A program made the translations under genes and the position numbers. Under the pieces are notes generated by a model. That model was not told the DNA's origin and ran no database searches. It was given only the letters and a program-made list of their open reading frames with translations. Shown here in pieces: positions 1 through 64,000 of a DNA stretch of 64,000 nucleotides. Source of the stretch: Candidatus Omnitrophota bacterium (lineage in GTDB: Bacteria > Omnitrophota > Gorgyraeia > Duberdicusellales > 4484-171). The first letter of the stretch is position 1. Each line of letters begins with the position of its first letter. The DNA lies in contig JBAZGN010000001.1 in NCBI GenBank assembly GCA_041652815.1, forward strand, positions 253,855 through 317,854. The letters are read 5' to 3'.

Positions 1-846
1 AACATATTTGTGATCGTATCCTTTTGGTAAAGCGCCGTGTTTTCCAGAAAATCTCCTGCCACAAGTGTTATCCATGCCTGTCTTACACCAACAATCTCTG
101 CCCCAATCGCGAAACGAATTTATTATTTTATTCAATAAAAAATCGTTTGTTAAAACTGCTCCGCCTTCTCCGGTAGTTATATGATGGGCGGGATAAAATG
201 AGCACGTAGCGATGTCTCCAAATGAACCGGTTTTCTTACCCTTATACTCCGAACCCAAAGCATCACAGTTATCTTCAATTAACCATAATCTATTTTCCCT
301 ACAAATCTTTTTTACCTCTTCTACGCAAAAAGGGTTGCCTAAAGTGTGTGCGAGAAAAATGGCTTTAGTTTTTCTAGAAATGGCTTTCTTTAACCTTATT
401 ATATTTATGTTATATGTACCTAAATCAACATCTACAAAAACGGGTACCATTCTATTTTGGATAATCGGAGCAACAGTTGTGGGAAATGCTAAAGCAGTTG
501 TTATAATTTCATCGCAGGGCTTTAGCCTTCTTTGACCGAGAGAAGGTGAAGTTAGCGCTGTGATAGCTACTAAATTCGCAGATGAACCTGAATTAACAAA
601 CGATGCGTATTTAACTCCAATAAAAGCGGCTAATTTTTTTTCAAATTCTTCGGTATATCTTCCGGCGGTGAGCCAAAAGTCTAAAGAAGCATCAACGAGG
701 TTAACTAATTCTTTTTCATTATATACGCGGCCAGCGTAATTGATTTTTGATTTTAAAGGTATAAATATTTCTTTTTTATGTCCCTTTTTATACAAGTCTT
801 TAATTTTTTTAAAGATATTTTTTCTTTTAGGTAATAAATTATTCAT
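1..846 (-). CDS. DegT/DnrJ/EryC1/StrS-family PLP-dependent sugar dehydratase, RfbH/DdhC-like (CDP-4-dehydro-6-deoxyglucose 3-dehydratase). Partial: N-terminal 282 aa present, C-terminus runs off the window start.
   Basis: Minus-strand ATG at 846 (14 nt downstream of the preceding gene). Translation MNNLLPKRK...VNSGSSANLVAITAL...DWGRDCWCKTGMDNTCGRRF matches RfbH-type motifs. Not in the ORF track because no stop lies in the window. Confidence 0.6.
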   Translation of the reverse strand, partial: MNNLLPKRKNIFKKIKDLYKKGHKKEIFIPLKSKINYAGRVYNEKELVNLVDASLDFWLTAGRYTEEFEKKLAAFIGVKYASFVNSGSSANLVAITALTSPSLGQRRLKPCDEIITTALAFPTTVAPIIQNRMVPVFVDVDLGTYNINIIRLKKAISRKTKAIFLAHTLGNPFCVEEVKKICRENRLWLIEDNCDALGSEYKGKKTGSFGDIATCSFYPAHHITTGEGGAVLTNDFLLNKIINSFRDWGRDCWCKTGMDNTCGRRFSGKHGALPKGYDHKYV

Positions 847-859
847 CGCGCGTTTAAAG

Positions 860-1762
860 TTATTCTTGCCACCACTCAATAGTTTTTTTAATGCCGTCTT
901 CCAGTTTAAACTTAGGTTTCCAGCCAACTACTTCGTTAAGTTTCTTGGTATTAGCAACGGAAAAAAATGGTTCGCTTATTAAAGAGTCATTACCAATTTC
1001 AACTAAATTTCTTTTGCGCAATAAATCGGCTATTAAAAAAATAATATTTTTGATAACTGTAGGTTTGCCGGAGGCAATATTTACCGGACCCTCTACATTA
1101 CTATCCAATAAATTCACCAAGGCCGAAGCTGCATCTTCTACATAAAGATAATCTTTGATTTGTTCGCCGTTCCTACATCTAAAGTATCTGTTTCTTAATA
1201 AATTTGCTATCGCGTTGGAAACTAACTGCCGTTCGTTTTGATAATCTCCGTAAAGATAAAATATTCTCCCCCAAGCATTACTTACCCTGTTTTGTTTTAA
1301 AAAGTAAGAAAATATCTGCTGTAGGTTATTTTTACAAACTCCATATAAACTGTTCGGTTTTAACGGAGTTAGGTCTTCAACGCACGGTATACCACTCGTT
1401 CCATACTCATAACAACTCCCAACGCCTACAGCTCTTTTACCGCCCACATTAACAAAATTTATCAGGAGCTCGAGGCCTAATTGAACCCATGATATATTTT
1501 TAAAAGAACTTTTGTAATGTTTATCGGCGACATCCCAGGCAAGATGTAAAAGATGTGTTGGTTTTACCTCTGACAATAATTTTTTTTGTTTAGGAAAACA
1601 AAATAAATCGCATCTGTGCCAGAATAATCTTTTATTTTTTTCAAAAAATGGCTTATTTTTTCCAATATAAACTGCATGCACCTCATACTTCTTTTCTAAT
1701 AAAAACGGTATGGTGTGCCTTCCTATAAAACCGCTTGCTCCAGTAAGAAGTACTTTTTTCAT
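860..1762 (-). CDS. NAD(P)-dependent epimerase/dehydratase (extended SDR). Likely CDP-dideoxyhexose 4-reductase of the dideoxy-sugar pathway.
   Basis: N-terminal GASGFIGRH Rossmann motif; 300 aa; sits in an operon with the ddh-like genes. Confidence 0.7.
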   Translation of the reverse strand: MKKVLLTGASGFIGRHTIPFLLEKKYEVHAVYIGKNKPFFEKNKRLFWHRCDLFCFPKQKKLLSEVKPTHLLHLAWDVADKHYKSSFKNISWVQLGLELLINFVNVGGKRAVGVGSCYEYGTSGIPCVEDLTPLKPNSLYGVCKNNLQQIFSYFLKQNRVSNAWGRIFYLYGDYQNERQLVSNAIANLLRNRYFRCRNGEQIKDYLYVEDAASALVNLLDSNVEGPVNIASGKPTVIKNIIFLIADLLRKRNLVEIGNDSLISEPFFSVANTKKLNEVVGWKPKFKLEDGIKKTIEWWQE

Positions 1763-1765
1763 AAT

Positions 1766-2314
1766 TTAATCATTAAAATCCTGCCATTCTAAATCTTGTT
1801 TTGATATCAGCGTTGGTGATAGTGGCCATTTTATCTTAAAGGCTGGGTCGTCCCACCGTATACCAGAATAATATTCTGGAAAATAAAAATCTGACATCTG
1901 ATAAAAAATTTTAACATCGCCGGTCAATGTTTGGTATCCGTGGGCACAACCTTTAGGAACATAGATTGCTTTGGGATTTTTGCCATTTATTTTTACAGCA
2001 AACCATTTTTTAAAAGTAGCTGAGTTTGATCGTAAGTCAACGACCACGTCATAAATTGCGCCTGCTATACAAATCACAAGCTTTGCTTGCTCGTGTGGTT
2101 TTTTGTCATAATGTATTCCGCGAATTATTCCTTTGTTTTTATTTAAAGAAAGACTGCATTGTGCAATAGAAAAAATTAAACCATGCTCTCTAAATTCTTT
2201 TTGACAAAAAATGCGGGCAAAAAAACCTCGTGAATCTTCTTTTTTCTCTAATCCAATAATAAACACACCTTTTAGGTTAGTTTGAACAAATTTCATATCT
2301 TCTTCTCTAGGCAA
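1766..2314 (-). CDS. RmlC-like cupin sugar-nucleotide 3,5-epimerase (dTDP-4-dehydrorhamnose 3,5-epimerase family, AscE-like)
   Basis: 182 aa; segment FARIFCQ...HYDKKPHEQAKLVICIAGAIYDVVVDLRSNS...KGCAHGYQTL is typical of RmlC. Confidence 0.75.
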   Translation of the reverse strand: MPREEDMKFVQTNLKGVFIIGLEKKEDSRGFFARIFCQKEFREHGLIFSIAQCSLSLNKNKGIIRGIHYDKKPHEQAKLVICIAGAIYDVVVDLRSNSATFKKWFAVKINGKNPKAIYVPKGCAHGYQTLTGDVKIFYQMSDFYFPEYYSGIRWDDPAFKIKWPLSPTLISKQDLEWQDFND

Positions 2315-3297
2315 GCCTCTTTATACCATTGAATTGTCGTTAACAAAGCTCTTCTTAGATTATATGCTGGTTTCCAGCTGAGAATTCGTCTTGCTTTTTG
2401 GGACGAAAGATATTGATGTGGTATTTCATGCTTTGCTTGATTTATAATTTTATATTTTGGTTTTTTACCGACTAATTTATAAATAGTTTCTACCAACTCT
2501 AAAACTGAAAGTGGGTTTTCGTAACTAAAATTAAATGCTTCACCAGAAAGCTTTAGCTTATTAATATTTTCTGCAAGCAGTAAATAGCCTTTAACAATAT
2601 CTTTAATGTAGATGTAATCGCGTGTATATTTTCCGGTGCTACGAATAATTAAAGTCTTACCTAAAATGGCAGATCTAATAGCCTCCGGTATAATCCTAGA
2701 AAAGTTTAAATCTCCCGGGCCAAAGATATTTCCGCAGCGGGTTACACAAACAGGTAAATTATAGGTGTAAAAATAAGTGTAAGCCAATAAATCTGCACAG
2801 CTTTTTGAAACGTCATAAGGATGGCATCCTGCTAAAGAAGTATCTTCTCTGTATGGAAGCTTATCCTTAATCCCGTAGGCTTTGTCACTTGAGGCGACTA
2901 TGATACATTCTATAAATTTCTTGCCCCTCGCAGCTTCTAAAACGTTCCACGTTCCTTCGATATTAGTTTTAAAACCTCGTACCGGATTTTTTAGGGCTTC
3001 GCCCACGATTGCTTCAGCACCTACATGAAATATATCCTGTGGTTTATATCTATTAATAATTCCTTTGAGTAAAGATAAATTTGTAATCTCTCCCTTAATA
3101 GAAATTATATTTTTTCTTACGTCATTCAAGACAGACCCCGGGCGATTAACCACTTTGTCAATGCCAATGATTTTTGCTCCATTGTAAAATAAGGTTTTGG
3201 CAAGCCAAGAACCTAAAAACCCTTCATGCCCAGTTATAATAACTTTTCTTCCTTGCCAGAAATGTATGTTGTGCTTTTTAGTGCTTTTATCATGCAT
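2293..3297 (-). CDS. rfbG: CDP-glucose 4,6-dehydratase
   Basis: ITGHEGFLGSWL motif; 334 aa; directly downstream of the cytidylyltransferase gene. Confidence 0.8.
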   Translation of the reverse strand: MHDKSTKKHNIHFWQGRKVIITGHEGFLGSWLAKTLFYNGAKIIGIDKVVNRPGSVLNDVRKNIISIKGEITNLSLLKGIINRYKPQDIFHVGAEAIVGEALKNPVRGFKTNIEGTWNVLEAARGKKFIECIIVASSDKAYGIKDKLPYREDTSLAGCHPYDVSKSCADLLAYTYFYTYNLPVCVTRCGNIFGPGDLNFSRIIPEAIRSAILGKTLIIRSTGKYTRDYIYIKDIVKGYLLLAENINKLKLSGEAFNFSYENPLSVLELVETIYKLVGKKPKYKIINQAKHEIPHQYLSSQKARRILSWKPAYNLRRALLTTIQWYKEACLEKKI

Positions 3298-3298
3298 A

Positions 3299-4075
3299 TT
3301 ATTTTCCCCAAATTTTCCAAGGCGGATTACCGCTATTCCATAATTTTTCTAACTCTTGTTTATCTCTTAGGGTATCCATACACATCCAGAAATTTTTATG
3401 CCTATAGGCGCAAAGTTTACCATTTTTAGACAAAAGTTTAAGGGGTTTTTCTTCCCAGAGAGTATTATCTCCCTCAATGTAATCGAATATTTTTGGCTCC
3501 AATACAAAAAATCCGCCATTAATCCATGTTGCGTCATCCTTTGGTTTCTCATGAAAATGTGTTACTTGCCCTTTGGAATTTATTTCCAAAACACCAAATC
3601 TTCCAAACGGCTGAACGGTTGTAACCGTAGCATATTTTTTATTAGCTTTATGAAATTTTACTAATTTTTCTATATTAACATTACCGACTCCGTCGCCATA
3701 AGTAAGCATAAAGGTTTTGTTTTCTATGTAAGGCTGGATTTTTTTTATCCTACCTCCAGTCATTGTTTCGATGCCCGTATCTACTAATGTAACTTTCCAG
3801 CCTTCGGTTTTTTTATTGCAAAATTTTACGGTATTGTTTCCTGTATCTATGATAGTATCAGAGTTGTATAAACAGTAATTTGCGAAATATTGTTTAATCA
3901 TAAAGCTCTTGTAACCTAAACAAATAATAAAATCATTATAACCATAGTGGGAATAAATCTTCATTATGTGCCATAAAATCGGCCGGTCACCAATTTCTAT
4001 CATTGGTTTCGGTTTTAAATATGTTTCCTCGGATAGCCTTGAGCCAACTCCACCGGCTAAAATTACTACTTTCAT
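3299..4075 (-). CDS. rfbF: Glucose-1-phosphate cytidylyltransferase
   Basis: MKVVILAGGVGSRLSEETYLKPKPMIEIGDRPILWHIMKIYSHYG is near-canonical RfbF/DdhA. Confidence 0.85.
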   Translation of the reverse strand: MKVVILAGGVGSRLSEETYLKPKPMIEIGDRPILWHIMKIYSHYGYNDFIICLGYKSFMIKQYFANYCLYNSDTIIDTGNNTVKFCNKKTEGWKVTLVDTGIETMTGGRIKKIQPYIENKTFMLTYGDGVGNVNIEKLVKFHKANKKYATVTTVQPFGRFGVLEINSKGQVTHFHEKPKDDATWINGGFFVLEPKIFDYIEGDNTLWEEKPLKLLSKNGKLCAYRHKNFWMCMDTLRDKQELEKLWNSGNPPWKIWGK

Positions 4076-4344
4076 ATTTTATCCTCCCTTTATAATCCTT
4101 GAACGTTTGTTTTTTAAACTAAAATATGCCGGGATAATATTCGTGAGTTTTAACATACATCACAACATATCTATCATTAATTCTTTTCCTACCTAAGATG
4201 CAGAATCATTAATTAGCGCCGGGTTTGTGCCCAATTTATGCTTCGTTATCTATCGAGAAAAAACCATCAAATAATAAAAGGACGGGCCGGAATATTTTTT
4301 TTGTTTTCAAATTATACCACTTTCTGCCAGCGGAACTATTTTCA

Positions 4345-5295
4345 TTATTCAACTATCTTTTTTAAAAAGGAAAAGGACGCAATTAATAATATCTTTGCAT
4401 TATAAATAAATAAATTAAACAGTTGGAAACTTTTCATCAATTCTTTATTCATAAACAACCAGTAATTATAAATGTGCCTGTCCATATAACCTTCTCTTAT
4501 CAAATTCATAAGCAAACCTTTTGATTGGCTTGCCGCATATTTCGATACTGCGACATTGTAAAAATTATTGTCAGACAAAAATTTAACTAAGTTAACTAAA
4601 ACGAACAGCCAATCCAAATTCCTTTTTATGATATTTTTATCGCTCAACGTTAGTGAATCTTTATGTTTTCTAATATACACAAATAAATCATTTCTTACAA
4701 TGAATTTATTAGAGATAACAAAATTTCTAATATTAAAATCTATATCCTCGAATGCGCTGACGTTTTCATTGAACAATATTCTAGTACTTTCTAAAAAGTT
4801 TTTCCGCCAAAGAACATTTTGGGTGGAAACGATCTGTTTTGATAGAACATCTACAATAAAATTCTTACTAATCAGCGGTGGGGTCATCCAACGCAAATTA
4901 TTTTTTATAGAATCTTCAAAAAATGCAATTCGAGTTATGACAGAATCAACATTATTCGATACAAAAGAAGAAACTATTTCTTCATAAAAGTTTAATTGCA
5001 AGATATCATCCGAATCAAAAAAATGAATAAAATCCCCATTAGCCTTTGACAAGCCATAGTTACGAGAAGCACTAGGGCCTTTAAGTATTCCCTCGGGTTT
5101 TTTAAATATTTTTATGCGATTATCATTATCGGCAAAAGATGAAATAACATTCCACGTATCGTCAGTGCTATCATCGTCGACAACAATAGATTCCCAATTC
5201 CGATATGATTGATCCTGAATCGATTTTAATGTTTCCTGCACCAAAGAAGCCCTGTTGTAAACAGGCATGATTATTGATATTTTTGGATATTTCAT
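4345..5295 (-). CDS. Family 2 glycosyltransferase
   Basis: ISIIMPVYNRASLVQETLKSIQDQSYRNWESIVVDDDSTDDT (GT2 DxD region). Confidence 0.8.
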   Translation of the reverse strand: MKYPKISIIMPVYNRASLVQETLKSIQDQSYRNWESIVVDDDSTDDTWNVISSFADNDNRIKIFKKPEGILKGPSASRNYGLSKANGDFIHFFDSDDILQLNFYEEIVSSFVSNNVDSVITRIAFFEDSIKNNLRWMTPPLISKNFIVDVLSKQIVSTQNVLWRKNFLESTRILFNENVSAFEDIDFNIRNFVISNKFIVRNDLFVYIRKHKDSLTLSDKNIIKRNLDWLFVLVNLVKFLSDNNFYNVAVSKYAASQSKGLLMNLIREGYMDRHIYNYWLFMNKELMKSFQLFNLFIYNAKILLIASFSFLKKIVE

Positions 5296-5327
5296 TTATA
5301 TGGATAATTGGGTTTTGCTGGATAAAA

Positions 5328-6479
5328 TCACCTTAGCGCTTTTTGTAGAAAAAATGAAGCCTCTTGTTGTTTTATCTTCAGAATTTGGTTTACTCTGTCA
5401 AAATTTATTTCCGCCGCAAGCTTGTCGTCTGTCAGTTCATCCATGCCGAGAATCAGCCTATCTTCCAACCCAAACATTTTGAGTAAAGAATGAAATCTCG
5501 CCATTCCGCCGATTTCATGCCCTATCGCTAGAAATGGTTTGTTAAAAATGATAGAAAAGACACACCCATGGAATGAATCAGTTACAATAAATTCGGCATC
5601 AAAAAAACCTCGAATCCAATCCGTAACGGGCGGATAGACCCTGTCTTCAAGAGGAGCTTTGGGTGATTTTGTTTTTGCATTTACAGAGAATAGTATTAAC
5701 TTTTTCTTTTGAGCAATAACATTGGCTATCTCTCCCCTTGTTTCGTCCAACAAATAAACCATCATATTCCCCTTGCTCTTTGCAGTGTTTTCCTTTCTGC
5801 AAAGCTCCATATACTCTGAGGCGGATAATAGCATTGTCGGGTCAATAAGATGGATTGCATCTACGCCTAAATACTCTTTACAAAGCCTGACACCAGAATC
5901 CTCACGAACTGATACGGCATTGAATTTCCGTAATAAATTTGCTATTATTTTTGTCATTCTAAAGTCATATTCCCATTCATCAACCCCAAAAGAAGCTGCA
6001 TAAGCAATTCTTTTTACTTTATTAGATTTTACAAAATCTAAAAACATGGGCCTTGTCCAGAGGATACTTTTGAAGATTTCAAAAAAAGAAGGTTTATTCG
6101 GTTTTGTAAACCCCTTACGCCACACTTGATCGCTACCTACTATGTAAGCATCAAAATTATAGATATCAAGCCAATTCATGGCTTTTGCATTTTCAACCGT
6201 GGATGTAACAGGATTGATATATTTACGCACAAAACAAGCCGTATTCTGGCAAATTACTTCCATTTCGAAATTTAACCGCGCAGTTGGCATTTTTATTCCT
6301 AATATAGATTTGGCGACTGCTCTTGCTATAGTAGGAAAACTTAGGCTCTGTCTGCTCCTATTGTTGATTATCAGCCAAGCTTCGTGCCCATATTTTTTCA
6401 AATAAGTTTGCAACGCGAATGCCTGTAGTATACCGCCATAATTAAAATATAACTCTGTAGTCAGAATGCCTATTTTCAT
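5328..6479 (-). CDS. Polysaccharide pyruvyl transferase (CsaB/WcaK family)
   Basis: N-terminal MKIGILT..NYGGILQAFALQ pattern; 383 aa. Confidence 0.65.
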   Translation of the reverse strand: MKIGILTTELYFNYGGILQAFALQTYLKKYGHEAWLIINNRSRQSLSFPTIARAVAKSILGIKMPTARLNFEMEVICQNTACFVRKYINPVTSTVENAKAMNWLDIYNFDAYIVGSDQVWRKGFTKPNKPSFFEIFKSILWTRPMFLDFVKSNKVKRIAYAASFGVDEWEYDFRMTKIIANLLRKFNAVSVREDSGVRLCKEYLGVDAIHLIDPTMLLSASEYMELCRKENTAKSKGNMMVYLLDETRGEIANVIAQKKKLILFSVNAKTKSPKAPLEDRVYPPVTDWIRGFFDAEFIVTDSFHGCVFSIIFNKPFLAIGHEIGGMARFHSLLKMFGLEDRLILGMDELTDDKLAAEINFDRVNQILKIKQQEASFFLQKALR

Positions 6480-6934
6480 AACCTGTATTTGTTTGGTTTT
6501 ACTGGCAACATTAGATGCAAATTATATTCAATCTGTTCCTCTAATTCTCGCCTAATCCCAAAATACCTATCCTGGTATTAATTGAAAACATTTTCACCTT
6601 TCTTGCTGTTTATTAAAACTAGTGAGACGCCATCAATTATATCATATTCAAACTTCTGCTTTTTAGCAATCCCTCAAAAATCTCCTATTATAATGTCTCT
6701 AAGGCGCGACATCGTTGCATATCGACAGATACCGCATGACGGGCGCAAATACATATTCATAGAAAAACCTAGAAAAAATTTATCTTATGGTATGGTATTA
6801 CATATTCTCTATTGTTTTCAAAAATTAATTTGATTTTAAAGTTGCTCCATCTACTATAAAAATAGTATAAGATATTTTTCGGTTATGGTAAAGAGATAAA
6901 CTATTAAGAAATAGAATGCACAGTTTATTTTATC

Positions 6935-7777
6935 CTAAGGGGTTTTGAATAGTTTTCTTTTAATTTCTCTCAGGCAGAGTATAGCACAATAAAAATTAAA
7001 AACGAAAATTAGCTTTAAAATATATGTCAACTTTTTTGAATAAGCCAGCTCTATCTTTAACTGCTCCAACATCATTCCAAATGGATACTTAGTAGAAATT
7101 CCGTGAAGGTCATAAACGCATATATTCTGTTCAGTAAATTTAAATTTTTCTGTTCTTAAAATTCTTACTAGAAATTCAAAATCCATTCTTAACTTATATT
7201 TTTTATCAAAAAGACCATATTTTCTAAAAAGTGTTCTATTAAAAAATGTAGCTTGATGCGCCAGCATCGCTTTTTCAAAAATAGGCATATTATTATTAAG
7301 AATCTGCTTGGGCATTCTAAATTGTTGGCTAACTGCAAATCCAGAAATTATCTTATATTCTTCATTAAGTTTCCCAATAATAGCACTAATTGTCTTCAAT
7401 GTATTATCAGAAAAAAAATAATCACCGGCATTCATAAAATTTATCCAATCTCCCGAAACTAATTTGACACCCTTATTAAACGCGTCGGCGATACCTCCGT
7501 CTGGTTCACTTATCCATCTAGTGATATATTTATTATATTTTTTTATTATCTCTACACTTCTGTCTTTTGAACCACCATCTATTATAATGTATTCAAGGCT
7601 AGGATAATTCTGGTTTAGAACGCTCAGTATTGTCCTTTCTAAAAACTCAGCTTGATTGTAAGATAACGTAATTATGGAAATTTTAGGCCAGGATGGGTCT
7701 TGGTTTAAGATAATCTTCTCATCAAATAAAGGCTTTGAAATGAAATCTTTGATTTCTTGGGAAGTTGATTTTTTCAT
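6935..7777 (-). CDS. Family 2 glycosyltransferase
   Basis: PKISIITLSYNQAEFLERTILSVLNQNYPSLEYIIIDGGSKD. Confidence 0.8.
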   Translation of the reverse strand: MKKSTSQEIKDFISKPLFDEKIILNQDPSWPKISIITLSYNQAEFLERTILSVLNQNYPSLEYIIIDGGSKDRSVEIIKKYNKYITRWISEPDGGIADAFNKGVKLVSGDWINFMNAGDYFFSDNTLKTISAIIGKLNEEYKIISGFAVSQQFRMPKQILNNNMPIFEKAMLAHQATFFNRTLFRKYGLFDKKYKLRMDFEFLVRILRTEKFKFTEQNICVYDLHGISTKYPFGMMLEQLKIELAYSKKLTYILKLIFVFNFYCAILCLREIKRKLFKTP

Positions 7778-8949
7778 CTTCTAATTTTTTTTATTTCGTT
7801 TAAAACTATTTCAGCCTCTCTTAGTGCGTCGGCAACATGAATATGGGATATACAAGGCACCGGCATATTTATTTTATTCGGATATATACATCGCCAGCTG
7901 CATCCGAAACAATCCATCTTTTTAAAAATAATTTTATTTCTGCTTAAGTTACCATAAGGGAAAAACCTCCCAAAATGCCCTCCTCCCATAATACAAATAG
8001 TTGGCGTGCCCACCGCGGCAGCAAGGTGAATAATACCTGTGTCATTACCGATACATAAAATACTTTTTTTTAATATAGCAGCCAATGCTGTTAAGGTGGT
8101 CTTGCCAGTAATATCAATGATTGAAACGTTGGCAATAACTGCAATCTTTTCAGCCAGGTAACGCTCGTTATTGGAACCACTTATAACTATTTCGAGATTT
8201 TTCTCTTTTCTCAACCATGCAACCACCTGGGCATACTTTTCTAAAGGCCACATTCTATTATTGGAGCTGACTCCAGGACAAATCACAATAAATAATTTAT
8301 CATCTGTTAAGCCATTATCAAAAAGAAGTTTTTTTGTTTCCGTTTCGTCATCTACTGAAGGCGTAAAAGACGGTATGGCATTGTCGACTTTCGCCCCAAA
8401 AGCTTCAACAAATTCTTTATTTCTTTCAGTTTCAAGAATAATGCCCGGGATCGCTGGTATGATTTTTGTGTAATTTTTGTCGTTTTCCAGTTTTTCTTTT
8501 AGAGTAATGTTGCAGACATCACCATCAAATCCTATTTTTTCCGCAGCTTCTGAAAATCTGACTATATAATCACCGTTCGATTCTCTGGAATATGTTGGGT
8601 AGATTACTACATCAAATTCCTCTTCTTTTATCTTTTTCAAAAGCCTCCTTTTATATATCAAATCTCTGTTAAATTTTCTTCTATCAAATGCTATTAGCGC
8701 ATTCATTTCATCAAACCTTTTTGCAAGCTCTAAAGCTAACCGATTTACAAGAAGAGTTATATGGTAATTTGGATAAAGCATTCTGTAATATTTTAACATC
8801 GGTGAAAAGATAACGAAGTCTCCAATATTGTCAATGCGAACAATGAGTAATTTTTTTATTTTTCCATCTTTTTTTTTAAAACTTTTTACCCTATATAAAG
8901 AAAACTCAACAAGCTTGCAAAGGATGGTTCTAATAATTCTTTTCAGCAT
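7774..8949 (-). CDS. Family 9 glycosyltransferase (heptosyltransferase-like)
   Basis: LLIVRIDNIGDFVIFSPML...ICIGNDTGIIHLAAAVGTPTICIMGG is a GT9 signature; 4-nt overlap with the downstream GT2 gene. Confidence 0.7.
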   Translation of the reverse strand: MLKRIIRTILCKLVEFSLYRVKSFKKKDGKIKKLLIVRIDNIGDFVIFSPMLKYYRMLYPNYHITLLVNRLALELAKRFDEMNALIAFDRRKFNRDLIYKRRLLKKIKEEEFDVVIYPTYSRESNGDYIVRFSEAAEKIGFDGDVCNITLKEKLENDKNYTKIIPAIPGIILETERNKEFVEAFGAKVDNAIPSFTPSVDDETETKKLLFDNGLTDDKLFIVICPGVSSNNRMWPLEKYAQVVAWLRKEKNLEIVISGSNNERYLAEKIAVIANVSIIDITGKTTLTALAAILKKSILCIGNDTGIIHLAAAVGTPTICIMGGGHFGRFFPYGNLSRNKIIFKKMDCFGCSWRCIYPNKINMPVPCISHIHVADALREAEIVLNEIKKIRR

Positions 8950-8958
8950 AAGCTTATT

Positions 8959-10104
8959 TCATACTTTTTCTAGGGCTGCCATATAATCCTGATATGCTTG
9001 CCTTTTAGTACCTAAAATGGCTTCTTGATATTTTTTGCCTTCTTTAAGCAAATGTTCGAATTCAGCAAGAAGCTTTTTCGCGTCAACTTCTGAAACGAAA
9101 GCATGACGTAAACCAATTTCTTCGACCATTCGAATTCTGCTGTCGCTTCCAATAACAAAGGAGGGGCGGCCAAAACCTGCAATTGCGAAGGCAGCATGTA
9201 CCCGATTGACCACTCCGCATTTTGCTTGTGCATAAAATCGAAGATATTCTTTATGGTTTCGAGAAATAAAAATTTTTGCTTGGTGATCTATTTTTTTGGC
9301 ATCTTGCAATTCCCTCTGGTTGTGGCAGACAAAAACACAATCATACTTATCTTTGATAAGATTATAAAATGTAGAGAATGTTCTTTCCCAATAGCTTATA
9401 TTAATGTTTTGATCAAAATCGTAATGCCCCCCGCCTCGCATGTAGTTAAGACACACGTATCGCGGTTCCTGCGGTTCTATTCCAAAACGGGCAGAGGCAA
9501 AAATTGATGGGCAAGGTATAACGGGAGCATCTAAACCTAATGAGTTCAAAATCTTCTTTGCAAGTTTATCACGGATTGTTGTAACTTGAGCAAGATTATG
9601 TATTTCTCGAATATACGACGCACATCGGTCACAATTAACAAACTCGTATCCATCGCTGAAATATGCCTGGCAACTGCCAGCTGCAATATCTAAAAAAGGA
9701 ATGTGTCTTTTAATTTTCATGTAGCGTTTAATGATTAACGGTTTATACCATTCGTTATCGGCGCAATGGTTCGCCTGATGACACCAATAAACCGGTGCAC
9801 CGCTTTGGACTAAAATATCAGCGTTTAAAATTTTATCGGTATTTCTAATGATTGGAAGGCTGTCTAAAACTTTGGACAAGTAGAGCCCACTTATTCCGGG
9901 AAGTTTATCAATTGCGCGCGTCAGACCTGATGAGTAAATCCATTCAAATTCTTTTCGAACAGTAATTGGAATATGCTTGTGAATATTAAAAACTTTTATA
10001 TCGCCGAATTTTTTTTCTAAGAGATAAAGAATGCCTTCCCTGACAAAATCGTCACCAATATTATGGTTGAGAGTTGTAATAATTGCTAAATTCTTAGCCT
10101 TCAT
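8959..10104 (-). CDS. Polysaccharide pyruvyl transferase-like protein
   Basis: N-terminal LAIITTLNHNIGDDFVREGILYLL (N.GDD...EG pattern of PS_pyruv_trans); 381 aa. Confidence 0.45.
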   Translation of the reverse strand: MKAKNLAIITTLNHNIGDDFVREGILYLLEKKFGDIKVFNIHKHIPITVRKEFEWIYSSGLTRAIDKLPGISGLYLSKVLDSLPIIRNTDKILNADILVQSGAPVYWCHQANHCADNEWYKPLIIKRYMKIKRHIPFLDIAAGSCQAYFSDGYEFVNCDRCASYIREIHNLAQVTTIRDKLAKKILNSLGLDAPVIPCPSIFASARFGIEPQEPRYVCLNYMRGGGHYDFDQNINISYWERTFSTFYNLIKDKYDCVFVCHNQRELQDAKKIDHQAKIFISRNHKEYLRFYAQAKCGVVNRVHAAFAIAGFGRPSFVIGSDSRIRMVEEIGLRHAFVSEVDAKKLLAEFEHLLKEGKKYQEAILGTKRQAYQDYMAALEKV

Positions 10105-10241
10105 TTCTAATTCTATAAACCACGCCGCTTCTTAAGAAATAGCAACCGTATTTTTTCAACATTTTGATTTTAATGGTTTCTGGCGCGAGAGGCAAGCAAG
10201 GGAAAAACATCATAAAGCTCTGTACATTTTGTAGCTGAAAA

Positions 10242-11066
10242 TTAATACGGCATCAACTCTGGTTTTTTGCATTTGTATTTTTTATAAGCCTCTATCCAAA
10301 CAGGGCTCATTTTTTCTTCGGTAACTATCTTTGCGCTAGGTAATGCCCATCCGCAAAATTTGCATAAAATCAGCATTTGGTCTTTCATAGAATCGTTAGG
10401 CGATGGCAACTTTTTTTTGCCGATATCGAGTCCAAAAACCCTGTCGATGCCGCCTCCTGGTGCGCATGGATAATAACCGTATTTTGTCAATCCGATCCCA
10501 CAACTTTCCAGATGCCTACAGCCGTTTGAATAATCTAAATACCTGTATTCCTTAAAATCAATTGGTGCGTTATTAAAACTAACAAACTGCTGTTTTTGAG
10601 ATAATTTATACGTATTTTTAACAATTATATCTTTTGGGACTCTGGCTAAAACATTATTGACCTCTTCTCCAAAGCCATTAGTAACAAGCTCAATGTTCGT
10701 CCGGGGAGAAAAATCATTTTTATACCTAACAAAAACATTTAATATCTCAAGTAATTCTGGGTGTAATGTAGGTTCTCCTCCTAATATGCGAATTCGTTTC
10801 CACTTCCTATTTTGTTCTATGCTTTCTTTGATAAATTTTCTTATTTGAGTAACAGTCATGCTATCGTCAGATGGGGCTTGGCTGCAAGACCTATCGCAAT
10901 TATAACATTTTAAATTGCACTTGTAAGTGATATCGATCTCAATAAGACAGTGATCTATTTTATGTAAAGGGCCTAAGATTTTTGTTAATAATTTCCCTCT
11001 TCTTACTTTGCATAATTTTGCAATAATATTTTTTATTTTTCCAAGAGTATTTGCCATAAATATCAA
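10242..11066 (-). CDS. Radical SAM protein with Cys-rich (SPASM-like) C-terminal region
   Basis: CNLKCYNC (CxxxCxxC) motif near the N-terminus; several additional Cys pairs C-terminally. Confidence 0.6.
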   Translation of the reverse strand: MIFMANTLGKIKNIIAKLCKVRRGKLLTKILGPLHKIDHCLIEIDITYKCNLKCYNCDRSCSQAPSDDSMTVTQIRKFIKESIEQNRKWKRIRILGGEPTLHPELLEILNVFVRYKNDFSPRTNIELVTNGFGEEVNNVLARVPKDIIVKNTYKLSQKQQFVSFNNAPIDFKEYRYLDYSNGCRHLESCGIGLTKYGYYPCAPGGGIDRVFGLDIGKKKLPSPNDSMKDQMLILCKFCGWALPSAKIVTEEKMSPVWIEAYKKYKCKKPELMPY

Positions 11067-11644
11067 TAAAAAGTTCTAGTCTTGTAAGCTATGCTGTCCC
11101 TAAATCTACTAAAATTTAGTTTTGGCTGGTGAAAAGCGAAGTAAACCGGGATCCTTCTCATAATAAGCCGAGTTAAACTTACCGTTTTCCTATGTTCTTA
11201 TTATAGCTGATTTATAGCCTTTAACAAGCAAATCCGTGCTTTTTAAAGATATAATTCCTTTAAAATAATCTCCATTTTATCTAGTATTTTTTTGTTCCGT
11301 AATAACCTAACTTTTAAAAAATTAAAAGTTGGGATTTGTCTAGTTCAAAACACCGAATAAAATTATTATATTAGAGCATCTGAGTATTATCACTAGTCTA
11401 TAGCCATACAAATTATATTGGAACAATATATATGATAAAATTTTTTAAACCGTCGGGGGATTGAATATACTATAATGGGATCGTGGGCCGCAGGGATACT
11501 GTCCTTCGGCTCCAAAAGCTATTACGCTAGGGTAGCCAAAACATATTTTTGCTTTTGATTTTACCTGCATATTACCGGTTTTTGGGATTTGGTTCGCACC
11601 CCTTCTCTCTTTTACGATTTAGGACTATCATGATGCTTAATGAC

Positions 11645-11708
11645 TTGGGATATAATGTTTCGGGTAGGAAGCTACACGGGCATTGCAGCCGCTGCAATCT
11701 TATTTGCT
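11645..11708. repeat. ~62-bp repeat, copy 1. Inverted partner lies at 14855..14918.
   Basis: ttgggatataatgtttcgggtaggaagctacacgggcattgcagccgctgcaatcttattt aligns to the reverse complement of 14855..14918 with 2-3 mismatches. It contains the near-palindrome gcagccgctgc. Confidence 0.8.
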
Positions 11709-11794
11709 ATTAATTTGTATCATAGACAAAACTCTTCTTCCAAATAAATATTCTTACCATTCTTTTTTGATTGGTTTTTACCCTCGGATTTTTT

Positions 11795-12709
11795 CTATAA
11801 TTTGCTAAAATCACAATTATCTGGATCATACCTCAACCTTAAATTAACATCGATTGAATCTATCATAGATATTTCCGCAGAACTAAGTTCAAAATCAAAA
11901 ATACAAATGTTTTCTTCCAGATGTTTAAAATTAGTAGATCGCGGAATTGGTATTATTCCATTTTGATAGTCCCACCTTAAAATAATTTGAGGAATTGATT
12001 TATTATATTTTTTAGATAGTTTTTTCAAGATATCATGGCGCACCAGTTTCTCGTGGTTACGACCTATCGGGGTGTATGCTTCCACCGCAATCCCCTTTGA
12101 TATACAATAAGCAATAAGCATTTTCTGAGTCATTAATGGGTGCACCTCAAACTGATTAACTGCTGGCACAACCGAAGCGTTTGCTAAAAGCATTTCCAAA
12201 TGATGTTGATGACAATTTGCAACGCCAATGCATCTTACTAGTCCTTCCTGATAAATAGCTTCCATCTGTTTCCATGTACTGATAAACACATCTGTTACGG
12301 GCCAGTGGAACATATACAAATCCACATAATCTACCCCTAATGCTCTCATTGATTCCAACAAAGAGTTTTTTATCCTGCCCGCCCATTGTTGTTGATTGCT
12401 TACTCTTGTGGTAATAAACAAATCCTCTCTTTTTATGCCGCTTAGCTTAATGCCCCATTTAATAAACCTCTCATTTTCGTAAGCGGCAGAGGTATCAATA
12501 GCGCGGTATCCCATTTTTATTGCTTTAGCTATGGTTAGTGAAAACTTTAAAGCAAGAAATTTATAATATACTCCATTATAAAAAGCCCGGATTAGCCGGT
12601 TAAAAAATCGCCCACCCCACTGCGGAGGTCTTTTGTCATATAATGGATGGGCTGTTCCAAGAACAATAGGTGGTATCTCAACTCCATTATTAAGAATTAT
12701 CTTTTTCAT
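11795..12709 (-). CDS. Aldo/keto reductase
   Basis: 304 aa; AKR motifs (YRAIDTSAAYENE..., LYMFHWP, VNQFEVHPL). Confidence 0.8.
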   Translation of the reverse strand: MKKIILNNGVEIPPIVLGTAHPLYDKRPPQWGGRFFNRLIRAFYNGVYYKFLALKFSLTIAKAIKMGYRAIDTSAAYENERFIKWGIKLSGIKREDLFITTRVSNQQQWAGRIKNSLLESMRALGVDYVDLYMFHWPVTDVFISTWKQMEAIYQEGLVRCIGVANCHQHHLEMLLANASVVPAVNQFEVHPLMTQKMLIAYCISKGIAVEAYTPIGRNHEKLVRHDILKKLSKKYNKSIPQIILRWDYQNGIIPIPRSTNFKHLEENICIFDFELSSAEISMIDSIDVNLRLRYDPDNCDFSKL

Positions 12710-12727
12710 TTATTGTGTTACTTATGA

Positions 12728-14545
12728 CTAAACTTTCCACTCAATATCCTCATTTATCGACATAGCAGGAGAACCAGCTACCAGTGTTTTTGGAGGCACT
12801 TTTGTTTTTGAGATTACCAACGACCGTGCGGCAACAACAGAGCCATCACCAATTTCTACTCCTTTTGAAATCATAGCCCCTTCACATATCCAGCAATGAT
12901 TCCCAATCTTTATTGGAGCTGATACTTTATAGTTTTCTTTAATAATATAATGCGCATCATAGTCACGAATAACAACACCCCGCCCGATAAGGGTCCCTTT
13001 GCCAATAAATATATAATTTGCACAAACTATCTGAAGATTGATATTGCAAACGCCTCCTTCCAAGATCAGTTTTCCTCCTTTGAAAAGTTGAATATCGGCG
13101 CCTGCATATAACGTAAAATCATCATTAATATCTAGTATTGTTCCTTTTTCTAGCCTTATTCTTGTTTCTAATTTAGACCCTTTTACCTTTTTATATCCAA
13201 CGTAAAAATGGCCTTGAATGTTTAATTTTGCCTCGGGATGGATATCAAAAACGCAATAAGTTGTAGGGATTATAACCTGCCCTTTTAATAGGTTGCAGCT
13301 TGAATTCTTTCGCAGGAAATTTATCCATATGAACTGGTACCAAACTTTGGGATGAGGCCCCATTTTATAAAATAAGTCTGTCGCTTTTCTAGCAATATTC
13401 TTTACTTTGCTTAGCATTGACCTAATTTGGTTCCTTTTGTATGGAAAATACTTTTTCGCTACCTTGCGATAAGGCATCTTTTCTATATCGGAAAAAAAAT
13501 CATCTCTATTAATTGCTGGAACTGGCAAGGAGTTTAGCAAATGAGCATTCCCTGGTTTAACATCATCTATACACACTTGGCAATAAATAATTTCATTCTT
13601 GATGGTCTCGAAGTAAGCCGCACCTTTCGATGAGTTACACATAACAAGTGACGTCCCCGTGTCATTGTCAAGTGAAGGGGCAATCTTTTCTACACCCCAA
13701 AAATCGGCTAATGTAATATCTGCTATGCGAGGAAGTTTTTTATAGTTACATTCATAACACGATGGACGGCAATAGATACCTGATCGCAAATAGCCTCTAG
13801 TAAAGTTATCAACTTCACCATCCCCATAATACTTTTTCCCGTTTTCAAAAATAGCTTTAAATGTCAGCTTGCGCCAGCCAAACTCTTTATTCTTTGCTTT
13901 TACATAAACAACCTTTGAGTTAAACTGCTGCTCTAGTGAATCGAGGTGTTTTCTGAATACTTTAGGAGAATTAATGCCCCGGCAAATAAAATCACAAGTA
14001 ATTAGATTATCGTAATCCTTTCCTAGATAAAGATGCAAAGCTGCCATTTGACAAGGGCTACCGCAGGCTAATACCTTTTTCCCCTTGACAAGGATTTTTT
14101 TTACCTCTTTATAGAGGCCTGTACAAAGACTCTGGAGATATTTAGAGCCCCTTATTTTTACCAAATCCTCGCCCCTGTTAGATACGATATGACGCACAGA
14201 GAAATCTTCATTATAAATAGCTCCGGCAACATACCCTCCAACATCATACATTTTGTTTGCTAAAGCAGAGAATACGCCCCCGCTGGTGCTATCTAACCGA
14301 ATATCTTGCTCTTTATGATAAGCGGCAAAACATAAAGGAATTTCTTTGTTGGTCTTATTTACCTTGTCTGCATACATTCCCGGACAAGTTTTCTCGCATA
14401 ATCCACAATCAGTACAAAGGTTTTTATTTACCTCTGGATACCAAAATCCTTCGTGGTCTATCTTAAGAGTAATTGCATTTTGACCACAAATGTCAACACA
14501 AGCACAGCATCCGGTACAATCCTTCTTGTTAATGATATACATCAT
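12728..14545 (-). CDS. Three-part fusion protein: 2x[4Fe-4S] ferredoxin N-terminus, FrhB-like (coenzyme F420 hydrogenase/dehydrogenase beta-subunit family) core, and C-terminal hexapeptide-repeat (LbH) acetyltransferase domain
   Basis: CTGCCACVDIC and CTDCGLCEKTCPG motifs; SGGVFSALANK and GSPCQMAALHLYL (FrhB-type); C-terminal GKGTLIGRGVVIRDY...IGNHCWICEGAMISKGVEIGDGSVVAARSLV hexapeptide repeats. Confidence 0.65.
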   Translation of the reverse strand: MMYIINKKDCTGCCACVDICGQNAITLKIDHEGFWYPEVNKNLCTDCGLCEKTCPGMYADKVNKTNKEIPLCFAAYHKEQDIRLDSTSGGVFSALANKMYDVGGYVAGAIYNEDFSVRHIVSNRGEDLVKIRGSKYLQSLCTGLYKEVKKILVKGKKVLACGSPCQMAALHLYLGKDYDNLITCDFICRGINSPKVFRKHLDSLEQQFNSKVVYVKAKNKEFGWRKLTFKAIFENGKKYYGDGEVDNFTRGYLRSGIYCRPSCYECNYKKLPRIADITLADFWGVEKIAPSLDNDTGTSLVMCNSSKGAAYFETIKNEIIYCQVCIDDVKPGNAHLLNSLPVPAINRDDFFSDIEKMPYRKVAKKYFPYKRNQIRSMLSKVKNIARKATDLFYKMGPHPKVWYQFIWINFLRKNSSCNLLKGQVIIPTTYCVFDIHPEAKLNIQGHFYVGYKKVKGSKLETRIRLEKGTILDINDDFTLYAGADIQLFKGGKLILEGGVCNINLQIVCANYIFIGKGTLIGRGVVIRDYDAHYIIKENYKVSAPIKIGNHCWICEGAMISKGVEIGDGSVVAARSLVISKTKVPPKTLVAGSPAMSINEDIEWKV

Positions 14546-14569
14546 CTTATTAGATATTTCACTTTCAAA

Positions 14570-14785
14570 TTAAACCTTTAGCACACACCCACCCCAGTAA
14601 TAACCTACATCAAAACCGGTTGTTAACACAGTCATTTTTTCATTAATTCCCTTATTTATTAATAACTCTTTTAGTGAAATATTGAATATTTCAGCCCCGT
14701 TCATATAAAGATGATCCGATGAAAATAAAGTCCTACTATCATCTATAACAGCGCCCCCGGTAATTTTTTTTACGACGGCAACCAC
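14570..14785 (-). pseudogene. Probable C-terminal remnant of an SDR paralog
   Basis: Ends ...VLTTGFDVGYYWGGCVLKV, resembling the C-terminus of the 15135..16001 SDR (...IVGQTIICDGGYTLKV). Confidence 0.3.
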
Positions 14786-14854
14786 CTATCTGAATAATTA
14801 AGTTTTCAGCACCACTGCCATCTGTCCCCAATAAAAATTGCCCACTTCAGCAAT

Positions 14855-14918
14855 GCCCTCTCTGGAAATTAGGATTGCAGCGGCTGCAATGCCTGTGTAG
14901 CTTCCTACCCGAAACATT
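14855..14918. repeat. ~62-bp repeat, copy 2 (inverted relative to 11645..11708)
   Basis: Reverse complement is ttgggatataatgtttcgggtaggaagctacacaggcattgcagccgctgcaatcctaattt. Confidence 0.8.
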
Positions 14919-15134
14919 ATATCCCAATGAATACCGATCAGAAGATAGAAAAGCATTCTTTGAAAGCATCGATAAATAACTATTCGAAGCTGTTGTAAAG
15001 AAATATTTTCCACTGCCTAGTTTTATTTCTTTCATAAATAACCTCTTAATTTTTTATGCCGCTTTATTCTTTTTCGCATTCTTTTTTGCCATTTCCATAT
15101 CGAAATTTCTTTGCTCACTATCTGCTTGAAAATG

Positions 15135-16001
15135 TTAAACTTTAAGCGTATATCCACCATCGCAAATAATTGTTTGCCCAACAATATAATTTGCCGCATC
15201 ACTCATCAGAAAAACGGTTAACTCGGCAATCTCTTCAGGGAGAGCGACCCGCCGGCTTGGAGGGCACCACTCGAAGTATGCGTTGTCATTCGCATCTATT
15301 CCGGCTATATTTGTATCAGTCACTCCAGGAGCGACACCATTAACAATAATCCCGTGAGGCAATAACGTAAGTCCTAACCCGCGGGTTAGCCCGACCAATC
15401 CCCACTTCGACATACCATAGGGTCCATCCAGCACGCCCAGGAAACCGCGCATTGATGAAATATTAATAATTTTTCCGCCTTGTTTTTCTCTGATCCAAAG
15501 CCGACTCACCGCCTGAGTAAGGAAAACAAGCCCTTTTGCATTAACCGCAGAAATGTCATCCCACGTTTTTTCAGTTAAATCTAAAAAGCATTTTTCTCTA
15601 GAAAGAATCCCAGCATTATTCACTAAAATATCCAGCTTCCCACCGGCCAATGCCACTGCTTTTAGCAACTGTTCTTCCGCTTGATCGACTGCGCTGACAT
15701 CCCAATTCAAGGTTTTCAAAGAGGGGTGATGGATCTCAACGGCAACTGTTTCCAATTTTTGAGCATTTCTTCCCGTAATAACGACTTGAGCGCCTTCCGA
15801 TAAACATTTTTTCGCAATGGCCAGTCCGATTCCACTACTCCCGCCGGTCACCAGCACGCTCTTGCCTTTCAAGATCCCGCCATAATTGATTTGCGCGACA
15901 TGGATCGTTGCTACACCACCATCCCGCCAGCATTTCCGAACGGCTTTTGCCGTACGGATGGAACGGGATATTAACCGAATTATTTTTGATACTATCTTCA
16001 T
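15135..16001 (-). CDS. Short-chain dehydrogenase/reductase (SDR) family oxidoreductase
   Basis: VLVTGGSSGIGLAIAKK (TGxxxGxG); NNAG; catalytic YGMSK (YxxxK). Confidence 0.8.
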   Translation of the reverse strand: MKIVSKIIRLISRSIRTAKAVRKCWRDGGVATIHVAQINYGGILKGKSVLVTGGSSGIGLAIAKKCLSEGAQVVITGRNAQKLETVAVEIHHPSLKTLNWDVSAVDQAEEQLLKAVALAGGKLDILVNNAGILSREKCFLDLTEKTWDDISAVNAKGLVFLTQAVSRLWIREKQGGKIINISSMRGFLGVLDGPYGMSKWGLVGLTRGLGLTLLPHGIIVNGVAPGVTDTNIAGIDANDNAYFEWCPPSRRVALPEEIAELTVFLMSDAANYIVGQTIICDGGYTLKV

Positions 16002-16073
16002 TTATCATTCCCCCTTGCATAAACACTTTTGCCGTACCAGCCAACGAACGCGCCAGACATATCGGGCTAAAAA

Positions 16074-17867
16074 TCACGTATCCGCGTACTTCTCGCCGCC
16101 TTTGCCTCCCCCCATAAGTTTTCTAATCTTTTTAACACCAGACTCTCCCAATATGTCTTTGATGCCTTCCTTCAACTTGTTTTTAACACTCAGCTCCGCG
16201 CCTGACTTCGCATTTGCCTTATATAAGGCGTGGATCGCGTCCGCATCTGTTTGTGTGTCCGTAAACACCTCAAAAACGACTGGCCTCTCTGATTCCCTGA
16301 CAAAAAAAGCATCAAGCTGAGATAGATATTCTTTTTCACTTTCTGCAGACAGATATTTAAAACCCAAAGACTCAACCCATCCTTGAACTCTCACATCATG
16401 TTTAGCAGCCGTATGCAAATCCAGGTTTGGCGAGTTTTTCTTACCTGTGTTTATATAAAACTCACTCCCGCCCCTATTGTTTACCAGCAATATCCTCACA
16501 TTGCTCTTAATATGTTTTATTCTGACACTGTTCATGTCATACAAAAAGCTAAGGTCACCAACCACAAGGAAAGACAACTTATCCGAAACGACCGATTGCC
16601 CCAAAAAAGTCGACATGCTTCCATCAATACCGTGAGCACCCAGATTTGCATATGTTTTTACGTTTTTCGGGATATCGAAATAATTACAAATTCTTATGCT
16701 GTTCAATATACTCAAATGAAGAATCGAGTTGTCCGGAACACGGCCAGCAAATTCTTTTATAACGGAGTATGCCGAAAAAGGCATTTCAGGAAAAATCAAC
16801 TGGCTCACTTGTTGTTTCCACTGCTCATAATAACCCATATCATTCTTCGCATCCTCACCGGCATTGCCTACAAAGAATTTGAAAAATTCGGAAGAAGTGC
16901 ACTCATAAATGTCTGTAAGGTTTTTAAACACATCAACAATGGATCCATCCTCGTTAACCAACCAATGCTTTACTTTCTTTGACCGAAATTTGGCTTTAAA
17001 TCCATTGGCAATAAAGTTCCCTCCAAATGAAATTAAGATATCCGGCGTTAATTCGTCGAGCTTGTCCGCTGAAATGGTTTCCGCAGCAAGAAACAGCTTC
17101 AGATTGCCCGAGCAATTCAGATTTGACATGTGGTCTGTCGCAATTACGCAGTTGTACTTAGAAAAGAATTCCTCAATATATACTTCTTCTTCCGGGTTTA
17201 AATTCCAGCGTTGCCCGCACACAACTAATATTTTTTTCGTTGATTTCAGTTCGCTTATTTTCCGGCGGCATAATTCAGTGTTTTTAGACAGCCCAATTCT
17301 TCTTATCGCTTTAACCGTAGGTAGGCATGGCTCTGAAAAACTTTTTTCGTGGGAAACAATCGGAATGTTAATATGAACTGGCCCTTTCCCCCTGTGCTCC
17401 AGCTCCAACAGAGCTTCATTTACCAACCTCTCACAATACCAGAAATCCTCATCATTTCTCACAAGTGGAAGATTAACCTGCTTTTTCACCACATCAGCAT
17501 ACATACCAAATTGTTTTATCTGCTGATCTTCCATTTGCCCTAGCAGATATGGATCTCTATCCCCCGTTAATATCAAAAGAGGGACTTTCTGATAAAATGC
17601 CTCTGTTACAGCTGAAAGATAATTGGCAGTAGCGGTAGCCGAGGTACACGATATCCCAACAGGGCGATTTAATTCCTGAGCCAAGCCCATCGCAAAAAAA
17701 GCCGCGCTTCGCTCATCCACAACCGAGTAGCATGTGAAAAAAGGATCATTTTCAACGGAATAAACAAAAGGGACATTTCGGGTTCCAGGGGATAGAACAA
17801 AATGGGTTATGCCGTACTCTTTCAACAATGCAATCAATATCTGAACATTTTTTTTGGATGTATACAT
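16074..17867 (-). CDS. Thiamine-diphosphate-dependent enzyme of the MenD (SEPHCHC synthase) family
   Basis: HFVLSPGTRNVPF...DERSAAFFAMGLAQELNRPVGISCTSATATANYLSAVTEAFYQKVPLLILTGDRDP closely parallels MenD N-terminal motifs (PGSRS, DERSAGFFALGLAK, TADRP). 597 aa with a GDLSFLYDMN-type ThDP/Mg region. No other men genes nearby. Confidence 0.6.
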   Translation of the reverse strand: MYTSKKNVQILIALLKEYGITHFVLSPGTRNVPFVYSVENDPFFTCYSVVDERSAAFFAMGLAQELNRPVGISCTSATATANYLSAVTEAFYQKVPLLILTGDRDPYLLGQMEDQQIKQFGMYADVVKKQVNLPLVRNDEDFWYCERLVNEALLELEHRGKGPVHINIPIVSHEKSFSEPCLPTVKAIRRIGLSKNTELCRRKISELKSTKKILVVCGQRWNLNPEEEVYIEEFFSKYNCVIATDHMSNLNCSGNLKLFLAAETISADKLDELTPDILISFGGNFIANGFKAKFRSKKVKHWLVNEDGSIVDVFKNLTDIYECTSSEFFKFFVGNAGEDAKNDMGYYEQWKQQVSQLIFPEMPFSAYSVIKEFAGRVPDNSILHLSILNSIRICNYFDIPKNVKTYANLGAHGIDGSMSTFLGQSVVSDKLSFLVVGDLSFLYDMNSVRIKHIKSNVRILLVNNRGGSEFYINTGKKNSPNLDLHTAAKHDVRVQGWVESLGFKYLSAESEKEYLSQLDAFFVRESERPVVFEVFTDTQTDADAIHALYKANAKSGAELSVKNKLKEGIKDILGESGVKKIRKLMGGGKGGEKYADT

Positions 17868-17879
17868 GCTCTTTCTCCC

Positions 17880-18180
17880 TCGTATATTACTGCTGTGTTA
17901 TTTATTATTATGTCGTGTTCGTATGGAGAACATAGATCATACGCATTCTTTTTTGCATTAATATCAAGTATTTCGGTAATAGTCCGCCTCGGTATTATTC
18001 TCATTAACAATAATATCGTGCGATGGAAACTTCATCCCAAGCCCACTAGTCAATCCTGCAACATTCCACTTCGTCCATACGATACGGGTAAGATACTCCT
18101 AAGAAGCCGGCCGTTGATGATATATTCAAGGCTCTACCGCCACGGCTATTTTTTATCCAACGATTACAAACCACTTGAGT
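17880..18180 (-). pseudogene. Frameshifted C-terminal fragment of an SDR paralog
   Basis: ...LTQVVCNRWIKNSRGGRALNISSTAGFLGVSYPYRM aligns to LTQAVSRLWIREKQGGKIINISSMRGFLGVLDGPYGM of the 15135..16001 SDR. A second frame gives DINAKKNAY vs GIDANDNAY. No N-terminal half is present. Confidence 0.4.
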
Positions 18181-18396
18181 TAAAAAAACAGCTATTTTGA
18201 ATTTAAAGAGGCTAAAAACAGCAAATACAATAGGCCCTGCCAGTTGGCGAAAATTCATATTCGCCATATCGAAAAGTCTTTTCAGTATAGAAAAGTTTAA
18301 ATAAACTCTTGTCTTTTTTGCTCTGTTTTTAACTCTGCGCATATTTTCATACGTTTTTTCCTGTATGCACATTTCTTTTTCGAAAATTTTTCCAGC

Positions 18397-19213
18397 GCTC
18401 AGCTCCAGCATCTCGCAATGCTATAGTTTGCTAAAATCACAAGCATCGGGATTGTGGCGAACTCTAAAACTTTCATTTAATCCATCTATTTGCCCATCTC
18501 TTCTTCTGATACTTCATAGTCGAAAACATTGATATTTTCCTGCAATCTTTTAACAGATGAGAACTTGGGGATTACTATGATACCGTGCTGGATATTCCAT
18601 CTAAGTATTACTTGCGGAACGGTTTTATTATGTCTATGTGCTATTTCAACCAACACTTTGTTTTTTATTAACTTTGGATGTATACGAGCAAGGAGGGAAA
18701 TATGCCTCTACACGAATACTCTTTGATACACAATACTCACATAATTCTTTTTGTAACAATAATGGGTGCAGCTCCACTTGGTTAACTGCTGGAATAATAG
18801 AAGCAATTTTCAATAACCTTTCTAAATGGAGTTGATGAAAATTACACACCCCAATAGCTTTAGCCATCCTTTCTTCATAAAGTTTTTCCATTTTCCCCCA
18901 ACAATCAAAAAAAGTTTCCGGGTTAGGCCAGTGTATCAAATATAAATCTATTGATTTTACACCAAGTCTTTTCATGCTATTTTGCAGAGCCAATCTAATA
19001 TTACCGGCTATTTGATCTCTATTGCTTAATTTTGTAGTAATAAACACAGTTAACGGGCACCCCCGGCGATAACAGAAAAATCTTACCGCATTCGTCGCGT
19101 CTAACATTATTAACATCCCATATTTGTAAACTCTCGTGACAAGCCAGACATTTTTTAAATATTCCTCTGCCATTGTAAACCATCATCTTCTTTTTATAAA
19201 ACAAGTACAGCAT
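18397..19213 (-). pseudogene. Aldo/keto reductase pseudogene, paralog of 11795..12709, broken by frameshifts
   Basis: 18646..19173 ORF aligns to the AKR from FITT..SN to EAY. The C-terminal tail VRHNPDACDFSKL* is found in another frame at 18397..18438 (vs LRYDPDNCDFSKL*). The N-terminal part is in yet another frame (19019..19213). Confidence 0.5.
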
Positions 19214-19320
19214 CTTTCATGATCTTTTATTCCTCTTTAAAAATTTATTATACCCCCTAAATTTATTAAAATAATCTTTTATGATATATAAAATTAGCTT
19301 TCACATAATATGTAATATCT

Positions 19321-21537
19321 TTAGTCCATATTCCACCATTTATAAGGTATTTTTTCTTTTAATATTTTGTCACTTTCACCTACCGGCCGTAAACCTAGCA
19401 TACGCATATCTGCATCAACCATTATTTTTATTAGATCTAAAAATTTGATTTTGGGTTGCCAACCAAAACATTTCTTGGCCTTGTTGCCGTCGGCAATCAA
19501 ATTATTTACTTCTGTGGGCCGGAAATAGCGTTTATCTATTTTCACATATTTTTTATAACATAATCCTGCGTATTTGAAGGCGGCTTTGACAAACTCTTCG
19601 ACAGAATGCGAATGTCCTGTGCCCACAACAAAATCCTGCGGTTTATTCTGTTGTAAAATTTTCCACATGAGCTCAACGTATTCAGGAGCATAACCCCAGT
19701 CCCGTTTTGCGCTAAGATTACCTAAATAAAGCTTATCCTGCTCGCCTGCTATTATCCGTGCAATCGCTCTTGTCACTTTTCTGGTTACAAAAGTTTCTCC
19801 GCGTCTGGGGGAGTTATGCACATGACATTTACCAACTCCGCAATGGAATTCCCCAGACGTTGTTTCTAAATCATAGAACCATCCATCATACTTGGGAAGA
19901 TCTATTATTTTTTTAACCCCTAAGGGATCTTCTTTAAAATGATGTACGGCGCATGAACATCCTCCATGTTGAATTTTTCTTACGAAGCCTCTTGAAATTT
20001 GAGTTCTCCTCGAAATTTCGCGCTGAGATAAATTTTCGAACATTAATTGTCTAACTTCTACTTCTTTTAATGAATTATCTACAGTCGAGAGAATATTAAG
20101 AGAGTAAAATAATCTGCCATCATTTTTCATTTCCAAAGTAAGATTGATATCTTGCCTTGTTGTCTTATCGATTAGATACCACAATCCCATAGCCAGAGTC
20201 GGTGAATTTGTTTTGAAATTTCTAAAATCATAGGTGCAAGGATTACTTTTTAATCCATCCGTTATATTATAACCTCTCAAGAACGCCAACATAATCTCAG
20301 GTGTTGAATTCAGAATGACTTTTGGAATACGCTTTGTTCTGTCATTGTTATATATATCTATCTTTCTAAGCCAGTCATTCCCACCGGCCAGTATCAATTG
20401 ACCTACGATTCTTTCTGGATTAAATCCAGATCTATTTGGATAATATACTGTATGACCTCCTGTAATTTTTTTCCATAGCGAATTAAACCTTTCTCTAACC
20501 TCGTCTGAGGAATTAGTAAATTTTCCGTGTACTCCTGTGCCCTTTTCAGAATATGTTATAGATCCGTCTCCTACCATCATCCCCATCAATTCCGCTTCTT
20601 CTTTAGAGGTTAAATATCCCGACAGTCCCGCTGATTTCGGTAGTTCTATGTTTTCTACACGATCTTCGAGATTAATATTTTTGACTTCTTTTCCTAAATT
20701 ATTATCCATAAAAACCACATGTTCAGCTGTGGCCATAAACGCGCCGGTTCTTGAATTTATAAATCTTGGATGTTTATTATCATTTTCAATATCGTGAGGA
20801 TAAGCTGAGGCAAATGTAACATCAACCCAACCAGTTTTGCCCCATACTTGCATTCCTGATACAATTTTTGATTGATACTGCTTCTTGGTTTCATCAAATT
20901 TTACAATTTCACATATAGGTTTTATATCAAATTCCTCTTCGTTGTTTTTCTTGCAAAACATGGGCATAAAAGATGCTACTGTTTCATGATTAAACAATAT
21001 CCCGTTTGCGGCAAAAATGCCGTAACTTTTTCTGTAATCTACCGTCATCCAATAAGCATAGAGTTTAGAAATTGCGTAAGGGCTGCTTGGCGCAAAATAA
21101 GTATTTTCGTTCTGCGGAGTCCGTGTTGTGCCGAACATTTCGCTACTGGAAGCCTGGTAAAATTTTATTTTCTTCCGGCTTATTCTTATTGCTTCCAAAA
21201 TCCTTGTTGTGCCTAAAGCAGTTATGTCGCCTGTGTATTCCGGCATATCAAAACTGACCCGGACATGGCTCTGTGCGCCTAAATGGTAAATTTCATCGGG
21301 GCAGATATTGGTAATAATATAGGAAATCTGTTCAAAGGTCGAAAGATCGCCATAATGAAGAAAAAACCTTATACCCTTGATGTGAGGGTCAACGTAGATA
21401 TGATTAATTCTTTCGGTATTAAAACTACTAGACCTTCTTATGAGGCCATGGACTTCATAGCCTTTATGTAATAGAAATTCAGCCAAATAACTACCGTCTT
21501 GTCCGGTTATGCCGGTAATTAGCGCTATTTTTCTCAT
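19321..21537 (-). CDS. gmd: GDP-mannose 4,6-dehydratase interrupted by an intein (738 aa precursor; exteins about 185 + 163 aa)
   Basis: N-terminal [23 protein letters not shown]...[11 protein letters not shown]...NGILFNHE and C-terminal [20 protein letters not shown]...LYLGNL..RDWG are contiguous in ordinary Gmd ([20 protein letters not shown]). Confidence 0.85.
19813..20982 (-). mobile_element. Intein (~390 aa) with LAGLIDADG homing-endonuclease domain, inserted in gmd between NHE and SPRRGE
   Basis: C-terminal block [23 protein letters not shown] followed by +1 Ser. Block B TAEHVVF (TxxH). LAGLIDADG motifs [12 protein letters not shown] and [14 protein letters not shown]. The N-terminal boundary is ambiguous: the first residue after NHE is Thr, and the first Cys-led block-A-like segment CEIVKFDET is 23 aa further in. 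Confidence 0.8.
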
Positions 21538-22523
21538 CTGCTCTCCTTTATTTTTTGATTTTTTTCTACTTGTTCTTTAACCCAAGGATAAGTAATCTTT
21601 ATCCCATCTTTTAAAGAAAATTTTGCGCGCCAGCCGGTTGAATATATTTTTTTGTTACTGAAATTTCGCGATTGGACACCAACCGGGCCCTCTACCCATT
21701 TTATATTCAACTTTTTTCCTGCAACTTCGGTAGCGGTATCAACTAATTCCCTTACGGATACGTATTCTGGTGAACCTATATTTACCGGGCCCTCTAAATC
21801 TGATTGCATTAACTTTCGTATGCCTTCGACCATATCATCAACATAAGTATAAGACCTTATAGCCTCACCGTTACCCCATACCTCTATGACTCCGCCATTA
21901 CTAGCTTCTGCTACTTTACGGCAAATTGCTGCGGGGGCCTTTTCTCTTCCGCCACGCCAGGTTCCTTCCGGACCGTAGCAGTTTTGAAATCTTGCGATAC
22001 GCACAGTTATATTGTTGTGCCGTGAGCAGGCAAGTGCAGTGCGTTCGGCATATAACTTTTCCCAACCATACTCATTATGCGGATTTGCCGGGTAAGCATC
22101 CTCTTCGCTAAGTTCCGCTTCCCCGGGCTTCATATCACGGTATATGCAAACTGATGATGAAAAGAAATATCTTTTTACCTTTTTCGCTGTCGCCGCACTA
22201 ATCATATTTATATTTATCAATGCGCTATTGTGCATAATTTCACATTCAGCTGAGTGGATAAAACCCATTCCGCCCATATCTGCTGCGAGCTGATAAATTT
22301 CATCGAATCCATTCGCGCCAAGAGTAACTGCCTTTGCAGTGTTTACGGCATCTCGCAAATCCAAGAGTAGAAATTCATCAGCTGCGGTTTTGGAAAACTC
22401 AGGATATTTTATATCTACGCCTCTGACCCAATACCCTTCTTCTTTTAATCTCTTCACAAGATGACTGCCTATAAACCCGCCTGCTCCGCATACTACAGCT
22501 TTTTTAATTTGGCGTGAAACCAT
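21534..22523 (-). CDS. GDP-mannose 3,5-epimerase-like NAD-dependent epimerase (GME family)
   Basis: [14 protein letters not shown]; [11 protein letters not shown]; [20 protein letters not shown] closely parallel plant/bacterial GME motifs ([28 protein letters not shown]). Confidence 0.6.
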
Positions 22524-22729
22524 AACTCTCCTTTTTATGGCGTTTTACACTGTTCTCTGGAAAGAATTATATCATACTTTGTTGGAAAAATAATAAGAAA
22601 TTGTGGGAATTTAAAAAATTAGGGTGTTTCGAGGGAATAAATGTTGTGCAATTAAAGAGGCAAGTTACAGGAGGAAGGAATTTTGCTTTGCTTCTTTGTA
22701 ATTCTCTTAGCAGTATTCGAAACGCTAAG

Positions 22730-24325
22730 CTATTTTTCTCTGCTAGATGCTTTTTTAAGCTCTTCTAAAAATTTTTGGTTAATCGGTTGCCCCAGGGCTT
22801 GCGCTTTGTTTATATCTTCCCAAGCTTTGTCGTAATCTCTTTTGAGGCCATACGTCACAGCCCGATTGTAATAAACAGAAGCGTAATTTGGGTTTATGCG
22901 GATTGCATTGCTATAATCACCAATGGCATCATCATATTTTTCCTGTTTAGAATAAACAACTCCTCTATTCTGATACAGCTCTGCATTATTTAAATCGATT
23001 TGTATAGCCTCGGTGAAGTCTATTATGGCTTTGTCATAATAACCTTTGTCAGCATAAATATTGCCGCGGTTAATGTAAGCAGTGTGATGTTTAGGGTTAA
23101 TTTCTAATGCCTTTGTAAAATCTGAAACCGCTTCATCCAAATTACCTTTTTTGTTGTAGGCAACTGCCCGGTTATAATAAGCATTAGCATCATCAGGGCT
23201 AATCTTTATAACATTAGTAAAGTCAGATATGGCTTGGTCAAAATTATCTTTACCAAAATAAATACCCCCTCGGTTAGTATAAGCAAATGCATAGTTTGGA
23301 TTTAATCTTATGGCGCTGGCATAATCGGCTATGGCGTTGTCGAGGTCGCCTTTTTTGTTGTAGGCAACTGCCCGGTTGTAATACGCATCGGCATTTTTAG
23401 GGTTCATTTCGATTATGCTGGAGAAGTCGGCAAGGGCTTTTTCAAAATCATTTTTCGCCAGATAGGCGTTGGCTCGGTTATTGTATGCGCTGACATATTT
23501 GGAATCAAGCGATATTGCTTCGCTATAATCGGATATTGCTTGTTCAAGATTGCCTTTTTTGGCATAAGCCAGGCCGCTTATATTATATGCTGCCGCAATT
23601 TTTGGGTTGGTTTGTATGACTCTTTTGACATCAGAAATCGCTCGGTCTTCATCTCCCATCATAACACTTGCAAGCCCACGGTTAAGATAAGCTTCAACAT
23701 ATGAAGAATCAACAGCTATTGCTTTGTCGTAGTCAACAATTGCTTGCTTGAAATTACCGAGAGAAGCATAAGCAAGGCCTCTCATATAATAAGCTTCTTT
23801 GGATTTGGGATTGATTTCTATTGCTTTGGTATAATCTAAAATTGCGTCATTGAAGTTATTCCCAGCTGAATACACATATCCTCTGTATAGAAAAATTTCT
23901 GGAAGGCGGGAGTTTATTTTTGCGGCGTTTTTAAGTTCGGATAATGTCTGGTCAAAATATTTTATATTATAATACGCGATACCTCTTGCTAAATATTCTT
24001 CAGCAGTAACAAAATTAATAACCGCTTGCTGCTTATCGTCCTTTGGCTTAACTTCATGGCCATTTATGCTTTTAACTTCAAAAGCTCTATAGGCTATATG
24101 CGAACCTTTAATGCCAACCGCCACATATTCGTCATTTTGCGTAATTGTTTCCGCGCTTATTTTTTCTCCTGATTTCAAAATAAGGCTTTCGGCATAAGAA
24201 GAAAACAACGGGCATACAGCAATAATTAATAAGACTAAAAATCTTGATAACATTTTTAAGTTTGTAAAAACGGCCGAAAAATGAAGACGGGCAGCCGTTG
24301 ACGCCGAACTAACACTAAGCGTCAA
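22730..24325 (-). CDS. Tetratricopeptide-repeat protein with N-terminal signal/TM segment
   Basis: More than 10 tandem 34-aa TPR units (AYYNRG.AY...G.......A..DY..AI..NP). Confidence 0.8.
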   Translation of the reverse strand: MTLSVSSASTAARLHFSAVFTNLKMLSRFLVLLIIAVCPLFSSYAESLILKSGEKISAETITQNDEYVAVGIKGSHIAYRAFEVKSINGHEVKPKDDKQQAVINFVTAEEYLARGIAYYNIKYFDQTLSELKNAAKINSRLPEIFLYRGYVYSAGNNFNDAILDYTKAIEINPKSKEAYYMRGLAYASLGNFKQAIVDYDKAIAVDSSYVEAYLNRGLASVMMGDEDRAISDVKRVIQTNPKIAAAYNISGLAYAKKGNLEQAISDYSEAISLDSKYVSAYNNRANAYLAKNDFEKALADFSSIIEMNPKNADAYYNRAVAYNKKGDLDNAIADYASAIRLNPNYAFAYTNRGGIYFGKDNFDQAISDFTNVIKISPDDANAYYNRAVAYNKKGNLDEAVSDFTKALEINPKHHTAYINRGNIYADKGYYDKAIIDFTEAIQIDLNNAELYQNRGVVYSKQEKYDDAIGDYSNAIRINPNYASVYYNRAVTYGLKRDYDKAWEDINKAQALGQPINQKFLEELKKASSREK

Positions 24326-24447
24326 AGCGTGTATGCTTTGGCTCGGTCGAAGCCTCGCCCTTGGCGGGACTCGTGGATGCCTTTAAGGAAAAGACTTGGA
24401 TAAAATTGGCATAGAACCCCGCCTGCACGGTGTAGTTGCAAAAAAGC

Positions 24448-24490
24448 TGCAACAACTATTCCCGCAAGAATAGTTGTTGCGCATTTTATA
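24448..24490 (-). terminator. Rho-independent terminator downstream of the 24505..25137 gene
   Basis: Perfect 13-bp stem gcaacaactattc/gaatagttgttgc, followed on the minus strand by a T-run (agctttttt). Confidence 0.6.
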
Positions 24491-24504
24491 ATAGCTATAT
24501 TATC

Positions 24505-25137
24505 TTATTGACCATACAGCGCCTTTAGCTGCTCAACCGTGGGGCTACCGGAATAAAACTCACCCTGAGGGCCGAGATAACCATTGCTGTATTTAGTTAA
24601 TTGTACTGGGGTATACCCGCCTTTTGAGTTAGGTACGTTTATCGTTATTACTCCACTGGATTGTACCTGTGGTTCTATGTTTGTCGTAGGTGGAGCAGCC
24701 TGGACTACCACAGGAGAAGCAACTACAACAGGGGCAACTGTTGGGTCTGCCACAACTACATACCCTGAACGATAAGGCTTGTAGTAATACGCGCCGTCAT
24801 AATAATATGGGGTGCGGCCCACATATACGATTCTATAACTGGGGGGAAGCGTAGACAACGTGGCACCTATGACTAAACTTTGTATTAAGGCGTCTCCGAA
24901 CCACCAACTTCCACCGTACCAATGATAGCCGCGCGGGTGGTGATATCCCCAATTCCGCCAATTCCCCTGCTGGCCTCCATGCCACCCACCTCTTCCTTGC
25001 CCTCCACGGCCGCGGTGTTGCGAAAATACATTTGCCGATGGCAACATAAACATAAAACAAAGAATTATGATTAACCAAAACTTATTTTTGAAAATTTGTT
25101 TTTCCATTTTAGCTATGCCCCCTTTTTTTGTGGACAT
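24505..25137 (-). CDS. Secreted low-complexity Gly/Trp/Tyr/His-rich protein (hypothetical)
   Basis: Signal-peptide-like FWLIIILCFMFMLPSANVFS, then QHRGRGGQGRGGWHGGQQGNWRNWGYHHPRGYHWYGGSWWF. Confidence 0.45.
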   Translation of the reverse strand: MSTKKGGIAKMEKQIFKNKFWLIIILCFMFMLPSANVFSQHRGRGGQGRGGWHGGQQGNWRNWGYHHPRGYHWYGGSWWFGDALIQSLVIGATLSTLPPSYRIVYVGRTPYYYDGAYYYKPYRSGYVVVADPTVAPVVVASPVVVQAAPPTTNIEPQVQSSGVITINVPNSKGGYTPVQLTKYSNGYLGPQGEFYSGSPTVEQLKALYGQ

Positions 25138-25280
25138 TTCTATAATCTACTAACTGCCAAATCGTAGCATCCTCGTATATTAAATATCACCTCCTCTTTT
25201 GAAATTAATTATAACGCCGGATTAACGTTTGTAAATAACATTAAGATAGGGGGGGGTCTCTGTAGCTTATCCCCTTAAAT

Positions 25281-25311
25281 AAAAAACCCGCTCTTTCGAG
25301 TGGGATTTTTT
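25281..25311 (-). terminator. Intrinsic terminator (A-run/hairpin/T-run) downstream of the 25458..26897 gene
   Basis: aaaaaa cccgctc tttc gagtggg atttttt; seven-pair stem with one G-T pair. Confidence 0.55.
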
Positions 25312-25316
25312 CATTT

Positions 25317-25337
25317 AAACGGGGACGAAGGGATTTG
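25317..25337. repeat. 21-bp direct copy of the tRNA-Asp 3' end (att-like remnant)
   Basis: aaacggggacgaagggatttg is identical to 27207..27227 at the 3' end of tRNA-Asp. Confidence 0.7.
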
Positions 25338-25457
25338 TTTTTGAGTTTTCGTAATCCCCTTGCCACTATTGCCGATAGTACCACTCATTTGTTTTCTTGT
25401 GTAGTATTCTTAGAAACAAGGTCTAGTTTACCATTTCAAAATATCAGTTTTATATTA

Positions 25458-26897
25458 TTACTGTTTAGAGTGTGGGGTGCAACCAAATTTTACTGCTTTC
25501 ATGCGGCAATTCTGCGCTAAATCTGCACGCCCATAGTCGTTATATACATTAATCAATGAATCGTAGGTAGAACAATTGGAAGGCGCAATCTCGATGCTTT
25601 TTTCAAGTGTGGCAATAGCTTTTTCATAGTCATTCTTTATAAAATAAGCCCACCCTAAGGCTTCGTATGATTGTATACTATAAGGGTCGTATTCAATTGC
25701 TTTCTTAGATGCCCGAATGCTTTCGTCAAACATTTTCTTTTGGACATAAGTCCTGGCAAGCCCATCGTATATTTCTGCCTCTTCTGGAAAGATAGCAAGC
25801 GCTTTGTGGAATTCACTAATAGCCTCGTCGTATCTTTCCAACTTATGATAACACCTACCTAACCATTTATGTGCTTGTGCAAAATTTGGATCTAAGGCGA
25901 TGCTTTTTTGTAAAAAAGTTATTGCTAATTGATAGTTTCCACGAAAAAATTCTACGTCAGCTTTGTAGAATAAAGCATAGGCGTTATTTTGCTTTTCTTT
26001 AAATAAAACTAAGTTTATATTGGATTGCTTGCTTAAAGTATTTTTTATTTCATTAATAGGGGCAACCCAAGATACTTCGCTAACATCTTTTATTTTTGAT
26101 ATATTTACCCCAATAACATTGCCATACAAATCAAACATAGGCCCCCCGCTATTACCCGGCTGGATATTAACCGTAGTTTGTAGATATGCGTTACCATAAG
26201 ATTTTACTCGTTGTATAAATTTTCCTGCGACAAACTGGTATTTTTCGCCATCGGAAGTGCCAATAACTAAAACTTTTTGGTCTTTTTTAATGTTGTCTGA
26301 ATCGCCCAATCTTACAAAAGGCAAATTGTTTTCGTCTATTTTAAGCACACAAATATCGTTTTTAGGGTCGAAATTGCTGATAGTATTAACGTGATAAATT
26401 CCCCCGTTTTTTAGCTTAACCAGGAGTTCTTCTCTCCCGCATACAACATGATAACAAGTTACGATTAATCCATCTTTACTGATAATAAAACCTTCGCCAA
26501 GCCCAACGTTACCATCTGCGTCCTGCCCTGCGATGGAAACAACTGCTGATGCATATTTTTCAAAGATTTGTAAAGGATTTTCCTCTACCATAGAAAACGT
26601 ATTTCCGGAATTGTCTCCGGGGCTGAGCTGGGTATTTGCTAATTTTGTTATGCTGACCTTCTCCTTGTCAATACCTTCAATCTCATCGATATAATAGGTT
26701 ACAGATACACCATTAATGTCTACTTTTATACTTTTATCTGTCTTCTCAAGTATCTTCCCCTCGATAGTTTTACCTGATTTAAGAGTGATTGTTTCGGCAA
26801 AGATTGAGGAAAAAACAAATAAGAACATTAATGATAAAATAACGGTTATTTTCTTATTCATAAACAACCTCCTTTTTGAGTTTACCCTGTTTCCCAC
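25458..26897 (-). CDS. Trypsin-like (S1/HtrA-type) serine protease domain fused to C-terminal TPR repeats, secreted
   Basis: TCYHVV (His), DICVLKI (Asp), QPGNSGGPMF (Ser) catalytic motifs; C-terminal TPR units; N-terminal signal peptide. Confidence 0.7.
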   Translation of the reverse strand: MGNRVNSKRRLFMNKKITVILSLMFLFVFSSIFAETITLKSGKTIEGKILEKTDKSIKVDINGVSVTYYIDEIEGIDKEKVSITKLANTQLSPGDNSGNTFSMVEENPLQIFEKYASAVVSIAGQDADGNVGLGEGFIISKDGLIVTCYHVVCGREELLVKLKNGGIYHVNTISNFDPKNDICVLKIDENNLPFVRLGDSDNIKKDQKVLVIGTSDGEKYQFVAGKFIQRVKSYGNAYLQTTVNIQPGNSGGPMFDLYGNVIGVNISKIKDVSEVSWVAPINEIKNTLSKQSNINLVLFKEKQNNAYALFYKADVEFFRGNYQLAITFLQKSIALDPNFAQAHKWLGRCYHKLERYDEAISEFHKALAIFPEEAEIYDGLARTYVQKKMFDESIRASKKAIEYDPYSIQSYEALGWAYFIKNDYEKAIATLEKSIEIAPSNCSTYDSLINVYNDYGRADLAQNCRMKAVKFGCTPHSKQ

Positions 26898-27208
26898 ATT
26901 TAAAAATGGGAATAAAAACCTTTTTATATATTATCACGGAACACCTGGAAACAATATCTAAAATTATACGAGTAAATGTGTAGCGTTTTGGCTAACATTA
27001 ATAAAGCCTGTGAAAATAGGAAAAATAACAAGAAATAAAAACGCTTATTGGGTAAGTGTTTTATTGATCTTCAAGGAAGGGCATTTGAAGGTGAAACAAC
27101 TTGTTCCGATTCGGCAGAGCCTCATCGGAACCGTTTTTCTTTTTCTAGATGTTGCGACAAATCATCCCCAATTCTGGTTGGCTGATTTGTCGCATTAAGG
27201 AAGAAAAA

Positions 27209-27284
27209 CGGGGACGAAGGGATTTGAACCCTCGGTCACATGCGTGACAGGCATGGGTCTTAAACCAGGCTAGACGACGTCCCC
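27209..27284 (-). tRNA. tRNA-Asp (GTC)
   Basis: GGGGACG acceptor stem; anticodon loop CTGTCAC; T-loop TTCAAAT; folds as a cloverleaf by hand. Confidence 0.85.
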
Positions 27285-27472
27285 GATGAAAATGTATTTA
27301 TAAAGGGTTATTCCTTGATTTTCATCGGCACTGAGGCGAACCCGCCGAAGTGCCTTGCATTCGCACAGCGCATAGTACTTAACGGGTAGCGTATAGTTTA
27401 AGATATTTTATGGAAAAGTCAATTCGCTTTTCTTCTCTATACGTTCTACGCTATCCGCTAACCGCTATAAAA

Positions 27473-27550
27473 TGGTGGGCACTACAGGATTTGAACCTGT
27501 GATCCCTTCCATGTCAAGGAAGTGCTCTAGCCAGGCTGAGCCAAGTGCCC
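27473..27550 (-). tRNA. tRNA-Val (GAC), CCA encoded
   Basis: GGGCACT/AGTGCCC acceptor stem; anticodon loop TTGACAT; TTCAAAT T-loop. Confidence 0.85.
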
Positions 27551-27636
27551 GAAATTAGCTTATAGTTTCTTTACCTCTAAGAACAAAGTTCTTCGAAGCC
27601 CTACCAGCGTTTCACTCAGCGAAGGGCGAAGAAGAA

Positions 27637-27721
27637 TGCCGGAGGTGGGACTTGAACCCACACGTCCCTTACGGAACATCGGATTTTAAGTCCGAGCTGT
27701 CTGCGTTTCCAGCACTCCGGC
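27637..27721 (-). tRNA. tRNA-Leu (TAA) with long variable arm
   Basis: GCCGGAG/CTCCGGC acceptor stem; anticodon loop CTTAAAA; variable-arm hairpin GTTCC-GTAA-GGGAC; 85 nt. Confidence 0.8.
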
Positions 27722-28396
27722 ATCATGAATACTCATTAAGACCGTTTTACTTTTCTGCCAACCCATTCTAGAACAAATACATTCTTGAGCCAATTTATTT
27801 TTTCTCTCCAAACTGAAATTATTTTTATAATAACAGGATTTAAGCACTTCTCTGGCAGCCATTTTACCAAATTTTAAAACATAAATCGCATTTCTCTTAT
27901 CGTTGCGATGAATTTTACCATAAACTTCTAAATATTTTTGTATTTTTTTGTCAAGCCACTCTAAAAATTTTCTTGAACCGGAATAAATTCGCAAAGACCA
28001 TTGTTCGCTAAAATTGGTCGGGTGCTTCCAGCTACGAATGGAACCGTCCCCATCGATTAAGCCCCGTAAAAAATCTGGGAAAAATTCTCTAGCCACTTTT
28101 ACCGCACCTATTGTTAAAGACTTTTTAGGAGTAAGGCCGATTGCTAATAGAAATTCATAAAAATTCTTATTAGCAATCTGTACGTGAAAAGATTTTAGTT
28201 TGTCTTTACCATATTTAATGCCAATTTTATTCTTAATTCCGATTAAATTTATTACTCTTTGAAGAAATTCGTAATCACTGGAAGTTATGTCTATATGCCT
28301 TCCATCCGGCGATAAATTTCCATCGCTGGTAATCAATCCAACTAAATACCAAAGTTTTTTACCCTTTATATTTAGTTCTTTTCGCTTTTGCGGCAT
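27686..28396 (-). CDS. Free-standing LAGLIDADG homing endonuclease
   Basis: Two LAGLIDADG motifs: LVGLITSDGNLSPDG and FLRGLIDGDGSI. The start codon is 7 nt downstream of tRNA-Cys. The 3' end reads 36 nt into tRNA-Leu and stops at its TAA anticodon triplet. Confidence 0.75.
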   Translation of the reverse strand: MPQKRKELNIKGKKLWYLVGLITSDGNLSPDGRHIDITSSDYEFLQRVINLIGIKNKIGIKYGKDKLKSFHVQIANKNFYEFLLAIGLTPKKSLTIGAVKVAREFFPDFLRGLIDGDGSIRSWKHPTNFSEQWSLRIYSGSRKFLEWLDKKIQKYLEVYGKIHRNDKRNAIYVLKFGKMAAREVLKSCYYKNNFSLERKNKLAQECICSRMGWQKSKTVLMSIHDAGVLETQTART

Positions 28397-28403
28397 TATT
28401 ATT

Positions 28404-28478
28404 TGGAGGCGCGGGTCGGATTTGAACCGGCGAATAGCGGTTTTGCAGACCGCTGCCTTACCGCTTGGCTACCGCGCC
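28404..28478 (-). tRNA. tRNA-Cys (GCA), CCA encoded, U73 discriminator
   Basis: GGCGCGG/CCGCGCC acceptor stem; anticodon loop CTGCAAA; T-loop TTCAAAT. Confidence 0.8.
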
Positions 28479-28483
28479 AATAT

Positions 28484-28711
28484 TTATTCTTTTGCCTTTA
28501 CGCGAATTTTTCCTGCAGCAATTTCTCTAAGTGCAGTATCTAAAACCTTTTCCGTGGGTTTTTCTACTAAAGCTTTGTCTCCGTCGGCAAGCTGCAAAGC
28601 TCTTTTTGCTACAAGTATTGTTAGCTTGTAAATAGAACCCAGGCCTGCGCCGATAAGCTTTTCTAAATGGATATATCTTTCATTCATCTTTTCCCTCCTC
28701 AATGAGTGCAT
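28484..28711 (-). CDS. rpoZ: DNA-directed RNA polymerase subunit omega (true start probably the internal Met, MNERYIH...)
   Basis: LTILVAKRALQL...GKI motif; lies upstream of gmk as in many bacteria. Confidence 0.7.
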   Translation of the reverse strand: MHSLRREKMNERYIHLEKLIGAGLGSIYKLTILVAKRALQLADGDKALVEKPTEKVLDTALREIAAGKIRVKAKE

Positions 28712-28798
28712 TATTTTTCCAAGCCATAGTGGCGCAGGAAAAATGATAGCACGAATTGATACTGAGGACGCGATGGATAAGAGCGTCCGAAGTATCTT

Positions 28799-29368
28799 TT
28801 AAGTTGCCCTCAAAATAACTTTTTCCAATTCTTTTAACGACTTGCTTAAATCTTTGTTTATTATAATAGAGTCATACTGCTTGGAAACTTTCATTTCTTT
28901 TTTTGCAAGCGTAATCCTCTTTTGTATGGTTTGCATAGCTTCAGTGCGCATCTTTAAACGTTTAAATAAATCCAACTCGCTCGGCGCGGCTATAAAAAGA
29001 GTGACTATTTTACCTTCTTTTTGCTTTTTTTTCAAATACATTCCTCCTTTTACGTCTATGCATAATATTAGGTTCTTATTTTCTTTTACCGCTCGGTCAT
29101 AAAAATATTTTGCAGTTCCGTAATAATTATCCAAAACCTTTTGGTTTTCAAGGAAAAATCCTTTCTCTCTTAGCTGCAAGAACTTACGTTTGCTGATAAA
29201 AAAGTAATCCCTGCCGTTTTTTTCTTTAGGCCGGATTTTTCTTGTCGTGTATGAAATCGCACGGATAAATTTTCCCTTTATATTTTTTTTACGAAAAACT
29301 TTATTTAGCAGTGTAGTTTTACCTGCGCCGGATGGGCCGGAAAGTATAATTATCGTGGGGGTTTTCAT
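28799..29368 (-). CDS. gmk: Guanylate kinase
   Basis: IIILSGPSGAGKTTLL P-loop; 189 aa. Confidence 0.9.
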   Translation of the reverse strand: MKTPTIIILSGPSGAGKTTLLNKVFRKKNIKGKFIRAISYTTRKIRPKEKNGRDYFFISKRKFLQLREKGFFLENQKVLDNYYGTAKYFYDRAVKENKNLILCIDVKGGMYLKKKQKEGKIVTLFIAAPSELDLFKRLKMRTEAMQTIQKRITLAKKEMKVSKQYDSIIINKDLSKSLKELEKVILRAT

Positions 29369-29509
29369 ATCAACGCGAATATTCGCAAATGAAGGCAGCG
29401 CCTTCTGTTTGTGTATAAAAATGCTTGCCCATGTTAATAGTTTTATTCGCGTTCATTCGCGTTTATACCTTAATAAAATTATCTAGGTTTAAATTCGCGC
29501 GTATTCGCG

Positions 29510-30289
29510 TCACTCAACATTCTGCGCCTGTTCTCTTATCCTATCCAAGTAATTTTTTGACTCGACAATTAGTGGCGCGATATTTTTCTTTTTTGTTTTG
29601 CTGGAAGCTGAATTTAATTCTCGTAAAATTTCCTGCGTCAGAAAATCAATCGACCTGCCTTTAGAAATAATTGCTTTTGCGTTTACTTTCTTCTCCAAAT
29701 CGCTGACATAAAAGGAGGCCAGAGAAACTTCTTCATTGATATCGTCCTTGCCGTTATCCTGCGAAGAAACTGCGGCGCTGCCTTCTTTAATAACCTTTAT
29801 ATTATCTTTTAGCCCCTTTAAACTTTTAAGCATATCCTGCCGTATTACCTCGCCTTGTTTTACTTTAAACTCTAATAGCTTTTTAAGGCCTTCTTTTGCC
29901 GCGGAAAATATCAGGTTCTCCTCCATTTTCTTTTCGCTCCAGGAAACTACTTGAGGAAGGCTGAAGAAATCGTTTATGTTCAGCTGCTGGGAAAGCTTAT
30001 ATTTTTTTGACAGCCTTTTGGCTTCCAGAATATATTTGGCAAGATTAAATTCGTCGATAAAAACATCGCTTTCGATGTGCCCCTTGAGGTATACGTAAAC
30101 TTCAATCTTGCCACGGGTTATTTTTTTCTTTATTTCTTCCTTGATTTGTTCTTCCAAAAGGATATTCTGGGAAGGAAAATCGTGGATTGAAATGTCCAGA
30201 TATTTGAAATTCGCCGAGCGCAAAGTAACCTGTATTGTCTGGGCTTCTTTTCTTTTATAAATATTCGCGTAAGCGGTCATTGACCTCAT
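29510..30289 (-). CDS. yicC: YicC-family stress-induced protein
   Basis: MRSMTAYA N-terminus; 259 aa; conserved yicC-gmk-rpoZ neighbourhood. Confidence 0.75.
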   Translation of the reverse strand: MRSMTAYANIYKRKEAQTIQVTLRSANFKYLDISIHDFPSQNILLEEQIKEEIKKKITRGKIEVYVYLKGHIESDVFIDEFNLAKYILEAKRLSKKYKLSQQLNINDFFSLPQVVSWSEKKMEENLIFSAAKEGLKKLLEFKVKQGEVIRQDMLKSLKGLKDNIKVIKEGSAAVSSQDNGKDDINEEVSLASFYVSDLEKKVNAKAIISKGRSIDFLTQEILRELNSASSKTKKKNIAPLIVESKNYLDRIREQAQNVE

Positions 30290-30526
30290 TGTTTCTCCTT
30301 TTTAATGAGCACATCATTTTTTAAAGCGCCTGGCTGCCAAAAGGCATCCGTGCGCGTAGAAAAAATGATAGTGCGAATTAACCCAGCACTAATTTTTGTA
30401 ACAGCATTATACCTTCACAAAAACATTTATACCGAAACAACTCTTTTGAATTTACTTCAAACATACTTTCAAAAATTAGTGCTGGGTAAGTTCAGCTACG
30501 TCCCGCCTTTGGCGGAACTGCTTCAC

Positions 30527-31033
30527 TTACTTCCACGCTCTTTTTTTAATCCCGCCCGAGCCTTTCTCTTCTACAGGATAAAGTTCATAAACTATCTCGT
30601 CCGGCTCAAACCATAATTTTATTTCTCTTTCTGCCTCTTCAGGGCTGCTGGATGCATGGATTACGTTTTCATATAATCCACTCGTTAAAATTCTTCCATA
30701 AGCACCCCTGACGCTCACCGGGTCTGCTTCTTCCGGGTTTGTTGCACCTGAAATCTGGCGCACTTTACTTATAGCATCCCTGCCCCAATAAACAAGAGCC
30801 ATAACCCTGTTTTCGCCATGTAACTGGCCTGTTATATACTTAACCAGCTCGGGGAAAAACGGCTTATCTTTAAGATGCGCGTAATGTTTGCGCGCTAGCT
30901 CTTCATTTACCTTTACTACTCTTGCGCCGATGATTTTTAGTTTTGTTTCCGAGAGGCGGCTTAAAATGTTACCGGTTAATGATTTCTTTAGCCCGTCTGG
31001 TTTAATAATTACTAACGTTGCCTCAGTTTTCAT
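30527..31033 (-). CDS. ndk: Nucleoside-diphosphate kinase
   Basis: TLVIIKPDG...NVIHASSSPEEAEREIKLWF (catalytic His). Confidence 0.9.
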   Translation of the reverse strand: MKTEATLVIIKPDGLKKSLTGNILSRLSETKLKIIGARVVKVNEELARKHYAHLKDKPFFPELVKYITGQLHGENRVMALVYWGRDAISKVRQISGATNPEEADPVSVRGAYGRILTSGLYENVIHASSSPEEAEREIKLWFEPDEIVYELYPVEEKGSGGIKKRAWK

Positions 31034-31039
31034 AATGCG

Positions 31040-31215
31040 AATCCTCCTTTAAAAGCTATCGGCTTTTCCGCCTGAGGCGGATCCGCCTGTTTTTCCAAGG
31101 TGGCGGACAGCTACCAGCTTTCAGCCGCCCTTCAAGGGCGCCCCCTAGGGGGACCAGCAGCTGATGGGTGAGGTCTCTCGACTGGCGGTTACGTTAATCC
31201 ACCCTTTTGGCAAAG
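31040..31215 (+). ncRNA. Candidate structured small RNA (possibly SRP/4.5S-like); strand uncertain
   Basis: About 175-nt GC-rich, hairpin-dense island in an AT-rich genome, between ndk and parB. Contains cccc-CTAG-gggg-ACCAGCAGC resembling the SRP RNA helix-8 AGCAGC side, plus a tight hairpin with T-run (caggcgg-at-ccgcctg-ttttt) at ~31067..31089. Confidence 0.25.
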
Positions 31216-31222
31216 GGTTGGA

Positions 31223-32059
31223 TTAAGAAGCCGTTGTTCTTTTTATTATCCTTTCCAGGTCTTCCAGGGAATAATATTCAACAATTATTTTACCACGATT
31301 GTTTCGTTTATTAAATACCCTTACTTTTGTCCCCAGAGATTTTTGCAGCCTATCCTCTACTTCGAGCACAAAGGGATTTGCTGGTTTTTTCTTTTTGGAT
31401 GCCCGTTGCACTCTTTTTTCAATCTCCCTAACCGGCAAGCCTTCTCTTAGTATATCATTAAAAATTCGGCGTTGTTCATCCTCGCTTCCCAAACCAAGAA
31501 TTGTCCGCGCCTGGCTGCGGCTGATTATTCCTTTTCTTACGGCTTCCTGAATTTCTTTCGGCAGTTTAAAAAGCCTTAGGGAATTTACTATTGTAGTTTT
31601 ATCTTTTGCTACAAACTTCGCGATATCGTCGTAACTAAATTCAAACTCCTCTATTAATCTTCTAAAAGCTTCTGCTTCTTCTATAGGGTTTAGGTCTTTG
31701 CGCTGTAAATTTTCCGTGATCGCAAATATGAAAGTATCCTTATCGTCAAGGTCTCGTATAATTGTTGGTATCTCATTGAGCCCCAATGACTTAGCAGCTT
31801 GGAACCTTCTCCCTCCGGCAACTATTTCGTAAACGTCTCCGGCAACTTTCCGGACTATAATCGGCTGGATTACCCCTTTCTCTTTTATAGAACGGGATAA
31901 CTCCTCCAGCTCTACCTCATTTACTTGGTGGCGTGGCTGATATTTGCCTGGCTTAATTTTATTTAAAGGCAGGTAGGTATATTCCTTGGGGGTGACGGCT
32001 TGCGATATTTTTCTTGGTATAAGTGCGTCCAGTCCTTTTCCTAAAACTCTTTTTTCCAT
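31223..32059 (-). CDS. parB: Chromosome partitioning protein ParB/Spo0J
   Basis: GGRRFQAAKSLG; ITENLQRKDLNPIEEAEAFRRL. Confidence 0.9.
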   Translation of the reverse strand: MEKRVLGKGLDALIPRKISQAVTPKEYTYLPLNKIKPGKYQPRHQVNEVELEELSRSIKEKGVIQPIIVRKVAGDVYEIVAGGRRFQAAKSLGLNEIPTIIRDLDDKDTFIFAITENLQRKDLNPIEEAEAFRRLIEEFEFSYDDIAKFVAKDKTTIVNSLRLFKLPKEIQEAVRKGIISRSQARTILGLGSEDEQRRIFNDILREGLPVREIEKRVQRASKKKKPANPFVLEVEDRLQKSLGTKVRVFNKRNNRGKIIVEYYSLEDLERIIKRTTAS

Positions 32060-32114
32060 CGTTTATCTCCCTTGCGGCCGCATGCGCCTTTGCCTGGCCT
32101 CGCCACTTTTACGA

Positions 32115-32993
32115 TTACACAGATATTTTTTTATCCGTGCCATCTGCAGTTTCCATCTGCCTGCCCTTAAGTTGGATTAAAGGCACCTGCGGTTGCAATC
32201 CTTCGACAAGATTTCTAATTAATTGGCCGATATCAATTTTTTCTTTCAGAATTTCTTCGGTTAAATTTAAGTATGCTTTTGCGCCCACGCATAAAGCGTC
32301 ATAAAAATGTATCGGCTTGCCAAAGCTTGGCGCTTCAGCAAGTTTTATATTTCGCGGGATAATGGTATTGAAAGTTTTTTCTTTGAAAAATTTACGCACT
32401 TCCTCTATCACTTGCAATGTGAGCCGGGTACGAAAATCTGCCATGGTAAGCAACACCCCCTCCAACTCAAGGGATGAGTTTAACCTTTCTTTGATAAGTT
32501 CTGTTGTGTGTAACAACTTGGAAACCCCTTCCAGCGCGTAATATTCGCATTGGATAGGGACTAATACACTATCTGCTGCTACCAGCACATTAACTGTAAG
32601 CAGGCCTAATGAAGGCGGCGCATCTATTATAATATAAGAAAATTTTTCTTTTATTTTAAGCAGCTCCTCTCTCAAGCGCATTTCCCTGCCTTCTACATTA
32701 ACTAATTCGATTTCTCCTCCGGTAAGTGAAATGTGGGACGGAATAATAGAAATACCCTGCCACTGGGTTGGATAAATACTTTCTTCTATTTTAGCGGTTG
32801 CGGAAATTACATCGTATATGGAGTGCTTTTCTTCGGGGTTAAACCCTAATCCGGATGTCGCATTCCCTTGCGGATCCATATCAATGATAAGAACTTTTTT
32901 ATTGGCGAGCCCTAAATATGAGGTTAAATTGATGGCGGTTGTAGTTTTGCCTGTACCGCCTTTTTGATTACAAATACCTATTATTTTGCCCAT
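32115..32993 (-). CDS. parA: Chromosome partitioning ATPase ParA/Soj
   Basis: GICNQKGGTGKTTTAINL deviant Walker A. Confidence 0.9.
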   Translation of the reverse strand: MGKIIGICNQKGGTGKTTTAINLTSYLGLANKKVLIIDMDPQGNATSGLGFNPEEKHSIYDVISATAKIEESIYPTQWQGISIIPSHISLTGGEIELVNVEGREMRLREELLKIKEKFSYIIIDAPPSLGLLTVNVLVAADSVLVPIQCEYYALEGVSKLLHTTELIKERLNSSLELEGVLLTMADFRTRLTLQVIEEVRKFFKEKTFNTIIPRNIKLAEAPSFGKPIHFYDALCVGAKAYLNLTEEILKEKIDIGQLIRNLVEGLQPQVPLIQLKGRQMETADGTDKKISV

Positions 32994-33002
32994 AATGTTT
33001 TA

Positions 33003-33150
33003 AAATAACCAATAACCAAGATACAAACTTCAAACAAATCACAATATCCAATAACCAATTACCAAACGGATATATTGCTTTTTTTTGGTTATTGAAACTT
33101 GGTAATTGGCCATTGTTTGGTTATTGTATCTTGGAACTTGGTTATTTCTT
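33003..33150. repeat. MITE-like long imperfect palindrome (CCAATAACCAA family); second copy at 60285..60432
   Basis: Left arm ataaccaataaccaagatacaaa...ccaataaccaa mirrors right arm ttggttattg...ttgtatcttgg...ttggttatt. Confidence 0.65.
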
Positions 33151-33172
33151 GAATTTATAGTATTTATGGCCC

Positions 33173-33188
33173 GTTTTCACGTGAAAAC
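33173..33188. promoter_or_regulatory. parS-like site 1 (GTTTTCACGTGAAAAC)
   Basis: Perfect 16-bp palindrome. Differs from the canonical parS core GTTTCACGTGAAAC by one extra T/A per half-site. Confidence 0.6.
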
Positions 33189-33253
33189 GTTACTTATAAA
33201 TAAATATATACATACAAGAGGCGTTTGTCAAGATGTTTTTAAAAACCGCTCAA

Positions 33254-33269
33254 GTTTTCACGTGAAAAC
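33254..33269. promoter_or_regulatory. parS-like site 2
   Basis: Identical 16-mer. Confidence 0.6.
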
Positions 33270-33430
33270 TTGCAGCTAATCGTAGATTCGTGCGACTAAT
33301 AACAATTGATTAACTTGATTGGATTGGAACATTCGCAAATCTTTTCATCAGCGCGATTATACGCACTATTTAATCCAGCCAGTTCAACTAGCCCACCCAA
33401 TTTAATTGTTTGCTTTACGCGTAGCCAGAA

Positions 33431-33446
33431 GTTTTCACGTGAAAAC
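33431..33446. promoter_or_regulatory. parS-like site 3
   Basis: Identical 16-mer. Confidence 0.6.
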
Positions 33447-33605
33447 GGCTATAGGTGGTTGTTAGTTGCTGAGCGCCTTTGCCCGGCTATGATGTGGAAT
33501 CTTGGCTTACATTTAATGAAGATTTGCAAAGATATCCTTAAATAGGCTAAATAATAAAGCTTTGGCACCAGTATCGGCTTGAAGTTTGCGAAGTGCGTTT
33601 TCCCC

Positions 33606-33621
33606 GTTTTCACGTGAAAAC
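33606..33621. promoter_or_regulatory. parS-like site 4
   Basis: Identical 16-mer. Confidence 0.6.
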
Positions 33622-33665
33622 GGGTATCTTATTTAGCAGGAAGTGTCCAGCTTTGGTTTTTTGAT

Positions 33666-35111
33666 TTAGCTTACCTGGGGCGTTTTCACGTGAAAACGTG
33701 CTTTTGCTACACGCATTTGATAGGTTAAAGTCAGAATGTTTTGGACAAGCCAGTAAAGGGTAAGGCAAGAAGCAAAATTATACAAAATCACGCCAAACAT
33801 AAGAGACATCACTAGCCCGGCTGAACCCATGGATTTTTGTTCGCCGGAAACTGAAGGGGGAGTCATAAATTTTTGCTGGATTACTCCTGTTATCATCATC
33901 CCAATAGGCAAAAGATTTATATAATCAACCGGCGGGGGGAAGGGGAGCTTAAATGCATGGTCAGCTAAAGATAAATCCTTAATCCATAAAAAGCTCGCGC
34001 CTTTTAATTCAGTTAATTTTGGCAAAACTTGCCAAAGTGCAAGAAAAATGGGCATTTGGAAGAGCATAGGCAAGCATCCGCCCATCATCTTTTTGTTATA
34101 TTCCTGTAATAGCTCTCTTTCTTCTTTGTTAATTTTTTGAAGATTTCCTTTATATTTTTTGTTTAACTCGGCAATTCGCGGCTGCATTGCCTGCGTTTGC
34201 TTCATAGCTTTGGTACTTTTTGAAGTAAAAGGGAAAAAAATAAGATAAACTATTACTGCCAGTAAAATAATACTTAAGCCCCAACTTTTAGTTACAACGT
34301 ATAGGGAGTTTAGAAGCCAGGCCAAGCCAACACCAATGCCGTGGAAAAATCCATAATGCACAATTCCTTGTAGTCCAAAAGGTTGCAATGTTTTTTTTGT
34401 TTGAGGGCCCAGGTAAAGTGAAACTTCGGCAGAAGGGGACAAAAGAATAAAGTAAAAATTTTCTTTCTCTTTAAGCCACTTCACAGAATAAGAGCCTTTT
34501 AAGAGCGAGGCGCAGAAATATCTTCCGGTAACGCCGGAAAATTCGACATCGCTCATGGTGGTTTCTCTTATTTTTGCAAGATTTATTTTGCGAAAACTCT
34601 CTTTTTGGACGTAAAATACTTCTTGATATGGTTGCTCTAAATTCTTGCCTTGCAATGAGTTAGAGAATAAAATCAGGCCAGAGGCAGCGGGGAGAGAGCT
34701 TTTTATTTTTAGCAGATAGCCTTCAAAAATAAACTCTTTAGTTGCTCCGTCTGCGGAAGTAAAAATAATTCTATCGTCTTTTATTTTCGCTGTGAATTTT
34801 CTGTTTATATCGTCTAAGGCTAAACCTATGTTTTTAAACGGCAGTTCTTCATTGTAGGGCTTGGCAAAAATTTTCTTTACATAACCGCCACTTAGAGAAT
34901 AGGTTACAACAAAATTCCCCATTGTTGCTTCAGGCAATTTTTCCGAGCCTTCTACTATATCTATTTGTGTTTGTGTGGTTTTTGCCGAGTCTGCTTCTTG
35001 AACAGGTTGGGTTGGCTGGGTTTGTTTAGGAAAATATTTCTGCATTACAAACATGTAACCCATCACAAACAAAAAAGTTATGATTAAAGTTTTAACTAAT
35101 TGTTTTTCCAT
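33666..35111 (-). CDS. yidC: Membrane protein insertase YidC
   Basis: C-terminal 60-kDa IMP domain motifs (GCLPMLFQMPIFLALWQVL, multiple TMs); conserved position next to yidD/rpmH. Confidence 0.85.
   Translation of the reverse strand: MEKQLVKTLIITFLFVMGYMFVMQKYFPKQTQPTQPVQEADSAKTTQTQIDIVEGSEKLPEATMGNFVVTYSLSGGYVKKIFAKPYNEELPFKNIGLALDDINRKFTAKIKDDRIIFTSADGATKEFIFEGYLLKIKSSLPAASGLILFSNSLQGKNLEQPYQEVFYVQKESFRKINLAKIRETTMSDVEFSGVTGRYFCASLLKGSYSVKWLKEKENFYFILLSPSAEVSLYLGPQTKKTLQPFGLQGIVHYGFFHGIGVGLAWLLNSLYVVTKSWGLSIILLAVIVYLIFFPFTSKSTKAMKQTQAMQPRIAELNKKYKGNLQKINKEERELLQEYNKKMMGGCLPMLFQMPIFLALWQVLPKLTELKGASFLWIKDLSLADHAFKLPFPPPVDYINLLPIGMMITGVIQQKFMTPPSVSGEQKSMGSAGLVMSLMFGVILYNFASCLTLYWLVQNILTLTYQMRVAKARFHVKTPQVS
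33682..33697. promoter_or_regulatory. parS-like site 5 (overlaps the last codons of yidC)
   Basis: Identical 16-mer; it encodes ...FHVK... of the YidC C-terminal tail. Confidence 0.6.
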
Positions 35112-35204
35112 TTCTCCTCACTTCGTTCGGAAGAAACTAGATTACAGTTTACAGAAACCAGTAAAGGCTTTTTCTGGTTTCTGTGCTCTGGTTTCTGGTT
35201 TTCT

Positions 35205-35444
35205 TTATTTCACCGGATCAAATCCGCCTTTTGACAGAGGATGGCACCTTAAAATACGGGCAACCGAGAGCTTAAACGCCTTTAAAAACGGGTATTTCAG
35301 GAATGCTTCTTTCGCATAACAAGAACACGTTGGTATATATTTACATTGCGAAGGAAACATAAATGAAATTTTTTGGTAAAATGAAATCAGCCAAACGGCG
35401 AGTGAATTCACCCCGTTAGACCTATATGTATACGCATTATCCAT
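35205..35444 (-). CDS. yidD: Membrane protein insertion efficiency factor YidD
   Basis: FYQKISFMFPSQCKYIPTCSCYAKEA...RILRCHPLSKGGFDPV (YidD signature). Confidence 0.7.
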   Translation of the reverse strand: MDNAYTYRSNGVNSLAVWLISFYQKISFMFPSQCKYIPTCSCYAKEAFLKYPFLKAFKLSVARILRCHPLSKGGFDPVK

Positions 35445-35503
35445 TATTATAAAACAAGGGCCTTTTAAAAATTAAGGCTGGTCTAACGGGGTTCATACTA
35501 GAA

Positions 35504-35641
35504 CTATACAGTAAGGCGGGCTCTTCCTTTTTGTCTTCTTCTTCTTAGAACCTTTCTACCGCCTTTTGTAGACATTCTTGCCCGAAAGCCATGTCTTCTT
35601 TTACCTTTTATTTTTGTTGGAGTTTTAAGATGTTTTTTCAT
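35504..35641 (-). CDS. rpmH: 50S ribosomal protein L34
   Basis: Minus-strand translation [45 protein letters not shown]. Below the 60-aa cutoff of the ORF track. Confidence 0.8.
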
Positions 35642-35926
35642 CGGACACAAATTTTAGCACAATCTACATTTGTGTCAACTATATTTAGATAAAAGTTAAT
35701 AGGTTGGCAAGTTGATAGGTTGTTAAGTTTGTAGGTTGGAACCTATCAACATAGCAACTTATTAACATAATAACCTATTTATCTATTGCAAATCAAATTT
35801 GTTACGATATAATTTTAATGTTTCTACCCCGGATAGATGGTTGTGAATAACTTGTGAATTTTGTGAATTGCCTTCAGGCCACGTTTAGGTACCCCAAACG
35901 TGGCCAAAAATTAGGTTTGTGCTGCT
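35642..35926. promoter_or_regulatory. Putative oriC / dnaA promoter region
   Basis: rpmH-dnaA intergenic spacer. Carries an AT-rich stretch, one DnaA-box-like TTATTCACA with two weaker neighbours (tgtgaattt, tgtgaattg), and five ATAGGTTG/CAACCTAT iterated motifs. Also has the perfect 10-bp-arm hairpin ggccacgttt-N9-aaacgtggcc. Confidence 0.45.
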
Positions 35927-37258
35927 ATGGAAAAGGTTTGGCAAGCTTGTAGAGAAAATTTAAAAATATTCCTCGGTGAAACTTCCTTTGATACCTGGAT
36001 TAATCCTTTAAAATTCAAGAAAATTGAGGGTTTTACGCTAACGCTGGAAGCGCCGGATGGTTTCTTTAAGAACTGGGTGGAAACTACTTATTTACCCCAA
36101 ATAAAGCAGGCACTAAAGGAGGTTACCCAAAAAGACTTTGAGGTTGCCTTCGAAGTTAACCCGACCCTCTTAAAAAAGGGCGCGAATAAAATTTTTCGGA
36201 CAATCGGGGCGAGTTTTAAGGAAGAGCCGCAGGATTCCATACGTTTAAACCAGCGTTTTACTTTTGATAATTTTATAGTCGGCGCATCCAACCGAATGGC
36301 TCACGCAGCTTCCTTGGCGGTTTCAAATGCTCCGGGAAAATCTTACAACCCTCTTTTTATTTATGGAGGAGTGGGCCTTGGCAAAACTCATTTGATGCAG
36401 GCGATAGCTAACCATGCGCTCACTCAAAATTCTCAGGCCAAAGTAAAATACACTTCCTCGGAAAAATTTACCAATGAACTGATTATGGCGATACAAACCC
36501 GTTCCACGGAAAAATTCCGCCAAAAATACAGAAACATCGACCTTCTTTTAATAGACGATATCCAGTTCTTGGCCGGCAAGGAAGCTGCCCAGGAAGAATT
36601 CTTCCATACCTTTAATGTTTTATATGACTACCACAAACAAATAGTTGTTTCCTCGGACAGGCCCCCCAAGGAAATCCCAAAATTGGAGGAGAGGCTGGTT
36701 TCGCGTTTCAGCTGGGGGCTGGTTGTAGATATTCAATTGCCAGATTTTGAAACCAGGGTAGCGATACTTCGGAAAAAACTGGAAAAAGACCCGGTAAAAA
36801 TAGACGAAGATGTTATTACTTTTATCGCTAAAAACATCACCACAAACATCCGGGAGCTGGAAGGCGCGCTTATAAGAATTATCGCTTATTCTTTGATAGA
36901 AAATAAGCCTATTACTTTTGATTTAGCAAAAGAAATCTTAAAAGATATGGTTAAGGAAATTTATAAAAGGGTAACGCCCGACCTTATCGTAGAAAAGGTG
37001 AGCGGTTATTTTAATATTTCCAAGGAAGATCTAAAAAGGGGCAAGCGCAGTAAAACCCTGGTGTTACCTAGGCAAATAACTATGTATTTAGTAAGAGAGT
37101 TAACCGATCTTTCTCTGCCGGAAATTGGTGTATCTTTGGGGGCTAAGCACCATACAACAATTCTTTATGCGCACAAAAAAGTAAAAGAGAGCCTAAAGGA
37201 CAACCAAAAACTTAAACTTATTATTGACAGCATCAAACAGGAAATTAAGAGCTTATAA
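35927..37258 (+). CDS. dnaA: Chromosomal replication initiator DnaA
   Basis: GGVGLGKTHLMQAI Walker A; LLIDDIQFLAGKE; C-terminal HTH region; 443 aa. Confidence 0.95.
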   Translation: MEKVWQACRENLKIFLGETSFDTWINPLKFKKIEGFTLTLEAPDGFFKNWVETTYLPQIKQALKEVTQKDFEVAFEVNPTLLKKGANKIFRTIGASFKEEPQDSIRLNQRFTFDNFIVGASNRMAHAASLAVSNAPGKSYNPLFIYGGVGLGKTHLMQAIANHALTQNSQAKVKYTSSEKFTNELIMAIQTRSTEKFRQKYRNIDLLLIDDIQFLAGKEAAQEEFFHTFNVLYDYHKQIVVSSDRPPKEIPKLEERLVSRFSWGLVVDIQLPDFETRVAILRKKLEKDPVKIDEDVITFIAKNITTNIRELEGALIRIIAYSLIENKPITFDLAKEILKDMVKEIYKRVTPDLIVEKVSGYFNISKEDLKRGKRSKTLVLPRQITMYLVRELTDLSLPEIGVSLGAKHHTTILYAHKKVKESLKDNQKLKLIIDSIKQEIKSL

Positions 37259-37354
37259 AAAATTTTTTGTGAATAAAAAACTGGTTTTATTTTTTGTTTC
37301 TGATACAATTACAGTTCTTAACAGATTTCACAGCGCCTATTACGGCTACTACTT

Positions 37355-38452
37355 ATGAAGTTTATTATTAATAAAGAAGTATTACTAGACAACCTGCAAA
37401 AAGTTTTAGGGCCAACTACCTCAAAACAAAACTTCCCTATTTTAAACAGTGTTCTTATTAGCTCTAGCGGCAATAAGCTGAAATTCATTGCAACCGACCT
37501 GGATATTACAATTATTACCTTGCAAGAAGCGAATGTTATAGAAAAAGGGAAGATTGCTATACCCATGAAGAGGTTTATCTCTATTATTAGAGAGCTTCCC
37601 CCTGAGGAAATAACTGTGGAAATGATAAAGAACAACCTCTTCATAAGATGTGGAAAAATTGAGTTCAAAATAAACACGCTAAACCCGGCGGAATTCCCGC
37701 AAATCGAAGAAGAAAAAGACGTGTCTCTTATCAGGATAAACCCAGTGACACTGGAAGAAATGATTCGGATGACTTCTTTTTGTGTGGGGTACGAAGACGT
37801 AAACTATGTTTTAAACGGAATACTTTTCGATATTAGCGAAGACACAATAAGCCTAATTGCAACAGACGGTAAAAGGTTGTCCTTTATAAAAAAACAATTG
37901 CCGGCGAACCAACCGGAAATAAAAACAAAAATTTCGTTTATCCTGCCAATTAAAGCCATAAATGAACTATATAAACTCATAAAAGAAAAAGAAGAGGATA
38001 TTTTTCTTTTTGTAAAAGAAAACAAGGTAGGGTTTGACTTTAAAGACACCCAGTTTATTACGCGGCCAATAGAAGGGGAATTCCCAAATTATTTACAGTA
38101 CATACCCAACGAAACCAAAGATAAATTGGTAGTTAACAGGCAGGATTTTTCACTTGCCCTAAGAAGAGCAGATTTACTTTCAACACAGGATTACCAAGGG
38201 GTCAGGTTTGAATTAAAAAAAGACAGCCTGGTTGTTTCAAAGTCTACACCTCAACTGGGAGAGGCGAAGGAAGTGGTTGAGGCTAGATATACAGGAGCTA
38301 ACCTTGAGATAGGATTTAACCCAAACTATTTAAATGATGTTTTAAAGAATTTAAATGAAGTGGAAGTTAGTTTTGAATTTTTTGGGGCAGATAAACCCGC
38401 GGTTTTAAGAAAAGAAGGTTTTATCTATCTCATTCTTCCCATGAAAATATAA
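37355..38452 (+). CDS. dnaN: DNA polymerase III beta sliding clamp
   Basis: 365 aa; MKFIINKEVLLDNLQKV N-terminus and three-domain length typical of DnaN; directly downstream of dnaA. Confidence 0.9.
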   Translation: MKFIINKEVLLDNLQKVLGPTTSKQNFPILNSVLISSSGNKLKFIATDLDITIITLQEANVIEKGKIAIPMKRFISIIRELPPEEITVEMIKNNLFIRCGKIEFKINTLNPAEFPQIEEEKDVSLIRINPVTLEEMIRMTSFCVGYEDVNYVLNGILFDISEDTISLIATDGKRLSFIKKQLPANQPEIKTKISFILPIKAINELYKLIKEKEEDIFLFVKENKVGFDFKDTQFITRPIEGEFPNYLQYIPNETKDKLVVNRQDFSLALRRADLLSTQDYQGVRFELKKDSLVVSKSTPQLGEAKEVVEARYTGANLEIGFNPNYLNDVLKNLNEVEVSFEFFGADKPAVLRKEGFIYLILPMKI

Positions 38453-38509
38453 CAAGGCCAGGTTGACAAATAAAAACCAGGCGGTTATTGCCTTAAGGAT
38501 AGTGCGCTT

Positions 38510-38794
38510 GTGGCTACCCATATAAAAAATATAATAAATCAGTTTTTAAGGGAAAAGAAATCAGAAGCTAAAAACGCAGGGGAAATAGAAAAGATAATAG
38601 AAAAAGGCTTGGGCGCGAGCTTAAAAAAACACATAAGGCTGCAACGAATATATAAAAAAACCCTCATTTTTTGTTCTGATTCCTCAAGCGCGATTTATGA
38701 ATTCGGACTAAGAAAAGAAAGTTTGCTTAAAGCTGTAAAAACAGAATTCCCCGATATAAAAGGGGCAAGAATAAAAATAGGCGATTATGACTGA
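38510..38794 (+). CDS. DUF721 (DciA-like) small protein
   Basis: 94 aa between dnaN and gyrB. ...KHIRLQRIYKKTLIFCSDSSSAIYEFGLRKESLLKAVKTEFP..ARIKIG fits the DUF721 pattern and its usual genomic position. Confidence 0.5.
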   Translation: MATHIKNIINQFLREKKSEAKNAGEIEKIIEKGLGASLKKHIRLQRIYKKTLIFCSDSSSAIYEFGLRKESLLKAVKTEFPDIKGARIKIGDYD

Positions 38795-38902
38795 ACAATT
38801 ATTTAGTAAATTAAAATACATTTTGCTTTACACCGCAAAATCATCAAATTCCGCTAAAGCGCAAAAAAGAAGCATAAGAATCTTTGCGCCTTTGCGGTGT
38901 AA

Positions 38903-41293
<2,391 letters not shown>

Positions 41294-41363
41294 AAGAGCT
41301 TTCGGCCATCAGTCGTCAGCCTTCAGCAGCTGACAGCTGAGGGCTGAAAGCTGAGAGCTAAAA

Positions 41364-43808
41364 ATGCAAGAGCAAACCAATAAAGGAAAAATTATAACCC
41401 GCTACCTCGAAGAAGAGATGCAGGAATCGTATCTTTCTTACTCGATGAGCGTTATCGCAGGTAGGGCCCTTCCGGATATCCGTGACGGCCTTAAGCCGGT
41501 TCAGAGAAGAATCATGTACGCGATGAACGAGCTCCATCTTCGTTATAATCAGCCGCATAAAAAATGTGCAAGAATTGTCGGAGAATGCCTTGGTAAATAC
41601 CATCCGCATGGAGACCTTTCGGTCTATGATGCTCTGGTAAGGATGGCGCAGGATTTTTCTTTGAGGTACCCGCTCGTAAACGGCCAGGGTAACTTTGGCT
41701 CAATAGACGGTGACCCCCCGGCAGCAATGCGTTATTCCGAAGCGCGGCTTTCAAGGATTGCAGACTTCGTTCTTCAGGATATCGACAAAGATACAGTTAA
41801 GTTTTTCCCTAATTTTGATAACTCGCTTACCGAGCCGGAAGTTCTACCTTCAGTTGTGCCAACGCTTCTGGTTAACGGCGCAAGCGGCATCGCGGTTGGT
41901 ATGGCCACCAATATGCCTCCGCATAATTTGGGTGAAGTTTGCGACGCGCTCGAGCATTTAATTGATAACCCCACAGCCTCAATTAAGGAGCTGCATAAAT
42001 TTGTCAAAGGCCCGGATTTCCCTACCGGCGCGATAATCTGCGGCAAGGGCGAGCTGCTTAAAATGTATGAGGAAGGCAAGGGCAAGATGATCCTTCGTGC
42101 CAGATCAACCATTGAGCACGAAAAGGGGAGATCGCAGATAATCATTACGGAAATACCTTACCAGTTGAATAAAACCAACCTTATAGAATCTATCGCTCAC
42201 CTGATCACGGACAAAAAAATTGAAGGCGTTTCTGACCTGCGGGATGAATCTGATAAGGACGGCATACGCATACTTTTAGAGCTCAAGAGAGATGTTGAAC
42301 CGCAAATCATACTTAACCAACTCTACAAACATACCAACTTAGAAACCACTTTTGGCGCGATATTTCTCGCGTTGGTCAACAGGAAGCCGGTAATTCTTAC
42401 GCTCAAGGAAATGCTGGCGCACCATATAAGTTTTCGTAAGGAAGTAATTGTCCGAAGAACAAAGTTCGAACTCGACAAAGCCCAGAAACGCGCGCATATT
42501 TTGGAAGGATTAAAAATCGCGCTTAAATATTTAGACCAGGTAGTAGCGCTGATTAAAAAATCAAAGAACGTTCAAGAGGCTAAGGAAAACTTAATGAAGA
42601 AATTTGATCTTTCCGAAGTACAGGCCCAGGCAATTTTAGATATGCAGCTGGCCAGGCTTTGCGCTTTGGAGCGGGATAAAATAGACCAGGAGTATATGGA
42701 ACTCTTGAAAAAAATCGAGCTGTACAACTCTATTTTGGCCTCGGAAAAGAAACAGGAGGCTTTGATAAAAGAAGAGCTTAAGATTTTAAGAGAATTGTTC
42801 GCTGATGAACGCCGCACCGAGATTGTTGCCAAAACAGAAGAAATCGAAATCGAAGACTTAATCGTAGAAGAGGATATGGTGGTAACTATTAGCGGCTCCG
42901 GCTACATAAAACGCATGCCGCTTACTGCTTACCGCCAGCAAAAACGTGGAGGCAGAGGCGTAGCTGCCATGGCTACATCGGAAGAGGATTTTGTTGAGCA
43001 CCTTTTTGTTGCTTCAAGTAAAGATACGCTTTTGGTTTTTACGGATGAAGGTAAAATTTATCCCATTAAAACTTACGAAGTCCCGCTGGGAAGCCGTACT
43101 TCAAAAGGAAGGGCAATAATAAATCTTTTAAGCTTGACCACTAAAGAAAAAATCACAAAAGTTTTATCCACCAAGGAATTTGAACCGAAACAATTCATAC
43201 TAATGGCGACAGAAGGCGGTATCATAAAAAGAACTTCACTTGATCTCTTTGCCAATATAAGAAAGAGCGGAATCTGCGCCATAACTTTGGATAAAGATGA
43301 CCGCCTTGTCGGCGCAGGCATCTGCGAAGACAAGGATGAGGTTATACTTATTACTAAAAAAGGCAAATCTATTCGTTTTGAGGCCAAAGACATAAGGCCT
43401 ACCGGCAGGCAATCGCAAGGCGTGCGCGGGATGAAGCTTGGCAAGGGCGATGTAGTCGTAGGCATAGTGCTTTTAGAAGGCACGCTTAAAAAAGAAGATT
43501 TCTATATTCTTACTGCAACCGAAAACGGTTTTGCGAAAAGAAGCCACATTGAAGAATACCGCCTTCAGTCAAGAGGAGGTAAAGGTATAATCAATATCAA
43601 GGTTTCTTCAAAAATAGGAGATGCAAAAGGAGTTATACTTGTCCAGGACAGCGATGAGGTTATGTGTATAACTCAAAAGGGTATCCTCATCAGAACAAAA
43701 ATAAAAGACATACGCTCTTCCGGCCGCTCAACGCAAGGTGTTAAGATAATTAACCTTGAAGCAGGAGATAAGCTTTCCACTATAGCCAGAATTTTACCGG
43801 AAGAGTAA
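41364..43808 (+). CDS. gyrA: DNA gyrase subunit A
   Basis: [21 protein letters not shown]; catalytic-Tyr region [10 protein letters not shown]; C-terminal beta-pinwheel repeats. Confidence 0.95.
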
Positions 43809-43889
43809 ACCCCGTTAGAAAACGTAGTATTCTAACGGGGTAAACCTGCCGCGTTTTAAGATACGCAGTAAACCCAACACGCAAATAAA

Positions 43890-44687
43890 ATGGAAAAAAA
43901 ATATTTATTAAACTGCCCGGTTTGCGAAAACAAGAACTGGAGTAAGGTTTATCATATAAATCTCTGGGACATCGAGGAGTGCGGGAAATGTGGTTTTGCA
44001 AAAATTAACCCACTACCTTCCCGGGATAATCGGCAGCTGTGTTATTCAAAAGAGGAAGTTGTTGCCAGAAATGCCAAAAAAAAATCTTTTTCCCGGGATC
44101 TTTCGCGAGCCATGAAGCGCTTCTTCAGTAAGATAACGAAACGGAACAAAAGCGAAATATTTTATAACAAATTACGCAAACATCTTTCGCCGCAGGCAAA
44201 AATTTTAGATATCGGTTGCGGTGATGGTAGTTTCCTGCGGCTTGCGAAAGGCCAGTTCAGCTGCGCCGGTATTGAAATATCAGAATACCTGGCGTCTTTA
44301 GCCAGAACAATCGACGGCGCAGATATTAAATGGGGGAATTTTCTCGACACAGAATTTAAGGGTGAAACATATGACGCAATCACGCTTATATCGCTACTTG
44401 AGCATTTAGATGACCCTTTTAGCGCGCTTAAGAAGTGTTTTAACCTTCTCAACAAGAACGGAATTTTATTGTTGAAAACCGTAAACTACGGCTGCCTAAA
44501 CCGGAAAATAAAAAAGGAAAAATGGACAGGATTTCGCCCGCCCGATCATGTTGTGTATTTTTCGCCGCATAACCTCTCACGGATTCTTGAAGGGGCAGGG
44601 TTTAGCAAAATAAAAGTAAAAGCCTGGCCGTTTAACGATAATATGTATTGCGATGCTTTTAAATACACAGATGATCGCAGATTTTGA
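43890..44687 (+). CDS. Class I SAM-dependent methyltransferase with N-terminal Zn-ribbon
   Basis: CPVCENKNW...CGKCGF; LDIGCGDGSFL motif I. The last 7 codons (YTDDRRF*) are supplied by the flanking repeat element. Confidence 0.7.
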   Translation: MEKKYLLNCPVCENKNWSKVYHINLWDIEECGKCGFAKINPLPSRDNRQLCYSKEEVVARNAKKKSFSRDLSRAMKRFFSKITKRNKSEIFYNKLRKHLSPQAKILDIGCGDGSFLRLAKGQFSCAGIEISEYLASLARTIDGADIKWGNFLDTEFKGETYDAITLISLLEHLDDPFSALKKCFNLLNKNGILLLKTVNYGCLNRKIKKEKWTGFRPPDHVVYFSPHNLSRILEGAGFSKIKVKAWPFNDNMYCDAFKYTDDRRF

Positions 44688-44830
44688 GAAAGTATCACGT
44701 AACAAGTATCCTCGCCGCCATATAAAAACATTTAGGCGAGTCCACTTGGGTGGAGGTAACACGCCTTAAAAAAACGTGATACATGTTACGTGTGACGTGA
44801 TACGTAATCTGTGCTAATCTGCGTAACAAA
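44665..44830. repeat. MITE-like element, family B (CACAGATGATCGCAGAT...GTGATACGTAATCTGTGCTAATCTG). Copies at 51417..51598 and, inverted/diverged, 52903..53117.
   Basis: About 150 bp nearly identical to 51417..51575. Contains internal CGTAAC/GTTACG-rich inverted repeats. Confidence 0.75.
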
Positions 44831-44998
44831 GCGATTGACAAAATAGATTTAGTCTTTAAAATAAACCACAGTTTACATACCAAAGACTAGGGTTCGCGAA
44901 GAAACAACAAATTTATACGAGTTTCGCGAAGCAAATTTCAATTGAAATTAGTTGAAAATAAGAAATTAATAGAAATTATTGTCTTTAGTGCGCTAACT

Positions 44999-45073
44999 GT
45001 CCCCATCGTCTAGCCTGGTTCAGGACATCGCCCTTTCACGGCGACGGCGCCAGTTCAAATCTGGCTGGGGACG
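44999..45073 (+). tRNA. tRNA-Glu (TTC)
   Basis: GTCCCCA/TGGGGAC acceptor stem; anticodon loop CTTTCAC; T-loop TTCAAAT. Confidence 0.8.
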
Positions 45074-45420
45074 TATATTAAATCAACCAGTTCACCCCGT
45101 ACCAGAACTCGCTACGCTCGTTCGGTACGGGACTCAATTCGCACTATCATTTTTTCTGCGCCACTTGCGGCTTGGAAAAATGATGTGCTCATTGAGAATC
45201 TGGCTGGGGACGTATATTAAATCAACCAGTTCACCCCGTACCAGAACTCGCTATGCTCGTTCGGTACGGGACTCAATTCGCACTATCATTTTTTCTGCGC
45301 CACTTGCGGCTTGGAAAAATGATGTGCTCATTGAGAATCTGGCTGGGGACGCGTATTAAACATCAATACCAGTTCACCCCGTACCAGAACGCTCAATACA
45401 AGTCTCAACGTACCTTGGTC
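45074..45420. repeat. 139-bp tandem direct repeat (two full units and a diverged third), each ending with a copy of the tRNA-Glu 3' end (atctggctggggacg)
   Basis: Units 45074..45212 and 45213..45351 differ by 1 nt. The third partial unit diverges after ~45. tRNA 3'-end copies lie at 45197..45212 and 45336..45351. Confidence 0.85.
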
Positions 45421-45579
45421 TAGCCCGCGCTTAGTAAACTCTTTTATTGACTTTTAAAAAGGGGTATGGTAAATTTATATGGTTTACCAATGTTAACGGA
45501 TAAATAGGTATGATTACTTTTGTTAACCAGATTGATTTAGTTAACAATAGATAACCATTTTAAGCACAAGAGGTGGAAA

Positions 45580-45849
45580 ATGGAAAAAGGCGAATATTTT
45601 AGTATAGCTCAAGTGGCGAAGATTCTAAAGATAAGCAGGATAGCGGTTTATAAAAAAGTAAAAAAGGGGGAAATGGCGGCGATAAGAATTGGAAAAATTT
45701 ATGCTATCCCCAAAGAGAATATTCTACGAAAAATTAGAAAAATTAAGGGGCATACTTTAAGCTCCGAAGATGTGGAAAGGATAAAACGCGCCGTAGATAA
45801 GACCATAAAAGATTATGGCGAGGTGTTAAAGAAACTGGGGTCGGAGTAA
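45580..45849 (+). CDS. Excisionase-family (HTH_17/Xis-type) DNA-binding protein; probable antitoxin
   Basis: FSIAQVAKILKISRIAVYKKVKKGEMAAIRIGKIYAIPKE is a typical Xis/MerR-like HTH. The stop overlaps the downstream ATG (TAATG). Confidence 0.55.
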   Translation: MEKGEYFSIAQVAKILKISRIAVYKKVKKGEMAAIRIGKIYAIPKENILRKIRKIKGHTLSSEDVERIKRAVDKTIKDYGEVLKKLGSE

Positions 45850-46292
45850 TGGATAGAATTACAGTAAGAGAAGTTGAGCAAATAGCCTTTTTTATTGCTC
45901 AACAAAAATTTTCTTTTGATGAACCAATACCTGATTTTACTACAAGGTATCCGGGCATCTTAGAGAGCTGCTTAGAAACTCCTTTTCAAACTTTTGGGCG
46001 AAAAGAGCTCTATCCAACATTCATTAGTAAACTTAGTATATTGTTTTATTTGATGACCAAAAACCACCCATTTCAAAACGGAAACAAAAGGGTAGCTATG
46101 ACAACTTTATTTTTTGCATTATATGCAGAAAATAAATGGCTAAAGGTTGACGCGCAAACGCTATATAATTTTGCAGTGTGGATAGCTGAGAGCCCTTCTA
46201 ACGCAAAAGATGAGGTAGTGCGGTATATAGAGAAATTTCTAAAAACTTACATCGTTCCTTTGGACAACAAAAAAGAAAACAAACAGACATAA
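45849..46292 (+). CDS. Fic/Doc-family (death-on-curing) toxin
   Basis: HPFQNGNKRVAMTTLFFAL matches the Doc/Fic motif HxFx(D/N)GNKR; 147 aa. Confidence 0.7.
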   Translation: MDRITVREVEQIAFFIAQQKFSFDEPIPDFTTRYPGILESCLETPFQTFGRKELYPTFISKLSILFYLMTKNHPFQNGNKRVAMTTLFFALYAENKWLKVDAQTLYNFAVWIAESPSNAKDEVVRYIEKFLKTYIVPLDNKKENKQT

Positions 46293-46386
46293 ATTAAACT
46301 ATACTTAATGTTTAATGGTATTTTTGTTTGACTTCCGCGATTTGAGAGATATAATTTACAACAAATTCCTGAACACTTATTAAATT

Positions 46387-46842
46387 ATGCAACCAAAGAA
46401 AAAACCTATTGGCGTAATAATCCTTGGCACTTTTAATCTGGTAGTGCTAGGCATAATCCAGCTTATAACGTTTCTTATTCCGCGAAATTGGCAAATAATA
46501 GAAAAAATGCTTAAAGACAGCGGTATCAATATAAATTTGTCTCCGGCCTTGATAAAAATAATGATTATCGTGCAGAGCGCAATGTCCCTGATTTTTATTA
46601 TTTCCGGAGCGGGGCTGCTTTTTCGTAAAGAATGGGCGAGAAAGCTCACTATATATTTTGCTTTTACTATGGCTGCGCTGATACTGCTTTCAGTGTTACT
46701 GTCCCCGGCATCTATACAGCAAGCGATATTACAGATAATCTATCCCGGAGTTCTGATCATTTATTTTACTAATAAAAATATCGAAGATTATTTTAGAAAC
46801 GCAGATAATCGCGAATTGAAAATCGCAGACGATCACAGATAA
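46387..46842 (+). CDS. Hypothetical membrane protein (about 4 TM)
   Basis: Hydrophobic segments; no recognisable motif. The last codons overlap the left terminus (CACAGATAA) of the next repeat element. Confidence 0.4.
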   Translation: MQPKKKPIGVIILGTFNLVVLGIIQLITFLIPRNWQIIEKMLKDSGININLSPALIKIMIIVQSAMSLIFIISGAGLLFRKEWARKLTIYFAFTMAALILLSVLLSPASIQQAILQIIYPGVLIIYFTNKNIEDYFRNADNRELKIADDHR

Positions 46843-47004
46843 ATTTCACTATAATTGATATACGATAGAAATACGGTTGATATACAGTAGATATACAATT
46901 GTATTTCTACTGTATATCGCGAGCGGAGCGAGCGCATATCAACGGTATATCTATCTCATTTCTTATCTGCGATCATCTGTTTTGTGTCTGTGATTATCTG
47001 TGTG
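46831..47004. repeat. MITE-like element, family A (central 20-bp-arm palindrome GATATACAGTAGATATACAA|TTGTATTTCTACTGTATATC). Copies at 54960..55112 and, inverted, 62684..62870.
   Basis: Termini CACAGATAA...TTATCTGCGATCATCTG..GATTATCTGTGTG. The internal module ttcactataattgatatacgatagaaatacgg is shared with the other copies. Confidence 0.75.
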
Positions 47005-47025
47005 TAAAACAAAATAAACAAAAAT

Positions 47026-48855
47026 ATGTGCGGAATACTTGGTTATATCGGAAAAGAAAGAGCGCTTGGTACATTTCTGGATGGCTTATCAAGGCTTGAG
47101 TATAGAGGCTATGACTCCTGCGGTGTGGTTGGCATAAAAGAAGGAGAATTCTTTCTTAAAAAACAGCCGGGGAAAATCCACGAGCTTCGCAGCGAATTAA
47201 AAGATTTTCTTGAGGAAAAATTTCCCATAGGAATTTTCCACACGCGTTGGGCAACCCATGGCCGTCCAAGCCAGGCGAATGCACATCCTCACCTTGATTG
47301 CAAAAGCCAAATAGCCATAGTGCATAACGGAATTATCGAGAATTACCTTAAGCTTAAGGAAGCTTTGATAAAAGAGGGGCATAAATTCATAAGCGAAACC
47401 GATACGGAAGTAGTTGCCCACCTGATAGAAAAGTTTTACAAAGGTTCGCTCAGGGAAGCCGTCTGTAAGGCCATAAAAAACCTTCATGGTTCTTTTTCCT
47501 TGGGGGTCATTTCAATAAAAGACCCTACGCGTTTAATTGCCGTCAGAAAGGGCAGCCCTTTGATTGTGGGATTAAGCAAAGATGGGAATTTTATCGCTTC
47601 AGACATTCCCGCGATATTGCCTTTTGCAAAAGAGGTAGTGTATTTAAAGGACGAAGAAATAGCGGTTATAAGCCACAATGCAGTTAAAATTTTTAATTTT
47701 AAAGGGGCGCCGGTAAAACTTGAGATAGAAAGAATTAACATTAAACCTCAGGATGCCGAGAAAAAAGGCTTTGAGCATTTCATGCTTAAAGAAATTCACG
47801 AGCAGCCGGAAGCGTTAAAAAGAATACTTTCTTTATATGTAAAAAGAAATGCCATAGAATTTCCTTATCTTAATCTGGATGAGAAATATTTTAAGTCGCT
47901 TAAAAATATTTTTATTACTGCTTGCGGCACTGCTTACCATGCCGGTTACATCGCTAAATATTTTTTGGAAAAGCATTGCGATGTGGACGTAGAAATAGAT
48001 ACTTCATCAGAATTCCGTTACCGGACCCTTAACATAACAAAAAACGATTTGCTTCTTACTATTTCTCAATCAGGGGAAACCGCAGATACTTTGGCTGCGG
48101 TGAGAGATATAGAAAGGCACGGAGTTAAAATCGTAAGTATTTGTAACGTTGAAGGCTCAACCTTGGCCAAAGAAAGCGACGGCATTATCTTTACTCACGC
48201 CGGTCCTGAAATAGGGGTTGCTTCGACAAAGGCTTACACCGCTCAAATTATGGTGCTGGTTTTACTGGCATTATATATAGGTAAAACAAGAAAAACAATC
48301 ACGGAGAAAGACTTTAAAGCCATGCTTGGCGAACTTAATATGATACCCGAGCATCAGAAGGATATTTTGGCAAAGACAGGCGAAATTAAAAAAATCGCCA
48401 AAGAGTTTTCAAAATTCGGATGTTTCCTGTTTTTGGCACGAGGCATAAATTATCCATCAGCTCTTGAGGGCGCTCTTAAACTAAAAGAAATTTCTTATAT
48501 ACCGGCGGAAGGTTATCCCGCCGGGGAGATGAAGCACGGACCCATTGCTTTGATTGATGAGTACAGGGGGGTTGTGTGCATAGCGCCCAAGGATTTTCTT
48601 TATGAAAAAATGATTTCCAATATGCAGGAAATAAAAGCAAGAAAGGGGAAAGTTCTTGCGATAGTAAATTATGGAGATAGTGAAGCAGTACGGTTAAGTG
48701 ATGCGGTAATCCACTGCCCCCAGCTTAAAAACAGCGATTTTTCCCCCATGCTTGTTGCAGTGGGCCTGCAGCTTTTTGCCTATTATGTCGCAAAGAATTT
48801 AAACTGTGAAATAGACCAGCCGAGAAATCTGGCAAAATCGGTTACAGTAGAATAA
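47026..48855 (+). CDS. glmS: Glutamine--fructose-6-phosphate aminotransferase
   Basis: MCGILGYIG N-terminal Cys; two SIS domains; 609 aa. Confidence 0.95.
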   Translation: MCGILGYIGKERALGTFLDGLSRLEYRGYDSCGVVGIKEGEFFLKKQPGKIHELRSELKDFLEEKFPIGIFHTRWATHGRPSQANAHPHLDCKSQIAIVHNGIIENYLKLKEALIKEGHKFISETDTEVVAHLIEKFYKGSLREAVCKAIKNLHGSFSLGVISIKDPTRLIAVRKGSPLIVGLSKDGNFIASDIPAILPFAKEVVYLKDEEIAVISHNAVKIFNFKGAPVKLEIERINIKPQDAEKKGFEHFMLKEIHEQPEALKRILSLYVKRNAIEFPYLNLDEKYFKSLKNIFITACGTAYHAGYIAKYFLEKHCDVDVEIDTSSEFRYRTLNITKNDLLLTISQSGETADTLAAVRDIERHGVKIVSICNVEGSTLAKESDGIIFTHAGPEIGVASTKAYTAQIMVLVLLALYIGKTRKTITEKDFKAMLGELNMIPEHQKDILAKTGEIKKIAKEFSKFGCFLFLARGINYPSALEGALKLKEISYIPAEGYPAGEMKHGPIALIDEYRGVVCIAPKDFLYEKMISNMQEIKARKGKVLAIVNYGDSEAVRLSDAVIHCPQLKNSDFSPMLVAVGLQLFAYYVAKNLNCEIDQPRNLAKSVTVE

Positions 48856-48861
48856 GTCTAC

Positions 48862-48925
48862 AGTCCATAGACCATAGTCCACAGTAGAAAACTATGGACT
48901 ATCGACTGTGGACTATGGACTAGAA
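48862..48925. terminator. Long inverted repeat / hairpin between glmS and rsmI
   Basis: agtccatagaccatagtccacagtag aaaa ctatggactatcgactgtggactatggact. Confidence 0.4.
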
Positions 48926-48926
48926 T

Positions 48927-49607
48927 ATGCTATATATCGTCGCCACCCCCATAGGTAACCTGGAAGATATAACCCTTCGCGCCATTCGCATACTTAAAGA
49001 AGCAGATTTTGTTCTTGCCGAAGATACCCGTAAAACCGGTTTTCTCCTTGCGCATTTCGGTGTAAAAAAACCACTGGTTAGTTTTTTCGAGCATAGCGAA
49101 GTAAAAAAAATTCCCTGGGTAGTTGAAGAGCTTAAAAAAGGCAAAAATCTTGCACTTGTTTCGGATGCAGGCACGCCTACGCTTTCAGATCCCGGGTATA
49201 AACTGGTACGTGAGTGTAGATATGAAAAACTTCCCATTACAATAATCCCTGGCCCATCCAGCGTTGCGGCAGCGCTTTCCGGCACCTCCATACCGCATGA
49301 TAAATTTATATTTTTGGGGTATCTGCCCAGGAAGCATAACGAACGCGTAAAGTTAATCGGGAAATTAAAAGGCCTTGAATCGGCTATTGTTTTTTTTGAG
49401 TCGCCTTTTAGGATTTTGTCAGCACTGCAGGATATAAAAGAGGTAACCGGAAATGTAAAAATAGCCATAGCCAGAGAGCTGACAAAAAAATTTGAGGAAG
49501 TAGTGGAATCAAATATAGAAGAGGCAATCTTGCGTTTCGAAAAAGCCAAGCCCAGAGGCGAATTCGTCGTTATCCTTGACGGGAAAGAGATGAATGTGAC
49601 CTCCTAG
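48927..49607 (+). CDS. rsmI: 16S rRNA (cytidine1402-2'-O)-methyltransferase RsmI
   Basis: MLYIVATPIGNLEDITLRAIRILKEADFVLAEDTRKTG is a tetrapyrrole-methylase-fold RsmI signature. Confidence 0.85.
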   Translation: MLYIVATPIGNLEDITLRAIRILKEADFVLAEDTRKTGFLLAHFGVKKPLVSFFEHSEVKKIPWVVEELKKGKNLALVSDAGTPTLSDPGYKLVRECRYEKLPITIIPGPSSVAAALSGTSIPHDKFIFLGYLPRKHNERVKLIGKLKGLESAIVFFESPFRILSALQDIKEVTGNVKIAIARELTKKFEEVVESNIEEAILRFEKAKPRGEFVVILDGKEMNVTS

Positions 49608-49639
49608 GTTGTTCTTGACATTTCCTGCTATATAAGGTA

Positions 49640-49865
49640 TATTCTATAAAACCTTTAAGTCGGTCCAGAGAGGCTGGTAAGGGGAAAAAATGAATATAAT
49701 ACTATACAAAAACAACAACCCTGTACCCAAAAAGTACGGGGTATTTTTTTTAATGAGGCAGCAACTTTTCAAGGCGAAGACGACGAAAAGTTGCGTAGCC
49801 GAATTAACCCTGTACCGTGCGAACAAAGTGAGCTCTGGTACAGGGTTAAGAGCTAAGCCATAAAC
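49640..49865 (+). promoter_or_regulatory. pyr operon leader with PyrR-binding loop and attenuator
   Basis: GTCCAGAGAGGCT at 49662..49674 (PyrR binding-loop consensus). Hairpin ccctgtac-ccaaaaa-gtacgggg plus T-run at 49718..49751. A second 12-bp-stem hairpin taaccctgtacc...ggtacagggtta at ~49805..49847. Confidence 0.7.
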
Positions 49866-49867
49866 GT

Positions 49868-50458
49868 ATGAGCCAATTTAAAGAAAAAGCAAAAATATTA
49901 AACGCGGAAGAAATAAAACGTACCCTCCAGCGGCTTGCCCATCAGATTCTGGAGAGCAATCCTAATCTTGCAGATATTGTTTTGGTAGGCATACAGACAC
50001 GTGGAGTTTATCTCGCAAAGCGCATTCAGGCTACTTTTCAAGAGATAGAGGCAGTGGATATACCGCTGGGCGTTCTCGATATAACTTTATACCGCGATGA
50101 TTTAACCACCGTTGGTGTGCGCCCGGTAGTTAAAGAAACAAAAATAGATTTTGATTTAACCGATAAAACAGTTGTGCTTATAGACGATGTGCTGTTTACC
50201 GGAAGAACCATCCGCGCAGCGCTTGATGAATTAATGGATTTTGGCCGGCCCAAAATTGTCGCGCTTTTGGTTTTAATTGACAGGGGCCACAGGGAGCTGC
50301 CTATACGGGCGGATTTTGTCGGAAAAAATATCCCTACTTCAAAAAACGAAACTGTAGAAGTGCGTTTACAAGAACTTGACGGGCTTGACGAGGTTGCTAT
50401 AGGCGAGAAAGTCTTAGACACGAATGGCTACGAATCTGGGGCGAATTTCCACGAATGA
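49868..50458 (+). CDS. pyrR: Pyrimidine operon regulator / uracil phosphoribosyltransferase PyrR
   Basis: [22 protein letters not shown]-binding motif; 196 aa; sits downstream of the PyrR-binding leader. Confidence 0.9.
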
Positions 50459-51414
50459 GAAAATCTAATAGTATAAACTGGACAAAAAAAGACCTGCTTG
50501 ATTTAGAAAATTTAAGCAAGGAAGAAATAGAATTAATACTTCAAACCGCAGCTTCATTTAAAGAAGTTTCAGCCAGAGAAGTCAAGAAAGTTCCTGCTCT
50601 TCGCGGCAAAACCGTGGTCAACCTTTTTTATGAACCTTCCACCCGCACGCGTATATCGTTTGAAATAGCCGCAAAAAGGCTTTCTGCAGATGTTATAAAT
50701 ATTGCTACAGAAACCTCAAGTGTACGTAAGGGGGAAACCCTTATAGATACCGGAAAAAACATCGAAGCCCTTAAGGTCGATATTATTATAATGCGGCACA
50801 ACTATTCAGGCGCGGCAGTTATGCTTGCCAGGCACTTAAGAGCAAGTGTAGTAAATGCAGGGGACGGCTGGCACGAGCACCCGACACAGGCGCTTTTAGA
50901 CATGTTTACACTTCGCGAAAAATTAGGCCGCTTGGAAGGCTTAAACGTAAGCATAGTCGGCGATATCGCCCATTCGCGAGTGGCGCGTTCGAATATCTGG
51001 GGGCTTACGAAACTGGGGGCAAAAGTCACTGTTTGTGCGCCAAAGATTCTTATACCATTATCAATTGAGCAAATGGGCGTGCGCGTTATTCATAATATCG
51101 AAGATGCCCTTGCCGGGGCAGACGCCATAAATGTTTTACGGATGCAGTTTGAACGCGACAAGGAAAAAGCCTTCCCCAGCCAGCTTGAATATTTTAAAAG
51201 TTTCGGGATAACCAAAGAGAGGCTTAAAAGCGCGAAGAAAAATATTATCGTAATGCACCCCGGGCCGATTAATCGCGGAGTTGAAATGTCAAGCGAAGTG
51301 GCTGATGGCGCAAATTCAGTTATCTTAGAACAAGTTACAAACGGCATAGCTGTTCGAATGGCGGTACTCTTCCTGGTTGCGCAGGCGAATGATTATATTA
51401 AGAAGAATAAATAA
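50455..51414 (+). CDS. pyrB: Aspartate carbamoyltransferase catalytic subunit
   Basis: [15 protein letters not shown]; HPTQALLD; HPGP. Confidence 0.9.
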
Positions 51415-51416
51415 TA

Positions 51417-51598
51417 CACAGATGATCGCAGATTTTGAGAAAGTATCACGTAACAAGTATCCTCGCCACCATATAAAAACATTTAGGCGAGTCCACTTGG
51501 AGTGGAGGTAACACGCCTTAAAAAACGTGATACCTGTTACGTGTGACGTGATACGTAATCTGTGCTAATCTGTTTTTCAATCTGTGATTATCTGTGTG
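51417..51598. repeat. MITE-like element, family B copy 2
   Basis: Begins 3 nt after the pyrB stop with cacagatgatcgcagat. Ends at gattatctgtgtg, 22 nt before the pyrC ATG. Confidence 0.75.
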
Positions 51599-51619
51599 AG
51601 CCGAACGAAGTGAGGCGAA

Positions 51620-52924
51620 ATGAAACTATTAATTAAAAACGGGCACGTAATTTCCCCGGCTGACAATTTAAATGAGATTTATGATATTTTGGTGCAGGAT
51701 AACAAAATATCCAAAATTGGCAGGAACTTAAAAGAAATCGCCGACAACACAATTGATGCCAAAGATAAAATAGTTATACCAGGTATAGTTGATATGCACG
51801 TGCATTTAAGAGAGCCGGGCAGGGAAGATAAAGAAACTATTTCCTCAGGCACGCAGGCTGCCCTCGCCGGGGGAGTGACCAGCATAGTTAGTATGCCTAA
51901 TACTCTTATCCCGATAGACTCAATCGAAAACGTAAAACTCCTTAAGGGTATTATAGAAAAAAAATCCCAAGCAAATGTTTTTATCTGCGCCGCAATCACG
52001 AAGGACAGAGTGGGAAGAGAATTAACAAATATAGCAAGATTTAAGAAAGAAGGTATTGTTGCTATTTCTGATGATGGCGCTTCAGTGGATAATGCTGATG
52101 TGATGTTAAAAGCGCTTAAGAAGGCAAAAGACACAAGGGTAACCGTAATCTGCCACTCGGAGGATAAATTCCTTTCTGCAGGCGGAGTAGTTAACCTAGG
52201 GTTTACATCAACCAAGATGGGGCTGCGTGGAATTTCCAAGGAATCAGAGTATAAGAGGGTAAGGCGGGACATAGAACTGGCAGAAAGAATAGATGCGCCT
52301 ATACATATTACTCACGTAAGTTGCCTTGAGTCAGTTGAGATAATTGCTAAAGCAAAAAAGAAAGGTGTAAAGGTAACCGCTGATACGGCACCGCATTATT
52401 TTTCTGTTTCCGAGGAAGCTGTCTGGGGTTACGATACAAATTTGAAAATGAACCCGCCGCTAAGAACAAAAGAAGATGTTTTAGCGATAAGGGACGGATT
52501 AAAACAGGGCGTAATCGATGTAATAGCTTCAGACCATGCGCCGCATACCGAGAATGAAAAAGAAATTGAATTCGAGCGTGCAGAATTCGGAGTGATAGGG
52601 CTTGAGACCGAACTCTCTGCTGCAATTACCTATCTTGTTGAGGGGAAAGTTCTGGATATGGTTGAGCTGGTCAAAAAAATAACCATAAATCCCGCAAAAA
52701 TTTTGGGGATAAATAGAGGCACTCTCAGCACAGGTAAACCCGCGGATATTACTGTAATTTCAAAAGACAAAGAATGGGTTGTAAGGCGCGACCGGTTTTT
52801 TTCGAAATCAAAAAACAGCGCATTTTTGGGCAAAACACTTAAAGGCGTTGTTGAGTACACTATTTTAGGTGGACGAATAGTTTATGTGAATAACGCAGAT
52901 GATCACCGATTGGGAAGCAGATGA
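51620..52924 (+). CDS. pyrC: Dihydroorotase
   Basis: DMHVHLREPG; VISDHAPH; 434 aa. The C-terminal codons (...ADDHRLGSR*) run into the next repeat element. Confidence 0.85.
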   Translation: MKLLIKNGHVISPADNLNEIYDILVQDNKISKIGRNLKEIADNTIDAKDKIVIPGIVDMHVHLREPGREDKETISSGTQAALAGGVTSIVSMPNTLIPIDSIENVKLLKGIIEKKSQANVFICAAITKDRVGRELTNIARFKKEGIVAISDDGASVDNADVMLKALKKAKDTRVTVICHSEDKFLSAGGVVNLGFTSTKMGLRGISKESEYKRVRRDIELAERIDAPIHITHVSCLESVEIIAKAKKKGVKVTADTAPHYFSVSEEAVWGYDTNLKMNPPLRTKEDVLAIRDGLKQGVIDVIASDHAPHTENEKEIEFERAEFGVIGLETELSAAITYLVEGKVLDMVELVKKITINPAKILGINRGTLSTGKPADITVISKDKEWVVRRDRFFSKSKNSAFLGKTLKGVVEYTILGGRIVYVNNADDHRLGSR

Positions 52925-53117
52925 TCACCGATTTGAGAAAGTATCAGGTAACAGGTATCACGTAACACGTCATTGGATAAACAGAGAATTTAAAAAGACG
53001 CGGTACGTCCACTCAAAGTGGACTCGCCTAAATATTTTTATATGGTGGCGAGGTTACGTGCGGCGTGGTACATAACCTATCTGTGCTCATCTGCGATTTG
53101 AATCTGTGCTAATCTGT
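52903..53117. repeat. MITE-like element, family B copy 3 (inverted orientation, diverged)
   Basis: cagatgatcaccgat...gtatcacgtaacacg...gtggactcgcctaaatattttta is the reverse complement of family-B internal sequence. It ends ...aatctgtgctaatctgtgt at the ATG of the next gene. Confidence 0.65.
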
Positions 53118-53119
53118 GT

Positions 53120-53605
53120 ATGAAGTTTATAGTTACAAGGGAATTAGGGAAGCTTGTAAGGTGGTTAAGAATTATAGGGTTTGATGCGGTTTTTTACGAC
53201 AAAGAAAGTAAGGGCACGCTTATAATCCAAGCCTTGCGCGATGATAGAATAATTGTTACAAGGACCAAAGAAAGAATAGACGACTTGCAAAAGAAAACAA
53301 TAGTTGTAACTTGCGATAATGTAAAAGAGCAGCTGCAAGAAGTTATTGGAAAATTAAAACTTAAAATCGAAGAAGAAAAAATGTTTAGCCGCTGCACGTT
53401 ATGTAATGAGCTGCTTGTAGCGGCTAAAAAGGAAGAGGTTAAAGAACTTATCCCGGAACGTGTCTATAACCAGCAAACAGCTTTTAAAAAATGCTCCGCT
53501 TGCGGCAAGGTTTACTGGCAGGGAAGCCATTTGGCCAAGGTTAGCGCCATTGTGAACGAATTTCAGAGAACAGACAACAGAAAACAGAGAACAGAGGGAA
53601 AATAA
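53120..53605 (+). CDS. Mut7-C RNase domain (PF01927/DUF82-like) protein with C-terminal Zn-ribbon
   Basis: MKFIVTRELGKLVRWLRIIGFDAV...; C-terminal CTLCNELL...CSACGKVYWQGSH. Confidence 0.6.
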   Translation: MKFIVTRELGKLVRWLRIIGFDAVFYDKESKGTLIIQALRDDRIIVTRTKERIDDLQKKTIVVTCDNVKEQLQEVIGKLKLKIEEEKMFSRCTLCNELLVAAKKEEVKELIPERVYNQQTAFKKCSACGKVYWQGSHLAKVSAIVNEFQRTDNRKQRTEGK

Positions 53606-53659
53606 ATGCAGAGGACAGAAGACAGAAGGACGAGGGACGATAAAATTTCTAAAATCGTT

Positions 53660-53702
53660 TCTTCTGCGATCATCTGTTTTGTAATCTGTGATCATCTGTG
53701 TG
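53660..53702. repeat. Short terminus-only copy of the CACAGAT/ATCTGTG element
   Basis: tctgcgatcatctgttttgtaatctgtgatcatctgtgtg, 22 nt upstream of the next ATG. It is preceded by ACAGA-rich repeats at 53560..53640. Confidence 0.6.
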
Positions 53703-53724
53703 AACCGAGCGAAGCGAGGAAAAA

Positions 53725-54957
53725 ATGGAATTTGTAGCAGATTTTCACATTCATTCTAAATATTCACGGGCAACCTCCAGAGATATGGATGTCAAGCATA
53801 TTGCTGATTGGGCAAAGCTAAAGGGAATTGCTCTGATGGGTACCGGAGACTTTACCCATCATTTATGGCTTCAGGAGCTAAAAGCAAATTTGGAAGATTT
53901 AGGTAACGGCCTATTTAAGCACAAAAATATTCATTTTATACTTACCGCTGAGGTAAGCAGTATTTATTCTAAGAAGGGTAAGGTCTATCGCATACACAAC
54001 CTTATTTTTGCCCCGTCTTTTAAAACCGTAGAAAAAATAAATGCAACACTGGGCAGGCAAGGCAATTTAGCCAGTGACGGCCGTCCAATTCTTGGTTTAG
54101 ACGCAGAAGAGCTGGCGCGCATTGTTTTTGATATTGATGAAAATTGCATGGTTATTCCGGCTCACGCATGGACTCCCTGGTTTAGCCTTTTTGGTTCGAT
54201 GTCCGGATTTAACAAAATAGAGGATTGTTTTGGCAAACAGACCTCCAAAATATTTGCCCTGGAAACCGGGCTTTCTTCTGACCCGGCAATGAATTGGCGC
54301 TTGTCCGCGCTTGATAAGTTTTCTTTGATTTCTAATTCAGACAGCCACTCGCCTTCCCGTATCGGCAGGGAAGCAAACGTTTTTAACTGTGAGCTTAATT
54401 ATTCAGAAATTAAAAAAGTTTTAGAGAAGAAAGACAAAAATAAATTCTTATACACAATAGAGTTTTTCCCCGAGGAAGGGAAATACCATTTTGACGGCCA
54501 CAGAAATTGCAACTTGAGGCTGTCGCCTCAAGAAACTAAAAAATATAAAGGCATTTGCCCGAGATGCTCAAAGCCTGTAACCAGAGGGGTTTTAAACAGG
54601 GTTGATGAGCTTGCGGACAGAGCTGAGGGTTTTAGGCCGGAGGGCGCAATAGATTATAAAAGCATGGTTAGCCTTGATGAGATAATTGCGGACGTAAAAG
54701 GCGTAGACAAGAAAAGCAAAGCCGTAGAAAAAGAATACCTTAATGTTTTATCCAGCTTTTCGTCCGAGTTCGACATTCTCATAAAGGTGCCGGAGGCTGA
54801 ACTTTTTTCCAAACTTCCCGAAAAAATAGCCGAAGGAATAAAACGGGTAAGGGAAGGTAGATTAAAAATAGAGCCCGGCTACGACGGAGAATACGGCAAA
54901 ATTAAAATTTTTGGCGGCGAAGAAGAAAAGAAAAACGAACAGTTGACGTTATTTTAA
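53725..54957 (+). CDS. Endonuclease Q-like protein (deaminated-base-specific endonuclease family)
   Basis: DFHIHSKYSRATS...KLKGIALMGTGDFTH...RIHNLIFAP...CPRCSKPVTRGVLNRVDEL parallels archaeal EndoQ (DLHIHS.YS, GTGD, HHLLIFP, C-terminal Zn finger). Confidence 0.55.
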   Translation: MEFVADFHIHSKYSRATSRDMDVKHIADWAKLKGIALMGTGDFTHHLWLQELKANLEDLGNGLFKHKNIHFILTAEVSSIYSKKGKVYRIHNLIFAPSFKTVEKINATLGRQGNLASDGRPILGLDAEELARIVFDIDENCMVIPAHAWTPWFSLFGSMSGFNKIEDCFGKQTSKIFALETGLSSDPAMNWRLSALDKFSLISNSDSHSPSRIGREANVFNCELNYSEIKKVLEKKDKNKFLYTIEFFPEEGKYHFDGHRNCNLRLSPQETKKYKGICPRCSKPVTRGVLNRVDELADRAEGFRPEGAIDYKSMVSLDEIIADVKGVDKKSKAVEKEYLNVLSSFSSEFDILIKVPEAELFSKLPEKIAEGIKRVREGRLKIEPGYDGEYGKIKIFGGEEEKKNEQLTLF

Positions 54958-54959
54958 TA

Positions 54960-55112
54960 GCACAAATGAACGCAGATTAGCACAGATAAATTTCACTATA
55001 ATTGATATACGATAGAAATACGGTGGAAACACAGTAGATATACAATCGTATTTCTACTGTATATCGCGAGCGGAGCGAGCGTATTTCAACCGTGTTTCTA
55101 TTTCTTATCTGT
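54960..55112. repeat. MITE-like element, family A copy 2
   Basis: cacaaatgaacgcagattagcacagataaatttcactataattgatatacgatagaaatacgg...acacagtagatatacaatcgtatttctactgtatatcgcgagcggagcgagcg...ttatctgtgg. Confidence 0.75.
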
Positions 55113-55649
55113 GGCAATTTGGTTCAAACCCGCGCTAATTTATGTAAAACAAATATGAAAGTAGCGATAATTTCTTATTCATTTTCCGGTAATACCAAAA
55201 GAGCGTGTGTGTTTTTGATGGAAAAAATCAAAGAAAAAAATATTGAGGCAGCCATATTTGATTTAAAACCGTCCCGGGAAGAAAAAAAATTTTTGCTGCA
55301 ATGCCGTGATGCTTTCTATAAACACAAAATAGAAATTCAGAACCCAGTTTCTGAACTAAATACTTATGATTTTGTAATTTTCGCATCTCCGGTATGGGCG
55401 TTTACTTTTGCACCGGCGTTGCGCGCCTATTTGGAAAACATAAAAGATTTAACCGATAAAAAATGCGCCTGCTTTTTAACCTATGGCAGCGGCATGGGGA
55501 AGAACAAGGCCTTAGAAGAGTTAGAGGAGATTTTAAAAGCAAAAGGCGCACGGATTTTATTTTCCAAAAACATACCTGGGTCTAAAACTAAAGATAAAGA
55601 ATATTTAGAGGAACAGTTTAAATCTTTGGTAGATATAATTAGTGATTAA
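55092..55649 (+). CDS. Flavodoxin-like protein (probable true start 55155, MKVAIISYS)
   Basis: MKVAIISYSFSGNTKRACVFL (flavodoxin-type FMN-binding N-terminus). Confidence 0.5.
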   Translation: MFLFLICGNLVQTRANLCKTNMKVAIISYSFSGNTKRACVFLMEKIKEKNIEAAIFDLKPSREEKKFLLQCRDAFYKHKIEIQNPVSELNTYDFVIFASPVWAFTFAPALRAYLENIKDLTDKKCACFLTYGSGMGKNKALEELEEILKAKGARILFSKNIPGSKTKDKEYLEEQFKSLVDIISD

Positions 55650-55795
55650 GGTTACGAATGTTACGAAAGTTACGCAGGTTACGAAGGTTACAATAAACCT
55701 TCGATATTTGAAATGTAACATTCGTAACTTCCCGTAACCTGCCTCGCCTTGCTCGGCAAGGCGGGCATCCGCAACCTTCGTAACAGGATTATTTA
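55650..55795. repeat. GTTACGA heptad tandem repeats (5 units) with a partially inverted copy and a GC hairpin
   Basis: ggttacgaatgttacgaaagttacgcaggttacgaaggttac ... tgtaacattcgtaacttcccgtaacc ... ccttgctcggcaagg. Confidence 0.7.
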
Positions 55796-55798
55796 ATT

Positions 55799-55870
55799 GT
55801 CCCTGTAGCCCAACGGATAGGGCGTTGGCCTCCGGAGCCAAAAATGGCAGTTCGATTCTGCCCAGGGACG
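55799..55870 (+). tRNA. tRNA-Arg (CCG)
   Basis: GTCCCTG/CAGGGAC acceptor stem; D-arm GCCC-AACGGATA-GGGC; anticodon loop CTCCGGA; T-loop TTCGATT; 72 nt. Confidence 0.8.
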
Positions 55871-55952
55871 CGAATAAAATAAGGATTATGTAACACGTAA
55901 CAAGTAGCACGTTTTAGGCTTGTTACCTGTTACGTGATACATGAAATAAAAA

Positions 55953-56408
55953 ATGAACATCTCAGTAATCGGCGGGTCGACTTGTTCGAAGAAAGATTAT
56001 AAAATAGCAAAAGAGCTTGGTTCGCTCATTGCTAAAGAAGGTTGGACTTTAATCTGCGGCGGAAGAAGCGGGATTATGGAGGCTGCCTGCCGCGGCGCAA
56101 AAGAAGCCGGCGGCACAACGGTTGCGATTTTACCAAGCGCTGACGGTAAAGACGCCAATCGTTACGTAGATGTAAAAATTCCTACAGGTTTAGGCTACGC
56201 GAGAAATGTTTTAGTTGTCAGAGCTTCGAAAATAATTATAGCGGTATCAGGAAAATATGGCACGCTTTCGGAGATTGCTTTTGCTTTTAATGAGGGTAGA
56301 ACCGTCCTTGGAATAAATACTTGGGGCATTAAAGGTGTGGTAAAAGTTAAAAATGCCGAAACTGCTATCCAATATATAAAAAGTAAAATTCCCCAAGAGG
56401 CTAAGTAG
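55953..56408 (+). CDS. TIGR00725/LOG-like Rossmann-fold protein
   Basis: ISVIGGSTCSKKDYKIAKELGSLIAKEGWTLICGGRSGIMEAACRGAKEAGGTTVAILP. Confidence 0.5.
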   Translation: MNISVIGGSTCSKKDYKIAKELGSLIAKEGWTLICGGRSGIMEAACRGAKEAGGTTVAILPSADGKDANRYVDVKIPTGLGYARNVLVVRASKIIIAVSGKYGTLSEIAFAFNEGRTVLGINTWGIKGVVKVKNAETAIQYIKSKIPQEAK

Positions 56409-56470
56409 CCAAAATATATTAACCGACTATAACAATAAAACAATTTTTCCAACGGAGAAAGGGAGGTATT

Positions 56471-59400
56471 ATGCCAAGGAGGAAAGATATAAAAAAAGTT
56501 TTAATTATCGGTTCCGGCCCCATCATTATCGGCCAGGCTTGCGAATTTGATTATTCGGGAACGCAAGCTTGTAAAGCTTTACGTGAAGAAGGTTATGAGA
56601 TAGTGCTGGTTAATTCAAACCCGGCAACCATTATGACTGACCCGGGCATGGCAGATAAAACCTATATTGAGCCGCTTACCGTAGAAAGCTTAGGAAAAAT
56701 TATAGAACGCGAAAAGCCCGATGCGTTACTTCCTAATCTTGGCGGGCAAACCGGGCTTAACCTTGCATCCAGCCTTCATAAAGCCGGTATTTTAAAAAAA
56801 TACGGCGTGGAAATTATCGGAGTAAAAGCTGATGCTATTGAACGCGGCGAAGACCGGCTTGCCTTTAAAGAAACCATGAATAAGCTTGGCATCGGCCTGC
56901 CGAAATCAGAAATTTGCCACTCCACAGAAGAAGCAGAAAAAATAGCCGAGGGCTTAGGCTATCCAGTAATAGTCAGGCCAGCATATACTTTGGGCGGAAC
57001 CGGCGGTGGCATTGCTTATAACGTGGAGGAGCTACGCATAATTACAAATAGGGGGATAAGCGCCAGCCTTATTCATCAGGTGTTGATAGAAGAATCAGTA
57101 TTAGGATGGGAAGAACTTGAACTTGAAGTAGTAAGGGACCAGAAAAACAATAAAATTACTGTTTGTTTTATTGAGAATATCGACCCGATGGGCGTACACA
57201 CCGGAGATAGTTTTTGCGCTGCGCCAATGCTTACGGTTCCTGAAAAATTACAGAAAAAAATGCAGGAGCTTTCCTATAAAATAGTTGACGCTATCGGAGT
57301 TGTCGGCGGGACAAACATACAATTCGCGCATAACCCCGAAGATGATAGATTGGTTGCCATTGAAATTAATCCAAGAACGTCTCGTTCTTCAGCCCTTGCC
57401 TCAAAAGCAACCGGATTTCCTATCGCACGCATTTCTACAAAGCTTGCCGCAGGCCTTAGTATGGATGAAATACCTTACTGGCGTAGGGGAACGCTTGAAA
57501 AATACGAGCCAAGCGGCGATTACGTAGTCATAAAATTTGCGCGCTGGGCATTTGAGAAATTCCGCCAGGCAAAAGACATTTTAGGCACACAAATGAAAGC
57601 TGTCGGCGAAGTAATGAGCATCGGAAAAAATTTTAAAGAAGCAATGCAAAAATCCATACGCTCTTTGGAAATAGGCAGATATGGCTTAGGAGTTAAAAAG
57701 TTTAAAGAAATAGATTTAGCAGCCTTAAAAGAAAGATTAAGATTTCCTTCCAGCGAGCGCATTTTTCTAATGTATGAGGCGCTACGCAGAGGCGTTTCCA
57801 TCGAAGAGCTTTATCAAATGACGCATATCGGCCGTTGGTTTATTAATGAGATGAAAGATTTGGTTGTTTACGAAGAGGAGTTATTAAAATTTAAATGGAG
57901 CGAGTTACCGGACAAAAAACTCATTAAAGCTAAAGAATGGGGGTTTTCCGACAGGTATTTAGGCGAGCTTTTCGGCGTAAAAGAAAAAACTGTGCGTGAA
58001 AAAAGAATTGCTTTAGGCAAAGAGGAAAAATTTAATGCCGTTCCCGTAAGCGGTGTTGACAACGCAGCTTATTATTATTCTACATATAATGCTAATGATG
58101 AGGTTCCGGTTTCCGACAAAAAGAAAGTAATGATTTTAGGCGGCGGGCCAAACCGTATCGGCCAGGGTATTGAATTTGATTACACCTGCGTTCACGCTGC
58201 TTTTGCTTTACGTGACGAAGGCCTTGAGTCCATAATGGTTAACTGTAACCCGGAAACGGTCTCAACCGATTATGACACATCCAATAAACTTTATTTCGAA
58301 CCCTTAACCGTTGAAGACGTGCTGGCGATTTACGAAAAAGAAAAGCCTGAAGGCGTAATTGTGCAATTCGGCGGCCAGACCCCTTTAAATATCGCCCAGC
58401 AATTAAAAGATAACGGTGTTAAAATTTTAGGAACTTCTCCGGAAAGCATCCGCCTTGCCGAGGACAGAGAATATTTTAGAGAGAGGATTAAAAAATTAGA
58501 CATTCCGCAACCGGACGGTGATGCTGCGCGTTCGCTCGATGATGCGATTAAGATTGCAAACCGCATCGGCTACCCCTTAATGGTGCGGCCGTCATTTGTT
58601 TTGGGAGGCCGCGGAATGGAAGTTGTTTATGACGAGGCGATGCTTAGAAAATATGCCGAAGAAGCAATCGAGATTACGCCGGAATTTCCAATGTTGATTG
58701 ACCGTTTTCTGGAGCAGGCAATTGAAACCGAGGTTGATGCGCTTTGTGACGGTGAAAATACTTTTGTCGCTGCAATAATGGAACACATCGAGCTTGCCGG
58801 AGTGCACTCGGGGGATTCTGCCTGTGCAATACCCCCACGCACAATTCCGGAAAAACATTTAAAAACAATTGAGGATTACACAGCTAAAATCGCCAAAGAC
58901 CTTAAAGTTGTAGGCCTTATGAATATTCAGTACGCAATCTGCAATGACAAAGTTTATATTTTAGAGGCAAACCCGCGCGCGTCCCGCACTGTTCCGGTAG
59001 TTTCTAAAGTAACAGGAATATCTATTGCGCGTATTGCCACGCTTCTTATGCTTGGCAAAAAAATAAAAGATTTTCCAGAGTTGAAAAAAATCAAACTTCC
59101 TTACACCGGAGTTAAAGAAGCAGTATTCCCCTTTAATATGTTTCCGGAAGTTGACCCTATCTTGGGCCCGGAAATGCGCGCAACAGGAGAAGTTATGGGC
59201 ATGGGCGATAGTTTTGGCCTGGCGTTTTGTAAATCTCAGGAGGCAACCGGCTTACAGCTTCCCGAAAAAGGCAATGTGCTGATTACGGTTGCGGACAGAG
59301 ACAAAAAACATATTGTTCCGGTCGCAAAAAAGCTAAAAAAATTAGGGTTTAATATTTATGCTACCAAAAGAACAAGCGCGGTGTTAAAAGAAAACGGAGT

Positions 59401-59671
59401 AGAAAACATTGAAATAAGCAAAATTGATGAAGGCAGGCCTGACATCTCAGATTTTATTAAAAACAAAGAGCTGCACTTAATTATTAACACTCCTCTCGGC
59501 CCAAGCGGCAAACAGGATGATGCTTATATTCGCAGAATGGCGATACAATACAAAGTCCCTTATATTACTACAGTCGCAGCAGCAGCGGCAAGTGTGGAAG
59601 GTATTGAGGCGATGCAAAAACAGAAAGATTCACCCAAGTCTTTACAGGAATATCATAAGATGATTAAGTAA
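56471..59671 (+). CDS. carB: Carbamoyl-phosphate synthase large subunit
   Basis: 1066 aa; duplicated ATP-grasp halves (VLIIGSGPIIIGQACEFDYSG / VMILGGGPNRIGQGIEFDY); MGS-like C-terminus. Confidence 0.95.
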   Translation: MPRRKDIKKVLIIGSGPIIIGQACEFDYSGTQACKALREEGYEIVLVNSNPATIMTDPGMADKTYIEPLTVESLGKIIEREKPDALLPNLGGQTGLNLASSLHKAGILKKYGVEIIGVKADAIERGEDRLAFKETMNKLGIGLPKSEICHSTEEAEKIAEGLGYPVIVRPAYTLGGTGGGIAYNVEELRIITNRGISASLIHQVLIEESVLGWEELELEVVRDQKNNKITVCFIENIDPMGVHTGDSFCAAPMLTVPEKLQKKMQELSYKIVDAIGVVGGTNIQFAHNPEDDRLVAIEINPRTSRSSALASKATGFPIARISTKLAAGLSMDEIPYWRRGTLEKYEPSGDYVVIKFARWAFEKFRQAKDILGTQMKAVGEVMSIGKNFKEAMQKSIRSLEIGRYGLGVKKFKEIDLAALKERLRFPSSERIFLMYEALRRGVSIEELYQMTHIGRWFINEMKDLVVYEEELLKFKWSELPDKKLIKAKEWGFSDRYLGELFGVKEKTVREKRIALGKEEKFNAVPVSGVDNAAYYYSTYNANDEVPVSDKKKVMILGGGPNRIGQGIEFDYTCVHAAFALRDEGLESIMVNCNPETVSTDYDTSNKLYFEPLTVEDVLAIYEKEKPEGVIVQFGGQTPLNIAQQLKDNGVKILGTSPESIRLAEDREYFRERIKKLDIPQPDGDAARSLDDAIKIANRIGYPLMVRPSFVLGGRGMEVVYDEAMLRKYAEEAIEITPEFPMLIDRFLEQAIETEVDALCDGENTFVAAIMEHIELAGVHSGDSACAIPPRTIPEKHLKTIEDYTAKIAKDLKVVGLMNIQYAICNDKVYILEANPRASRTVPVVSKVTGISIARIATLLMLGKKIKDFPELKKIKLPYTGVKEAVFPFNMFPEVDPILGPEMRATGEVMGMGDSFGLAFCKSQEATGLQLPEKGNVLITVADRDKKHIVPVAKKLKKLGFNIYATKRTSAVLKENGVENIEISKIDEGRPDISDFIKNKELHLIINTPLGPSGKQDDAYIRRMAIQYKVPYITTVAAAAASVEGIEAMQKQKDSPKSLQEYHKMIK

Positions 59672-59759
59672 CACAGATAATTACAGATTGGAAATCTCAG
59701 ATGATCGCAGATGATTTATCTGTGATTATCTGCTTCCGAATCTGTGGTTATCTGTGTAA
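59672..59759. repeat. Short CACAGAT/ATCTGTG element (both termini, ~88 bp)
   Basis: acacagataattacagattgg...cagatgatcgcagatgatttatctgtgattatctgc...tctgtggttatctgtgtaatgg. Confidence 0.65.
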
Positions 59760-60283
59760 TGGAGCGAAGCGGCATGCTGAATAAAGAAGAGATAAAAAAA
59801 ATAATCAACGAGAAAAAATTAATCGAAGGCCACATCGATTTAGAAATCCAACTTACTCCGAATGGTTTTGATTTGACTGCAGGAAAAATTTACGAATTCG
59901 ATGCCCCCGGAGCGGTAGATTTTTCCAACAAAGAAAGAATTGTGCCGGAAGGTAAAGAGCTCATTCCAAAAAAGAAAAATCCAGCAGATAAATTCGGCTG
60001 GTGGGAATTAAAAACAGGCGCGTATAAGGTAAGAACAAACGAAACAGTTAATCTTCCGAATGATTTAGTAGCCCAAGCTTTTACCCGCACAACGCTTCTA
60101 CGTATGGGTGCTTTTACCCAGCACGGCGTATGGGACGCCGGCTTCAGAGGCCGCGGAGAATTTGTTTTAATCGTCGGTAACCCCCATGGGATAAAGATAA
60201 AACAAAACGCCCGCATCGCTCAGCTTGTGTTTCTGCCGACAAAAGAAACAGAAAGTTATAAAGGGATATATAATAATATATAG
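59744..60283 (+). CDS. dcd: dCTP deaminase/dUTPase-superfamily protein (true start probably an internal Met near 59762-59777)
   Basis: ...GVWDAGFRGRGEFVLIVGNPHGIKIKQNARIAQLVF (Dcd-like DxGxxG motif). Confidence 0.55.
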   Translation: MVICVMERSGMLNKEEIKKIINEKKLIEGHIDLEIQLTPNGFDLTAGKIYEFDAPGAVDFSNKERIVPEGKELIPKKKNPADKFGWWELKTGAYKVRTNETVNLPNDLVAQAFTRTTLLRMGAFTQHGVWDAGFRGRGEFVLIVGNPHGIKIKQNARIAQLVFLPTKETESYKGIYNNI

Positions 60284-60284
60284 T

Positions 60285-60432
60285 TATAATAACCAAGCTC
60301 CAAGATACAATAACCAAACAATGACCAATAATCAAATTCCAATAACCAAACAAAAAACAGTATCTCCGTTTGGTTATTGGATATTGGAATTTGAATATTG
60401 TTTGTATCTTGTATCTTGGTTATTGGTTATTT
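60285..60432. repeat. MITE-like CCAATAACCAA palindromic element, copy 2
   Basis: ataaccaagctccaagatacaataaccaaac...ccaataaccaaacaaaaaacag...gtttggttattgg...ttgtatcttgtatcttggttattggttatt. Confidence 0.65.
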
Positions 60433-60832
60433 AATCATGAATACAATAGAAGTCAAAACTACAAAACGAAATGAATTTGTAGATATAACTTCCAAGGTAG
60501 AAAAAATTGTCAAAGATTCGAAAATAAAAGACGGACTCTGTGTTGTTTTTTGCCCGCATACAACAGCGGCTTTAACTATTAACGAAAATGCCGACCCCTC
60601 AGTTCAAAAAGATATCATTAGCCACCTTGAAGAATTAGTTCCTGCCGGTAAAGGTTTTTCTCATTCAGAGGGCAACTCTGATGCGCACATTAAGGCTTCT
60701 CTTTTGGGCAGCTCCTTAAATGTTATAATCAAAGACGGGAACTTAGCTCTCGGCACCTGGCAGGGGATTTATTTCTGCGAGTTTGACGGGTCAAGACAGC
60801 GACAAATATATGTAAAAATAATAGAAATGTAA
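60398..60832 (+). CDS. YjbQ/UPF0047-family protein (probable start 60437, MNTIEVKT)
   Basis: GLCVVFCPHTTAALTINENADPSV...SDAHIKASLLGSSLNVIIKDGNLALGTWQGIYFCEFDG. Confidence 0.65.
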   Translation: MFVSCILVIGYLIMNTIEVKTTKRNEFVDITSKVEKIVKDSKIKDGLCVVFCPHTTAALTINENADPSVQKDIISHLEELVPAGKGFSHSEGNSDAHIKASLLGSSLNVIIKDGNLALGTWQGIYFCEFDGSRQRQIYVKIIEM

Positions 60833-60884
60833 TAGCCACCGCTTTTCATTTTTGAAATGAGCGGATTATCAAAAGGCCGAAAAA

Positions 60885-61610
60885 ATGGTTGATAATGGTT
60901 TAAATTTTTTAGCAGCCAGCATACTAAAAGAAATGGAACTTCTACCTAAAGGATCCCGACCAAACCTCGAAAAAGACAAGTTAATTCAATTTTTGGAAAA
61001 TATAGACATCAAAGATAGAGAATTATTTATTACATCTATTCTATGCTTTTTTGCTTATTTTAAATCAATAGTTCCTTGTGCAGAAACGCCTGGCACTGCG
61101 TCAATATGGACGAATTATGTTCTGATAACATTATTTGCTTTAGTTGAAAGATCTATGGAAAAAGAGGTATCTTTTTGGAGCTACATAAATAAAGATGAGA
61201 ATATAAAAAGATGCAATAAAGGGGATACAAAAAAGGTTATTGAGGAATGGAGGCAAAAACATGGTTCATCTGAAAAAATACGTAGATTTTTTAAAGAAAA
61301 TATCAAAAAAGAAGAAACAGATGAAATTGAAAAAGTAATCAAGAAGGATCCTAAATTTAAAAATGTGAGTGATATTGATGTTTTTATTACAAAAATTATT
61401 AAACTTAGAGGTGAATTTGTTCATGGTTTATCCTTGGAATGTATAAGTTCTTCGAATATTTATGCTATGTTAGTTCAAGACAAAAATGGAAATTTAATTA
61501 GCGATAATATGCAGTGGGTTAAAACTATTGATATTAACAAATTGATCGCATATATCTTAAAAGGAATCTTCAGAAAATTTGATACTAAAAAAATAGTAAC
61601 TTCGATATAA
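60885..61610 (+). CDS. Hypothetical protein
   Basis: 241-aa ORF, Lys/Glu-rich; no recognisable motif. Confidence 0.35.
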   Translation: MVDNGLNFLAASILKEMELLPKGSRPNLEKDKLIQFLENIDIKDRELFITSILCFFAYFKSIVPCAETPGTASIWTNYVLITLFALVERSMEKEVSFWSYINKDENIKRCNKGDTKKVIEEWRQKHGSSEKIRRFFKENIKKEETDEIEKVIKKDPKFKNVSDIDVFITKIIKLRGEFVHGLSLECISSSNIYAMLVQDKNGNLISDNMQWVKTIDINKLIAYILKGIFRKFDTKKIVTSI

Positions 61611-61878
61611 AAAATAAGGATGTTTCTAATTTTTGAAAATGGATAAATAATTGCATGGATTTCTTTAATGGTTTGATACCTAAACTAAGTTTATGCATTA
61701 CTTGTAAACGCAATGGTGATGTGGAACGGGAAGCTTTCTGCGTATTAAATCGTATGGATCAAAAGGGCAAGGGCGATTTTAAATATGAAGCTTGTGGGCG
61801 GAAGCGAGTAGGATAATGACAGAGCGTTTATCCGCGTATAGCTTTGCGGTAATCCGTCCCTATCATTAAGGAGAAGAT

Positions 61879-62682
61879 ATGCCGGAATTGCCAGAGGTTG
61901 AAACAATTAAACGCGAATTAGAAAAAGCGGTTTTGGGGAAAAAAATCACAAAAGTTTCTGTGATTAACCCGAAAGTAATCAAAGAGCCGTCTCCTAAAGA
62001 ATTCCAAAAAGAAATTGCCGGCGCAACCATAAAAAATATTCTGCGAAAAGCAAAATTGCTGATTATTGAATTATCAAATGGCAAGTTTCTGGCAATCCAT
62101 CTTAAAATGACCGGTCAATTAATTTATCCGGGAAAAGGCTCTAAGCTTACAAGAGTTATTTTTAGCTTGTCTTCCGGTAAAGATTTAGATTTTAATGACG
62201 GCCGCTTGTTTGCGGAATTACGGCTGGTTGATGATTGGCAGAAATTAAAATTTATTCAAAGCTTGGGCCCGGAACCTTTTGATTTATCGTGCGAGCATTT
62301 TAAAAAAATGCTCGCCTCTAAAAAAACAAAGATAAAACCGCTTTTACTGGATCAAACATTTATTTCCGGTGTTGGCAATATTTACGCCAACGAAGCGCTG
62401 TTTCGCGCAAAAATCAACCCCGGCAGGCCGGCAAATAGCTTGTCGCAAAAGGAAAAAGAGCTCCTTTTTAATGAACTAAAAGAAACACTTAAAGAGGCAA
62501 TTGCCCATAAAGGTTCATCCGTTGACCAATATGTCCAGCTTTCCGGTGAAGATGGCGGTTACGCAAAGTACCACAAGGTTTACGATAGAGAAAAAAAGCC
62601 CTGTTTAAAATGTAAAATCCCTATCCAGCGAATAAGTTTAGGCGGCCGCGGCACATATTTTTGCCCGCACTGCCAAGCGTAA
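61879..62682 (+). CDS. mutM: Formamidopyrimidine-DNA glycosylase
   Basis: MPELPEVET N-terminal catalytic Pro/Glu; C-terminal Zn finger CLKCKIPIQRISLGGRGTYFCPHCQ. Confidence 0.85.
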   Translation: MPELPEVETIKRELEKAVLGKKITKVSVINPKVIKEPSPKEFQKEIAGATIKNILRKAKLLIIELSNGKFLAIHLKMTGQLIYPGKGSKLTRVIFSLSSGKDLDFNDGRLFAELRLVDDWQKLKFIQSLGPEPFDLSCEHFKKMLASKKTKIKPLLLDQTFISGVGNIYANEALFRAKINPGRPANSLSQKEKELLFNELKETLKEAIAHKGSSVDQYVQLSGEDGGYAKYHKVYDREKKPCLKCKIPIQRISLGGRGTYFCPHCQA

Positions 62683-62683
62683 A

Positions 62684-62870
62684 ACACAGATGATCGCAAA
62701 TAAGAAGATAGAAATACAGTTGAAACACGCTCGCTTTGCTCGCGAAATACAGTAGAAATACAATTGTATATCTACTGTATATCCACCGTATTTCTATCGT
62801 ATATTAATTACAGTGGAATTTATCTGTGATCATCTGCTCTCCAATCTGTGGTCATCTGTGTAATAAAACA
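62684..62870. repeat. MITE-like element, family A copy 3 (inverted orientation)
   Basis: cacagatgatcgcaaataag...aatacagtagaaatacaattgtatatctactgtatat...ccgtatttctatcgtatattaattacagtggaatttatctgtgatcatctgc..tctgtggtcatctgtgtaat. Confidence 0.75.
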
Positions 62871-62871
62871 A

Positions 62872-64000
62872 ATGTTAAACCAAAATGAAATAATCTCGCT
62901 ACTTAAACCTCACCTAAAAAAACCTTTTGTTTTTCTTGAAACAGCGAATTTCGATAAAGATAACGTAAGCTCTTTTTTGTTTAAAGATTTTTCTGAAGTT
63001 TTTATTTTTAATTACAAAGACGACGTAGACAAATTTTTTGAAAAAGCAGAAAGTTGTTTAGGGAAAAATCAATGGCTCTGCGGATTTTTTTCGTATGAAT
63101 TCGGCTACTGCCTTGAACCAGCACTATACTACCTAAAAGAAAAAAACAATTTTCCGCTTGCCTGGCTTGCCTGCTGTAAAGAGCCAGTTAAAATAATCAA
63201 CTGCCACCCTATTCCGGTTTGTGCCGATAGAAAATCAAAAAAAAGTTTTCGGATAAAAAATATAAAACCTAATATCAGCTACCGCCAATACGCAACCACA
63301 ATCAGAAAAATAAAAACATACCTTGGAAACGGCACCAACTACCAAACTAACTTTACCTTCAAGATAAAATTCTCTTTTTCAGGAGATGTTTTAAATTTCT
63401 ATGCTGCCTTGCGGGCAGCTCAGCCGACATCTTATATGGCGCTTATAAACACAGGCGAGTGTTTTATTATTTCTCTATCGCCGGAACTTTTTTTTAGGCA
63501 AGATGGCAATAAAATTACGACCAAACCCATGAAGGGAACTATCGGCCGCGGGAATACTTTATCCGAGGATAAGATAAATGAAAGCAAGCTAACGGCAGAC
63601 AAAAAAATAATGGCTGAGAACTTAATGATTGTTGATTTGCTGCGTAATGATTTAGGAAGAGTTTCAAAAAAAGTATGGGTGCCTGAGATTTTCTGCGCAG
63701 AAAAATACAGAACCCTTTACCAGATGACCTCAACCATATCAGCCAAGTTGAAAAATGATACCGGTATTCGGGAAATTTTTTCTTCGCTTTTCCCCTCCGG
63801 CTCGGTAACCGGCGCACCCAAGATAAAGACTATGGAGATTATCAAAGAATTGGAAAAAGAGCCCCGCAATATTTATACCGGAGCAATAGGCTATATCTCG
63901 CCGGCCCAAAAAGCCTGTTTTAACGTTGCAATAAGGACTATTGTGCTTTCTGAGGATAAAGGAGAAATGGGTATTGGCGGGGGCATTGTTTATGATTCAA
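62872..64000 (+). CDS. Chorismate-binding enzyme (aminodeoxychorismate/anthranilate synthase component I family), partial; runs off the window end
   Basis: ...SPELFFRQDGNKITTKPMKGTIGRG...IMAENLMIVDLLRNDLGRV...FPSGSVTGAPKIKTMEII...IYTGAIGY (PabB/TrpE signatures). Confidence 0.7.
   Translation, partial: MLNQNEIISLLKPHLKKPFVFLETANFDKDNVSSFLFKDFSEVFIFNYKDDVDKFFEKAESCLGKNQWLCGFFSYEFGYCLEPALYYLKEKNNFPLAWLACCKEPVKIINCHPIPVCADRKSKKSFRIKNIKPNISYRQYATTIRKIKTYLGNGTNYQTNFTFKIKFSFSGDVLNFYAALRAAQPTSYMALINTGECFIISLSPELFFRQDGNKITTKPMKGTIGRGNTLSEDKINESKLTADKKIMAENLMIVDLLRNDLGRVSKKVWVPEIFCAEKYRTLYQMTSTISAKLKNDTGIREIFSSLFPSGSVTGAPKIKTMEIIKELEKEPRNIYTGAIGYISPAQKACFNVAIRTIVLSEDKGEMGIGGGIVYDS

What the first reader, a model, noticed from the sequence alone, without database searches (positions are those of the whole stretch)
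19321..21537. LAGLIDADG intein inside GDP-mannose 4,6-dehydratase, with a non-canonical N-terminal junction
A ~390-residue insertion splits the conserved Gmd motif into NGILFNHE | intein | [12 protein letters not shown]. The insertion carries intein blocks: TAEHVVF (block B), [23 protein letters not shown] followed by +1 Ser (blocks F/G), and two LAGLIDADG motifs. The predicted first intein residue is Thr (TVASF...), whereas canonical inteins begin with Cys, Ser or Ala. A Cys-led block-A-like segment (CEIVKFDET) appears only 23 aa later. So either the extein carries an extra loop, the intein uses an unusual N-terminal nucleophile, or it is inactive. I do not recall inteins being reported in sugar-nucleotide dehydratases in the classic intein catalogues, so this may be a new insertion site.
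Basis: partly seen in the sequence, partly recalled or inferred. Interest (0 to 1): 0.75.

Follow-up and report, generated by a model that had tools for sequence, protein, structure and literature searches.

The report
Threonine-initiated intein in GDP-mannose dehydratase
The gmd gene of this Omnitrophota genome is interrupted by a genuine self-splicing intein whose first residue is threonine instead of the usual cysteine or serine, and it belongs to a large, cross-phylum, unannotated family in which threonine has clearly been kept by selection.

Summary
Window 19321..21537 (-) is one 738-aa ORF. A complete GDP-mannose 4,6-dehydratase is split at its invariant NHE|SPRRG motif by a 390-aa insert (19813..20982). 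The insert models with high confidence (pLDDT 91.5), and its best structural matches are endonuclease-containing inteins (TliVMA, PI-PkoII, PI-SceI). Blocks B, F and G, the +1 Ser and both LAGLIDADG aspartates are conserved.

Thr186 is intein residue 1. In about 170 homologous Gmd inteins, the same column is Ser, Cys or Thr. Thr1 marks a deep clade with pairwise identity down to 32%. It occurs in 30 of 77 species-representative genomes, from Omnitrophota, Patescibacteria, Planctomycetia, Bacteroidota, a gammaproteobacterium and DPANN archaea. All four Thr codons are used and every splicing residue is retained. A Tyr-x-His motif co-varies with Ser1/Thr1 and is absent from Cys1 members, which resembles the published NX motif of oxyester inteins.

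The best explanation is a class 1 intein that starts splicing with an N-O acyl shift on Thr1. The splicing itself is inferred, not shown. I found no report of natural Thr1 inteins or of Gmd inteins, so I rate it a new variant of a known kind, of moderate interest.

The parts
20983..21537 (-). Gmd N-extein (aa 1-185), ends ...NGILFNHE. Contains the Rossmann GxxGxxG, the catalytic SSE and YxxxK motifs.
   Evidence: Pfam GDP_Man_Dehyd, TIGR01472 and PDB Gmd alignments to residues 1-186. Coordinates verified.
19813..20982 (-). Intein, 390 aa (protein residues 186-575): a Hint splicing domain with a nested LAGLIDADG endonuclease and an HTH module.
   Evidence: AF2 model pLDDT 91.5 / pTM 0.86. Foldseek top hits are TliVMA intein 7qss at E 1.6e-18, PI-PkoII 2cw7 at 7e-15 and PI-SceI at 1e-8. 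GC is 0.353 against 0.39 for the exteins.
20980..20982 (-). Codon ACA = Thr1, the predicted N-terminal splicing nucleophile.
   Evidence: The column is S/T/C in all relatives: 42/23/31 in proteins and 35/30/12 in genomes, with Thr codons ACA 13, ACG 11, ACC 5, ACT 1.
20944..20982 (-). Block A region [13 protein letters not shown] (first Hint beta-strands).
   Evidence: Aligns with CISENTPLIV / SVPGNTPIIV in relatives; Pro7 is near-invariant. pLDDT is 95-97 for residues 1-30.
20794..20802 (-). Tyr61-Pro62-His63, an NX-like motif that co-varies with an oxygen nucleophile at position 1.
   Evidence: Tyr61 is present in 20/21 Thr1, 40/41 Ser1 and 0/32 Cys1 members. His63 is present in 17/21, 32/41 and 3/32. 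Compare the NX motif in PMC10189870.
20719..20730 (-). Block B TAEH (Thr85, His88).
   Evidence: Both residues are 43/43 conserved.
20560..20595 (-). LAGLIDADG motif 1, [12 protein letters not shown] (catalytic Asp139).
   Evidence: Pfam LAGLIDADG_3 at E 4e-6. Asp139 is conserved in 42/44.
20251..20286 (-). LAGLIDADG motif 2, [12 protein letters not shown] (catalytic Asp242).
   Evidence: Asp242 is conserved in 43/43. Structural hits to I-SceI, I-DmoI and WhiA.
19969..20073 (-). Three-helix HTH-like insert (SLKEVEV...[20 protein letters not shown]), probably an accessory DNA-binding module of the endonuclease.
   Evidence: Weak Pfam Sigma70_r4 hit at E 0.002, below the cut-off. Helices 304-315, 320-327 and 331-338 in the model. 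It is present in only a subset of relatives as an indel of about 40 aa.
19840..19890 (-). Block [18 protein letters not shown] (Asp371 at F:4).
   Evidence: Asp371 is 43/43 and Trp368 is 42/43. F:4 is Asp, not Cys.
19810..19839 (-). Block [10 protein letters not shown] plus the +1 Ser (His389, Asn390 | Ser576).
   Evidence: His389 41/43, Asn390 43/43, +1 Ser 42/42.
19321..19812 (-). Gmd C-extein (aa 576-738, [12 protein letters not shown]...) plus the TAA stop.
   Evidence: PDB Gmd alignment of residues 574-714. Coordinates.
21534..22523 (-). Upstream SDR epimerase/reductase whose stop overlaps the gmd start by 4 nt. It is the likely operon partner that acts on the Gmd product.
   Evidence: Pfam Epimerase at 1e-42. 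The best NCBIfam hit is GDP-L-fucose synthase at 110 bits, far below the 500-bit cut-off, so the exact activity is not established.

Best explanation
The gmd gene encodes an 84.8-kDa precursor in which a class 1 intein with a nested LAGLIDADG homing endonuclease interrupts the invariant NHE|SPRRG motif.

Proposed mechanism:
1. After translation, the Thr1 hydroxyl attacks the Glu(-1) carbonyl in an N-O acyl shift. Block B Thr85/His88 assist, and so, probably, does the Tyr61-x-His63 motif.
2. The ester is passed to Ser+1.
3. Asn390 cyclises with help from His389.
4. An O-N shift yields a 40.3-kDa active Gmd and a free 44.5-kDa intein.

The endonuclease keeps both catalytic Asp residues and has an extra HTH module. 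It most likely cuts intein-free gmd alleles at the conserved motif and has spread the element between phyla.

Shown: the architecture, the fold, the register of the junctions, the conservation, and the selection on Thr. Inferred: that splicing occurs, its chemistry, and endonuclease activity.
For: - **Fold and architecture.** The AF2 model has pLDDT 91.5, and the best PDB matches are full-length inteins with endonucleases.
- **Register.** Directly after NHE, the column is Cys, Ser or Thr in every relative. Residues 1-23 are modelled as Hint strands at pLDDT 95-97.
- **Catalytic set.** Thr85, His88, Asp371, His389, Asn390 and Ser+1 are invariant or nearly so.
- **Selection on Thr1.**
  - It defines a deep clade with pairwise identity down to 32%, and all splicing residues are kept.
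  - It occurs in 30 of 77 species-representative genomes, inside uninterrupted ORFs of 719-831 codons. All four Thr codons are used.
  - Ser1 alleles are nested in the clade: P0003 has TCG where P0002 has ACG.
  - In P0054 and P0083 the endonuclease Asp residues have decayed while the splicing residues persist.
  - The host Gmd catalytic motifs are intact in all 23 Thr1 loci examined. pN is well below pS in both exteins and intein.
- **Oxyester signature.** Tyr61/His63 are present with Ser1 or Thr1 and absent with Cys1, like the NX histidine that is critical in Ser1 inteins (PMC10189870). The best solved sequence match of the N-lobe is the Ser1 Mja TFIIB intein.
- **Precedent.** The S1T mutant of the Tli Pol-2 intein splices, and class 1 is defined as Ser1, Thr1 or Cys1 (PMC2807308; PMC5222942).
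- **Mobility.** Intein identity stays flat at 63-72% across Omnitrophota, Patescibacteria, Planctomycetia and DPANN archaea, while extein identity varies from 46% to 75%.
Against: - There is no biochemical evidence of splicing for any member of this family.
- Threonine is a poorer and more hindered nucleophile than Ser or Cys.
- No curated Hint or intein HMM recognises the insert.
- dS is saturated, so dN/dS could not be quantified.
- In the window, His63 is preceded by Pro, not the Arg/Lys described for the NX motif.
- One close Thr1 relative (L001) has an in-frame stop in its N-extein, so some copies may be decaying.
- Only 64 kb of this genome was visible, so a second, intein-free gmd cannot be excluded.
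Confidence: 0.8

Rival explanations
1. The intein is real but no longer splices. The Ser/Cys-to-Thr change killed step 1, so this gmd is a dead gene, or the intein only cleaves, and Gmd function is supplied elsewhere.
For: Thr1 had not been seen in natural inteins as of 2010 (PMC2807308). One close Thr1 relative has an in-frame stop in the N-extein. The gene downstream of gmd looks truncated. Only 64 kb of the genome could be checked for a second gmd.
Against: Thr1 is kept in 30 species-level genomes from six or more phylum-level groups, with all four synonymous codons and intact ORFs. Every splicing residue and the Gmd catalytic motifs are retained down to 32% intein identity. The splicing residues outlast the endonuclease active site in P0054 and P0083. 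pN is well below pS in both exteins. A dead gene would not show this pattern.
Confidence: 0.07
2. The intein splices but bypasses residue 1. Either Ser+1 attacks the N-terminal junction directly (class 2-like), or an internal nucleophile does (class 3-like), and Thr1 is only structural.
For: Class 2 and class 3 inteins show that a position-1 nucleophile is dispensable in some lineages (PMC2807308, PMC5222942). The window intein has non-conserved Cys residues near the C-terminus ([12 protein letters not shown]).
Against: The class 3 WCT triplet is absent: B:12 is Val, F:4 is Asp (invariant) and G:5 is Val. Position 1 is never a non-nucleophile; it is only S, T or C in about 170 sequences, which argues that the side chain is used. 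The +1 residue is Ser, a weak nucleophile for direct amide attack. Cys381 and Cys386 are not conserved.
Confidence: 0.08
3. The junction is mis-placed. The intein really starts at Cys209 (CEIVKFDET), and the 23 residues TVASF...KPI are a lineage-specific Gmd loop.
Against: That column is Gly 14, Ser 11, Ala 4 in relatives and Cys only here. Residues 1-23 are conserved (Pro7, Asp19, Ile20, Pro22, Ile23) and fold as Hint beta-strands at pLDDT 95-97. Relatives with Cys1 or Ser1 begin directly after NHE. No solved Gmd has such a loop.
Confidence: 0.01
4. The insert is not an intein but a permanent, lineage-specific accessory domain of Gmd, for example a DNA-binding LAGLIDADG/HTH module as in WhiA.
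For: Only LAGLIDADG_3 and a weak HTH are detected by profile HMMs, and no Hint model hits. WhiA-type non-nuclease LAGLIDADG proteins are among the structural hits.
Against: Whole-length structural matches are to inteins, including their Hint lobes. TxxH, the block F Asp and HN|S are conserved. The insertion sits inside an invariant substrate-site motif, and the distribution is patchy and cross-domain, discordant with host relatedness. Related elements occupy the classical PolB intein site YGD|S...HN|TDS.
Confidence: 0.01

Closest known systems
Ser1/Ser+1 or Ser1/Thr+1 'cysteine-less' class 1 inteins with a nested LAGLIDADG endonuclease: PI-PkoII (Tko Pol-2, PDB 2cw7), Psp-GBD Pol-1, and the Mja TFIIB intein (5o9j)
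   Same: It has a Hint fold with a nested double-motif LAGLIDADG domain (2cw7 matches at E 7e-15). It has oxygen nucleophiles at both junctions, TxxH, the block F Asp and HN. A histidine lies about 19-22 residues before block B and tracks the oxygen nucleophile, matching the NX motif of PMC10189870. Sequence relatives of the Gmd intein occupy the PolB YGD|S...HN|TDS site.
   Different: Residue 1 is Thr rather than Ser. The host is a sugar-nucleotide dehydratase rather than a replication or transcription protein. The residue before the histidine is Pro in the window, not Arg/Lys. It carries an additional HTH insert. Hosts are mesophilic, uncultivated bacteria and DPANN archaea rather than hyperthermophiles.
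Thermococcus litoralis VMA intein (PDB 7qss, 7qsu) and PI-SceI (1ef0, 1lws)
   Same: These are the best overall structural matches (E 1.6e-18 and 1e-8). They share the same two-domain intein-plus-endonuclease organisation.
   Different: They are Cys1/Cys+1 thioester inteins in V-ATPase subunit A. Sequence identity is only 12-16%.
Tli Pol-2 intein S1T mutant (engineered)
   Same: It is the only experimental case I could cite in which Thr at intein position 1 supports splicing (quoted in PMC2807308).
   Different: That is a laboratory substitution. Here Thr1 is the natural, selected state of a whole clade.
Archaeal UDP-glucose/GDP-mannose dehydrogenase (UDP-GlcDH) inteins
   Same: This is another nucleotide-sugar enzyme known to host inteins: 10 inteins in Euryarchaeota in the survey table of PMC4760082.
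   Different: It is a different enzyme family (COG1004 dehydrogenase, not an SDR 4,6-dehydratase) with a different insertion site. No relationship to the Gmd intein was tested.
Class 3 (WCT) and class 2 (KlbA) inteins, the known non-canonical N-termini
   Same: They also depart from the Cys1/Ser1 rule.
   Different: They lack any nucleophile at position 1 and use Cys F:4 or the +1 residue instead. Here F:4 is Asp, there is no WCT triplet, and position 1 is always a nucleophilic residue.

Membership tests
Class 1 intein (Hint domain, four-step splicing) | Hint (Hedgehog/intein) fold formed by the N- and C-terminal parts of the insert | tested here: met
   AF2 model pLDDT 91.5. Foldseek matches whole inteins 7qss, 2cw7 and 1ef0, and mini-inteins 6vgv and 7oec.
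Class 1 intein (Hint domain, four-step splicing) | Nucleophilic residue (Cys, Ser or Thr) at intein position 1 | tested here: met
   Thr186. The homologous column is S/C/T only in about 170 relatives. The class 1 definition includes Thr1 (PMC5222942).
Class 1 intein (Hint domain, four-step splicing) | Block B Thr-x-x-His | tested here: met
   TAEH; Thr85 and His88 are both 43/43.
Class 1 intein (Hint domain, four-step splicing) | Block F Asp (F:4), and block G penultimate His and terminal Asn followed by Cys, Ser or Thr at +1 | tested here: met
   Asp371 43/43, His389 41/43, Asn390 43/43, Ser+1 42/42.
Class 1 intein (Hint domain, four-step splicing) | In-frame insertion in a conserved host motif, where removing it restores a colinear host protein | tested here: met
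   The exteins abut at NHE|SPRRG in alignments to 11 solved Gmd structures. The spliced product is 348 aa.
Class 1 intein (Hint domain, four-step splicing) | Demonstrated protein splicing (ligated exteins plus free intein) | not testable with these tools
   Needs expression with SDS-PAGE and MS. Only evolutionary evidence is available.
Class 1 intein (Hint domain, four-step splicing) | Recognition by curated intein/Hint profile HMMs (Pfam Intein_splicing/Hint; NCBIfam intein N- and C-terminal models). This is not defining but is the usual route to annotation. | tested here: not met
   No such hit at E<=10 in Pfam or E<=0.01 in NCBIfam. Only LAGLIDADG_3 and a weak match to an intein-containing V-ATPase model.
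LAGLIDADG homing endonuclease (single-chain, double-motif) | Two LAGLIDADG helices, each ending in a catalytic acidic residue, in a pseudo-dimeric alpha-beta-beta-alpha-beta-beta-alpha fold | tested here: met
   Motifs at intein 130-141 and 233-244. Asp139 42/44 and Asp242 43/43. Pfam LAGLIDADG_3 at E 4e-6. Structural hits to I-SceI, I-DmoI and I-AniI.
LAGLIDADG homing endonuclease (single-chain, double-motif) | Site-specific cleavage of the intein-free allele | not testable with these tools
   The only evidence is indirect: intein and extein similarity are discordant and the distribution crosses phyla.
Oxyester (Ser1-type) inteins with the NX motif (Pasch et al. 2023) | Conserved His upstream of block B, near residue 1, preceded by Arg/Lys, and present only when positions 1 and +1 are oxygen nucleophiles | tested here: inconclusive
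   His63 co-varies with Ser1/Thr1 and is absent with Cys1. Its spacing to block B (19-22 residues) matches the R-H of the Mja TFIIB intein. However, the preceding residue is Pro in the window (K/R/H in Ser1 relatives), and 3D proximity to Thr1 could not be measured.
Class 3 intein | WCT triplet (Trp B:12, Cys F:4, Thr G:5) with a non-nucleophilic residue 1 | tested here: not met
   B:12 Val, F:4 Asp, G:5 Val.
Class 2 (KlbA-type) intein | Non-nucleophilic residue 1 (Ala), with direct attack by the +1 residue | tested here: not met
   Residue 1 is Thr and is never a non-nucleophile in the family. The +1 residue is Ser.
GDP-mannose 4,6-dehydratase (host protein) | Scores above the curated equivalog cut-off; catalytic Ser/Thr-Glu and YxxxK motifs present | tested here: met
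   TIGR01472 scores 473.7 bits against a 415 cut-off. ASSSEMFG and YAISK are present in the N-extein.

The most novel reading that the evidence does not exclude
This is the first natural clade of Thr1 inteins. Within one intein allele family, the N-terminal nucleophile has switched among Cys, Ser and Thr, with a co-varying Tyr-x-His (NX-like) active-site motif. Thr1 would then be a selected, fully cysteine-independent solution that may give slower or condition-dependent splicing of a cell-surface-sugar enzyme. The family would be both a natural experiment on how inteins tune their first step and a source of new cysteine-less intein scaffolds.
Probability: 0.45. Interest if true: 0.7.

Novelty: new variant of a known kind. 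Interest (0 to 1): 0.58.

Why it matters
Intein reviews state that position 1 may be Cys, Ser or Thr. However, the reference catalogue contained no natural Thr1 intein (PMC2807308), and later analyses of oxyester inteins used Ser1 sets only (PMC10189870). A large, clearly selected Thr1 clade would fill that gap.

It also offers matched Cys1, Ser1 and Thr1 relatives at one insertion site for mechanistic work. The Tyr-x-His covariation is a directly testable prediction.

It adds candidates to the short list of cysteine-independent inteins wanted for protein engineering under oxidising conditions.

It shows that a common sugar-nucleotide enzyme is an intein host in many uncultivated lineages (CPR, DPANN, Omnitrophota, Eremiobacterota, Saprospiraceae). 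Annotation pipelines currently truncate or mis-name these genes, including this window's own gene.

Tried and rejected
- **Profile HMM detection of the splicing domain.** Pfam at E<=10 and NCBIfam at E<=0.01 gave no Hint or intein model, only LAGLIDADG_3 and a sub-threshold Sigma70_r4. I therefore relied on structure prediction and fold search.
- **Sequence search of the insert against PDB.** This gave only marginal hits (PI-PkoII at E 0.027, V-ATPase inteins at 0.2-0.3). A profile of the N-lobe gave only Mja TFIIB at E 0.28, which is usable as a register guide but not as proof.
- **dN/dS between the window and its two closest DNA relatives.** Synonymous sites are saturated (pS 0.74-0.97), so only pN << pS can be stated.
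Rejected.
- **Class 3 and class 2 mechanisms.** Rejected on motif grounds.
- **Literature.** Six full-text searches found no Gmd intein and no natural Thr1 intein. The supplementary tables of the main survey (PMC4760082) are not held, so an unremarked listing cannot be excluded.
- **Not possible.** I could not read model coordinates to measure the distances from Thr1 to His63, His88 and Asp371. I could not check the rest of this genome for a second gmd.
Full report
**1. What is in the sequence**

Window 19321..21537 (minus strand) is one uninterrupted 738-codon ORF. Its ATG is preceded by AAGGAG and it ends in TAA. Residues 1-185 and 576-738 together make a complete GDP-mannose 4,6-dehydratase. 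Pfam GDP_Man_Dehyd matches at E 1.9e-128. NCBIfam TIGR01472 scores 473.7 bits against a cut-off of 415. Eleven solved Gmd structures match in two pieces that abut exactly at the invariant motif NHE|SPRRG.

The 390 residues in between (protein 186-575, window 19813..20982) have no counterpart in any Gmd structure. They are slightly more AT-rich than the exteins (GC 0.353 against 0.39).

**2. The insert is an intein with a nested LAGLIDADG endonuclease**

Curated profile HMMs see only LAGLIDADG_3 (E 4e-6) and a sub-threshold Sigma70_r4 helix-turn-helix. No Hint or intein model matches, even at E<=10.

I built a 44-sequence alignment of relatives (A1) and used it for an AlphaFold2 prediction of the insert. 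The model has mean pLDDT 91.5 and pTM 0.86. It shows beta-rich N- and C-terminal lobes around an alpha/beta core.

Foldseek against the PDB returns full-length endonuclease-containing inteins as the best hits:
- TliVMA 7qss, E 1.6e-18
- PI-PkoII 2cw7, E 7e-15
- PI-SceI, about 1e-8

These are followed by free LAGLIDADG enzymes (I-SceI, I-DmoI, I-AniI), WhiA and mini-inteins.

The canonical positions are conserved in the family alignment:

| Position | Conservation |
|---|---|
| Block B Thr85 | 43/43 |
| Block B His88 | 43/43 |
| Block F Asp371 | 43/43 |
| Penultimate His389 | 41/43 |
| Terminal Asn390 | 43/43 |
| +1 Ser | 42/42 |
| LAGLIDADG Asp139 | 42/44 |
| LAGLIDADG Asp242 | 43/43 |

A three-helix module (intein 304-338) corresponds to the weak HTH hit. 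It is an indel found in only part of the family.

**3. Where the intein starts**

Searching the insert against about 5.8 billion proteins gave 84 hits, all inside Gmd. An exhaustive search of 1.84 billion cluster representatives gave 352 hits.

In every relative that retains the N-junction, the residue directly after NHE is Cys, Ser or Thr. Examples are CISENTPLIV, SVPGNTPIIV and TVASFMPMF. The tally over 96 proteins is Ser 42, Cys 31, Thr 23. Thr186 is therefore homologous to the position-1 nucleophile of ordinary relatives.

Residues 1-23 are conserved (Pro7, Asp19, Ile20, Pro22, Ile23) and are modelled as Hint strands at pLDDT 95-97.

That column is Gly, Ser or Ala in relatives and Cys only in this sequence.

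**4. Is Thr1 functional or a lesion?**

Several independent lines argue that it is functional.

(a) In a neighbour-joining tree of complete inteins, Thr1 characterises a whole deep clade, with a Ser1 allele (P0003) nested inside it. Pairwise identity among Thr1 inteins falls to 32%, yet all keep Thr85, His88, Asp371, His389 and Asn390.

(b) I scanned one genome per GTDB species. Thr1 was found in 30 of the 77 loci whose N-junction could be read. The hosts are:
- Omnitrophota
- Patescibacteria (Saccharibacteria, Liptonbacteria, Peribacteria)
- a Planctomycetia MAG
- Saprospiraceae and other Bacteroidota
- a Cellvibrionaceae MAG
- DPANN archaea (Woesearchaeota, Nanoarchaeota)

Each lies in an uninterrupted reading frame of 719-831 codons and ends in HN|S. 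All four Thr codons are used: ACA 13, ACG 11, ACC 5, ACT 1. Synonymous turnover at that codon means the amino acid itself is under selection.

(c) Ser1 and Thr1 interchange by single-base steps inside the clade. The codon is TCG in P0003, ACG in P0002 and ACA in the window.

(d) In two Thr1 alleles (P0054, P0083) the endonuclease aspartates have decayed while the splicing residues persist. This is the classical sign that splicing is what selection maintains.

(e) The Gmd catalytic motifs are intact in all 23 Thr1 loci checked. pN is far below pS in both exteins and in the intein, although dS is saturated.

**5. A co-varying active-site motif**

I aligned the N-terminal lobes of 94 inteins at this site.

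| Residue | Thr1 members | Ser1 members | Cys1 members |
|---|---|---|---|
| Tyr61 | 20/21 | 40/41 | 0/32 |
| His63 | 17/21 | 32/41 | 3/32 |

Pasch et al. 2023 (PMC10189870) described an 'NX' histidine. It lies within hydrogen-bonding distance of Ser1, is essential in three Ser1 inteins, and is conserved only in inteins with oxygen nucleophiles. Their set was 58 Ser1 inteins and contained no Thr1 member.

The best solved sequence match to my N-lobe profile is the Ser1 Mja TFIIB intein. Its R-H lies 19 residues before the block B Thr. That is the same spacing as in short-loop members of this family. In the window the spacing is 22 because of a 3-residue loop insertion.

I therefore consider His63 a probable NX histidine. 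The assignment is inconclusive for two reasons. The preceding residue is Pro here rather than Arg/Lys, and I could not measure distances in the model.

**6. Mechanism**

The class 3 signature is absent: B:12 is Val, F:4 is Asp and G:5 is Val. Position 1 is never a non-nucleophile in the family, and the +1 residue is Ser.

The most economical reading is the standard class 1 pathway run entirely on oxygen:
1. Thr1 N-O acyl shift.
2. Transesterification to Ser+1.
3. Asn390 cyclisation assisted by His389.
4. O-N shift.

The predicted products are a 40.3-kDa Gmd and a 44.5-kDa intein from an 84.8-kDa precursor.

There is precedent. Class 1 is defined as Ser1, Thr1 or Cys1 (PMC5222942), and the S1T mutant of the Tli Pol-2 intein splices (quoted in PMC2807308).

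None of this chemistry is shown here. It is inferred from the anatomy and from the pattern of selection.

**7. Mobility**

Relative to the window, intein identity is nearly flat at 63-72% across Omnitrophota, Saccharibacteria, Planctomycetia, Woesearchaeota and Nanoarchaeota. Extein identity ranges from 46% to 75%. In many pairs it is lower than the intein identity, for example Saccharibacteria L004 with intein 72% and exteins 58% and 50%. In others it is higher, for example Omnitrophota L021 with intein 65% and exteins 72% and 68%.

Together with the intact endonuclease aspartates and the insertion in an invariant DNA-level motif, this fits spread by homing across phyla and domains. Endonuclease activity is untested.

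**8. Context**

The window's gene is 100% identical to a Candidatus Omnitrophota MAG protein on an 811-kb contig (P0001). The upstream SDR gene (21534..22523) overlaps the gmd start by 4 nt. Its best, sub-threshold match is GDP-L-fucose synthase, so a GDP-6-deoxyhexose operon is plausible but not established.

**9. Comparison with what is known, and novelty**

The element works like, and passes the sequence and structure tests for, a class 1 intein with a LAGLIDADG homing endonuclease. Its nearest characterised relatives are the Ser1 archaeal Pol and TFIIB inteins.

It differs in three respects: the natural Thr1, the host protein and insertion site, and an HTH accessory module.

Tori et al. 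[quoted passage not shown] Later papers I could read list Thr1 only as a formal possibility. Six full-text searches found neither a natural Thr1 intein nor any Gmd intein. The closest nucleotide-sugar host reported is archaeal UDP-glucose dehydrogenase. The library is incomplete and the survey's supplementary tables are not held, so prior mention cannot be excluded.

I rate it a new variant of a known kind. The mechanism class is familiar, but the nucleophile state and the allele are apparently undescribed.

**10. Verdict**

- Confidence that this is a bona fide intein beginning at Thr186 is very high.
- Confidence that it splices through a Thr1 ester is about 0.8.
- Interest is moderate (0.58). 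A specialist would not be astonished, since Thr1 was always considered chemically possible. A large selected Thr1 clade, with matched Ser1 and Cys1 relatives and a co-varying motif, does make an old open point directly testable, and it is relevant to the engineering of cysteine-less inteins.

Noticed in passing
window 27686..28396 (-): A free-standing 236-aa double-motif LAGLIDADG ORF (LVGLITSDGN / LRGLIDGDGS; Pfam LAGLIDADG_3 at E 3e-13, no NCBIfam hit). It lies just downstream of a guanylate-kinase-like gene (28799..29368) and an rpoZ-like gene (28484..28711), about 6.7 kb from the gmd intein. It is a second homing-endonuclease-type gene in the same 64 kb.
   Followed up: partly
window 18646..19173 (-) and 17.8-19.3 kb: The gene directly downstream of gmd is only a 175-aa fragment of an aldo/keto reductase (profile positions 64-191 of 291). 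The surrounding 1.5 kb is poorly coding. It is probably a decayed gene.
   Followed up: no
window 19321..21537 (-); P0001; L003:513-2747: Public annotations of the window's own gene (P0001, 548 aa) and of a Ser1 relative (P0003, 550 aa) start at Met6 of the intein, although the ORFs continue upstream through a complete N-extein with a good RBS. Other fragments of such genes are named 'XRE family transcriptional regulator' because of the HTH insert. Intein-containing gmd genes are systematically mis-annotated.
   Followed up: yes
proteins P0122 (1087 aa) and P0123 (1043 aa): Some Gmd proteins carry two inteins. One is at the NHE|SPRRG site. The second is inside the catalytic motif (YQASS|...AHN|SSEMFG and YNAG|C...SGN|SSEEFG). 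Gmd therefore has at least two intein insertion sites.
   Followed up: no
proteins P0126, P0130, P0151, P0156, P0169, P0172, P0175, P0168: Relatives of this intein occupy the classical PolB site (YGD|S...HN|TDS). They also occupy a paralogous Rmd-like SDR at the equivalent motif, shifted by one residue (FNH|S...HN|TGPRRG, +1 Thr), and a subtilase-like protein. This suggests transfers between host genes.
   Followed up: no
L033, L034, L036-L039, L052 (DPANN archaea and Paceibacterota): A Cys1 subclade of the Gmd intein ends in AN|S or SN|S rather than HN|S, so it lacks the penultimate histidine. This is another non-canonical junction in the same family.
   Followed up: no
L001:5773-8019 (GCA_053533575.1, P0002): The closest Thr1 relative in the protein search (69% identity) has an in-frame stop in the Gmd N-terminus (GITGQDA*SETYG), and the called gene starts downstream at GTG. 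It is either a decaying copy or an assembly error.
   Followed up: partly
window 19969..20073 (-) and relatives: The HTH module of about 40 aa between the endonuclease core and block F is present in some Thr1 and Ser1 alleles (window, P0002, P0003, P0013, P0020). In most others it is replaced by a loop of about 10 aa. It is a modular gain or loss within one intein family.
   Followed up: partly

Follow-up and report, generated by a model that had tools for sequence, protein, structure and literature searches.

A predicted LAGLIDADG homing endonuclease family occupying a tRNA-operon spacer immediately upstream of tRNA-Leu in Omnitrophota and other bacteria

The locus described here lies in a 64,000-nt stretch of Candidatus Omnitrophota DNA (hereafter, the window) and reads, along the minus strand, rpoZ, tRNA-Cys(GCA), a 7-nt spacer, a 236-aa open reading frame (ORF), tRNA-Leu(UAA), tRNA-Val and tRNA-Asp (Table 1). 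ARAGORN and Rfam agree in placing all four tRNAs on the minus strand and in finding tRNA-Leu(UAA) uninterrupted, as had been proposed in an earlier note made from the sequence. That note had also put the ORF start 7 nt after the CCA of tRNA-Cys, which forms the upstream border of the slot, and had the frame running 36 nt into tRNA-Leu before stopping on the TAA anticodon. Both observations were reproduced, the overlap being 36–37 nt according to the choice of tRNA 5' end. The 7-nt leader holds no Shine-Dalgarno sequence. Upstream, rpoZ and gmk are probably in one transcription unit with tRNA-Cys. Co-transcription of the ORF with the flanking tRNAs, which the earlier note regarded as obligatory, is plausible rather than certain, since no terminator-like site was found on the minus strand from rpoZ to tRNA-Asp and the promoter-like matches in that interval are only weak (9/12, inside tRNA-Cys).

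Table 1. Features of the tRNA-Cys/tRNA-Leu locus, in window positions.
Feature	Position	Strand	Basis
gmk	28799-29368		Pfam Guanylate_kin
rpoZ (RNA polymerase omega subunit), immediate upstream neighbor of tRNA-Cys	28484..28711	-	Pfam RNA_pol_Rpb6
tRNA-Cys(GCA), CCA encoded	28478..28404	-	ARAGORN; Rfam tRNA, 63.8 bits
7-nt AT-rich leader AATAATA, tRNA-Cys CCA to ATG	28397..28403	-	Sequence
LAGLIDADG ORF, 236 aa, ATG start	28396..27686	-	ORF call
Conserved endonuclease core, residues 1-219	27740..28396	-	Pfam, alignment, AF2 model
Non-conserved C-terminal tail, residues 220-236	27689..27739	-	Missing from most homologues; low pLDDT
ORF stop TAA, the anticodon triplet of tRNA-Leu(UAA)	27686..27688	-	Sequence, ARAGORN
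tRNA-Leu(UAA), uninterrupted	27636..27722	-	ARAGORN; Rfam tRNA, 51 bits
tRNA-Val(GAC), next in tRNA array	27473..27550	-	ARAGORN, Rfam
tRNA-Asp(GTC), last in tRNA array	27208..27285	-	ARAGORN, Rfam

Complete tRNAs flank the ORF on both sides. A permissive Rfam scan of positions 26900-28900 (E up to 10) returned these four tRNAs alone and no group I intron (RF00028), so that an enclosing group I intron or other structured RNA is rejected and the reading of the gene as free-standing stands. The window carries a second LAGLIDADG element, also anticipated in the earlier note: the 738-aa Gmd ORF (21537..19321) contains an insertion of ~385 aa that matches LAGLIDADG_3 and is unrelated in sequence to the ORF in the tRNA spacer.

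The product of the spacer ORF is predicted to be a monomeric, two-domain LAGLIDADG homing endonuclease. Pfam PF14528 (LAGLIDADG_3) matches it in two stretches (E-value 3.1e-13, 50.2 bits, cut-off 22.5), and both of the motifs noted earlier are present: LVGLITSDGN at approximately residues 16-26, with catalytic D25, and LRGLIDGDGS at approximately residues 108-118, with catalytic D117. Across the family the catalytic Asp is retained in 85 of 88 sequences for motif 1 and in all 88 for motif 2, and both are among the 49 invariant columns of alignment A1. An AF2 model (pLDDT 85.2, pTM 0.83) has a double alpha-beta-beta-alpha-beta-beta-alpha topology, each half showing its helices and strands in the order expected. 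Foldseek gives I-Tsp061I as the best match to this model (E-value 1.8e-13), followed by I-DmoI, I-AniI and inteins; I-SceI, WhiA and the bI3 maturase are also among its structural neighbors. The family profile additionally hits 2dch at the sequence level (1.6e-10). The Pfam search detected no Hint/intein domain and no HTH or further domain in the ORF.

The conserved protein ends near residue 219, ~18 nt before tRNA-Leu, and most homologues are 219-225 aa long and lack the tail of residues 220-236, which is modeled with pLDDT below 50 at residues 221-236. The tail arises where the usual stop position is read through: translation continues across the spacer and takes in 33-34 nt at the start of tRNA-Leu. 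Two close relatives (P0002 and P0004) show the same read-through, and about 20 of the ORFs at 80 related loci enter the tRNA and stop at points that depend on the frame: one stops at -37, as in the window (L035), and others at -15, -21, -30, -47 and as far as -170. With stops that vary by frame and a tail that is unconserved and modeled at low confidence, a special meaning of the anticodon stop is rejected; it is incidental read-through in one sub-lineage. For annotation, ORFs of this family that enter tRNA genes are genuine genes that have lost their stop codons, and not mistakes of gene calling.

The window ORF belongs to a large family with a specific site, always directly 5' of a tRNA-Leu gene. 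A protein search recovered 1,224 clusters of homologues, of which 120 were listed; these 120 are 56-85% identical, and the named ones among them are Omnitrophota. At the 80 genome loci, tRNA-Leu(UAA) is the downstream neighbor in nearly every case and the ORF stops 0-15 nt before it or inside it; tRNA-Cys usually lies 5-24 nt upstream of the start codon, and a leader as short as this is seen in about half of the loci. The upstream partner can change. Four loci have the order Cys-Val-ORF-Leu (L025, L029, L041, L049) and a fifth has Thr-ORF-Leu (L037), and more distant relatives adjoin tRNA-Leu(UAG) and tRNA-Leu(GAG). All genomes compared are metagenome-assembled genomes (MAGs) or metagenome contigs, and the occupied loci include MAGs labeled Patescibacteria, Elusimicrobia and Armatimonadota, some of these taxon labels being as deposited and possibly unreliable. 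About 77 of the 80 copies are intact. Decayed copies include one with a frameshift (L058) and one that combines a frameshift with a deletion and with replacement of Asp by Glu (L078). The family is apparently undescribed. A scan of viral contigs found only distant LAGLIDADG relatives (no more than 34% identity), the family itself being absent from IMG/VR, and a phage origin is rejected on this basis.

The earlier note had pointed to tRNA-Leu(UAA) as the classic host of a group I intron. In the window no such intron exists, as described above; a sister clade of the family, however, sits beside one. At all six of its loci (L057, L289, L290, L291, L292, L293) the adjacent tRNA-Leu(UAA) contains a group I intron that carries no ORF, located downstream of the endonuclease ORF at ~33 nt from the gene, and the ORF itself lies outside the intron, upstream of the tRNA 5' end. 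Our search pattern, which would miss hosts of this intron-bearing clade, matched no intron-containing tRNA-Leu among Cys-Leu tandems lacking the ORF. The association of the sister clade with an intron-containing tRNA-Leu(UAA), together with the intron-encoded nature of the closest enzyme of solved structure, would suit a history in which the endonuclease was once housed inside a tRNA-Leu(UAA) group I intron and was stranded outside when that intron was lost or rearranged. Yet the ORF is upstream of the tRNA and outside any intron at all loci examined, the six intron-bearing ones among them, the window ORF is flanked by no intron remnants, and the boundaries of the ORF are sharp, with the same slot used in several phyla. 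We therefore consider such a relic highly improbable.

Close relatives without the gene were found. In six Omnitrophota contigs (L241, L253, L272, L270, L196, L250), whose flanking proteins are 70-93% identical to those at occupied loci, the gap between tRNA-Cys and tRNA-Leu is empty and measures 6-29 nt, varying in sequence as well as in length. Inheritance of the gene is also discordant with that of its neighbors. Flanking protein genes were used for the distance comparison in place of the tRNAs, for which Mantel tests against the endonuclease gave weak correlations throughout (0.03-0.24), tRNAs being short and saturated. Distance matrices of the flanking host proteins correlate with one another at 0.73-0.90 and with that of the endonuclease at only 0.29-0.50. 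Discordance runs in both directions. Two pairs of loci with flanking proteins 88-92% (L016 and L034) and 87-91% (L041 and L025) identical have endonucleases that are 69% and 58% identical, respectively. Conversely, the endonuclease genes of L016, L017 and L021 share 75-85% identity at four-fold sites, compared to 45-76% in the flanks (45-65% for L016/L017 and L017/L021, two L016/L021 flanks reaching 75-76%). In these three genomes the high nucleotide identity extends from ~6 nt before the ATG to ~10 nt past the stop, and the tRNAs beyond it differ. We take the mobile unit to be essentially the ORF alone, ~0.7 kb. The endonuclease gene is present in some Omnitrophota lineages, absent from close ones, and has moved horizontally between lineages. 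The earlier note had left it undecided whether the gene colonised the spacer or was left behind in it: occupation of the slot in several phyla, empty sites and horizontal transfer all favor colonisation, and membership in a large family disfavors a one-off leftover.

One observation fits less easily. Within one host lineage, occupied and empty alleles have tRNA-Cys genes that are 97-100% identical and tRNA-Val genes that are 93-100% identical, but tRNA-Leu genes that are only 77-80% identical, and the tRNA-Leu alleles of the empty sites are 99-100% identical to one another. This difference of ~20% suggested a mobile cassette composed of the endonuclease gene plus tRNA-Leu, which is rejected as a general model: the near-identical genes of L016, L017 and L021 lie beside quite different tRNA-Leu genes, and one occupied and one empty locus (L046 and L250) have tRNA-Leu genes with the same 5' 44 nt, including the anticodon stem-loop. 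A higher evolutionary rate of tRNA-Leu relative to its neighbors was set aside as well, the effect among the closest hosts (identity 0.81 vs 0.88-0.89) being too modest to decide the matter.

The same divergence could instead mean that this selfish gene cuts within the body of tRNA-Leu in ORF-less genomes, with the tRNA-Leu of occupied genomes resistant to the enzyme and with resistance in the sister clade provided by its group I intron, which would split the site, after the manner of the collaborative (trans) homing of F-CphI/psbA and mobE/I-TevIII. Such a target would account for the choice of neighbor, given that tRNA-Leu and not tRNA-Cys is the constant partner in the five loci with another gene order and that distant relatives adjoin other tRNA-Leu isoacceptors, and it would suit the strong divergence of tRNA-Leu alone and the uniformity of the empty-site alleles. 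Against it, the tRNA-Leu genes beside the near-identical endonuclease genes of L016, L017 and L021 differ from their first nucleotide, leaving no co-conversion tract into the tRNA; the shared 5' 44 nt pairs an occupied with an empty allele; and the anticodon loop is invariant in occupied and empty alleles alike. We regard cleavage inside tRNA-Leu as possible, though on the unlikely side.

The size and good conservation of the family, its mostly intact ORFs and its fixed syntenic position also raise the question of domestication, in which the LAGLIDADG protein would bind DNA or RNA in the service of the host, at the tRNA operon or in tRNA-Leu maturation, in the manner of WhiA or of LAGLIDADG maturases. 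WhiA and the bI3 maturase are structural neighbors of the model, and the Pfam WhiA-LAGLIDADG model gives a weak match (24 bits, against a cut-off of 23.2 bits). The protein, however, keeps both catalytic Asp residues, in contrast to WhiA and other domesticated relatives, and has no additional HTH or other domain, and its gene comes and goes among close relatives, is clearly transferred horizontally in discordance with host genes, and exists in decayed copies. Domestication is, in our judgment, improbable.

We favor, with a probability of roughly 0.8, the interpretation that this is a homing endonuclease gene which stands on its own, moves horizontally and finds a harmless place in the tRNA-operon spacer. 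In tRNA-Cys/tRNA-Leu junctions lacking the ORF, the enzyme would cut where the ORF inserts or very close by. Repair of the break would use an ORF-bearing copy as template and the conserved tRNA genes on either side as homology, such that the ORF is copied in. Insertion would split the target, and the occupied allele would therefore be immune. The transcript of the tRNA operon would carry the ORF, and RNase P and 3'-end processing would cut the tRNAs out of the precursor; the slot would be harmless to the host because processing frees the tRNAs from the ORF-bearing transcript, filling the role that splicing has for endonuclease genes borne by introns. The processed mRNA would have the 7-nt leader and be nearly leaderless. 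For the window ORF, RNase P cleavage would yield a non-stop mRNA; because its usual stop codon has been lost, production of the full-length protein would require the unprocessed precursor.

Gene decay in L058 and L078 is as expected of a selfish gene. The proportion of intact copies and the strong purifying selection, seen in the 49 invariant columns of A1, exceed the prediction of simple invasion and decay, and would also fit a role beneficial to the host. As counter-evidence, a split target leaves the ~20% difference in tRNA-Leu between occupied and empty close relatives unexplained, and because the empty-site spacers are unconserved, a target spanning both tRNAs is not obvious.

A broader proposal would make the family a general tRNA-Leu parasite that uses tRNA processing instead of splicing and, in the sister clade, also a trans-acting mobility factor for the ORF-less tRNA-Leu(UAA) intron. 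We offer it tentatively and think it unlikely to hold. If it were true, the intron might be carried along by co-conversion or might protect the target site, and there would be a concrete mechanism for the lateral spread of an otherwise immobile tRNA-Leu(UAA) intron among bacteria. How this ORF-less intron moves can be tested directly in the sister clade.

Homing endonuclease genes that stand free have been studied extensively in phages and organelles, and the usual description of LAGLIDADG enzymes places them in introns or inteins. The present family is large and chromosomal and has taken up a single exact position, the 5' edge of tRNA-Leu, in Omnitrophota, Patescibacteria and further phyla of which little is known. 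This position points to another way of inserting without harm: if the host's processing of tRNAs frees those on either side, an intron is unnecessary. The family also supplies numerous natural versions of a small enzyme, which probably recognizes conserved tRNA-gene sequence; they could serve as meganuclease scaffolds.

Among characterized proteins, I-Tsp061I and I-DmoI (PDB 2dch and 2vs7), from archaeal rRNA introns, are the best matches to the ORF in sequence and fold, and share with it a length of ~200 aa and two LAGLIDADG motifs with one catalytic acidic residue each. Both are intron-encoded and target rRNA genes, whereas the window ORF has no intron and carries a conserved C-terminal extension of ~40 aa (CYY...RKxKLA...GWxKSKTV, ending in GWxKSKTV) that falls outside the 2dch match. 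WhiA, a LAGLIDADG protein domesticated as a transcription factor, resembles the ORF product in its double LAGLIDADG fold and is likewise widespread in a bacterial lineage. It is passed on vertically, carries an HTH domain at its C terminus and has no catalytic acidic residues; the window protein, in contrast, keeps both Asp residues, has no HTH, and is patchily distributed and horizontally transferred.

In Patescibacteria, also ultra-small uncultured hosts, LAGLIDADG genes of the same superfamily occur within the insertion sequences and introns of rRNA and target structured-RNA genes (PMC11270868), as do the endonuclease genes of bacterial tRNA introns (PMC13011429). Both groups lie inside the intervening sequence of an RNA gene, unlike the window gene, which occupies the spacer between two intact tRNAs; the 2026 survey of bacterial tRNA introns makes no mention of free-standing genes beside tRNAs (PMC13011429). 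The geometry of the sister clade is that of the collaborative, or trans, homing systems F-CphI/psbA and mobE/I-TevIII (PMC6083498, PMC2790892, PMC3984707). These are phage cases involving other nuclease families, and the intron in the adjacent gene that characterizes them is missing from the tRNA-Leu of the window, but present at all six sister-clade loci.

The Seg and Mob endonucleases of intronless homing, and phage T4 SegB above all, which sits within a tRNA gene cluster (PMC2330249, PMC2988022, PMC3984707), also combine a free-standing endonuclease gene with an intergenic slot. They share with the present family differences in presence and absence between close relatives and, as we propose here, break-and-repair copying into genomes that lack the gene. 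SegB, however, is a GIY-YIG enzyme of a phage genome that spreads during co-infection, whereas the family described here is LAGLIDADG and resides in the chromosomes of uncultured bacterial phyla, where its slot is fixed at single-nucleotide scale beside tRNA-Leu and is common to several phyla.

The earlier note placed an ORF for a 236-aa, two-motif LAGLIDADG protein between the tRNA-Cys(GCA) and tRNA-Leu(UAA) genes of the window, and its coordinates and description of the locus are correct (see the table, whose first nine rows follow the minus-strand order). The tRNA-Leu anticodon doubles as the TAA stop of the ORF. A permissive Rfam scan of positions 26900–28900 returned four tRNAs and no group I intron or other structured RNA, so the ORF is not enclosed by an intron; intein domains are likewise absent from it.

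Coordinates of the features discussed; L-numbers are genome loci or metagenome contigs used for comparison
Feature	Sequence	Position	Strand
yicC-like	window	30289..29510	minus
gmk	window	29368..28799	minus
rpoZ	window	28711..28484	minus
tRNA-Cys(GCA), CCA encoded	window	28478..28404	minus
7-nt gap, AATAATA	window	between tRNA-Cys CCA and ORF	minus
ORF, 236 codons	window	28396..27686	minus
tRNA-Leu(UAA)	window	27722..27636	minus
tRNA-Val(GAC)	window	27550..27473	minus
tRNA-Asp(GTC)	window	27285..27208	minus
GDP-mannose 4,6-dehydratase ORF, 738 aa	window	19321-21537	minus
Endonuclease copy with insertion	L061	4001-4825	
Distant relative	L282	2501-3265	
Distant relative	L286	260-1000	
Intron locus	L057	4652-4975	
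Intron locus	L289	2707-3057	
Intron locus	L290	1081-1436	
Intron locus	L291	2675-2988	
Intron locus	L292	752-1135	
Intron locus	L293	2186-2509	
Integrase-like ORF	L057	5750-6361	

The encoded protein matches Pfam LAGLIDADG_3 (E 3e-13), and its AlphaFold model, built with 34 homologues (pLDDT 85, pTM 0.83; residues 221–236 below 50), has a tandem alpha-beta-beta-alpha-beta-beta-alpha fold. Structurally the model is closest to I-Tsp061I, an enzyme encoded in an archaeal intron (E 1.8e-13), which the family profile also matches on sequence (1.6e-10); next come WhiA, inteins, I-AniI, the bI3 maturase and I-DmoI. The catalytic Asp of both motifs is invariant in our first alignment of family proteins, and among 88 family sequences it is kept in 85 at motif 1 and in all at motif 2. 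Elsewhere in the window, the GDP-mannose 4,6-dehydratase ORF carries an insertion of ~385 aa between ...GILFNHE and SPRRGETF... that looks like an intein because it contains LAGLIDADG motifs and ends HVHN/S, although its first residue is apparently Thr, which is unusual. In sequence this insertion is not related to the tRNA-spacer ORF (BLASTP E 0.47).

A protein search returned 1,224 homologous clusters, the best 120 of which share 56–85% identity with the ORF and are mostly 219–225 aa long; the named members among these 120 are Omnitrophota. Scanning species-representative genomes gave 170 relatives, and 80 loci were examined. In nearly all 80, tRNA-Leu(UAA) begins 0–15 nt past the ORF stop or is overlapped by the ORF, and in most tRNA-Cys(GCA) lies directly upstream, often 5–24 nt ahead of the start. 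The exceptions alter the upstream neighbor and retain tRNA-Leu: the order is Cys-Val-ORF-Leu in L025, L029, L041 and L049, and Thr-ORF-Leu in L037. The layout also recurs, at 43–53% protein identity, in MAGs that bear other labels, among them Patescibacteria, Elusimicrobia and Armatimonadota. Farther out in the family, the representative search yielded two members that border other leucine tRNAs: L282 ends 6 nt ahead of tRNA-Leu(UAG) and L286 overlaps tRNA-Leu(GAG) by 15 nt. The family itself was not found in viral contigs, where relatives reach at most 34% identity. In L061, an Omnitrophota copy, the C-terminal part of the enzyme is interrupted by an in-frame insertion of ~50 aa with many charged residues.

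The weight that the earlier note put on the anticodon stop is not borne out. The conserved protein end, GWxKSKTV, falls near residue 219, ~18 nt ahead of tRNA-Leu, and most members add 1–6 codons before stopping. In roughly 20 of the 80 loci this usual stop is missing and the ORF enters tRNA-Leu until the next stop its frame dictates (at -15, -21, -30, -37, -47 and down to -170). The anticodon stop, at -37 in the window and L035, is thus incidental; read-through is common to the window ORF and its closest homologues (P0002, P0004). Five Patescibacteria-like loci (L056, L065, L068, L072, L077) stop at the identical position, -47, which indicates inheritance of this variant within the group.

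A pattern requiring the 5′ end of tRNA-Leu no more than 33 nt after the 3′ end of tRNA-Cys was run against metagenome contigs; such tandems are empty sites, in which the Cys-Leu spacer lacks the ORF. Cys-Leu(UAA) tandems with spacers of 3–30 nt are widespread, often after tRNA-Gly(GCC), and this Gly-Cys-Leu array represents the ancestral, unoccupied form of the slot; E. coli glyW-cysT-leuZ has the same gene order. The Gly(GCC)-Cys(GCA)-Leu(UAA) array is widespread in environmental bacteria, often with Arg(CCU), Trp and Leu(GAG) ahead of it (L162–L281). Six empty Omnitrophota contigs (L241, L253, L272, L270, L196, L250) have spacers of merely 6–29 nt, with flanking proteins 70–93% identical to those of occupied loci and in the same order. 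Neither sequence nor length is conserved among empty-site spacers.

The endonuclease gene and its surroundings have different histories. With ThrRS, a CoaC-like flavoprotein, Gmk and ParB (names inferred from sequence) as flanking host proteins, distance matrices correlate at 0.73–0.90 between flanks but at just 0.29–0.50 between flank and endonuclease. The endonuclease genes of L016, L017 and L021 are 75–85% identical at four-fold sites, against 45–76% for flanking genes (45–65% for L016/L017 and L017/L021). The reverse pattern also occurs: flanking proteins are 88–92% identical between L016 and L034 and 87–91% between L041 and L025, with endonucleases at 69% and 58%, respectively. In the L016/L017/L021 alignment, high identity extends from ~6 nt before the ATG to ~10 nt past the stop, and the bordering tRNAs are host-specific, so what moves is essentially the ORF. 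Decay is seen in two or three of the 80 copies: L058 is frameshifted, L078 combines a frameshift with a deletion and an Asp-to-Glu change, and L061 carries its 50-aa insertion. The lack of an enclosing intron, the empty sites and the horizontal mobility support the earlier interpretation of a free-standing gene colonizing a tRNA spacer, and we put at about 80% the probability that the window ORF is a mobile, or recently mobile, homing endonuclease gene of this kind.

Within one host lineage, empty and occupied loci share tRNA-Cys at 97–100% and tRNA-Val at 93–100% identity, but tRNA-Leu at just 77–80%. The empty-site tRNA-Leu(UAA) alleles (L253, L272, L241, L270) are 99–100% identical to one another, even where their hosts' tRNA-Cys differ by 21%, and differ by ~20% from occupied alleles (L045, L022, L017) in hosts with identical tRNA-Cys. 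Part of tRNA-Leu could belong to the target, surviving empty sites being resistant variants; the empty-site allele may resist the endonuclease. Joint movement of the endonuclease gene and tRNA-Leu as a cassette is contradicted by the host-specific tRNAs around the L016, L017 and L021 genes and by L046 (occupied) and L250 (empty), whose tRNA-Leu genes are identical over the first 44 nt.

For homing of the ORF itself, we infer that the enzyme would cut empty Cys-Leu junctions close to the insertion point, a position favored because the boundaries of high identity are sharp. Repair off an occupied copy, with the conserved tRNA genes as homology, would insert the ORF and split the target. The coding strand from rpoZ to tRNA-Asp has no terminator-like site and weak promoter-like matches only, and the 7-nt leader lacks a Shine-Dalgarno sequence, so the ORF is probably transcribed together with the tRNAs. 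End processing would then excise the tRNAs from around an almost leaderless mRNA, making the insertion harmless as splicing does for intron-borne genes. The window ORF would lose its stop codon once RNase P cleaved the 5′ end of tRNA-Leu, and a full-length product would require unprocessed precursor.

One sister clade adjoins an intron. L057 is a complete genome that carries the label Deltaproteobacteria (CP064976.1). Its ORF ends 2 nt ahead of a tRNA-Leu(UAA) interrupted by a group I intron of 237 nt that has no ORF of its own (Rfam RF00028, 65 bits). Among the six listed proteins closest to the L057 endonuclease (53–59% identity), the five with the longest contigs were checked; each has a group I intron (67–77 bits) inside the tRNA-Leu(UAA) whose 5′ end abuts or overlaps the ORF, making six of six examined sister-clade loci. 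Other occupied loci showed no intron: nearly all their tRNA-Leu(UAA) genes are uninterrupted by ARAGORN, and atypical loci were also scanned with Rfam. From the exon junction, GGACT / intron / TAAAATCC, the intron appears to sit between positions 33 and 34, a 1-nt shift from the classic 34/35 site of the cyanobacterial tRNA-Leu intron. An ORF resembling, by eye, the C-terminal part of a phage-type tyrosine-recombinase integrase lies ~0.8 kb downstream of the L057 tRNA-Leu, which suggests that a second mobile element also integrates at this tRNA. The enzyme and the intron may cooperate or may simply occur in one host lineage; their geometry is that of collaborative, or trans, homing in phages (PMC3984707, PMC6083498, PMC2790892).

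Our literature searches turned up no account of a tRNA-Cys/tRNA-Leu spacer occupied by a LAGLIDADG family, and the sole database name of the protein is 'LAGLIDADG family homing endonuclease'. Known cases include Patescibacteria, whose rRNA insertions hold LAGLIDADG genes, and bacterial tRNA introns that contain endonuclease genes (PMC11270868, PMC13011429). Free-standing endonuclease genes and intronless homing are themselves established, with T4 SegB encoded within a tRNA cluster (PMC2330249, PMC2988022).

Follow-up and report, generated by a model that had tools for sequence, protein, structure and literature searches.

Intergenic hairpin elements with CACAGAT-array ends in an Omnitrophota genome and GxxExxY genes as their candidate full-length form

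The window analysed here, a stretch of 64,000 nucleotides from the genome of a Candidatus Omnitrophota bacterium, contains eight intergenic elements with common CACAGAT...ATCTGTG ends, each read directly, between 44.6 and 62.9 kb. In our judgement they are likely to be ORF-less (MITE-like) derivatives of a small hairpin-bracketed selfish element of a class resembling the intervening sequences (IVSs) of 23S rRNA, the full form of which carries a GxxExxY gene. The main new result is the candidate full-length partner, that is, GxxExxY genes with the same arrays on either side. Their product has roughly 130 amino acids and belongs to the PD-(D/E)XK superfamily (TIGR04256 / PF13366). That the window elements have moved is supported, because copies are up to 99% identical, lie in both orientations and are missing from the pyrB-pyrC spacer of a relative. 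An earlier note on this DNA had proposed a mobile, multi-copy, non-autonomous family on the sequence of the window; the same observations, together with the gene-bearing partner, support this.

Structure of the eight elements

The elements span from just past the upstream stop codon to just short of the downstream start codon and in part encode the ends of the upstream proteins. Their description in the earlier note as a dense family abutting stop and start codons was right, and the alternative C-terminal codons (YTDDRRF*, ADDHR* and ...DDHRLGSR*) were correctly quoted; the tails read ...YTDDRRF*, ...ADDHR* and ...NADDHRLGSR*.

B1, 44666..44823, plus strand: left arm of two units (CACAGATGAT CGCAGAT), nested B loop, right arm keeping the inner two units only; MFE -52.5, z -5.1; 98-99% identical to B2; overlaps the methyltransferase ORF (43890-44687) over its final 7 codons and stop.
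A1, 46800..47002, plus strand: 4+4-unit arms; loop a nested A module of 11-bp GAWATAC units with a central palindrome and a (GAGCG)n core; MFE -74.4, z -7.9; the membrane-protein ORF (46387-46842) takes its last 14 codons from the left arm.
B2, 51417..51619 (arms to 51596), plus strand: arms followed by a GAGCCGAACGAAGTGAGGCGAA block (RBS-like GAGG) that reaches the pyrC ATG; MFE -70.3, z -8.6.
B3, 52894..53118, minus strand: inverted as a whole relative to B1/B2 and enlarged by an extra insert of 18 nt; pyrC takes its last codons (...NADDHRLGSR*) from the left arm (plus-strand coordinates), and the right arm stops 1 nt before the Mut7-C ATG.
S5, 53560..53724, plus strand: degenerate, ACAGA-rich left side forming the Mut7-C tail; right arm 53655-53700 intact, then a GAACCGAGCGAAGCGAGG block.
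A2, 54961..55140 (element 54961-55113), plus strand: 3-unit left arm, A loop, decayed right arm; 89% identity.
M7, 59672..59773 (hairpin to 59756), plus strand: arms-only mini copy; MFE -49.1, z -13; followed by a TAATGGAGCGAAGCGGC block ahead of the dcd ATG; retains a ATGATCGCAGAT unit, the start of GxxExxY ORFs elsewhere.
A3, 62685..62860, minus strand: whole-element inversion of A1/A2, 90% identical to A1; two units on the mutM side, four on the pabB side.

The motif CACAGATRAT has seven matches in the window, all of them in 44.6-62.9 kb, where shuffles predict 0.2, and the 7-mer units C[AG]CAGAT / ATCTG[TC]G are concentrated at these sites too. A long hairpin fold is predicted for all eight elements. 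For seven of them it is more stable than expected from mononucleotide shuffles (z = -5 to -13), whereas the degenerate S5 reaches only -2.6 on the plus and -1.1 on the minus strand. The ends are inverted, as had been noted before, but they are not fixed termini: each consists of an array of two to four ten-bp units (CRCAGAT+NNN) rather than of one inverted repeat. The typical layout is 2+2, two units being followed by a 12-13-bp step and two more units. The number of units varies from copy to copy, and arms are truncated or decayed in B1 (right), A2 (right) and S5 (left).

The internal modules A and B of the earlier description are present; they are nested hairpins made from other short tandem units, GAWATAC of 11 bp in module A and ACGTGATAC/GTAAC in module B. 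The latter units also stand alone beside a tRNA-Arg (55881-55945). The conserved block reported after the right termini, a GAGCGAAGCGAGG-like sequence, lies behind three right arms only (B2, S5 and M7); in A-type copies GTAAAACAAA-ATG follows instead.

Besides these elements, the window contains hairpins built from other units.

60284..60434, unstranded: ORF-less sister hairpin of AATAACCAA-type units; the same units directly bracket a 23S_rRNA_IVP gene in locus L265.
33000..33156, unstranded: second AATAACCAA-type hairpin, inverted with respect to 60284-60434; adjoins parS-like sites.
48856..48924, unstranded: hairpin with GTCCATAG/GTCCACAG units that fills the glmS-rsmI spacer; other tandem-unit hairpins lie at this junction in relatives.

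Four-helix-bundle genes, three of them in L239 and others in L124 and L265, likewise lie between inverted arrays of other units. Among these are the AATAACCAA and CGCTATAC-type units, of which ORF-less hairpins of the window are made.

GxxExxY genes between the same arrays

The CACAGAT array is found well beyond this genome, in many phyla. Decamer arrays with the CACAGAT core were found at 46 IMG/VR loci, compared with 3 and 8 for permuted cores. Among loci found via the terminus pattern, six pairs of a plus and a minus array enclose a small ORF, which is GxxExxY/PDDEXK_3 in five (E 1e-31 to 1e-42) and a four-helix-bundle 23S_rRNA_IVP in one. A search with hmmsearch of the pattern-found loci gave 11 GxxExxY ORFs; in each of them at least one side has an array no farther than about 150 bp away, and seven have a plus array on the left and a minus array on the right. 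An unbiased test was made with six GxxExxY genes picked on protein similarity alone (from Nitrospira, Endomicrobiales, Omnitrophota and unbinned contigs). By eye, all six have 2+2 decamer arrays on both flanks; a strict two-unit regular expression finds both arms in four, and L305 and L308 each yield a single arm, their other arm being degenerate. All six lie between unrelated, co-oriented housekeeping genes.

The GxxExxY ORF sits in the loop of the hairpin, with its ATG (ATG-ATC-RCA-GAT) within the innermost left units; the M-I-(T/A)-D start of the protein is encoded by CAG-ATG-ATC-RCA-GAT. In four of seven ORFs the TGA stop falls in the first right-arm unit (three AAT/TAT-CTG-TGA, one TCT-GCG-TGA). 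In the window, the ends of B1, B2, M7 and A3 have the sequence CACAGATGATCGCAGAT or one close to it. Between phyla, GxxExxY proteins share 74-92% identity. Loci L308 and L313 differ in unit number but are otherwise identical.

The earlier note had suggested looking for an autonomous partner sharing the ends, for example an IS200/IS605-type or another transposase; GxxExxY genes elsewhere share the ends, but they are neither IS200/IS605 nor another recognised transposase. In the 64-kb window and its extensions of roughly 13 kb (L314 and the L001 extension; about 77 kb altogether) neither a GxxExxY nor a four-helix-bundle gene or coding remnant was found, and any partner that acts in trans within this genome is therefore hypothetical. 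Steczkiewicz et al. list PDDEXK_3 as a family without assigned function, with 'multiple transfers, mixed clades' (PMC3424549). In cyanobacteria and Abditibacteriota most of the arrays seen have one arm only, (ATCTGTGTTC)n ending in ATCTGTGGTTAAAAA, and the hairpin model does not account for these. To our knowledge, no enzymatic or mobility function has been demonstrated for GxxExxY proteins.

Spread, tolerance and rival explanations

Comparison with relatives revealed that copies are gained or lost in intergenic spacers within the divergence of genomes whose proteins are 96% identical. The pyrB-pyrC spacer is 205 nt long in the window but 1 nt (TAA-A-ATG) in the close relative L125, the EndoQ of which is 96% identical; pyrB and pyrC overlap in L122, and another hairpin fills this spacer in L124. 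At the A2 junction L125 has a different hairpin of AAATTCCAAATCACA units. At the Mut7-C/EndoQ junction, the site of S5, L125/L126 and L210 have a complete hairpin, and L124 has a four-helix-bundle gene. The window shares this element with L125 and L210, and some copies are therefore old and vertically inherited.

These data also bear on the idea that the elements are host regulatory hairpins (RNA processing or stability signals, or operator arrays) that evolve in place and resemble each other through gene conversion and slippage. The conserved hairpin position between Mut7-C and EndoQ would fit, as would hairpins at the same junctions in all relatives with differing unit sequences, the 10-bp spacing of one helical turn, the one-armed cyanobacterial arrays upstream of genes and the confinement of the elements to 18 kb of the about 77 kb examined. 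Nevertheless, we regard this explanation as unlikely. In L122 the spacers are only 7-41 nt long where the window has elements, most of these junctions lacking hairpins; together with the 1-nt spacer of L125, this indicates that the hairpins are dispensable. Copies of about 150 bp are 99% identical (B1 and B2) behind unrelated genes, and in several phyla an ORF that has spread horizontally lies between the same arrays. Promoters and terminators, which the elements had been suggested to supply, are not enriched in them: sigma-70 promoter-like sites number 43 (45.9 expected) and intrinsic-terminator-like sites 19 (21.2 expected). No Rfam family matched the elements.

The earlier note's model was a MITE-like, non-autonomous transposon family. 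Classical MITEs would have arisen by deletion from an IS with a DDE transposase and be cut and pasted in trans via their terminal inverted repeats. Inverted ends, small size, near-identical multiple copies in both orientations and presence or absence in close relatives agree with this model, and some transposon ends (Tn7-, Mu-type) also carry subterminal repeated motifs. But target-site duplications were found neither at the window copies nor at 65 hairpins from other genomes, where the flanks rather tend to extend the palindrome (..GC|CACAGAT..ATCTGTG|GC..); unit number and end position vary among copies, and the ends are not sharply defined; and all family-matched ORF-bearing copies carry a GxxExxY or four-helix-bundle protein. 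No transposase was found as partner, and none recurs as neighbour among the ORFs of 120 pattern-selected loci, which were clustered by sequence, the cluster members being unannotated. We therefore consider this model improbable. REP/REPIN or IS200/IS605-type elements (PATEs) are mobilised in single-stranded form by a Y1 HUH transposase (RAYT/TnpA), and such a mechanism would account for extragenic hairpin-forming repeats that leave no duplications. It is nevertheless very improbable for the window elements: the arms are tandem decamers, not a GTAG- or CGTC-tagged REP unit of 20-40 bp, the partners with an ORF encode proteins of another family, and no RAYT, TnpA or TnpB recurs in the sequence-clustered ORFs of the same 120 loci, later loci having been screened for GxxExxY and four-helix-bundle genes only.

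We favour derivation from the hairpin-bracketed element with a GxxExxY gene. In full copies, the inverted CRCAGAT arrays pair into a long stem with the ORF in the loop; the window copies have kept the terminal units and lost the ORF, the loop being empty (M7) or occupied by nested hairpins (A, B). The elements may be co-transcribed with the operon and their double-stranded stem cut out by RNase III, as has been shown for the IVSs of 23S rRNA. The upstream cistron would then end in a 3' stem stub, and the downstream ribosome-binding site, sometimes within the element-borne GAGCGAAGCGAGG block, would be free. Stem stability has no sense-strand bias, the sense strand being the more stable in 9 of 19 cases (Wilcoxon p = 0.70), and the R positions of the two arms do not covary; these results give no preference to an action of the hairpin as RNA over one as DNA. 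By analogy, the elements are probably tolerated between cistrons through such removal from transcripts; insertion there would be nearly harmless, which may be why the surviving copies abut stop and start codons. The stop-codon-proximal target preference proposed before is inseparable from purifying selection in a compact genome, although the ...TAA-TA-CACAGATGAT junction does recur, at an unrelated gene in L308. Slippage between repeats may change the unit number, and the obvious candidate for making new copies is the GxxExxY nuclease, which would attack the hairpin or cruciform in trans. Within the about 77 kb the arrays are confined to 44.6-62.9 kb; this clustering of all copies within 18 kb could also reflect local copying by recombination.

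Comparison with known systems

Correia/NEMIS, ERIC, RUP, BOX and Rickettsia palindromic elements are small, non-coding, inverted-end, multi-copy, intergenic and co-transcribed; some bacterial MITEs and intergenic hairpin repeats extend or enter ORFs, and BOX is modular. The window elements share the small, non-coding, inverted-end, multi-copy and intergenic character, but have no target-site duplication, arms of variable-copy short tandem units, hairpin families that nest in one another and a candidate partner that is not a transposase. With REP/REPINs and their RAYT they share the form of extragenic hairpin doublets, the lack of target duplications and, presumably, the need for an enzyme supplied in trans; however, a REP-type tagged palindrome is absent and no RAYT was seen. 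REPIN-RAYT pairs are largely inherited vertically, whereas CACAGAT units and ORFs are nearly identical across phyla. Mycobacterium MIRUs likewise lie in operon spacers, overlap flanking stop and start codons with their ends and vary in tandem copy number, but they are direct tandem repeats of 46-101 bp and not palindromes. We know of no ORF-bearing form of MIRUs.

The IVSs of 23S rRNA (Coxiella, Leptospira, Salmonella and others; S23p/four-helix-bundle, PF05635) differ in that they occupy helix 25/45 of 23S rRNA and not spacers between protein-coding cistrons, and in their ORF, which is S23p and not GxxExxY (PD-(D/E)XK). The unit period is 10 bp in the window elements versus 7, and RNase III excision is established for the rRNA IVSs but putative for the window elements. 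Both have a long stem of inverted ends with an optional small ORF, spread sporadically and horizontally, and have ORFs prone to decay. In the Coxiella IVS, with the S23p ORF in the loop, two to three tandem GACAGAT repeats lie on the 5' side of the stem, their copy number varies between strains and RNase III cleaves at the first repeat (PMC4990558). GACAGAT is very close to the CACAGAT unit of the window elements, and in relatives four-helix-bundle genes lie between arrays of tandem units that recur as ORF-less hairpins in the window.

Structure and setting of the CACAGAT hairpins

The pattern CACAGATRAT occurs seven times in the window, against 0.2 occurrences expected, and every one of these lies between 44.6 and 62.9 kb. 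This count and direct reading bear out the eight intergenic elements with CACAGAT ends that the earlier note had described for this region. Direct reading together with repeat finding assigned three copies to internal module A (A1-A3) and three to module B (B1-B3); M7 consists of the arms only, and in S5 the right arm alone is intact. B1 and B2 are 98-99% identical and the A copies 88-90%; families A and B together range from 88 to 99%. A3 and B3 align in reverse along their full length and, therefore, the elements are present in both orientations. An invertible switch formed by the inner segment of B3 was rejected, since the entire element aligns in reverse.

Each terminus, which had been assumed to be one inverted repeat, is in fact an array of 10-bp units, each consisting of CRCAGAT followed by three mostly A-rich bases. 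Typically, an arm has two units, a step of 12-13 bp and two more units, but the range is two to four units per arm; the unit number differs between copies, and truncation or decay has affected certain arms. Nested hairpins of other short tandem units make up modules A and B. All eight elements fold as long hairpins, seven of them with z-scores of -5 to -13 against mononucleotide shuffles, whereas the degenerate S5 reaches -2.6 on the + strand and -1.1 on the - strand.

A 99.9% identical ENA contig (L001) adds 8.7 kb to the window; together with L314, ~77 kb of this Omnitrophota MAG are readable, and all CACAGAT copies in them are confined to 18 kb. This region is a co-oriented run of housekeeping genes (methyltransferase, tRNA-Glu, glmS, rsmI, pyrR, pyrB, pyrC, Mut7-C, EndoQ, carB, dcd and mutM). 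The position of dnaA (35927), with dnaN, yidC and parA nearby and a switch in GC skew, places oriC near 35.1-35.9 kb and thus the elements 9-27 kb from the origin. No rRNA was found in the window with Rfam; at gathering thresholds, the window and 18 hairpin-bearing loci gave only tRNA, tmRNA and unrelated matches and no family for the arrays. Other features of the window are as follows.

Further repeats and landmarks in the window
11645-11705 / 14867-14927: 61-nt inverted repeat, 95% complementary, in spacers of 728 and 589 nt around two genes (11795-14545); different from the tandem-unit hairpin type
28698-28725 and 30299-30379: portions of the 139-bp unit at tRNA-Glu, inverted
33190-33710: spacer separating parA (32115-32993, - strand) from yidC, in which GTTTTCACGTGAAAAC occurs four times; a fifth copy lies at the 3' end of yidC (33682); we take this sequence to be a near-perfect parS-like palindrome, ~2 kb from the presumed oriC
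35112-35926: presumed oriC upstream of dnaA, where the GC skew changes sign; two tandem-unit hairpins, of AGAAACCAG units (~35140-35200) and GTTGATAGGTT units (~35700-35800), and TTGTGAAT repeats immediately 5' of dnaA
41294-41363: gyrB-gyrA spacer, 70 nt, a near-perfect CAGC/GCTG-rich hairpin (MFE -39, z -8.4) of the tandem-unit class, beyond the flagged region
44998-45400: tRNA-Glu (44998-45074), then a 139-bp unit repeated ~2.5 times in tandem (45058, 45197, 45336; 99% identical), which opens with the 3' end of the tRNA
45580-46292: HTH_17 / Fic-Doc gene pair following the 139-bp repeats, a likely toxin-antitoxin system
49615: strong promoter-like site upstream of pyrR
49640-49745: PyrR-type attenuator 5' of pyrR, with the GGTCCAGAGAGGCTGG binding-loop motif, then an intrinsic terminator (49718-49742) and a T run; the Rfam PyrR family stays below its gathering score here
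55648-55790 and 55881-55945: tandem-unit hairpins flanking tRNA-Arg (55799-55871), one made of (AAGGTTACG)n and the opposite one of GTAACACGTAACAAG units, the family that also builds the inner arms of module B

The 61-nt inverted repeat could delimit an inserted or invertible segment. The 139-bp repeats and the HTH_17/Fic-Doc pair look like a remnant of repeated integration at the tRNA.

CACAGAT arrays in other genomes and their GxxExxY genes

A scan of GTDB representative genomes with a four-unit pattern gave at least 120 loci, with Omnitrophota, Patescibacteria, cyanobacteria, Planctomycetota, Chloroflexota, Acidobacteriota, Bacteroidota, Verrucomicrobiota, Spirochaetota and others among the matches listed; the matches listed from a metagenome scan with a stricter pattern are a lower bound on the number of arrays. 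The unit spacing was 10 bp in 416 cases among 684 units examined. About half of the arrays form hairpins of a + and a - array, and the order is nearly always CACAGAT...ATCTGTG. A search of IMG/VR for three tandem units gave 46 loci with the real core and 3 and 8 with permuted cores, which argues that the CACAGAT core is special among decamer arrays.

Arrays of other architecture were also seen. Those of ten cyanobacterial loci (L014, L018, L019, L034, L053, L060, L062, L088, L099, L118) and three from Abditibacteriota (L029, L032, L051) are mostly one-armed, (ATCTGTGTTC)3-4 with the usual end ATCTGTGGTTAAAAA or GTAAAAAA, or TCTAAAA in Abditibacteriota; where they were read in detail, a gene of matching orientation follows within tens of bases, and ATCTGCG variants are sometimes near. 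These one-armed arrays fall outside the hairpin model. In one contig of Prevotellaceae (L109, 115-457) and one of Melioribacteraceae (L073, 3640-5211), CACAGAT-unit blocks alternate with other blocks in long regular arrays with a period of ~73 or 114-124 bp; as whole palindromes repeated in tandem, they bear a superficial likeness to CRISPR arrays. The array in L073 adjoins a GxxExxY gene. A patescibacterial tmRNA gene (L002) has a CACAGAT hairpin on each side.

Clustering of the neighbouring ORFs (>=120 aa) of 120 pattern-selected genome loci revealed no recurrent gene. This approach missed ORFs of ~125 aa, which surfaced only when + and - arrays 0.4-1 kb apart were searched for: several such loci have a small ORF between the arms, five encoding GxxExxY proteins (TIGR04256 / PF13366 PDDEXK_3; E 1e-31 to 1e-42) and one a four-helix-bundle protein (TIGR02436 / PF05635). 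In the collected loci, an HMM built from the array-enclosed ORFs detected 11 GxxExxY ORFs, all with an array within ~150 bp on at least one side; in seven, the left array is + and the right array is -.

Since these loci had been chosen by their arrays, the test was repeated starting from the protein. Thousands of GxxExxY proteins were found by a profile search, and their identity to the query from Omnitrophota is 74-92%, also for those classified as Nitrospira or Endomicrobiales. Six genes were selected solely on long contigs and taxonomic spread, and by eye all six have 2+2 decamer arrays on both sides; a strict two-unit regular expression found both arms in four and one arm in L305 and L308, where the other arm is degenerate. 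The neighbours of all six are unrelated housekeeping genes in a common orientation, such as T2SS E/F or H+-PPase/aminotransferase. The relatives of GxxExxY in IMG/VR were only four distant PD-(D/E)XK proteins, and arrays were absent in the three examined.

The ORF starts with ATG-ATC-(A/G)CA-GAT, that is, within the innermost left units, and in four of the seven ORFs examined the TGA stop lies inside the first unit of the right arm. The ends CACAGATGATCGCAGAT of B1, B2, M7 and A3 match this start-codon-bearing unit. The junction of pyrB and B2, TAA-TA-CACAGATGAT, is found again at the PPase gene in L308. Between L308 and L313, another comparison locus, units between repeats have been lost, a difference in sequence that is consistent with slippage. 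In L301 (941-2022), six tandem CACAGAT mini hairpins lie immediately 5' of the GxxExxY gene and one more lies 3'; this arrangement resembles the local clustering in the window and suggests local serial duplication of the hairpin.

Gene-bearing elements with matching ends, candidates for the autonomous partner envisaged in the earlier note, exist elsewhere, but these encode GxxExxY and not a known transposase, and the ~77 kb of readable genome hold neither a GxxExxY gene nor a remnant of one. A search of the window with tblastn and hmmsearch for remnants of GxxExxY and four-helix-bundle genes was also negative; weak four-helix-bundle matches at 60.3 and 33.0 kb are explained by the AATAACCAA repeat, which codes for the N terminus of the ORF in L265, a four-helix-bundle gene locus. 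GxxExxY/PDDEXK_3 and the four-helix-bundle 23S-IVS protein are very common "hypothetical" families for which we know of no function. For PDDEXK_3, multiple transfers between phyla have been described and the function is listed as unknown (PMC3424549).

Turnover of hairpins at gene junctions

The elements occupy the spacer from stop codon to start codon, and syntenic loci allow a comparison junction by junction. These were obtained via homologues of EndoQ (L125 and L126, 96% amino acid identity; L122 and L123, 86%; L124, 79%), and L210 was added from the metagenome pattern scan. The pyrB-pyrC spacer, which harbors B2, has 205 nt in the window including the GAGCCGAACGAAGTGAGGCGAA block but a single base in L125 (TAA-A-ATG), and in L122 the genes overlap. 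Junctions occupied by elements in the window have spacers of 7-41 nt in L122. L124 and L125 often have a hairpin at the matching junction, but of wholly different units (TCGTTAGTC, CGTATAGCG, AAATTCCAAATCACA, GGTTGCG, CGCGAA and others). From this comparison, the elements are dispensable and quickly gained, lost or replaced. The Mut7-C/EndoQ junction has a CACAGAT hairpin common to the window, L125 and L210; the copy there is, therefore, old. In each lineage, upstream ORFs run into the hairpin and acquire lineage-specific C-terminal tails; the tails that the earlier note listed are real.

In the ORF-bearing relatives, the loop contains a GxxExxY ORF with CACAGAT arms and a four-helix-bundle ORF with AATAACCAA and other arms. 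Inverted arrays of non-CACAGAT units enclose the four-helix-bundle genes of L124, L239 (three genes) and L265, and that of L124 is inserted exactly at the Mut7-C/EndoQ junction. The inner arms of L265 consist of AATAACCAA-type units, which in the window make up the ORF-less hairpins at 33.0 and 60.3 kb; near 27.4 kb, the window also has units of the CGCTATAC type seen in L239. The YjbQ ORF as called (60398-60832, TTG at 60398, likewise in the ENA annotation of L001) starts inside a AATAACCAA hairpin; by comparison with L122, translation probably begins at the ATG at 60438. Such miscalls may be a common consequence of hairpin relics.

Interpretation and comparison with known systems

The best-supported reading derives the window elements, by loss of the ORF, from IVS-like hairpin elements of the GxxExxY type. 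They share their ends, including the start-codon unit, with ORF-bearing relatives; an empty site is observed directly, as are copies in both orientations, nested hairpins and changes in unit number. The family agrees with the IVS class more closely than with the IS/MITE class proposed before. The elements are indeed short, non-coding and present in eight copies with inverted CACAGAT-unit arms, like the terminal inverted repeats of MITEs, and the MITE-like interpretation is supported in part, namely as to a non-autonomous, mobile family with a gene-bearing candidate partner. However, no transposase was recognised, and neither the eight window copies nor 65 hairpins of other genomes have a consistent direct repeat that could be a target-site duplication; the flanks of these 65 hairpins rather tend to extend the palindrome.

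Other repeat classes agree less well. REP/REPIN sequences are GTAG/CGTC-tagged imperfect palindromes of 20-40 bp in inverted doublets, whereas the arms found here are tandem decamers with a CACAGAT core. For the RAYT (Y1 HUH) gene that such repeats flank, the sequence clustering of ORFs in the 120 pattern-selected loci yielded no recurrent candidate. Integron attC sites (R''/R' RYYYAAC / GTTRRRY, with intI) do not match ends that read CACAGAT/ATCTGTG, and the genes on either side are housekeeping genes with conserved synteny in relatives rather than cassettes. DnaA boxes, the CRP half-site, OmpR/PhoB-type direct repeats, parS and attC were rejected because they do not fit in sequence or arrangement and because the pattern, palindromic, dispensable and spread over many phyla, is unlike an operator. 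The earlier note suggested that the elements may also supply promoters and terminators, but consensus scans of the elements revealed no enrichment of either site. Two tests for a signature at the RNA level were null: sense and antisense stems showed no bias in stability, and the arms did not covary at the R positions.

As a mechanism, we propose that the elements would be co-transcribed with the operon and that the stem would be removed from the transcript by RNase III. Exact stop-to-start insertions, sometimes with a GAGG-containing block, would be tolerated because of this removal. For the copying step, the PD-(D/E)XK (GxxExxY) protein is only a candidate. It is tempting to go further, although we would put this at somewhat below even chances: GxxExxY and four-helix-bundle genes may be cargo of one cross-phylum, hairpin-bracketed selfish class that colonises spacers, leaves ORF-less relics and is propagated by a nuclease. 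Its stems would be short tandem-unit arrays, with CACAGAT decamers marking the GxxExxY lineage; it would colonise rRNA helices as well as intercistronic spacers because the host double-strand RNase would clear it from transcripts. Shedding of the ORF would leave large populations of hairpin relics, which in Omnitrophota would fill most operon spacers, nest, and supply C-terminal codons and ribosome-binding sites. GxxExxY would be the structure-specific nuclease that propagates the hairpin; if true, this would be the first biological role proposed for the family.

The ends of the elements are now defined as decamer arrays with the ORF start and stop inside, matching elements live inside operons, and natural ORF-less derivatives and an empty site are at hand. 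How rRNA intervening sequences (IVSs) arose and move has been a standing question since about 1990; the link of array and ORF makes it testable, as well as the function of the GxxExxY and four-helix-bundle proteins. For the annotation of Omnitrophota and similar MAGs, this link explains why spacers consist of long hairpins, why C-terminal tails are specific to a lineage and why start codons are called wrongly. The searchable literature, whose coverage is incomplete so that an earlier description may exist, contains no account of CACAGAT decamer arrays or their link to GxxExxY, and nothing relevant on palindromic tandem-repeat elements or Omnitrophota repeats.

The closest known system is the 23S IVS of Coxiella, a stem-loop of horizontal origin with an S23p ORF in the loop that is subject to decay; the 5' side of its stem has two to three tandem GACAGAT repeats, whose number varies by strain and the first of which is the RNase III cleavage site (PMC4990558). 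Excision by RNase III is known for IVSs of Coxiella, Salmonella and Leptospira (PMC4990558). The sites differ, since 23S rRNA IVSs are placed in helix 25 or 45, whereas every window copy lies between protein-coding or tRNA genes. The architecture is alike: the inverted ends of the window elements form a long stem around a loop able to hold a small ORF, and the stem carries short tandem ACAGAT-type units in variable number, 10-bp CRCAGAT units here and GACAGAT in two to three copies in Coxiella.
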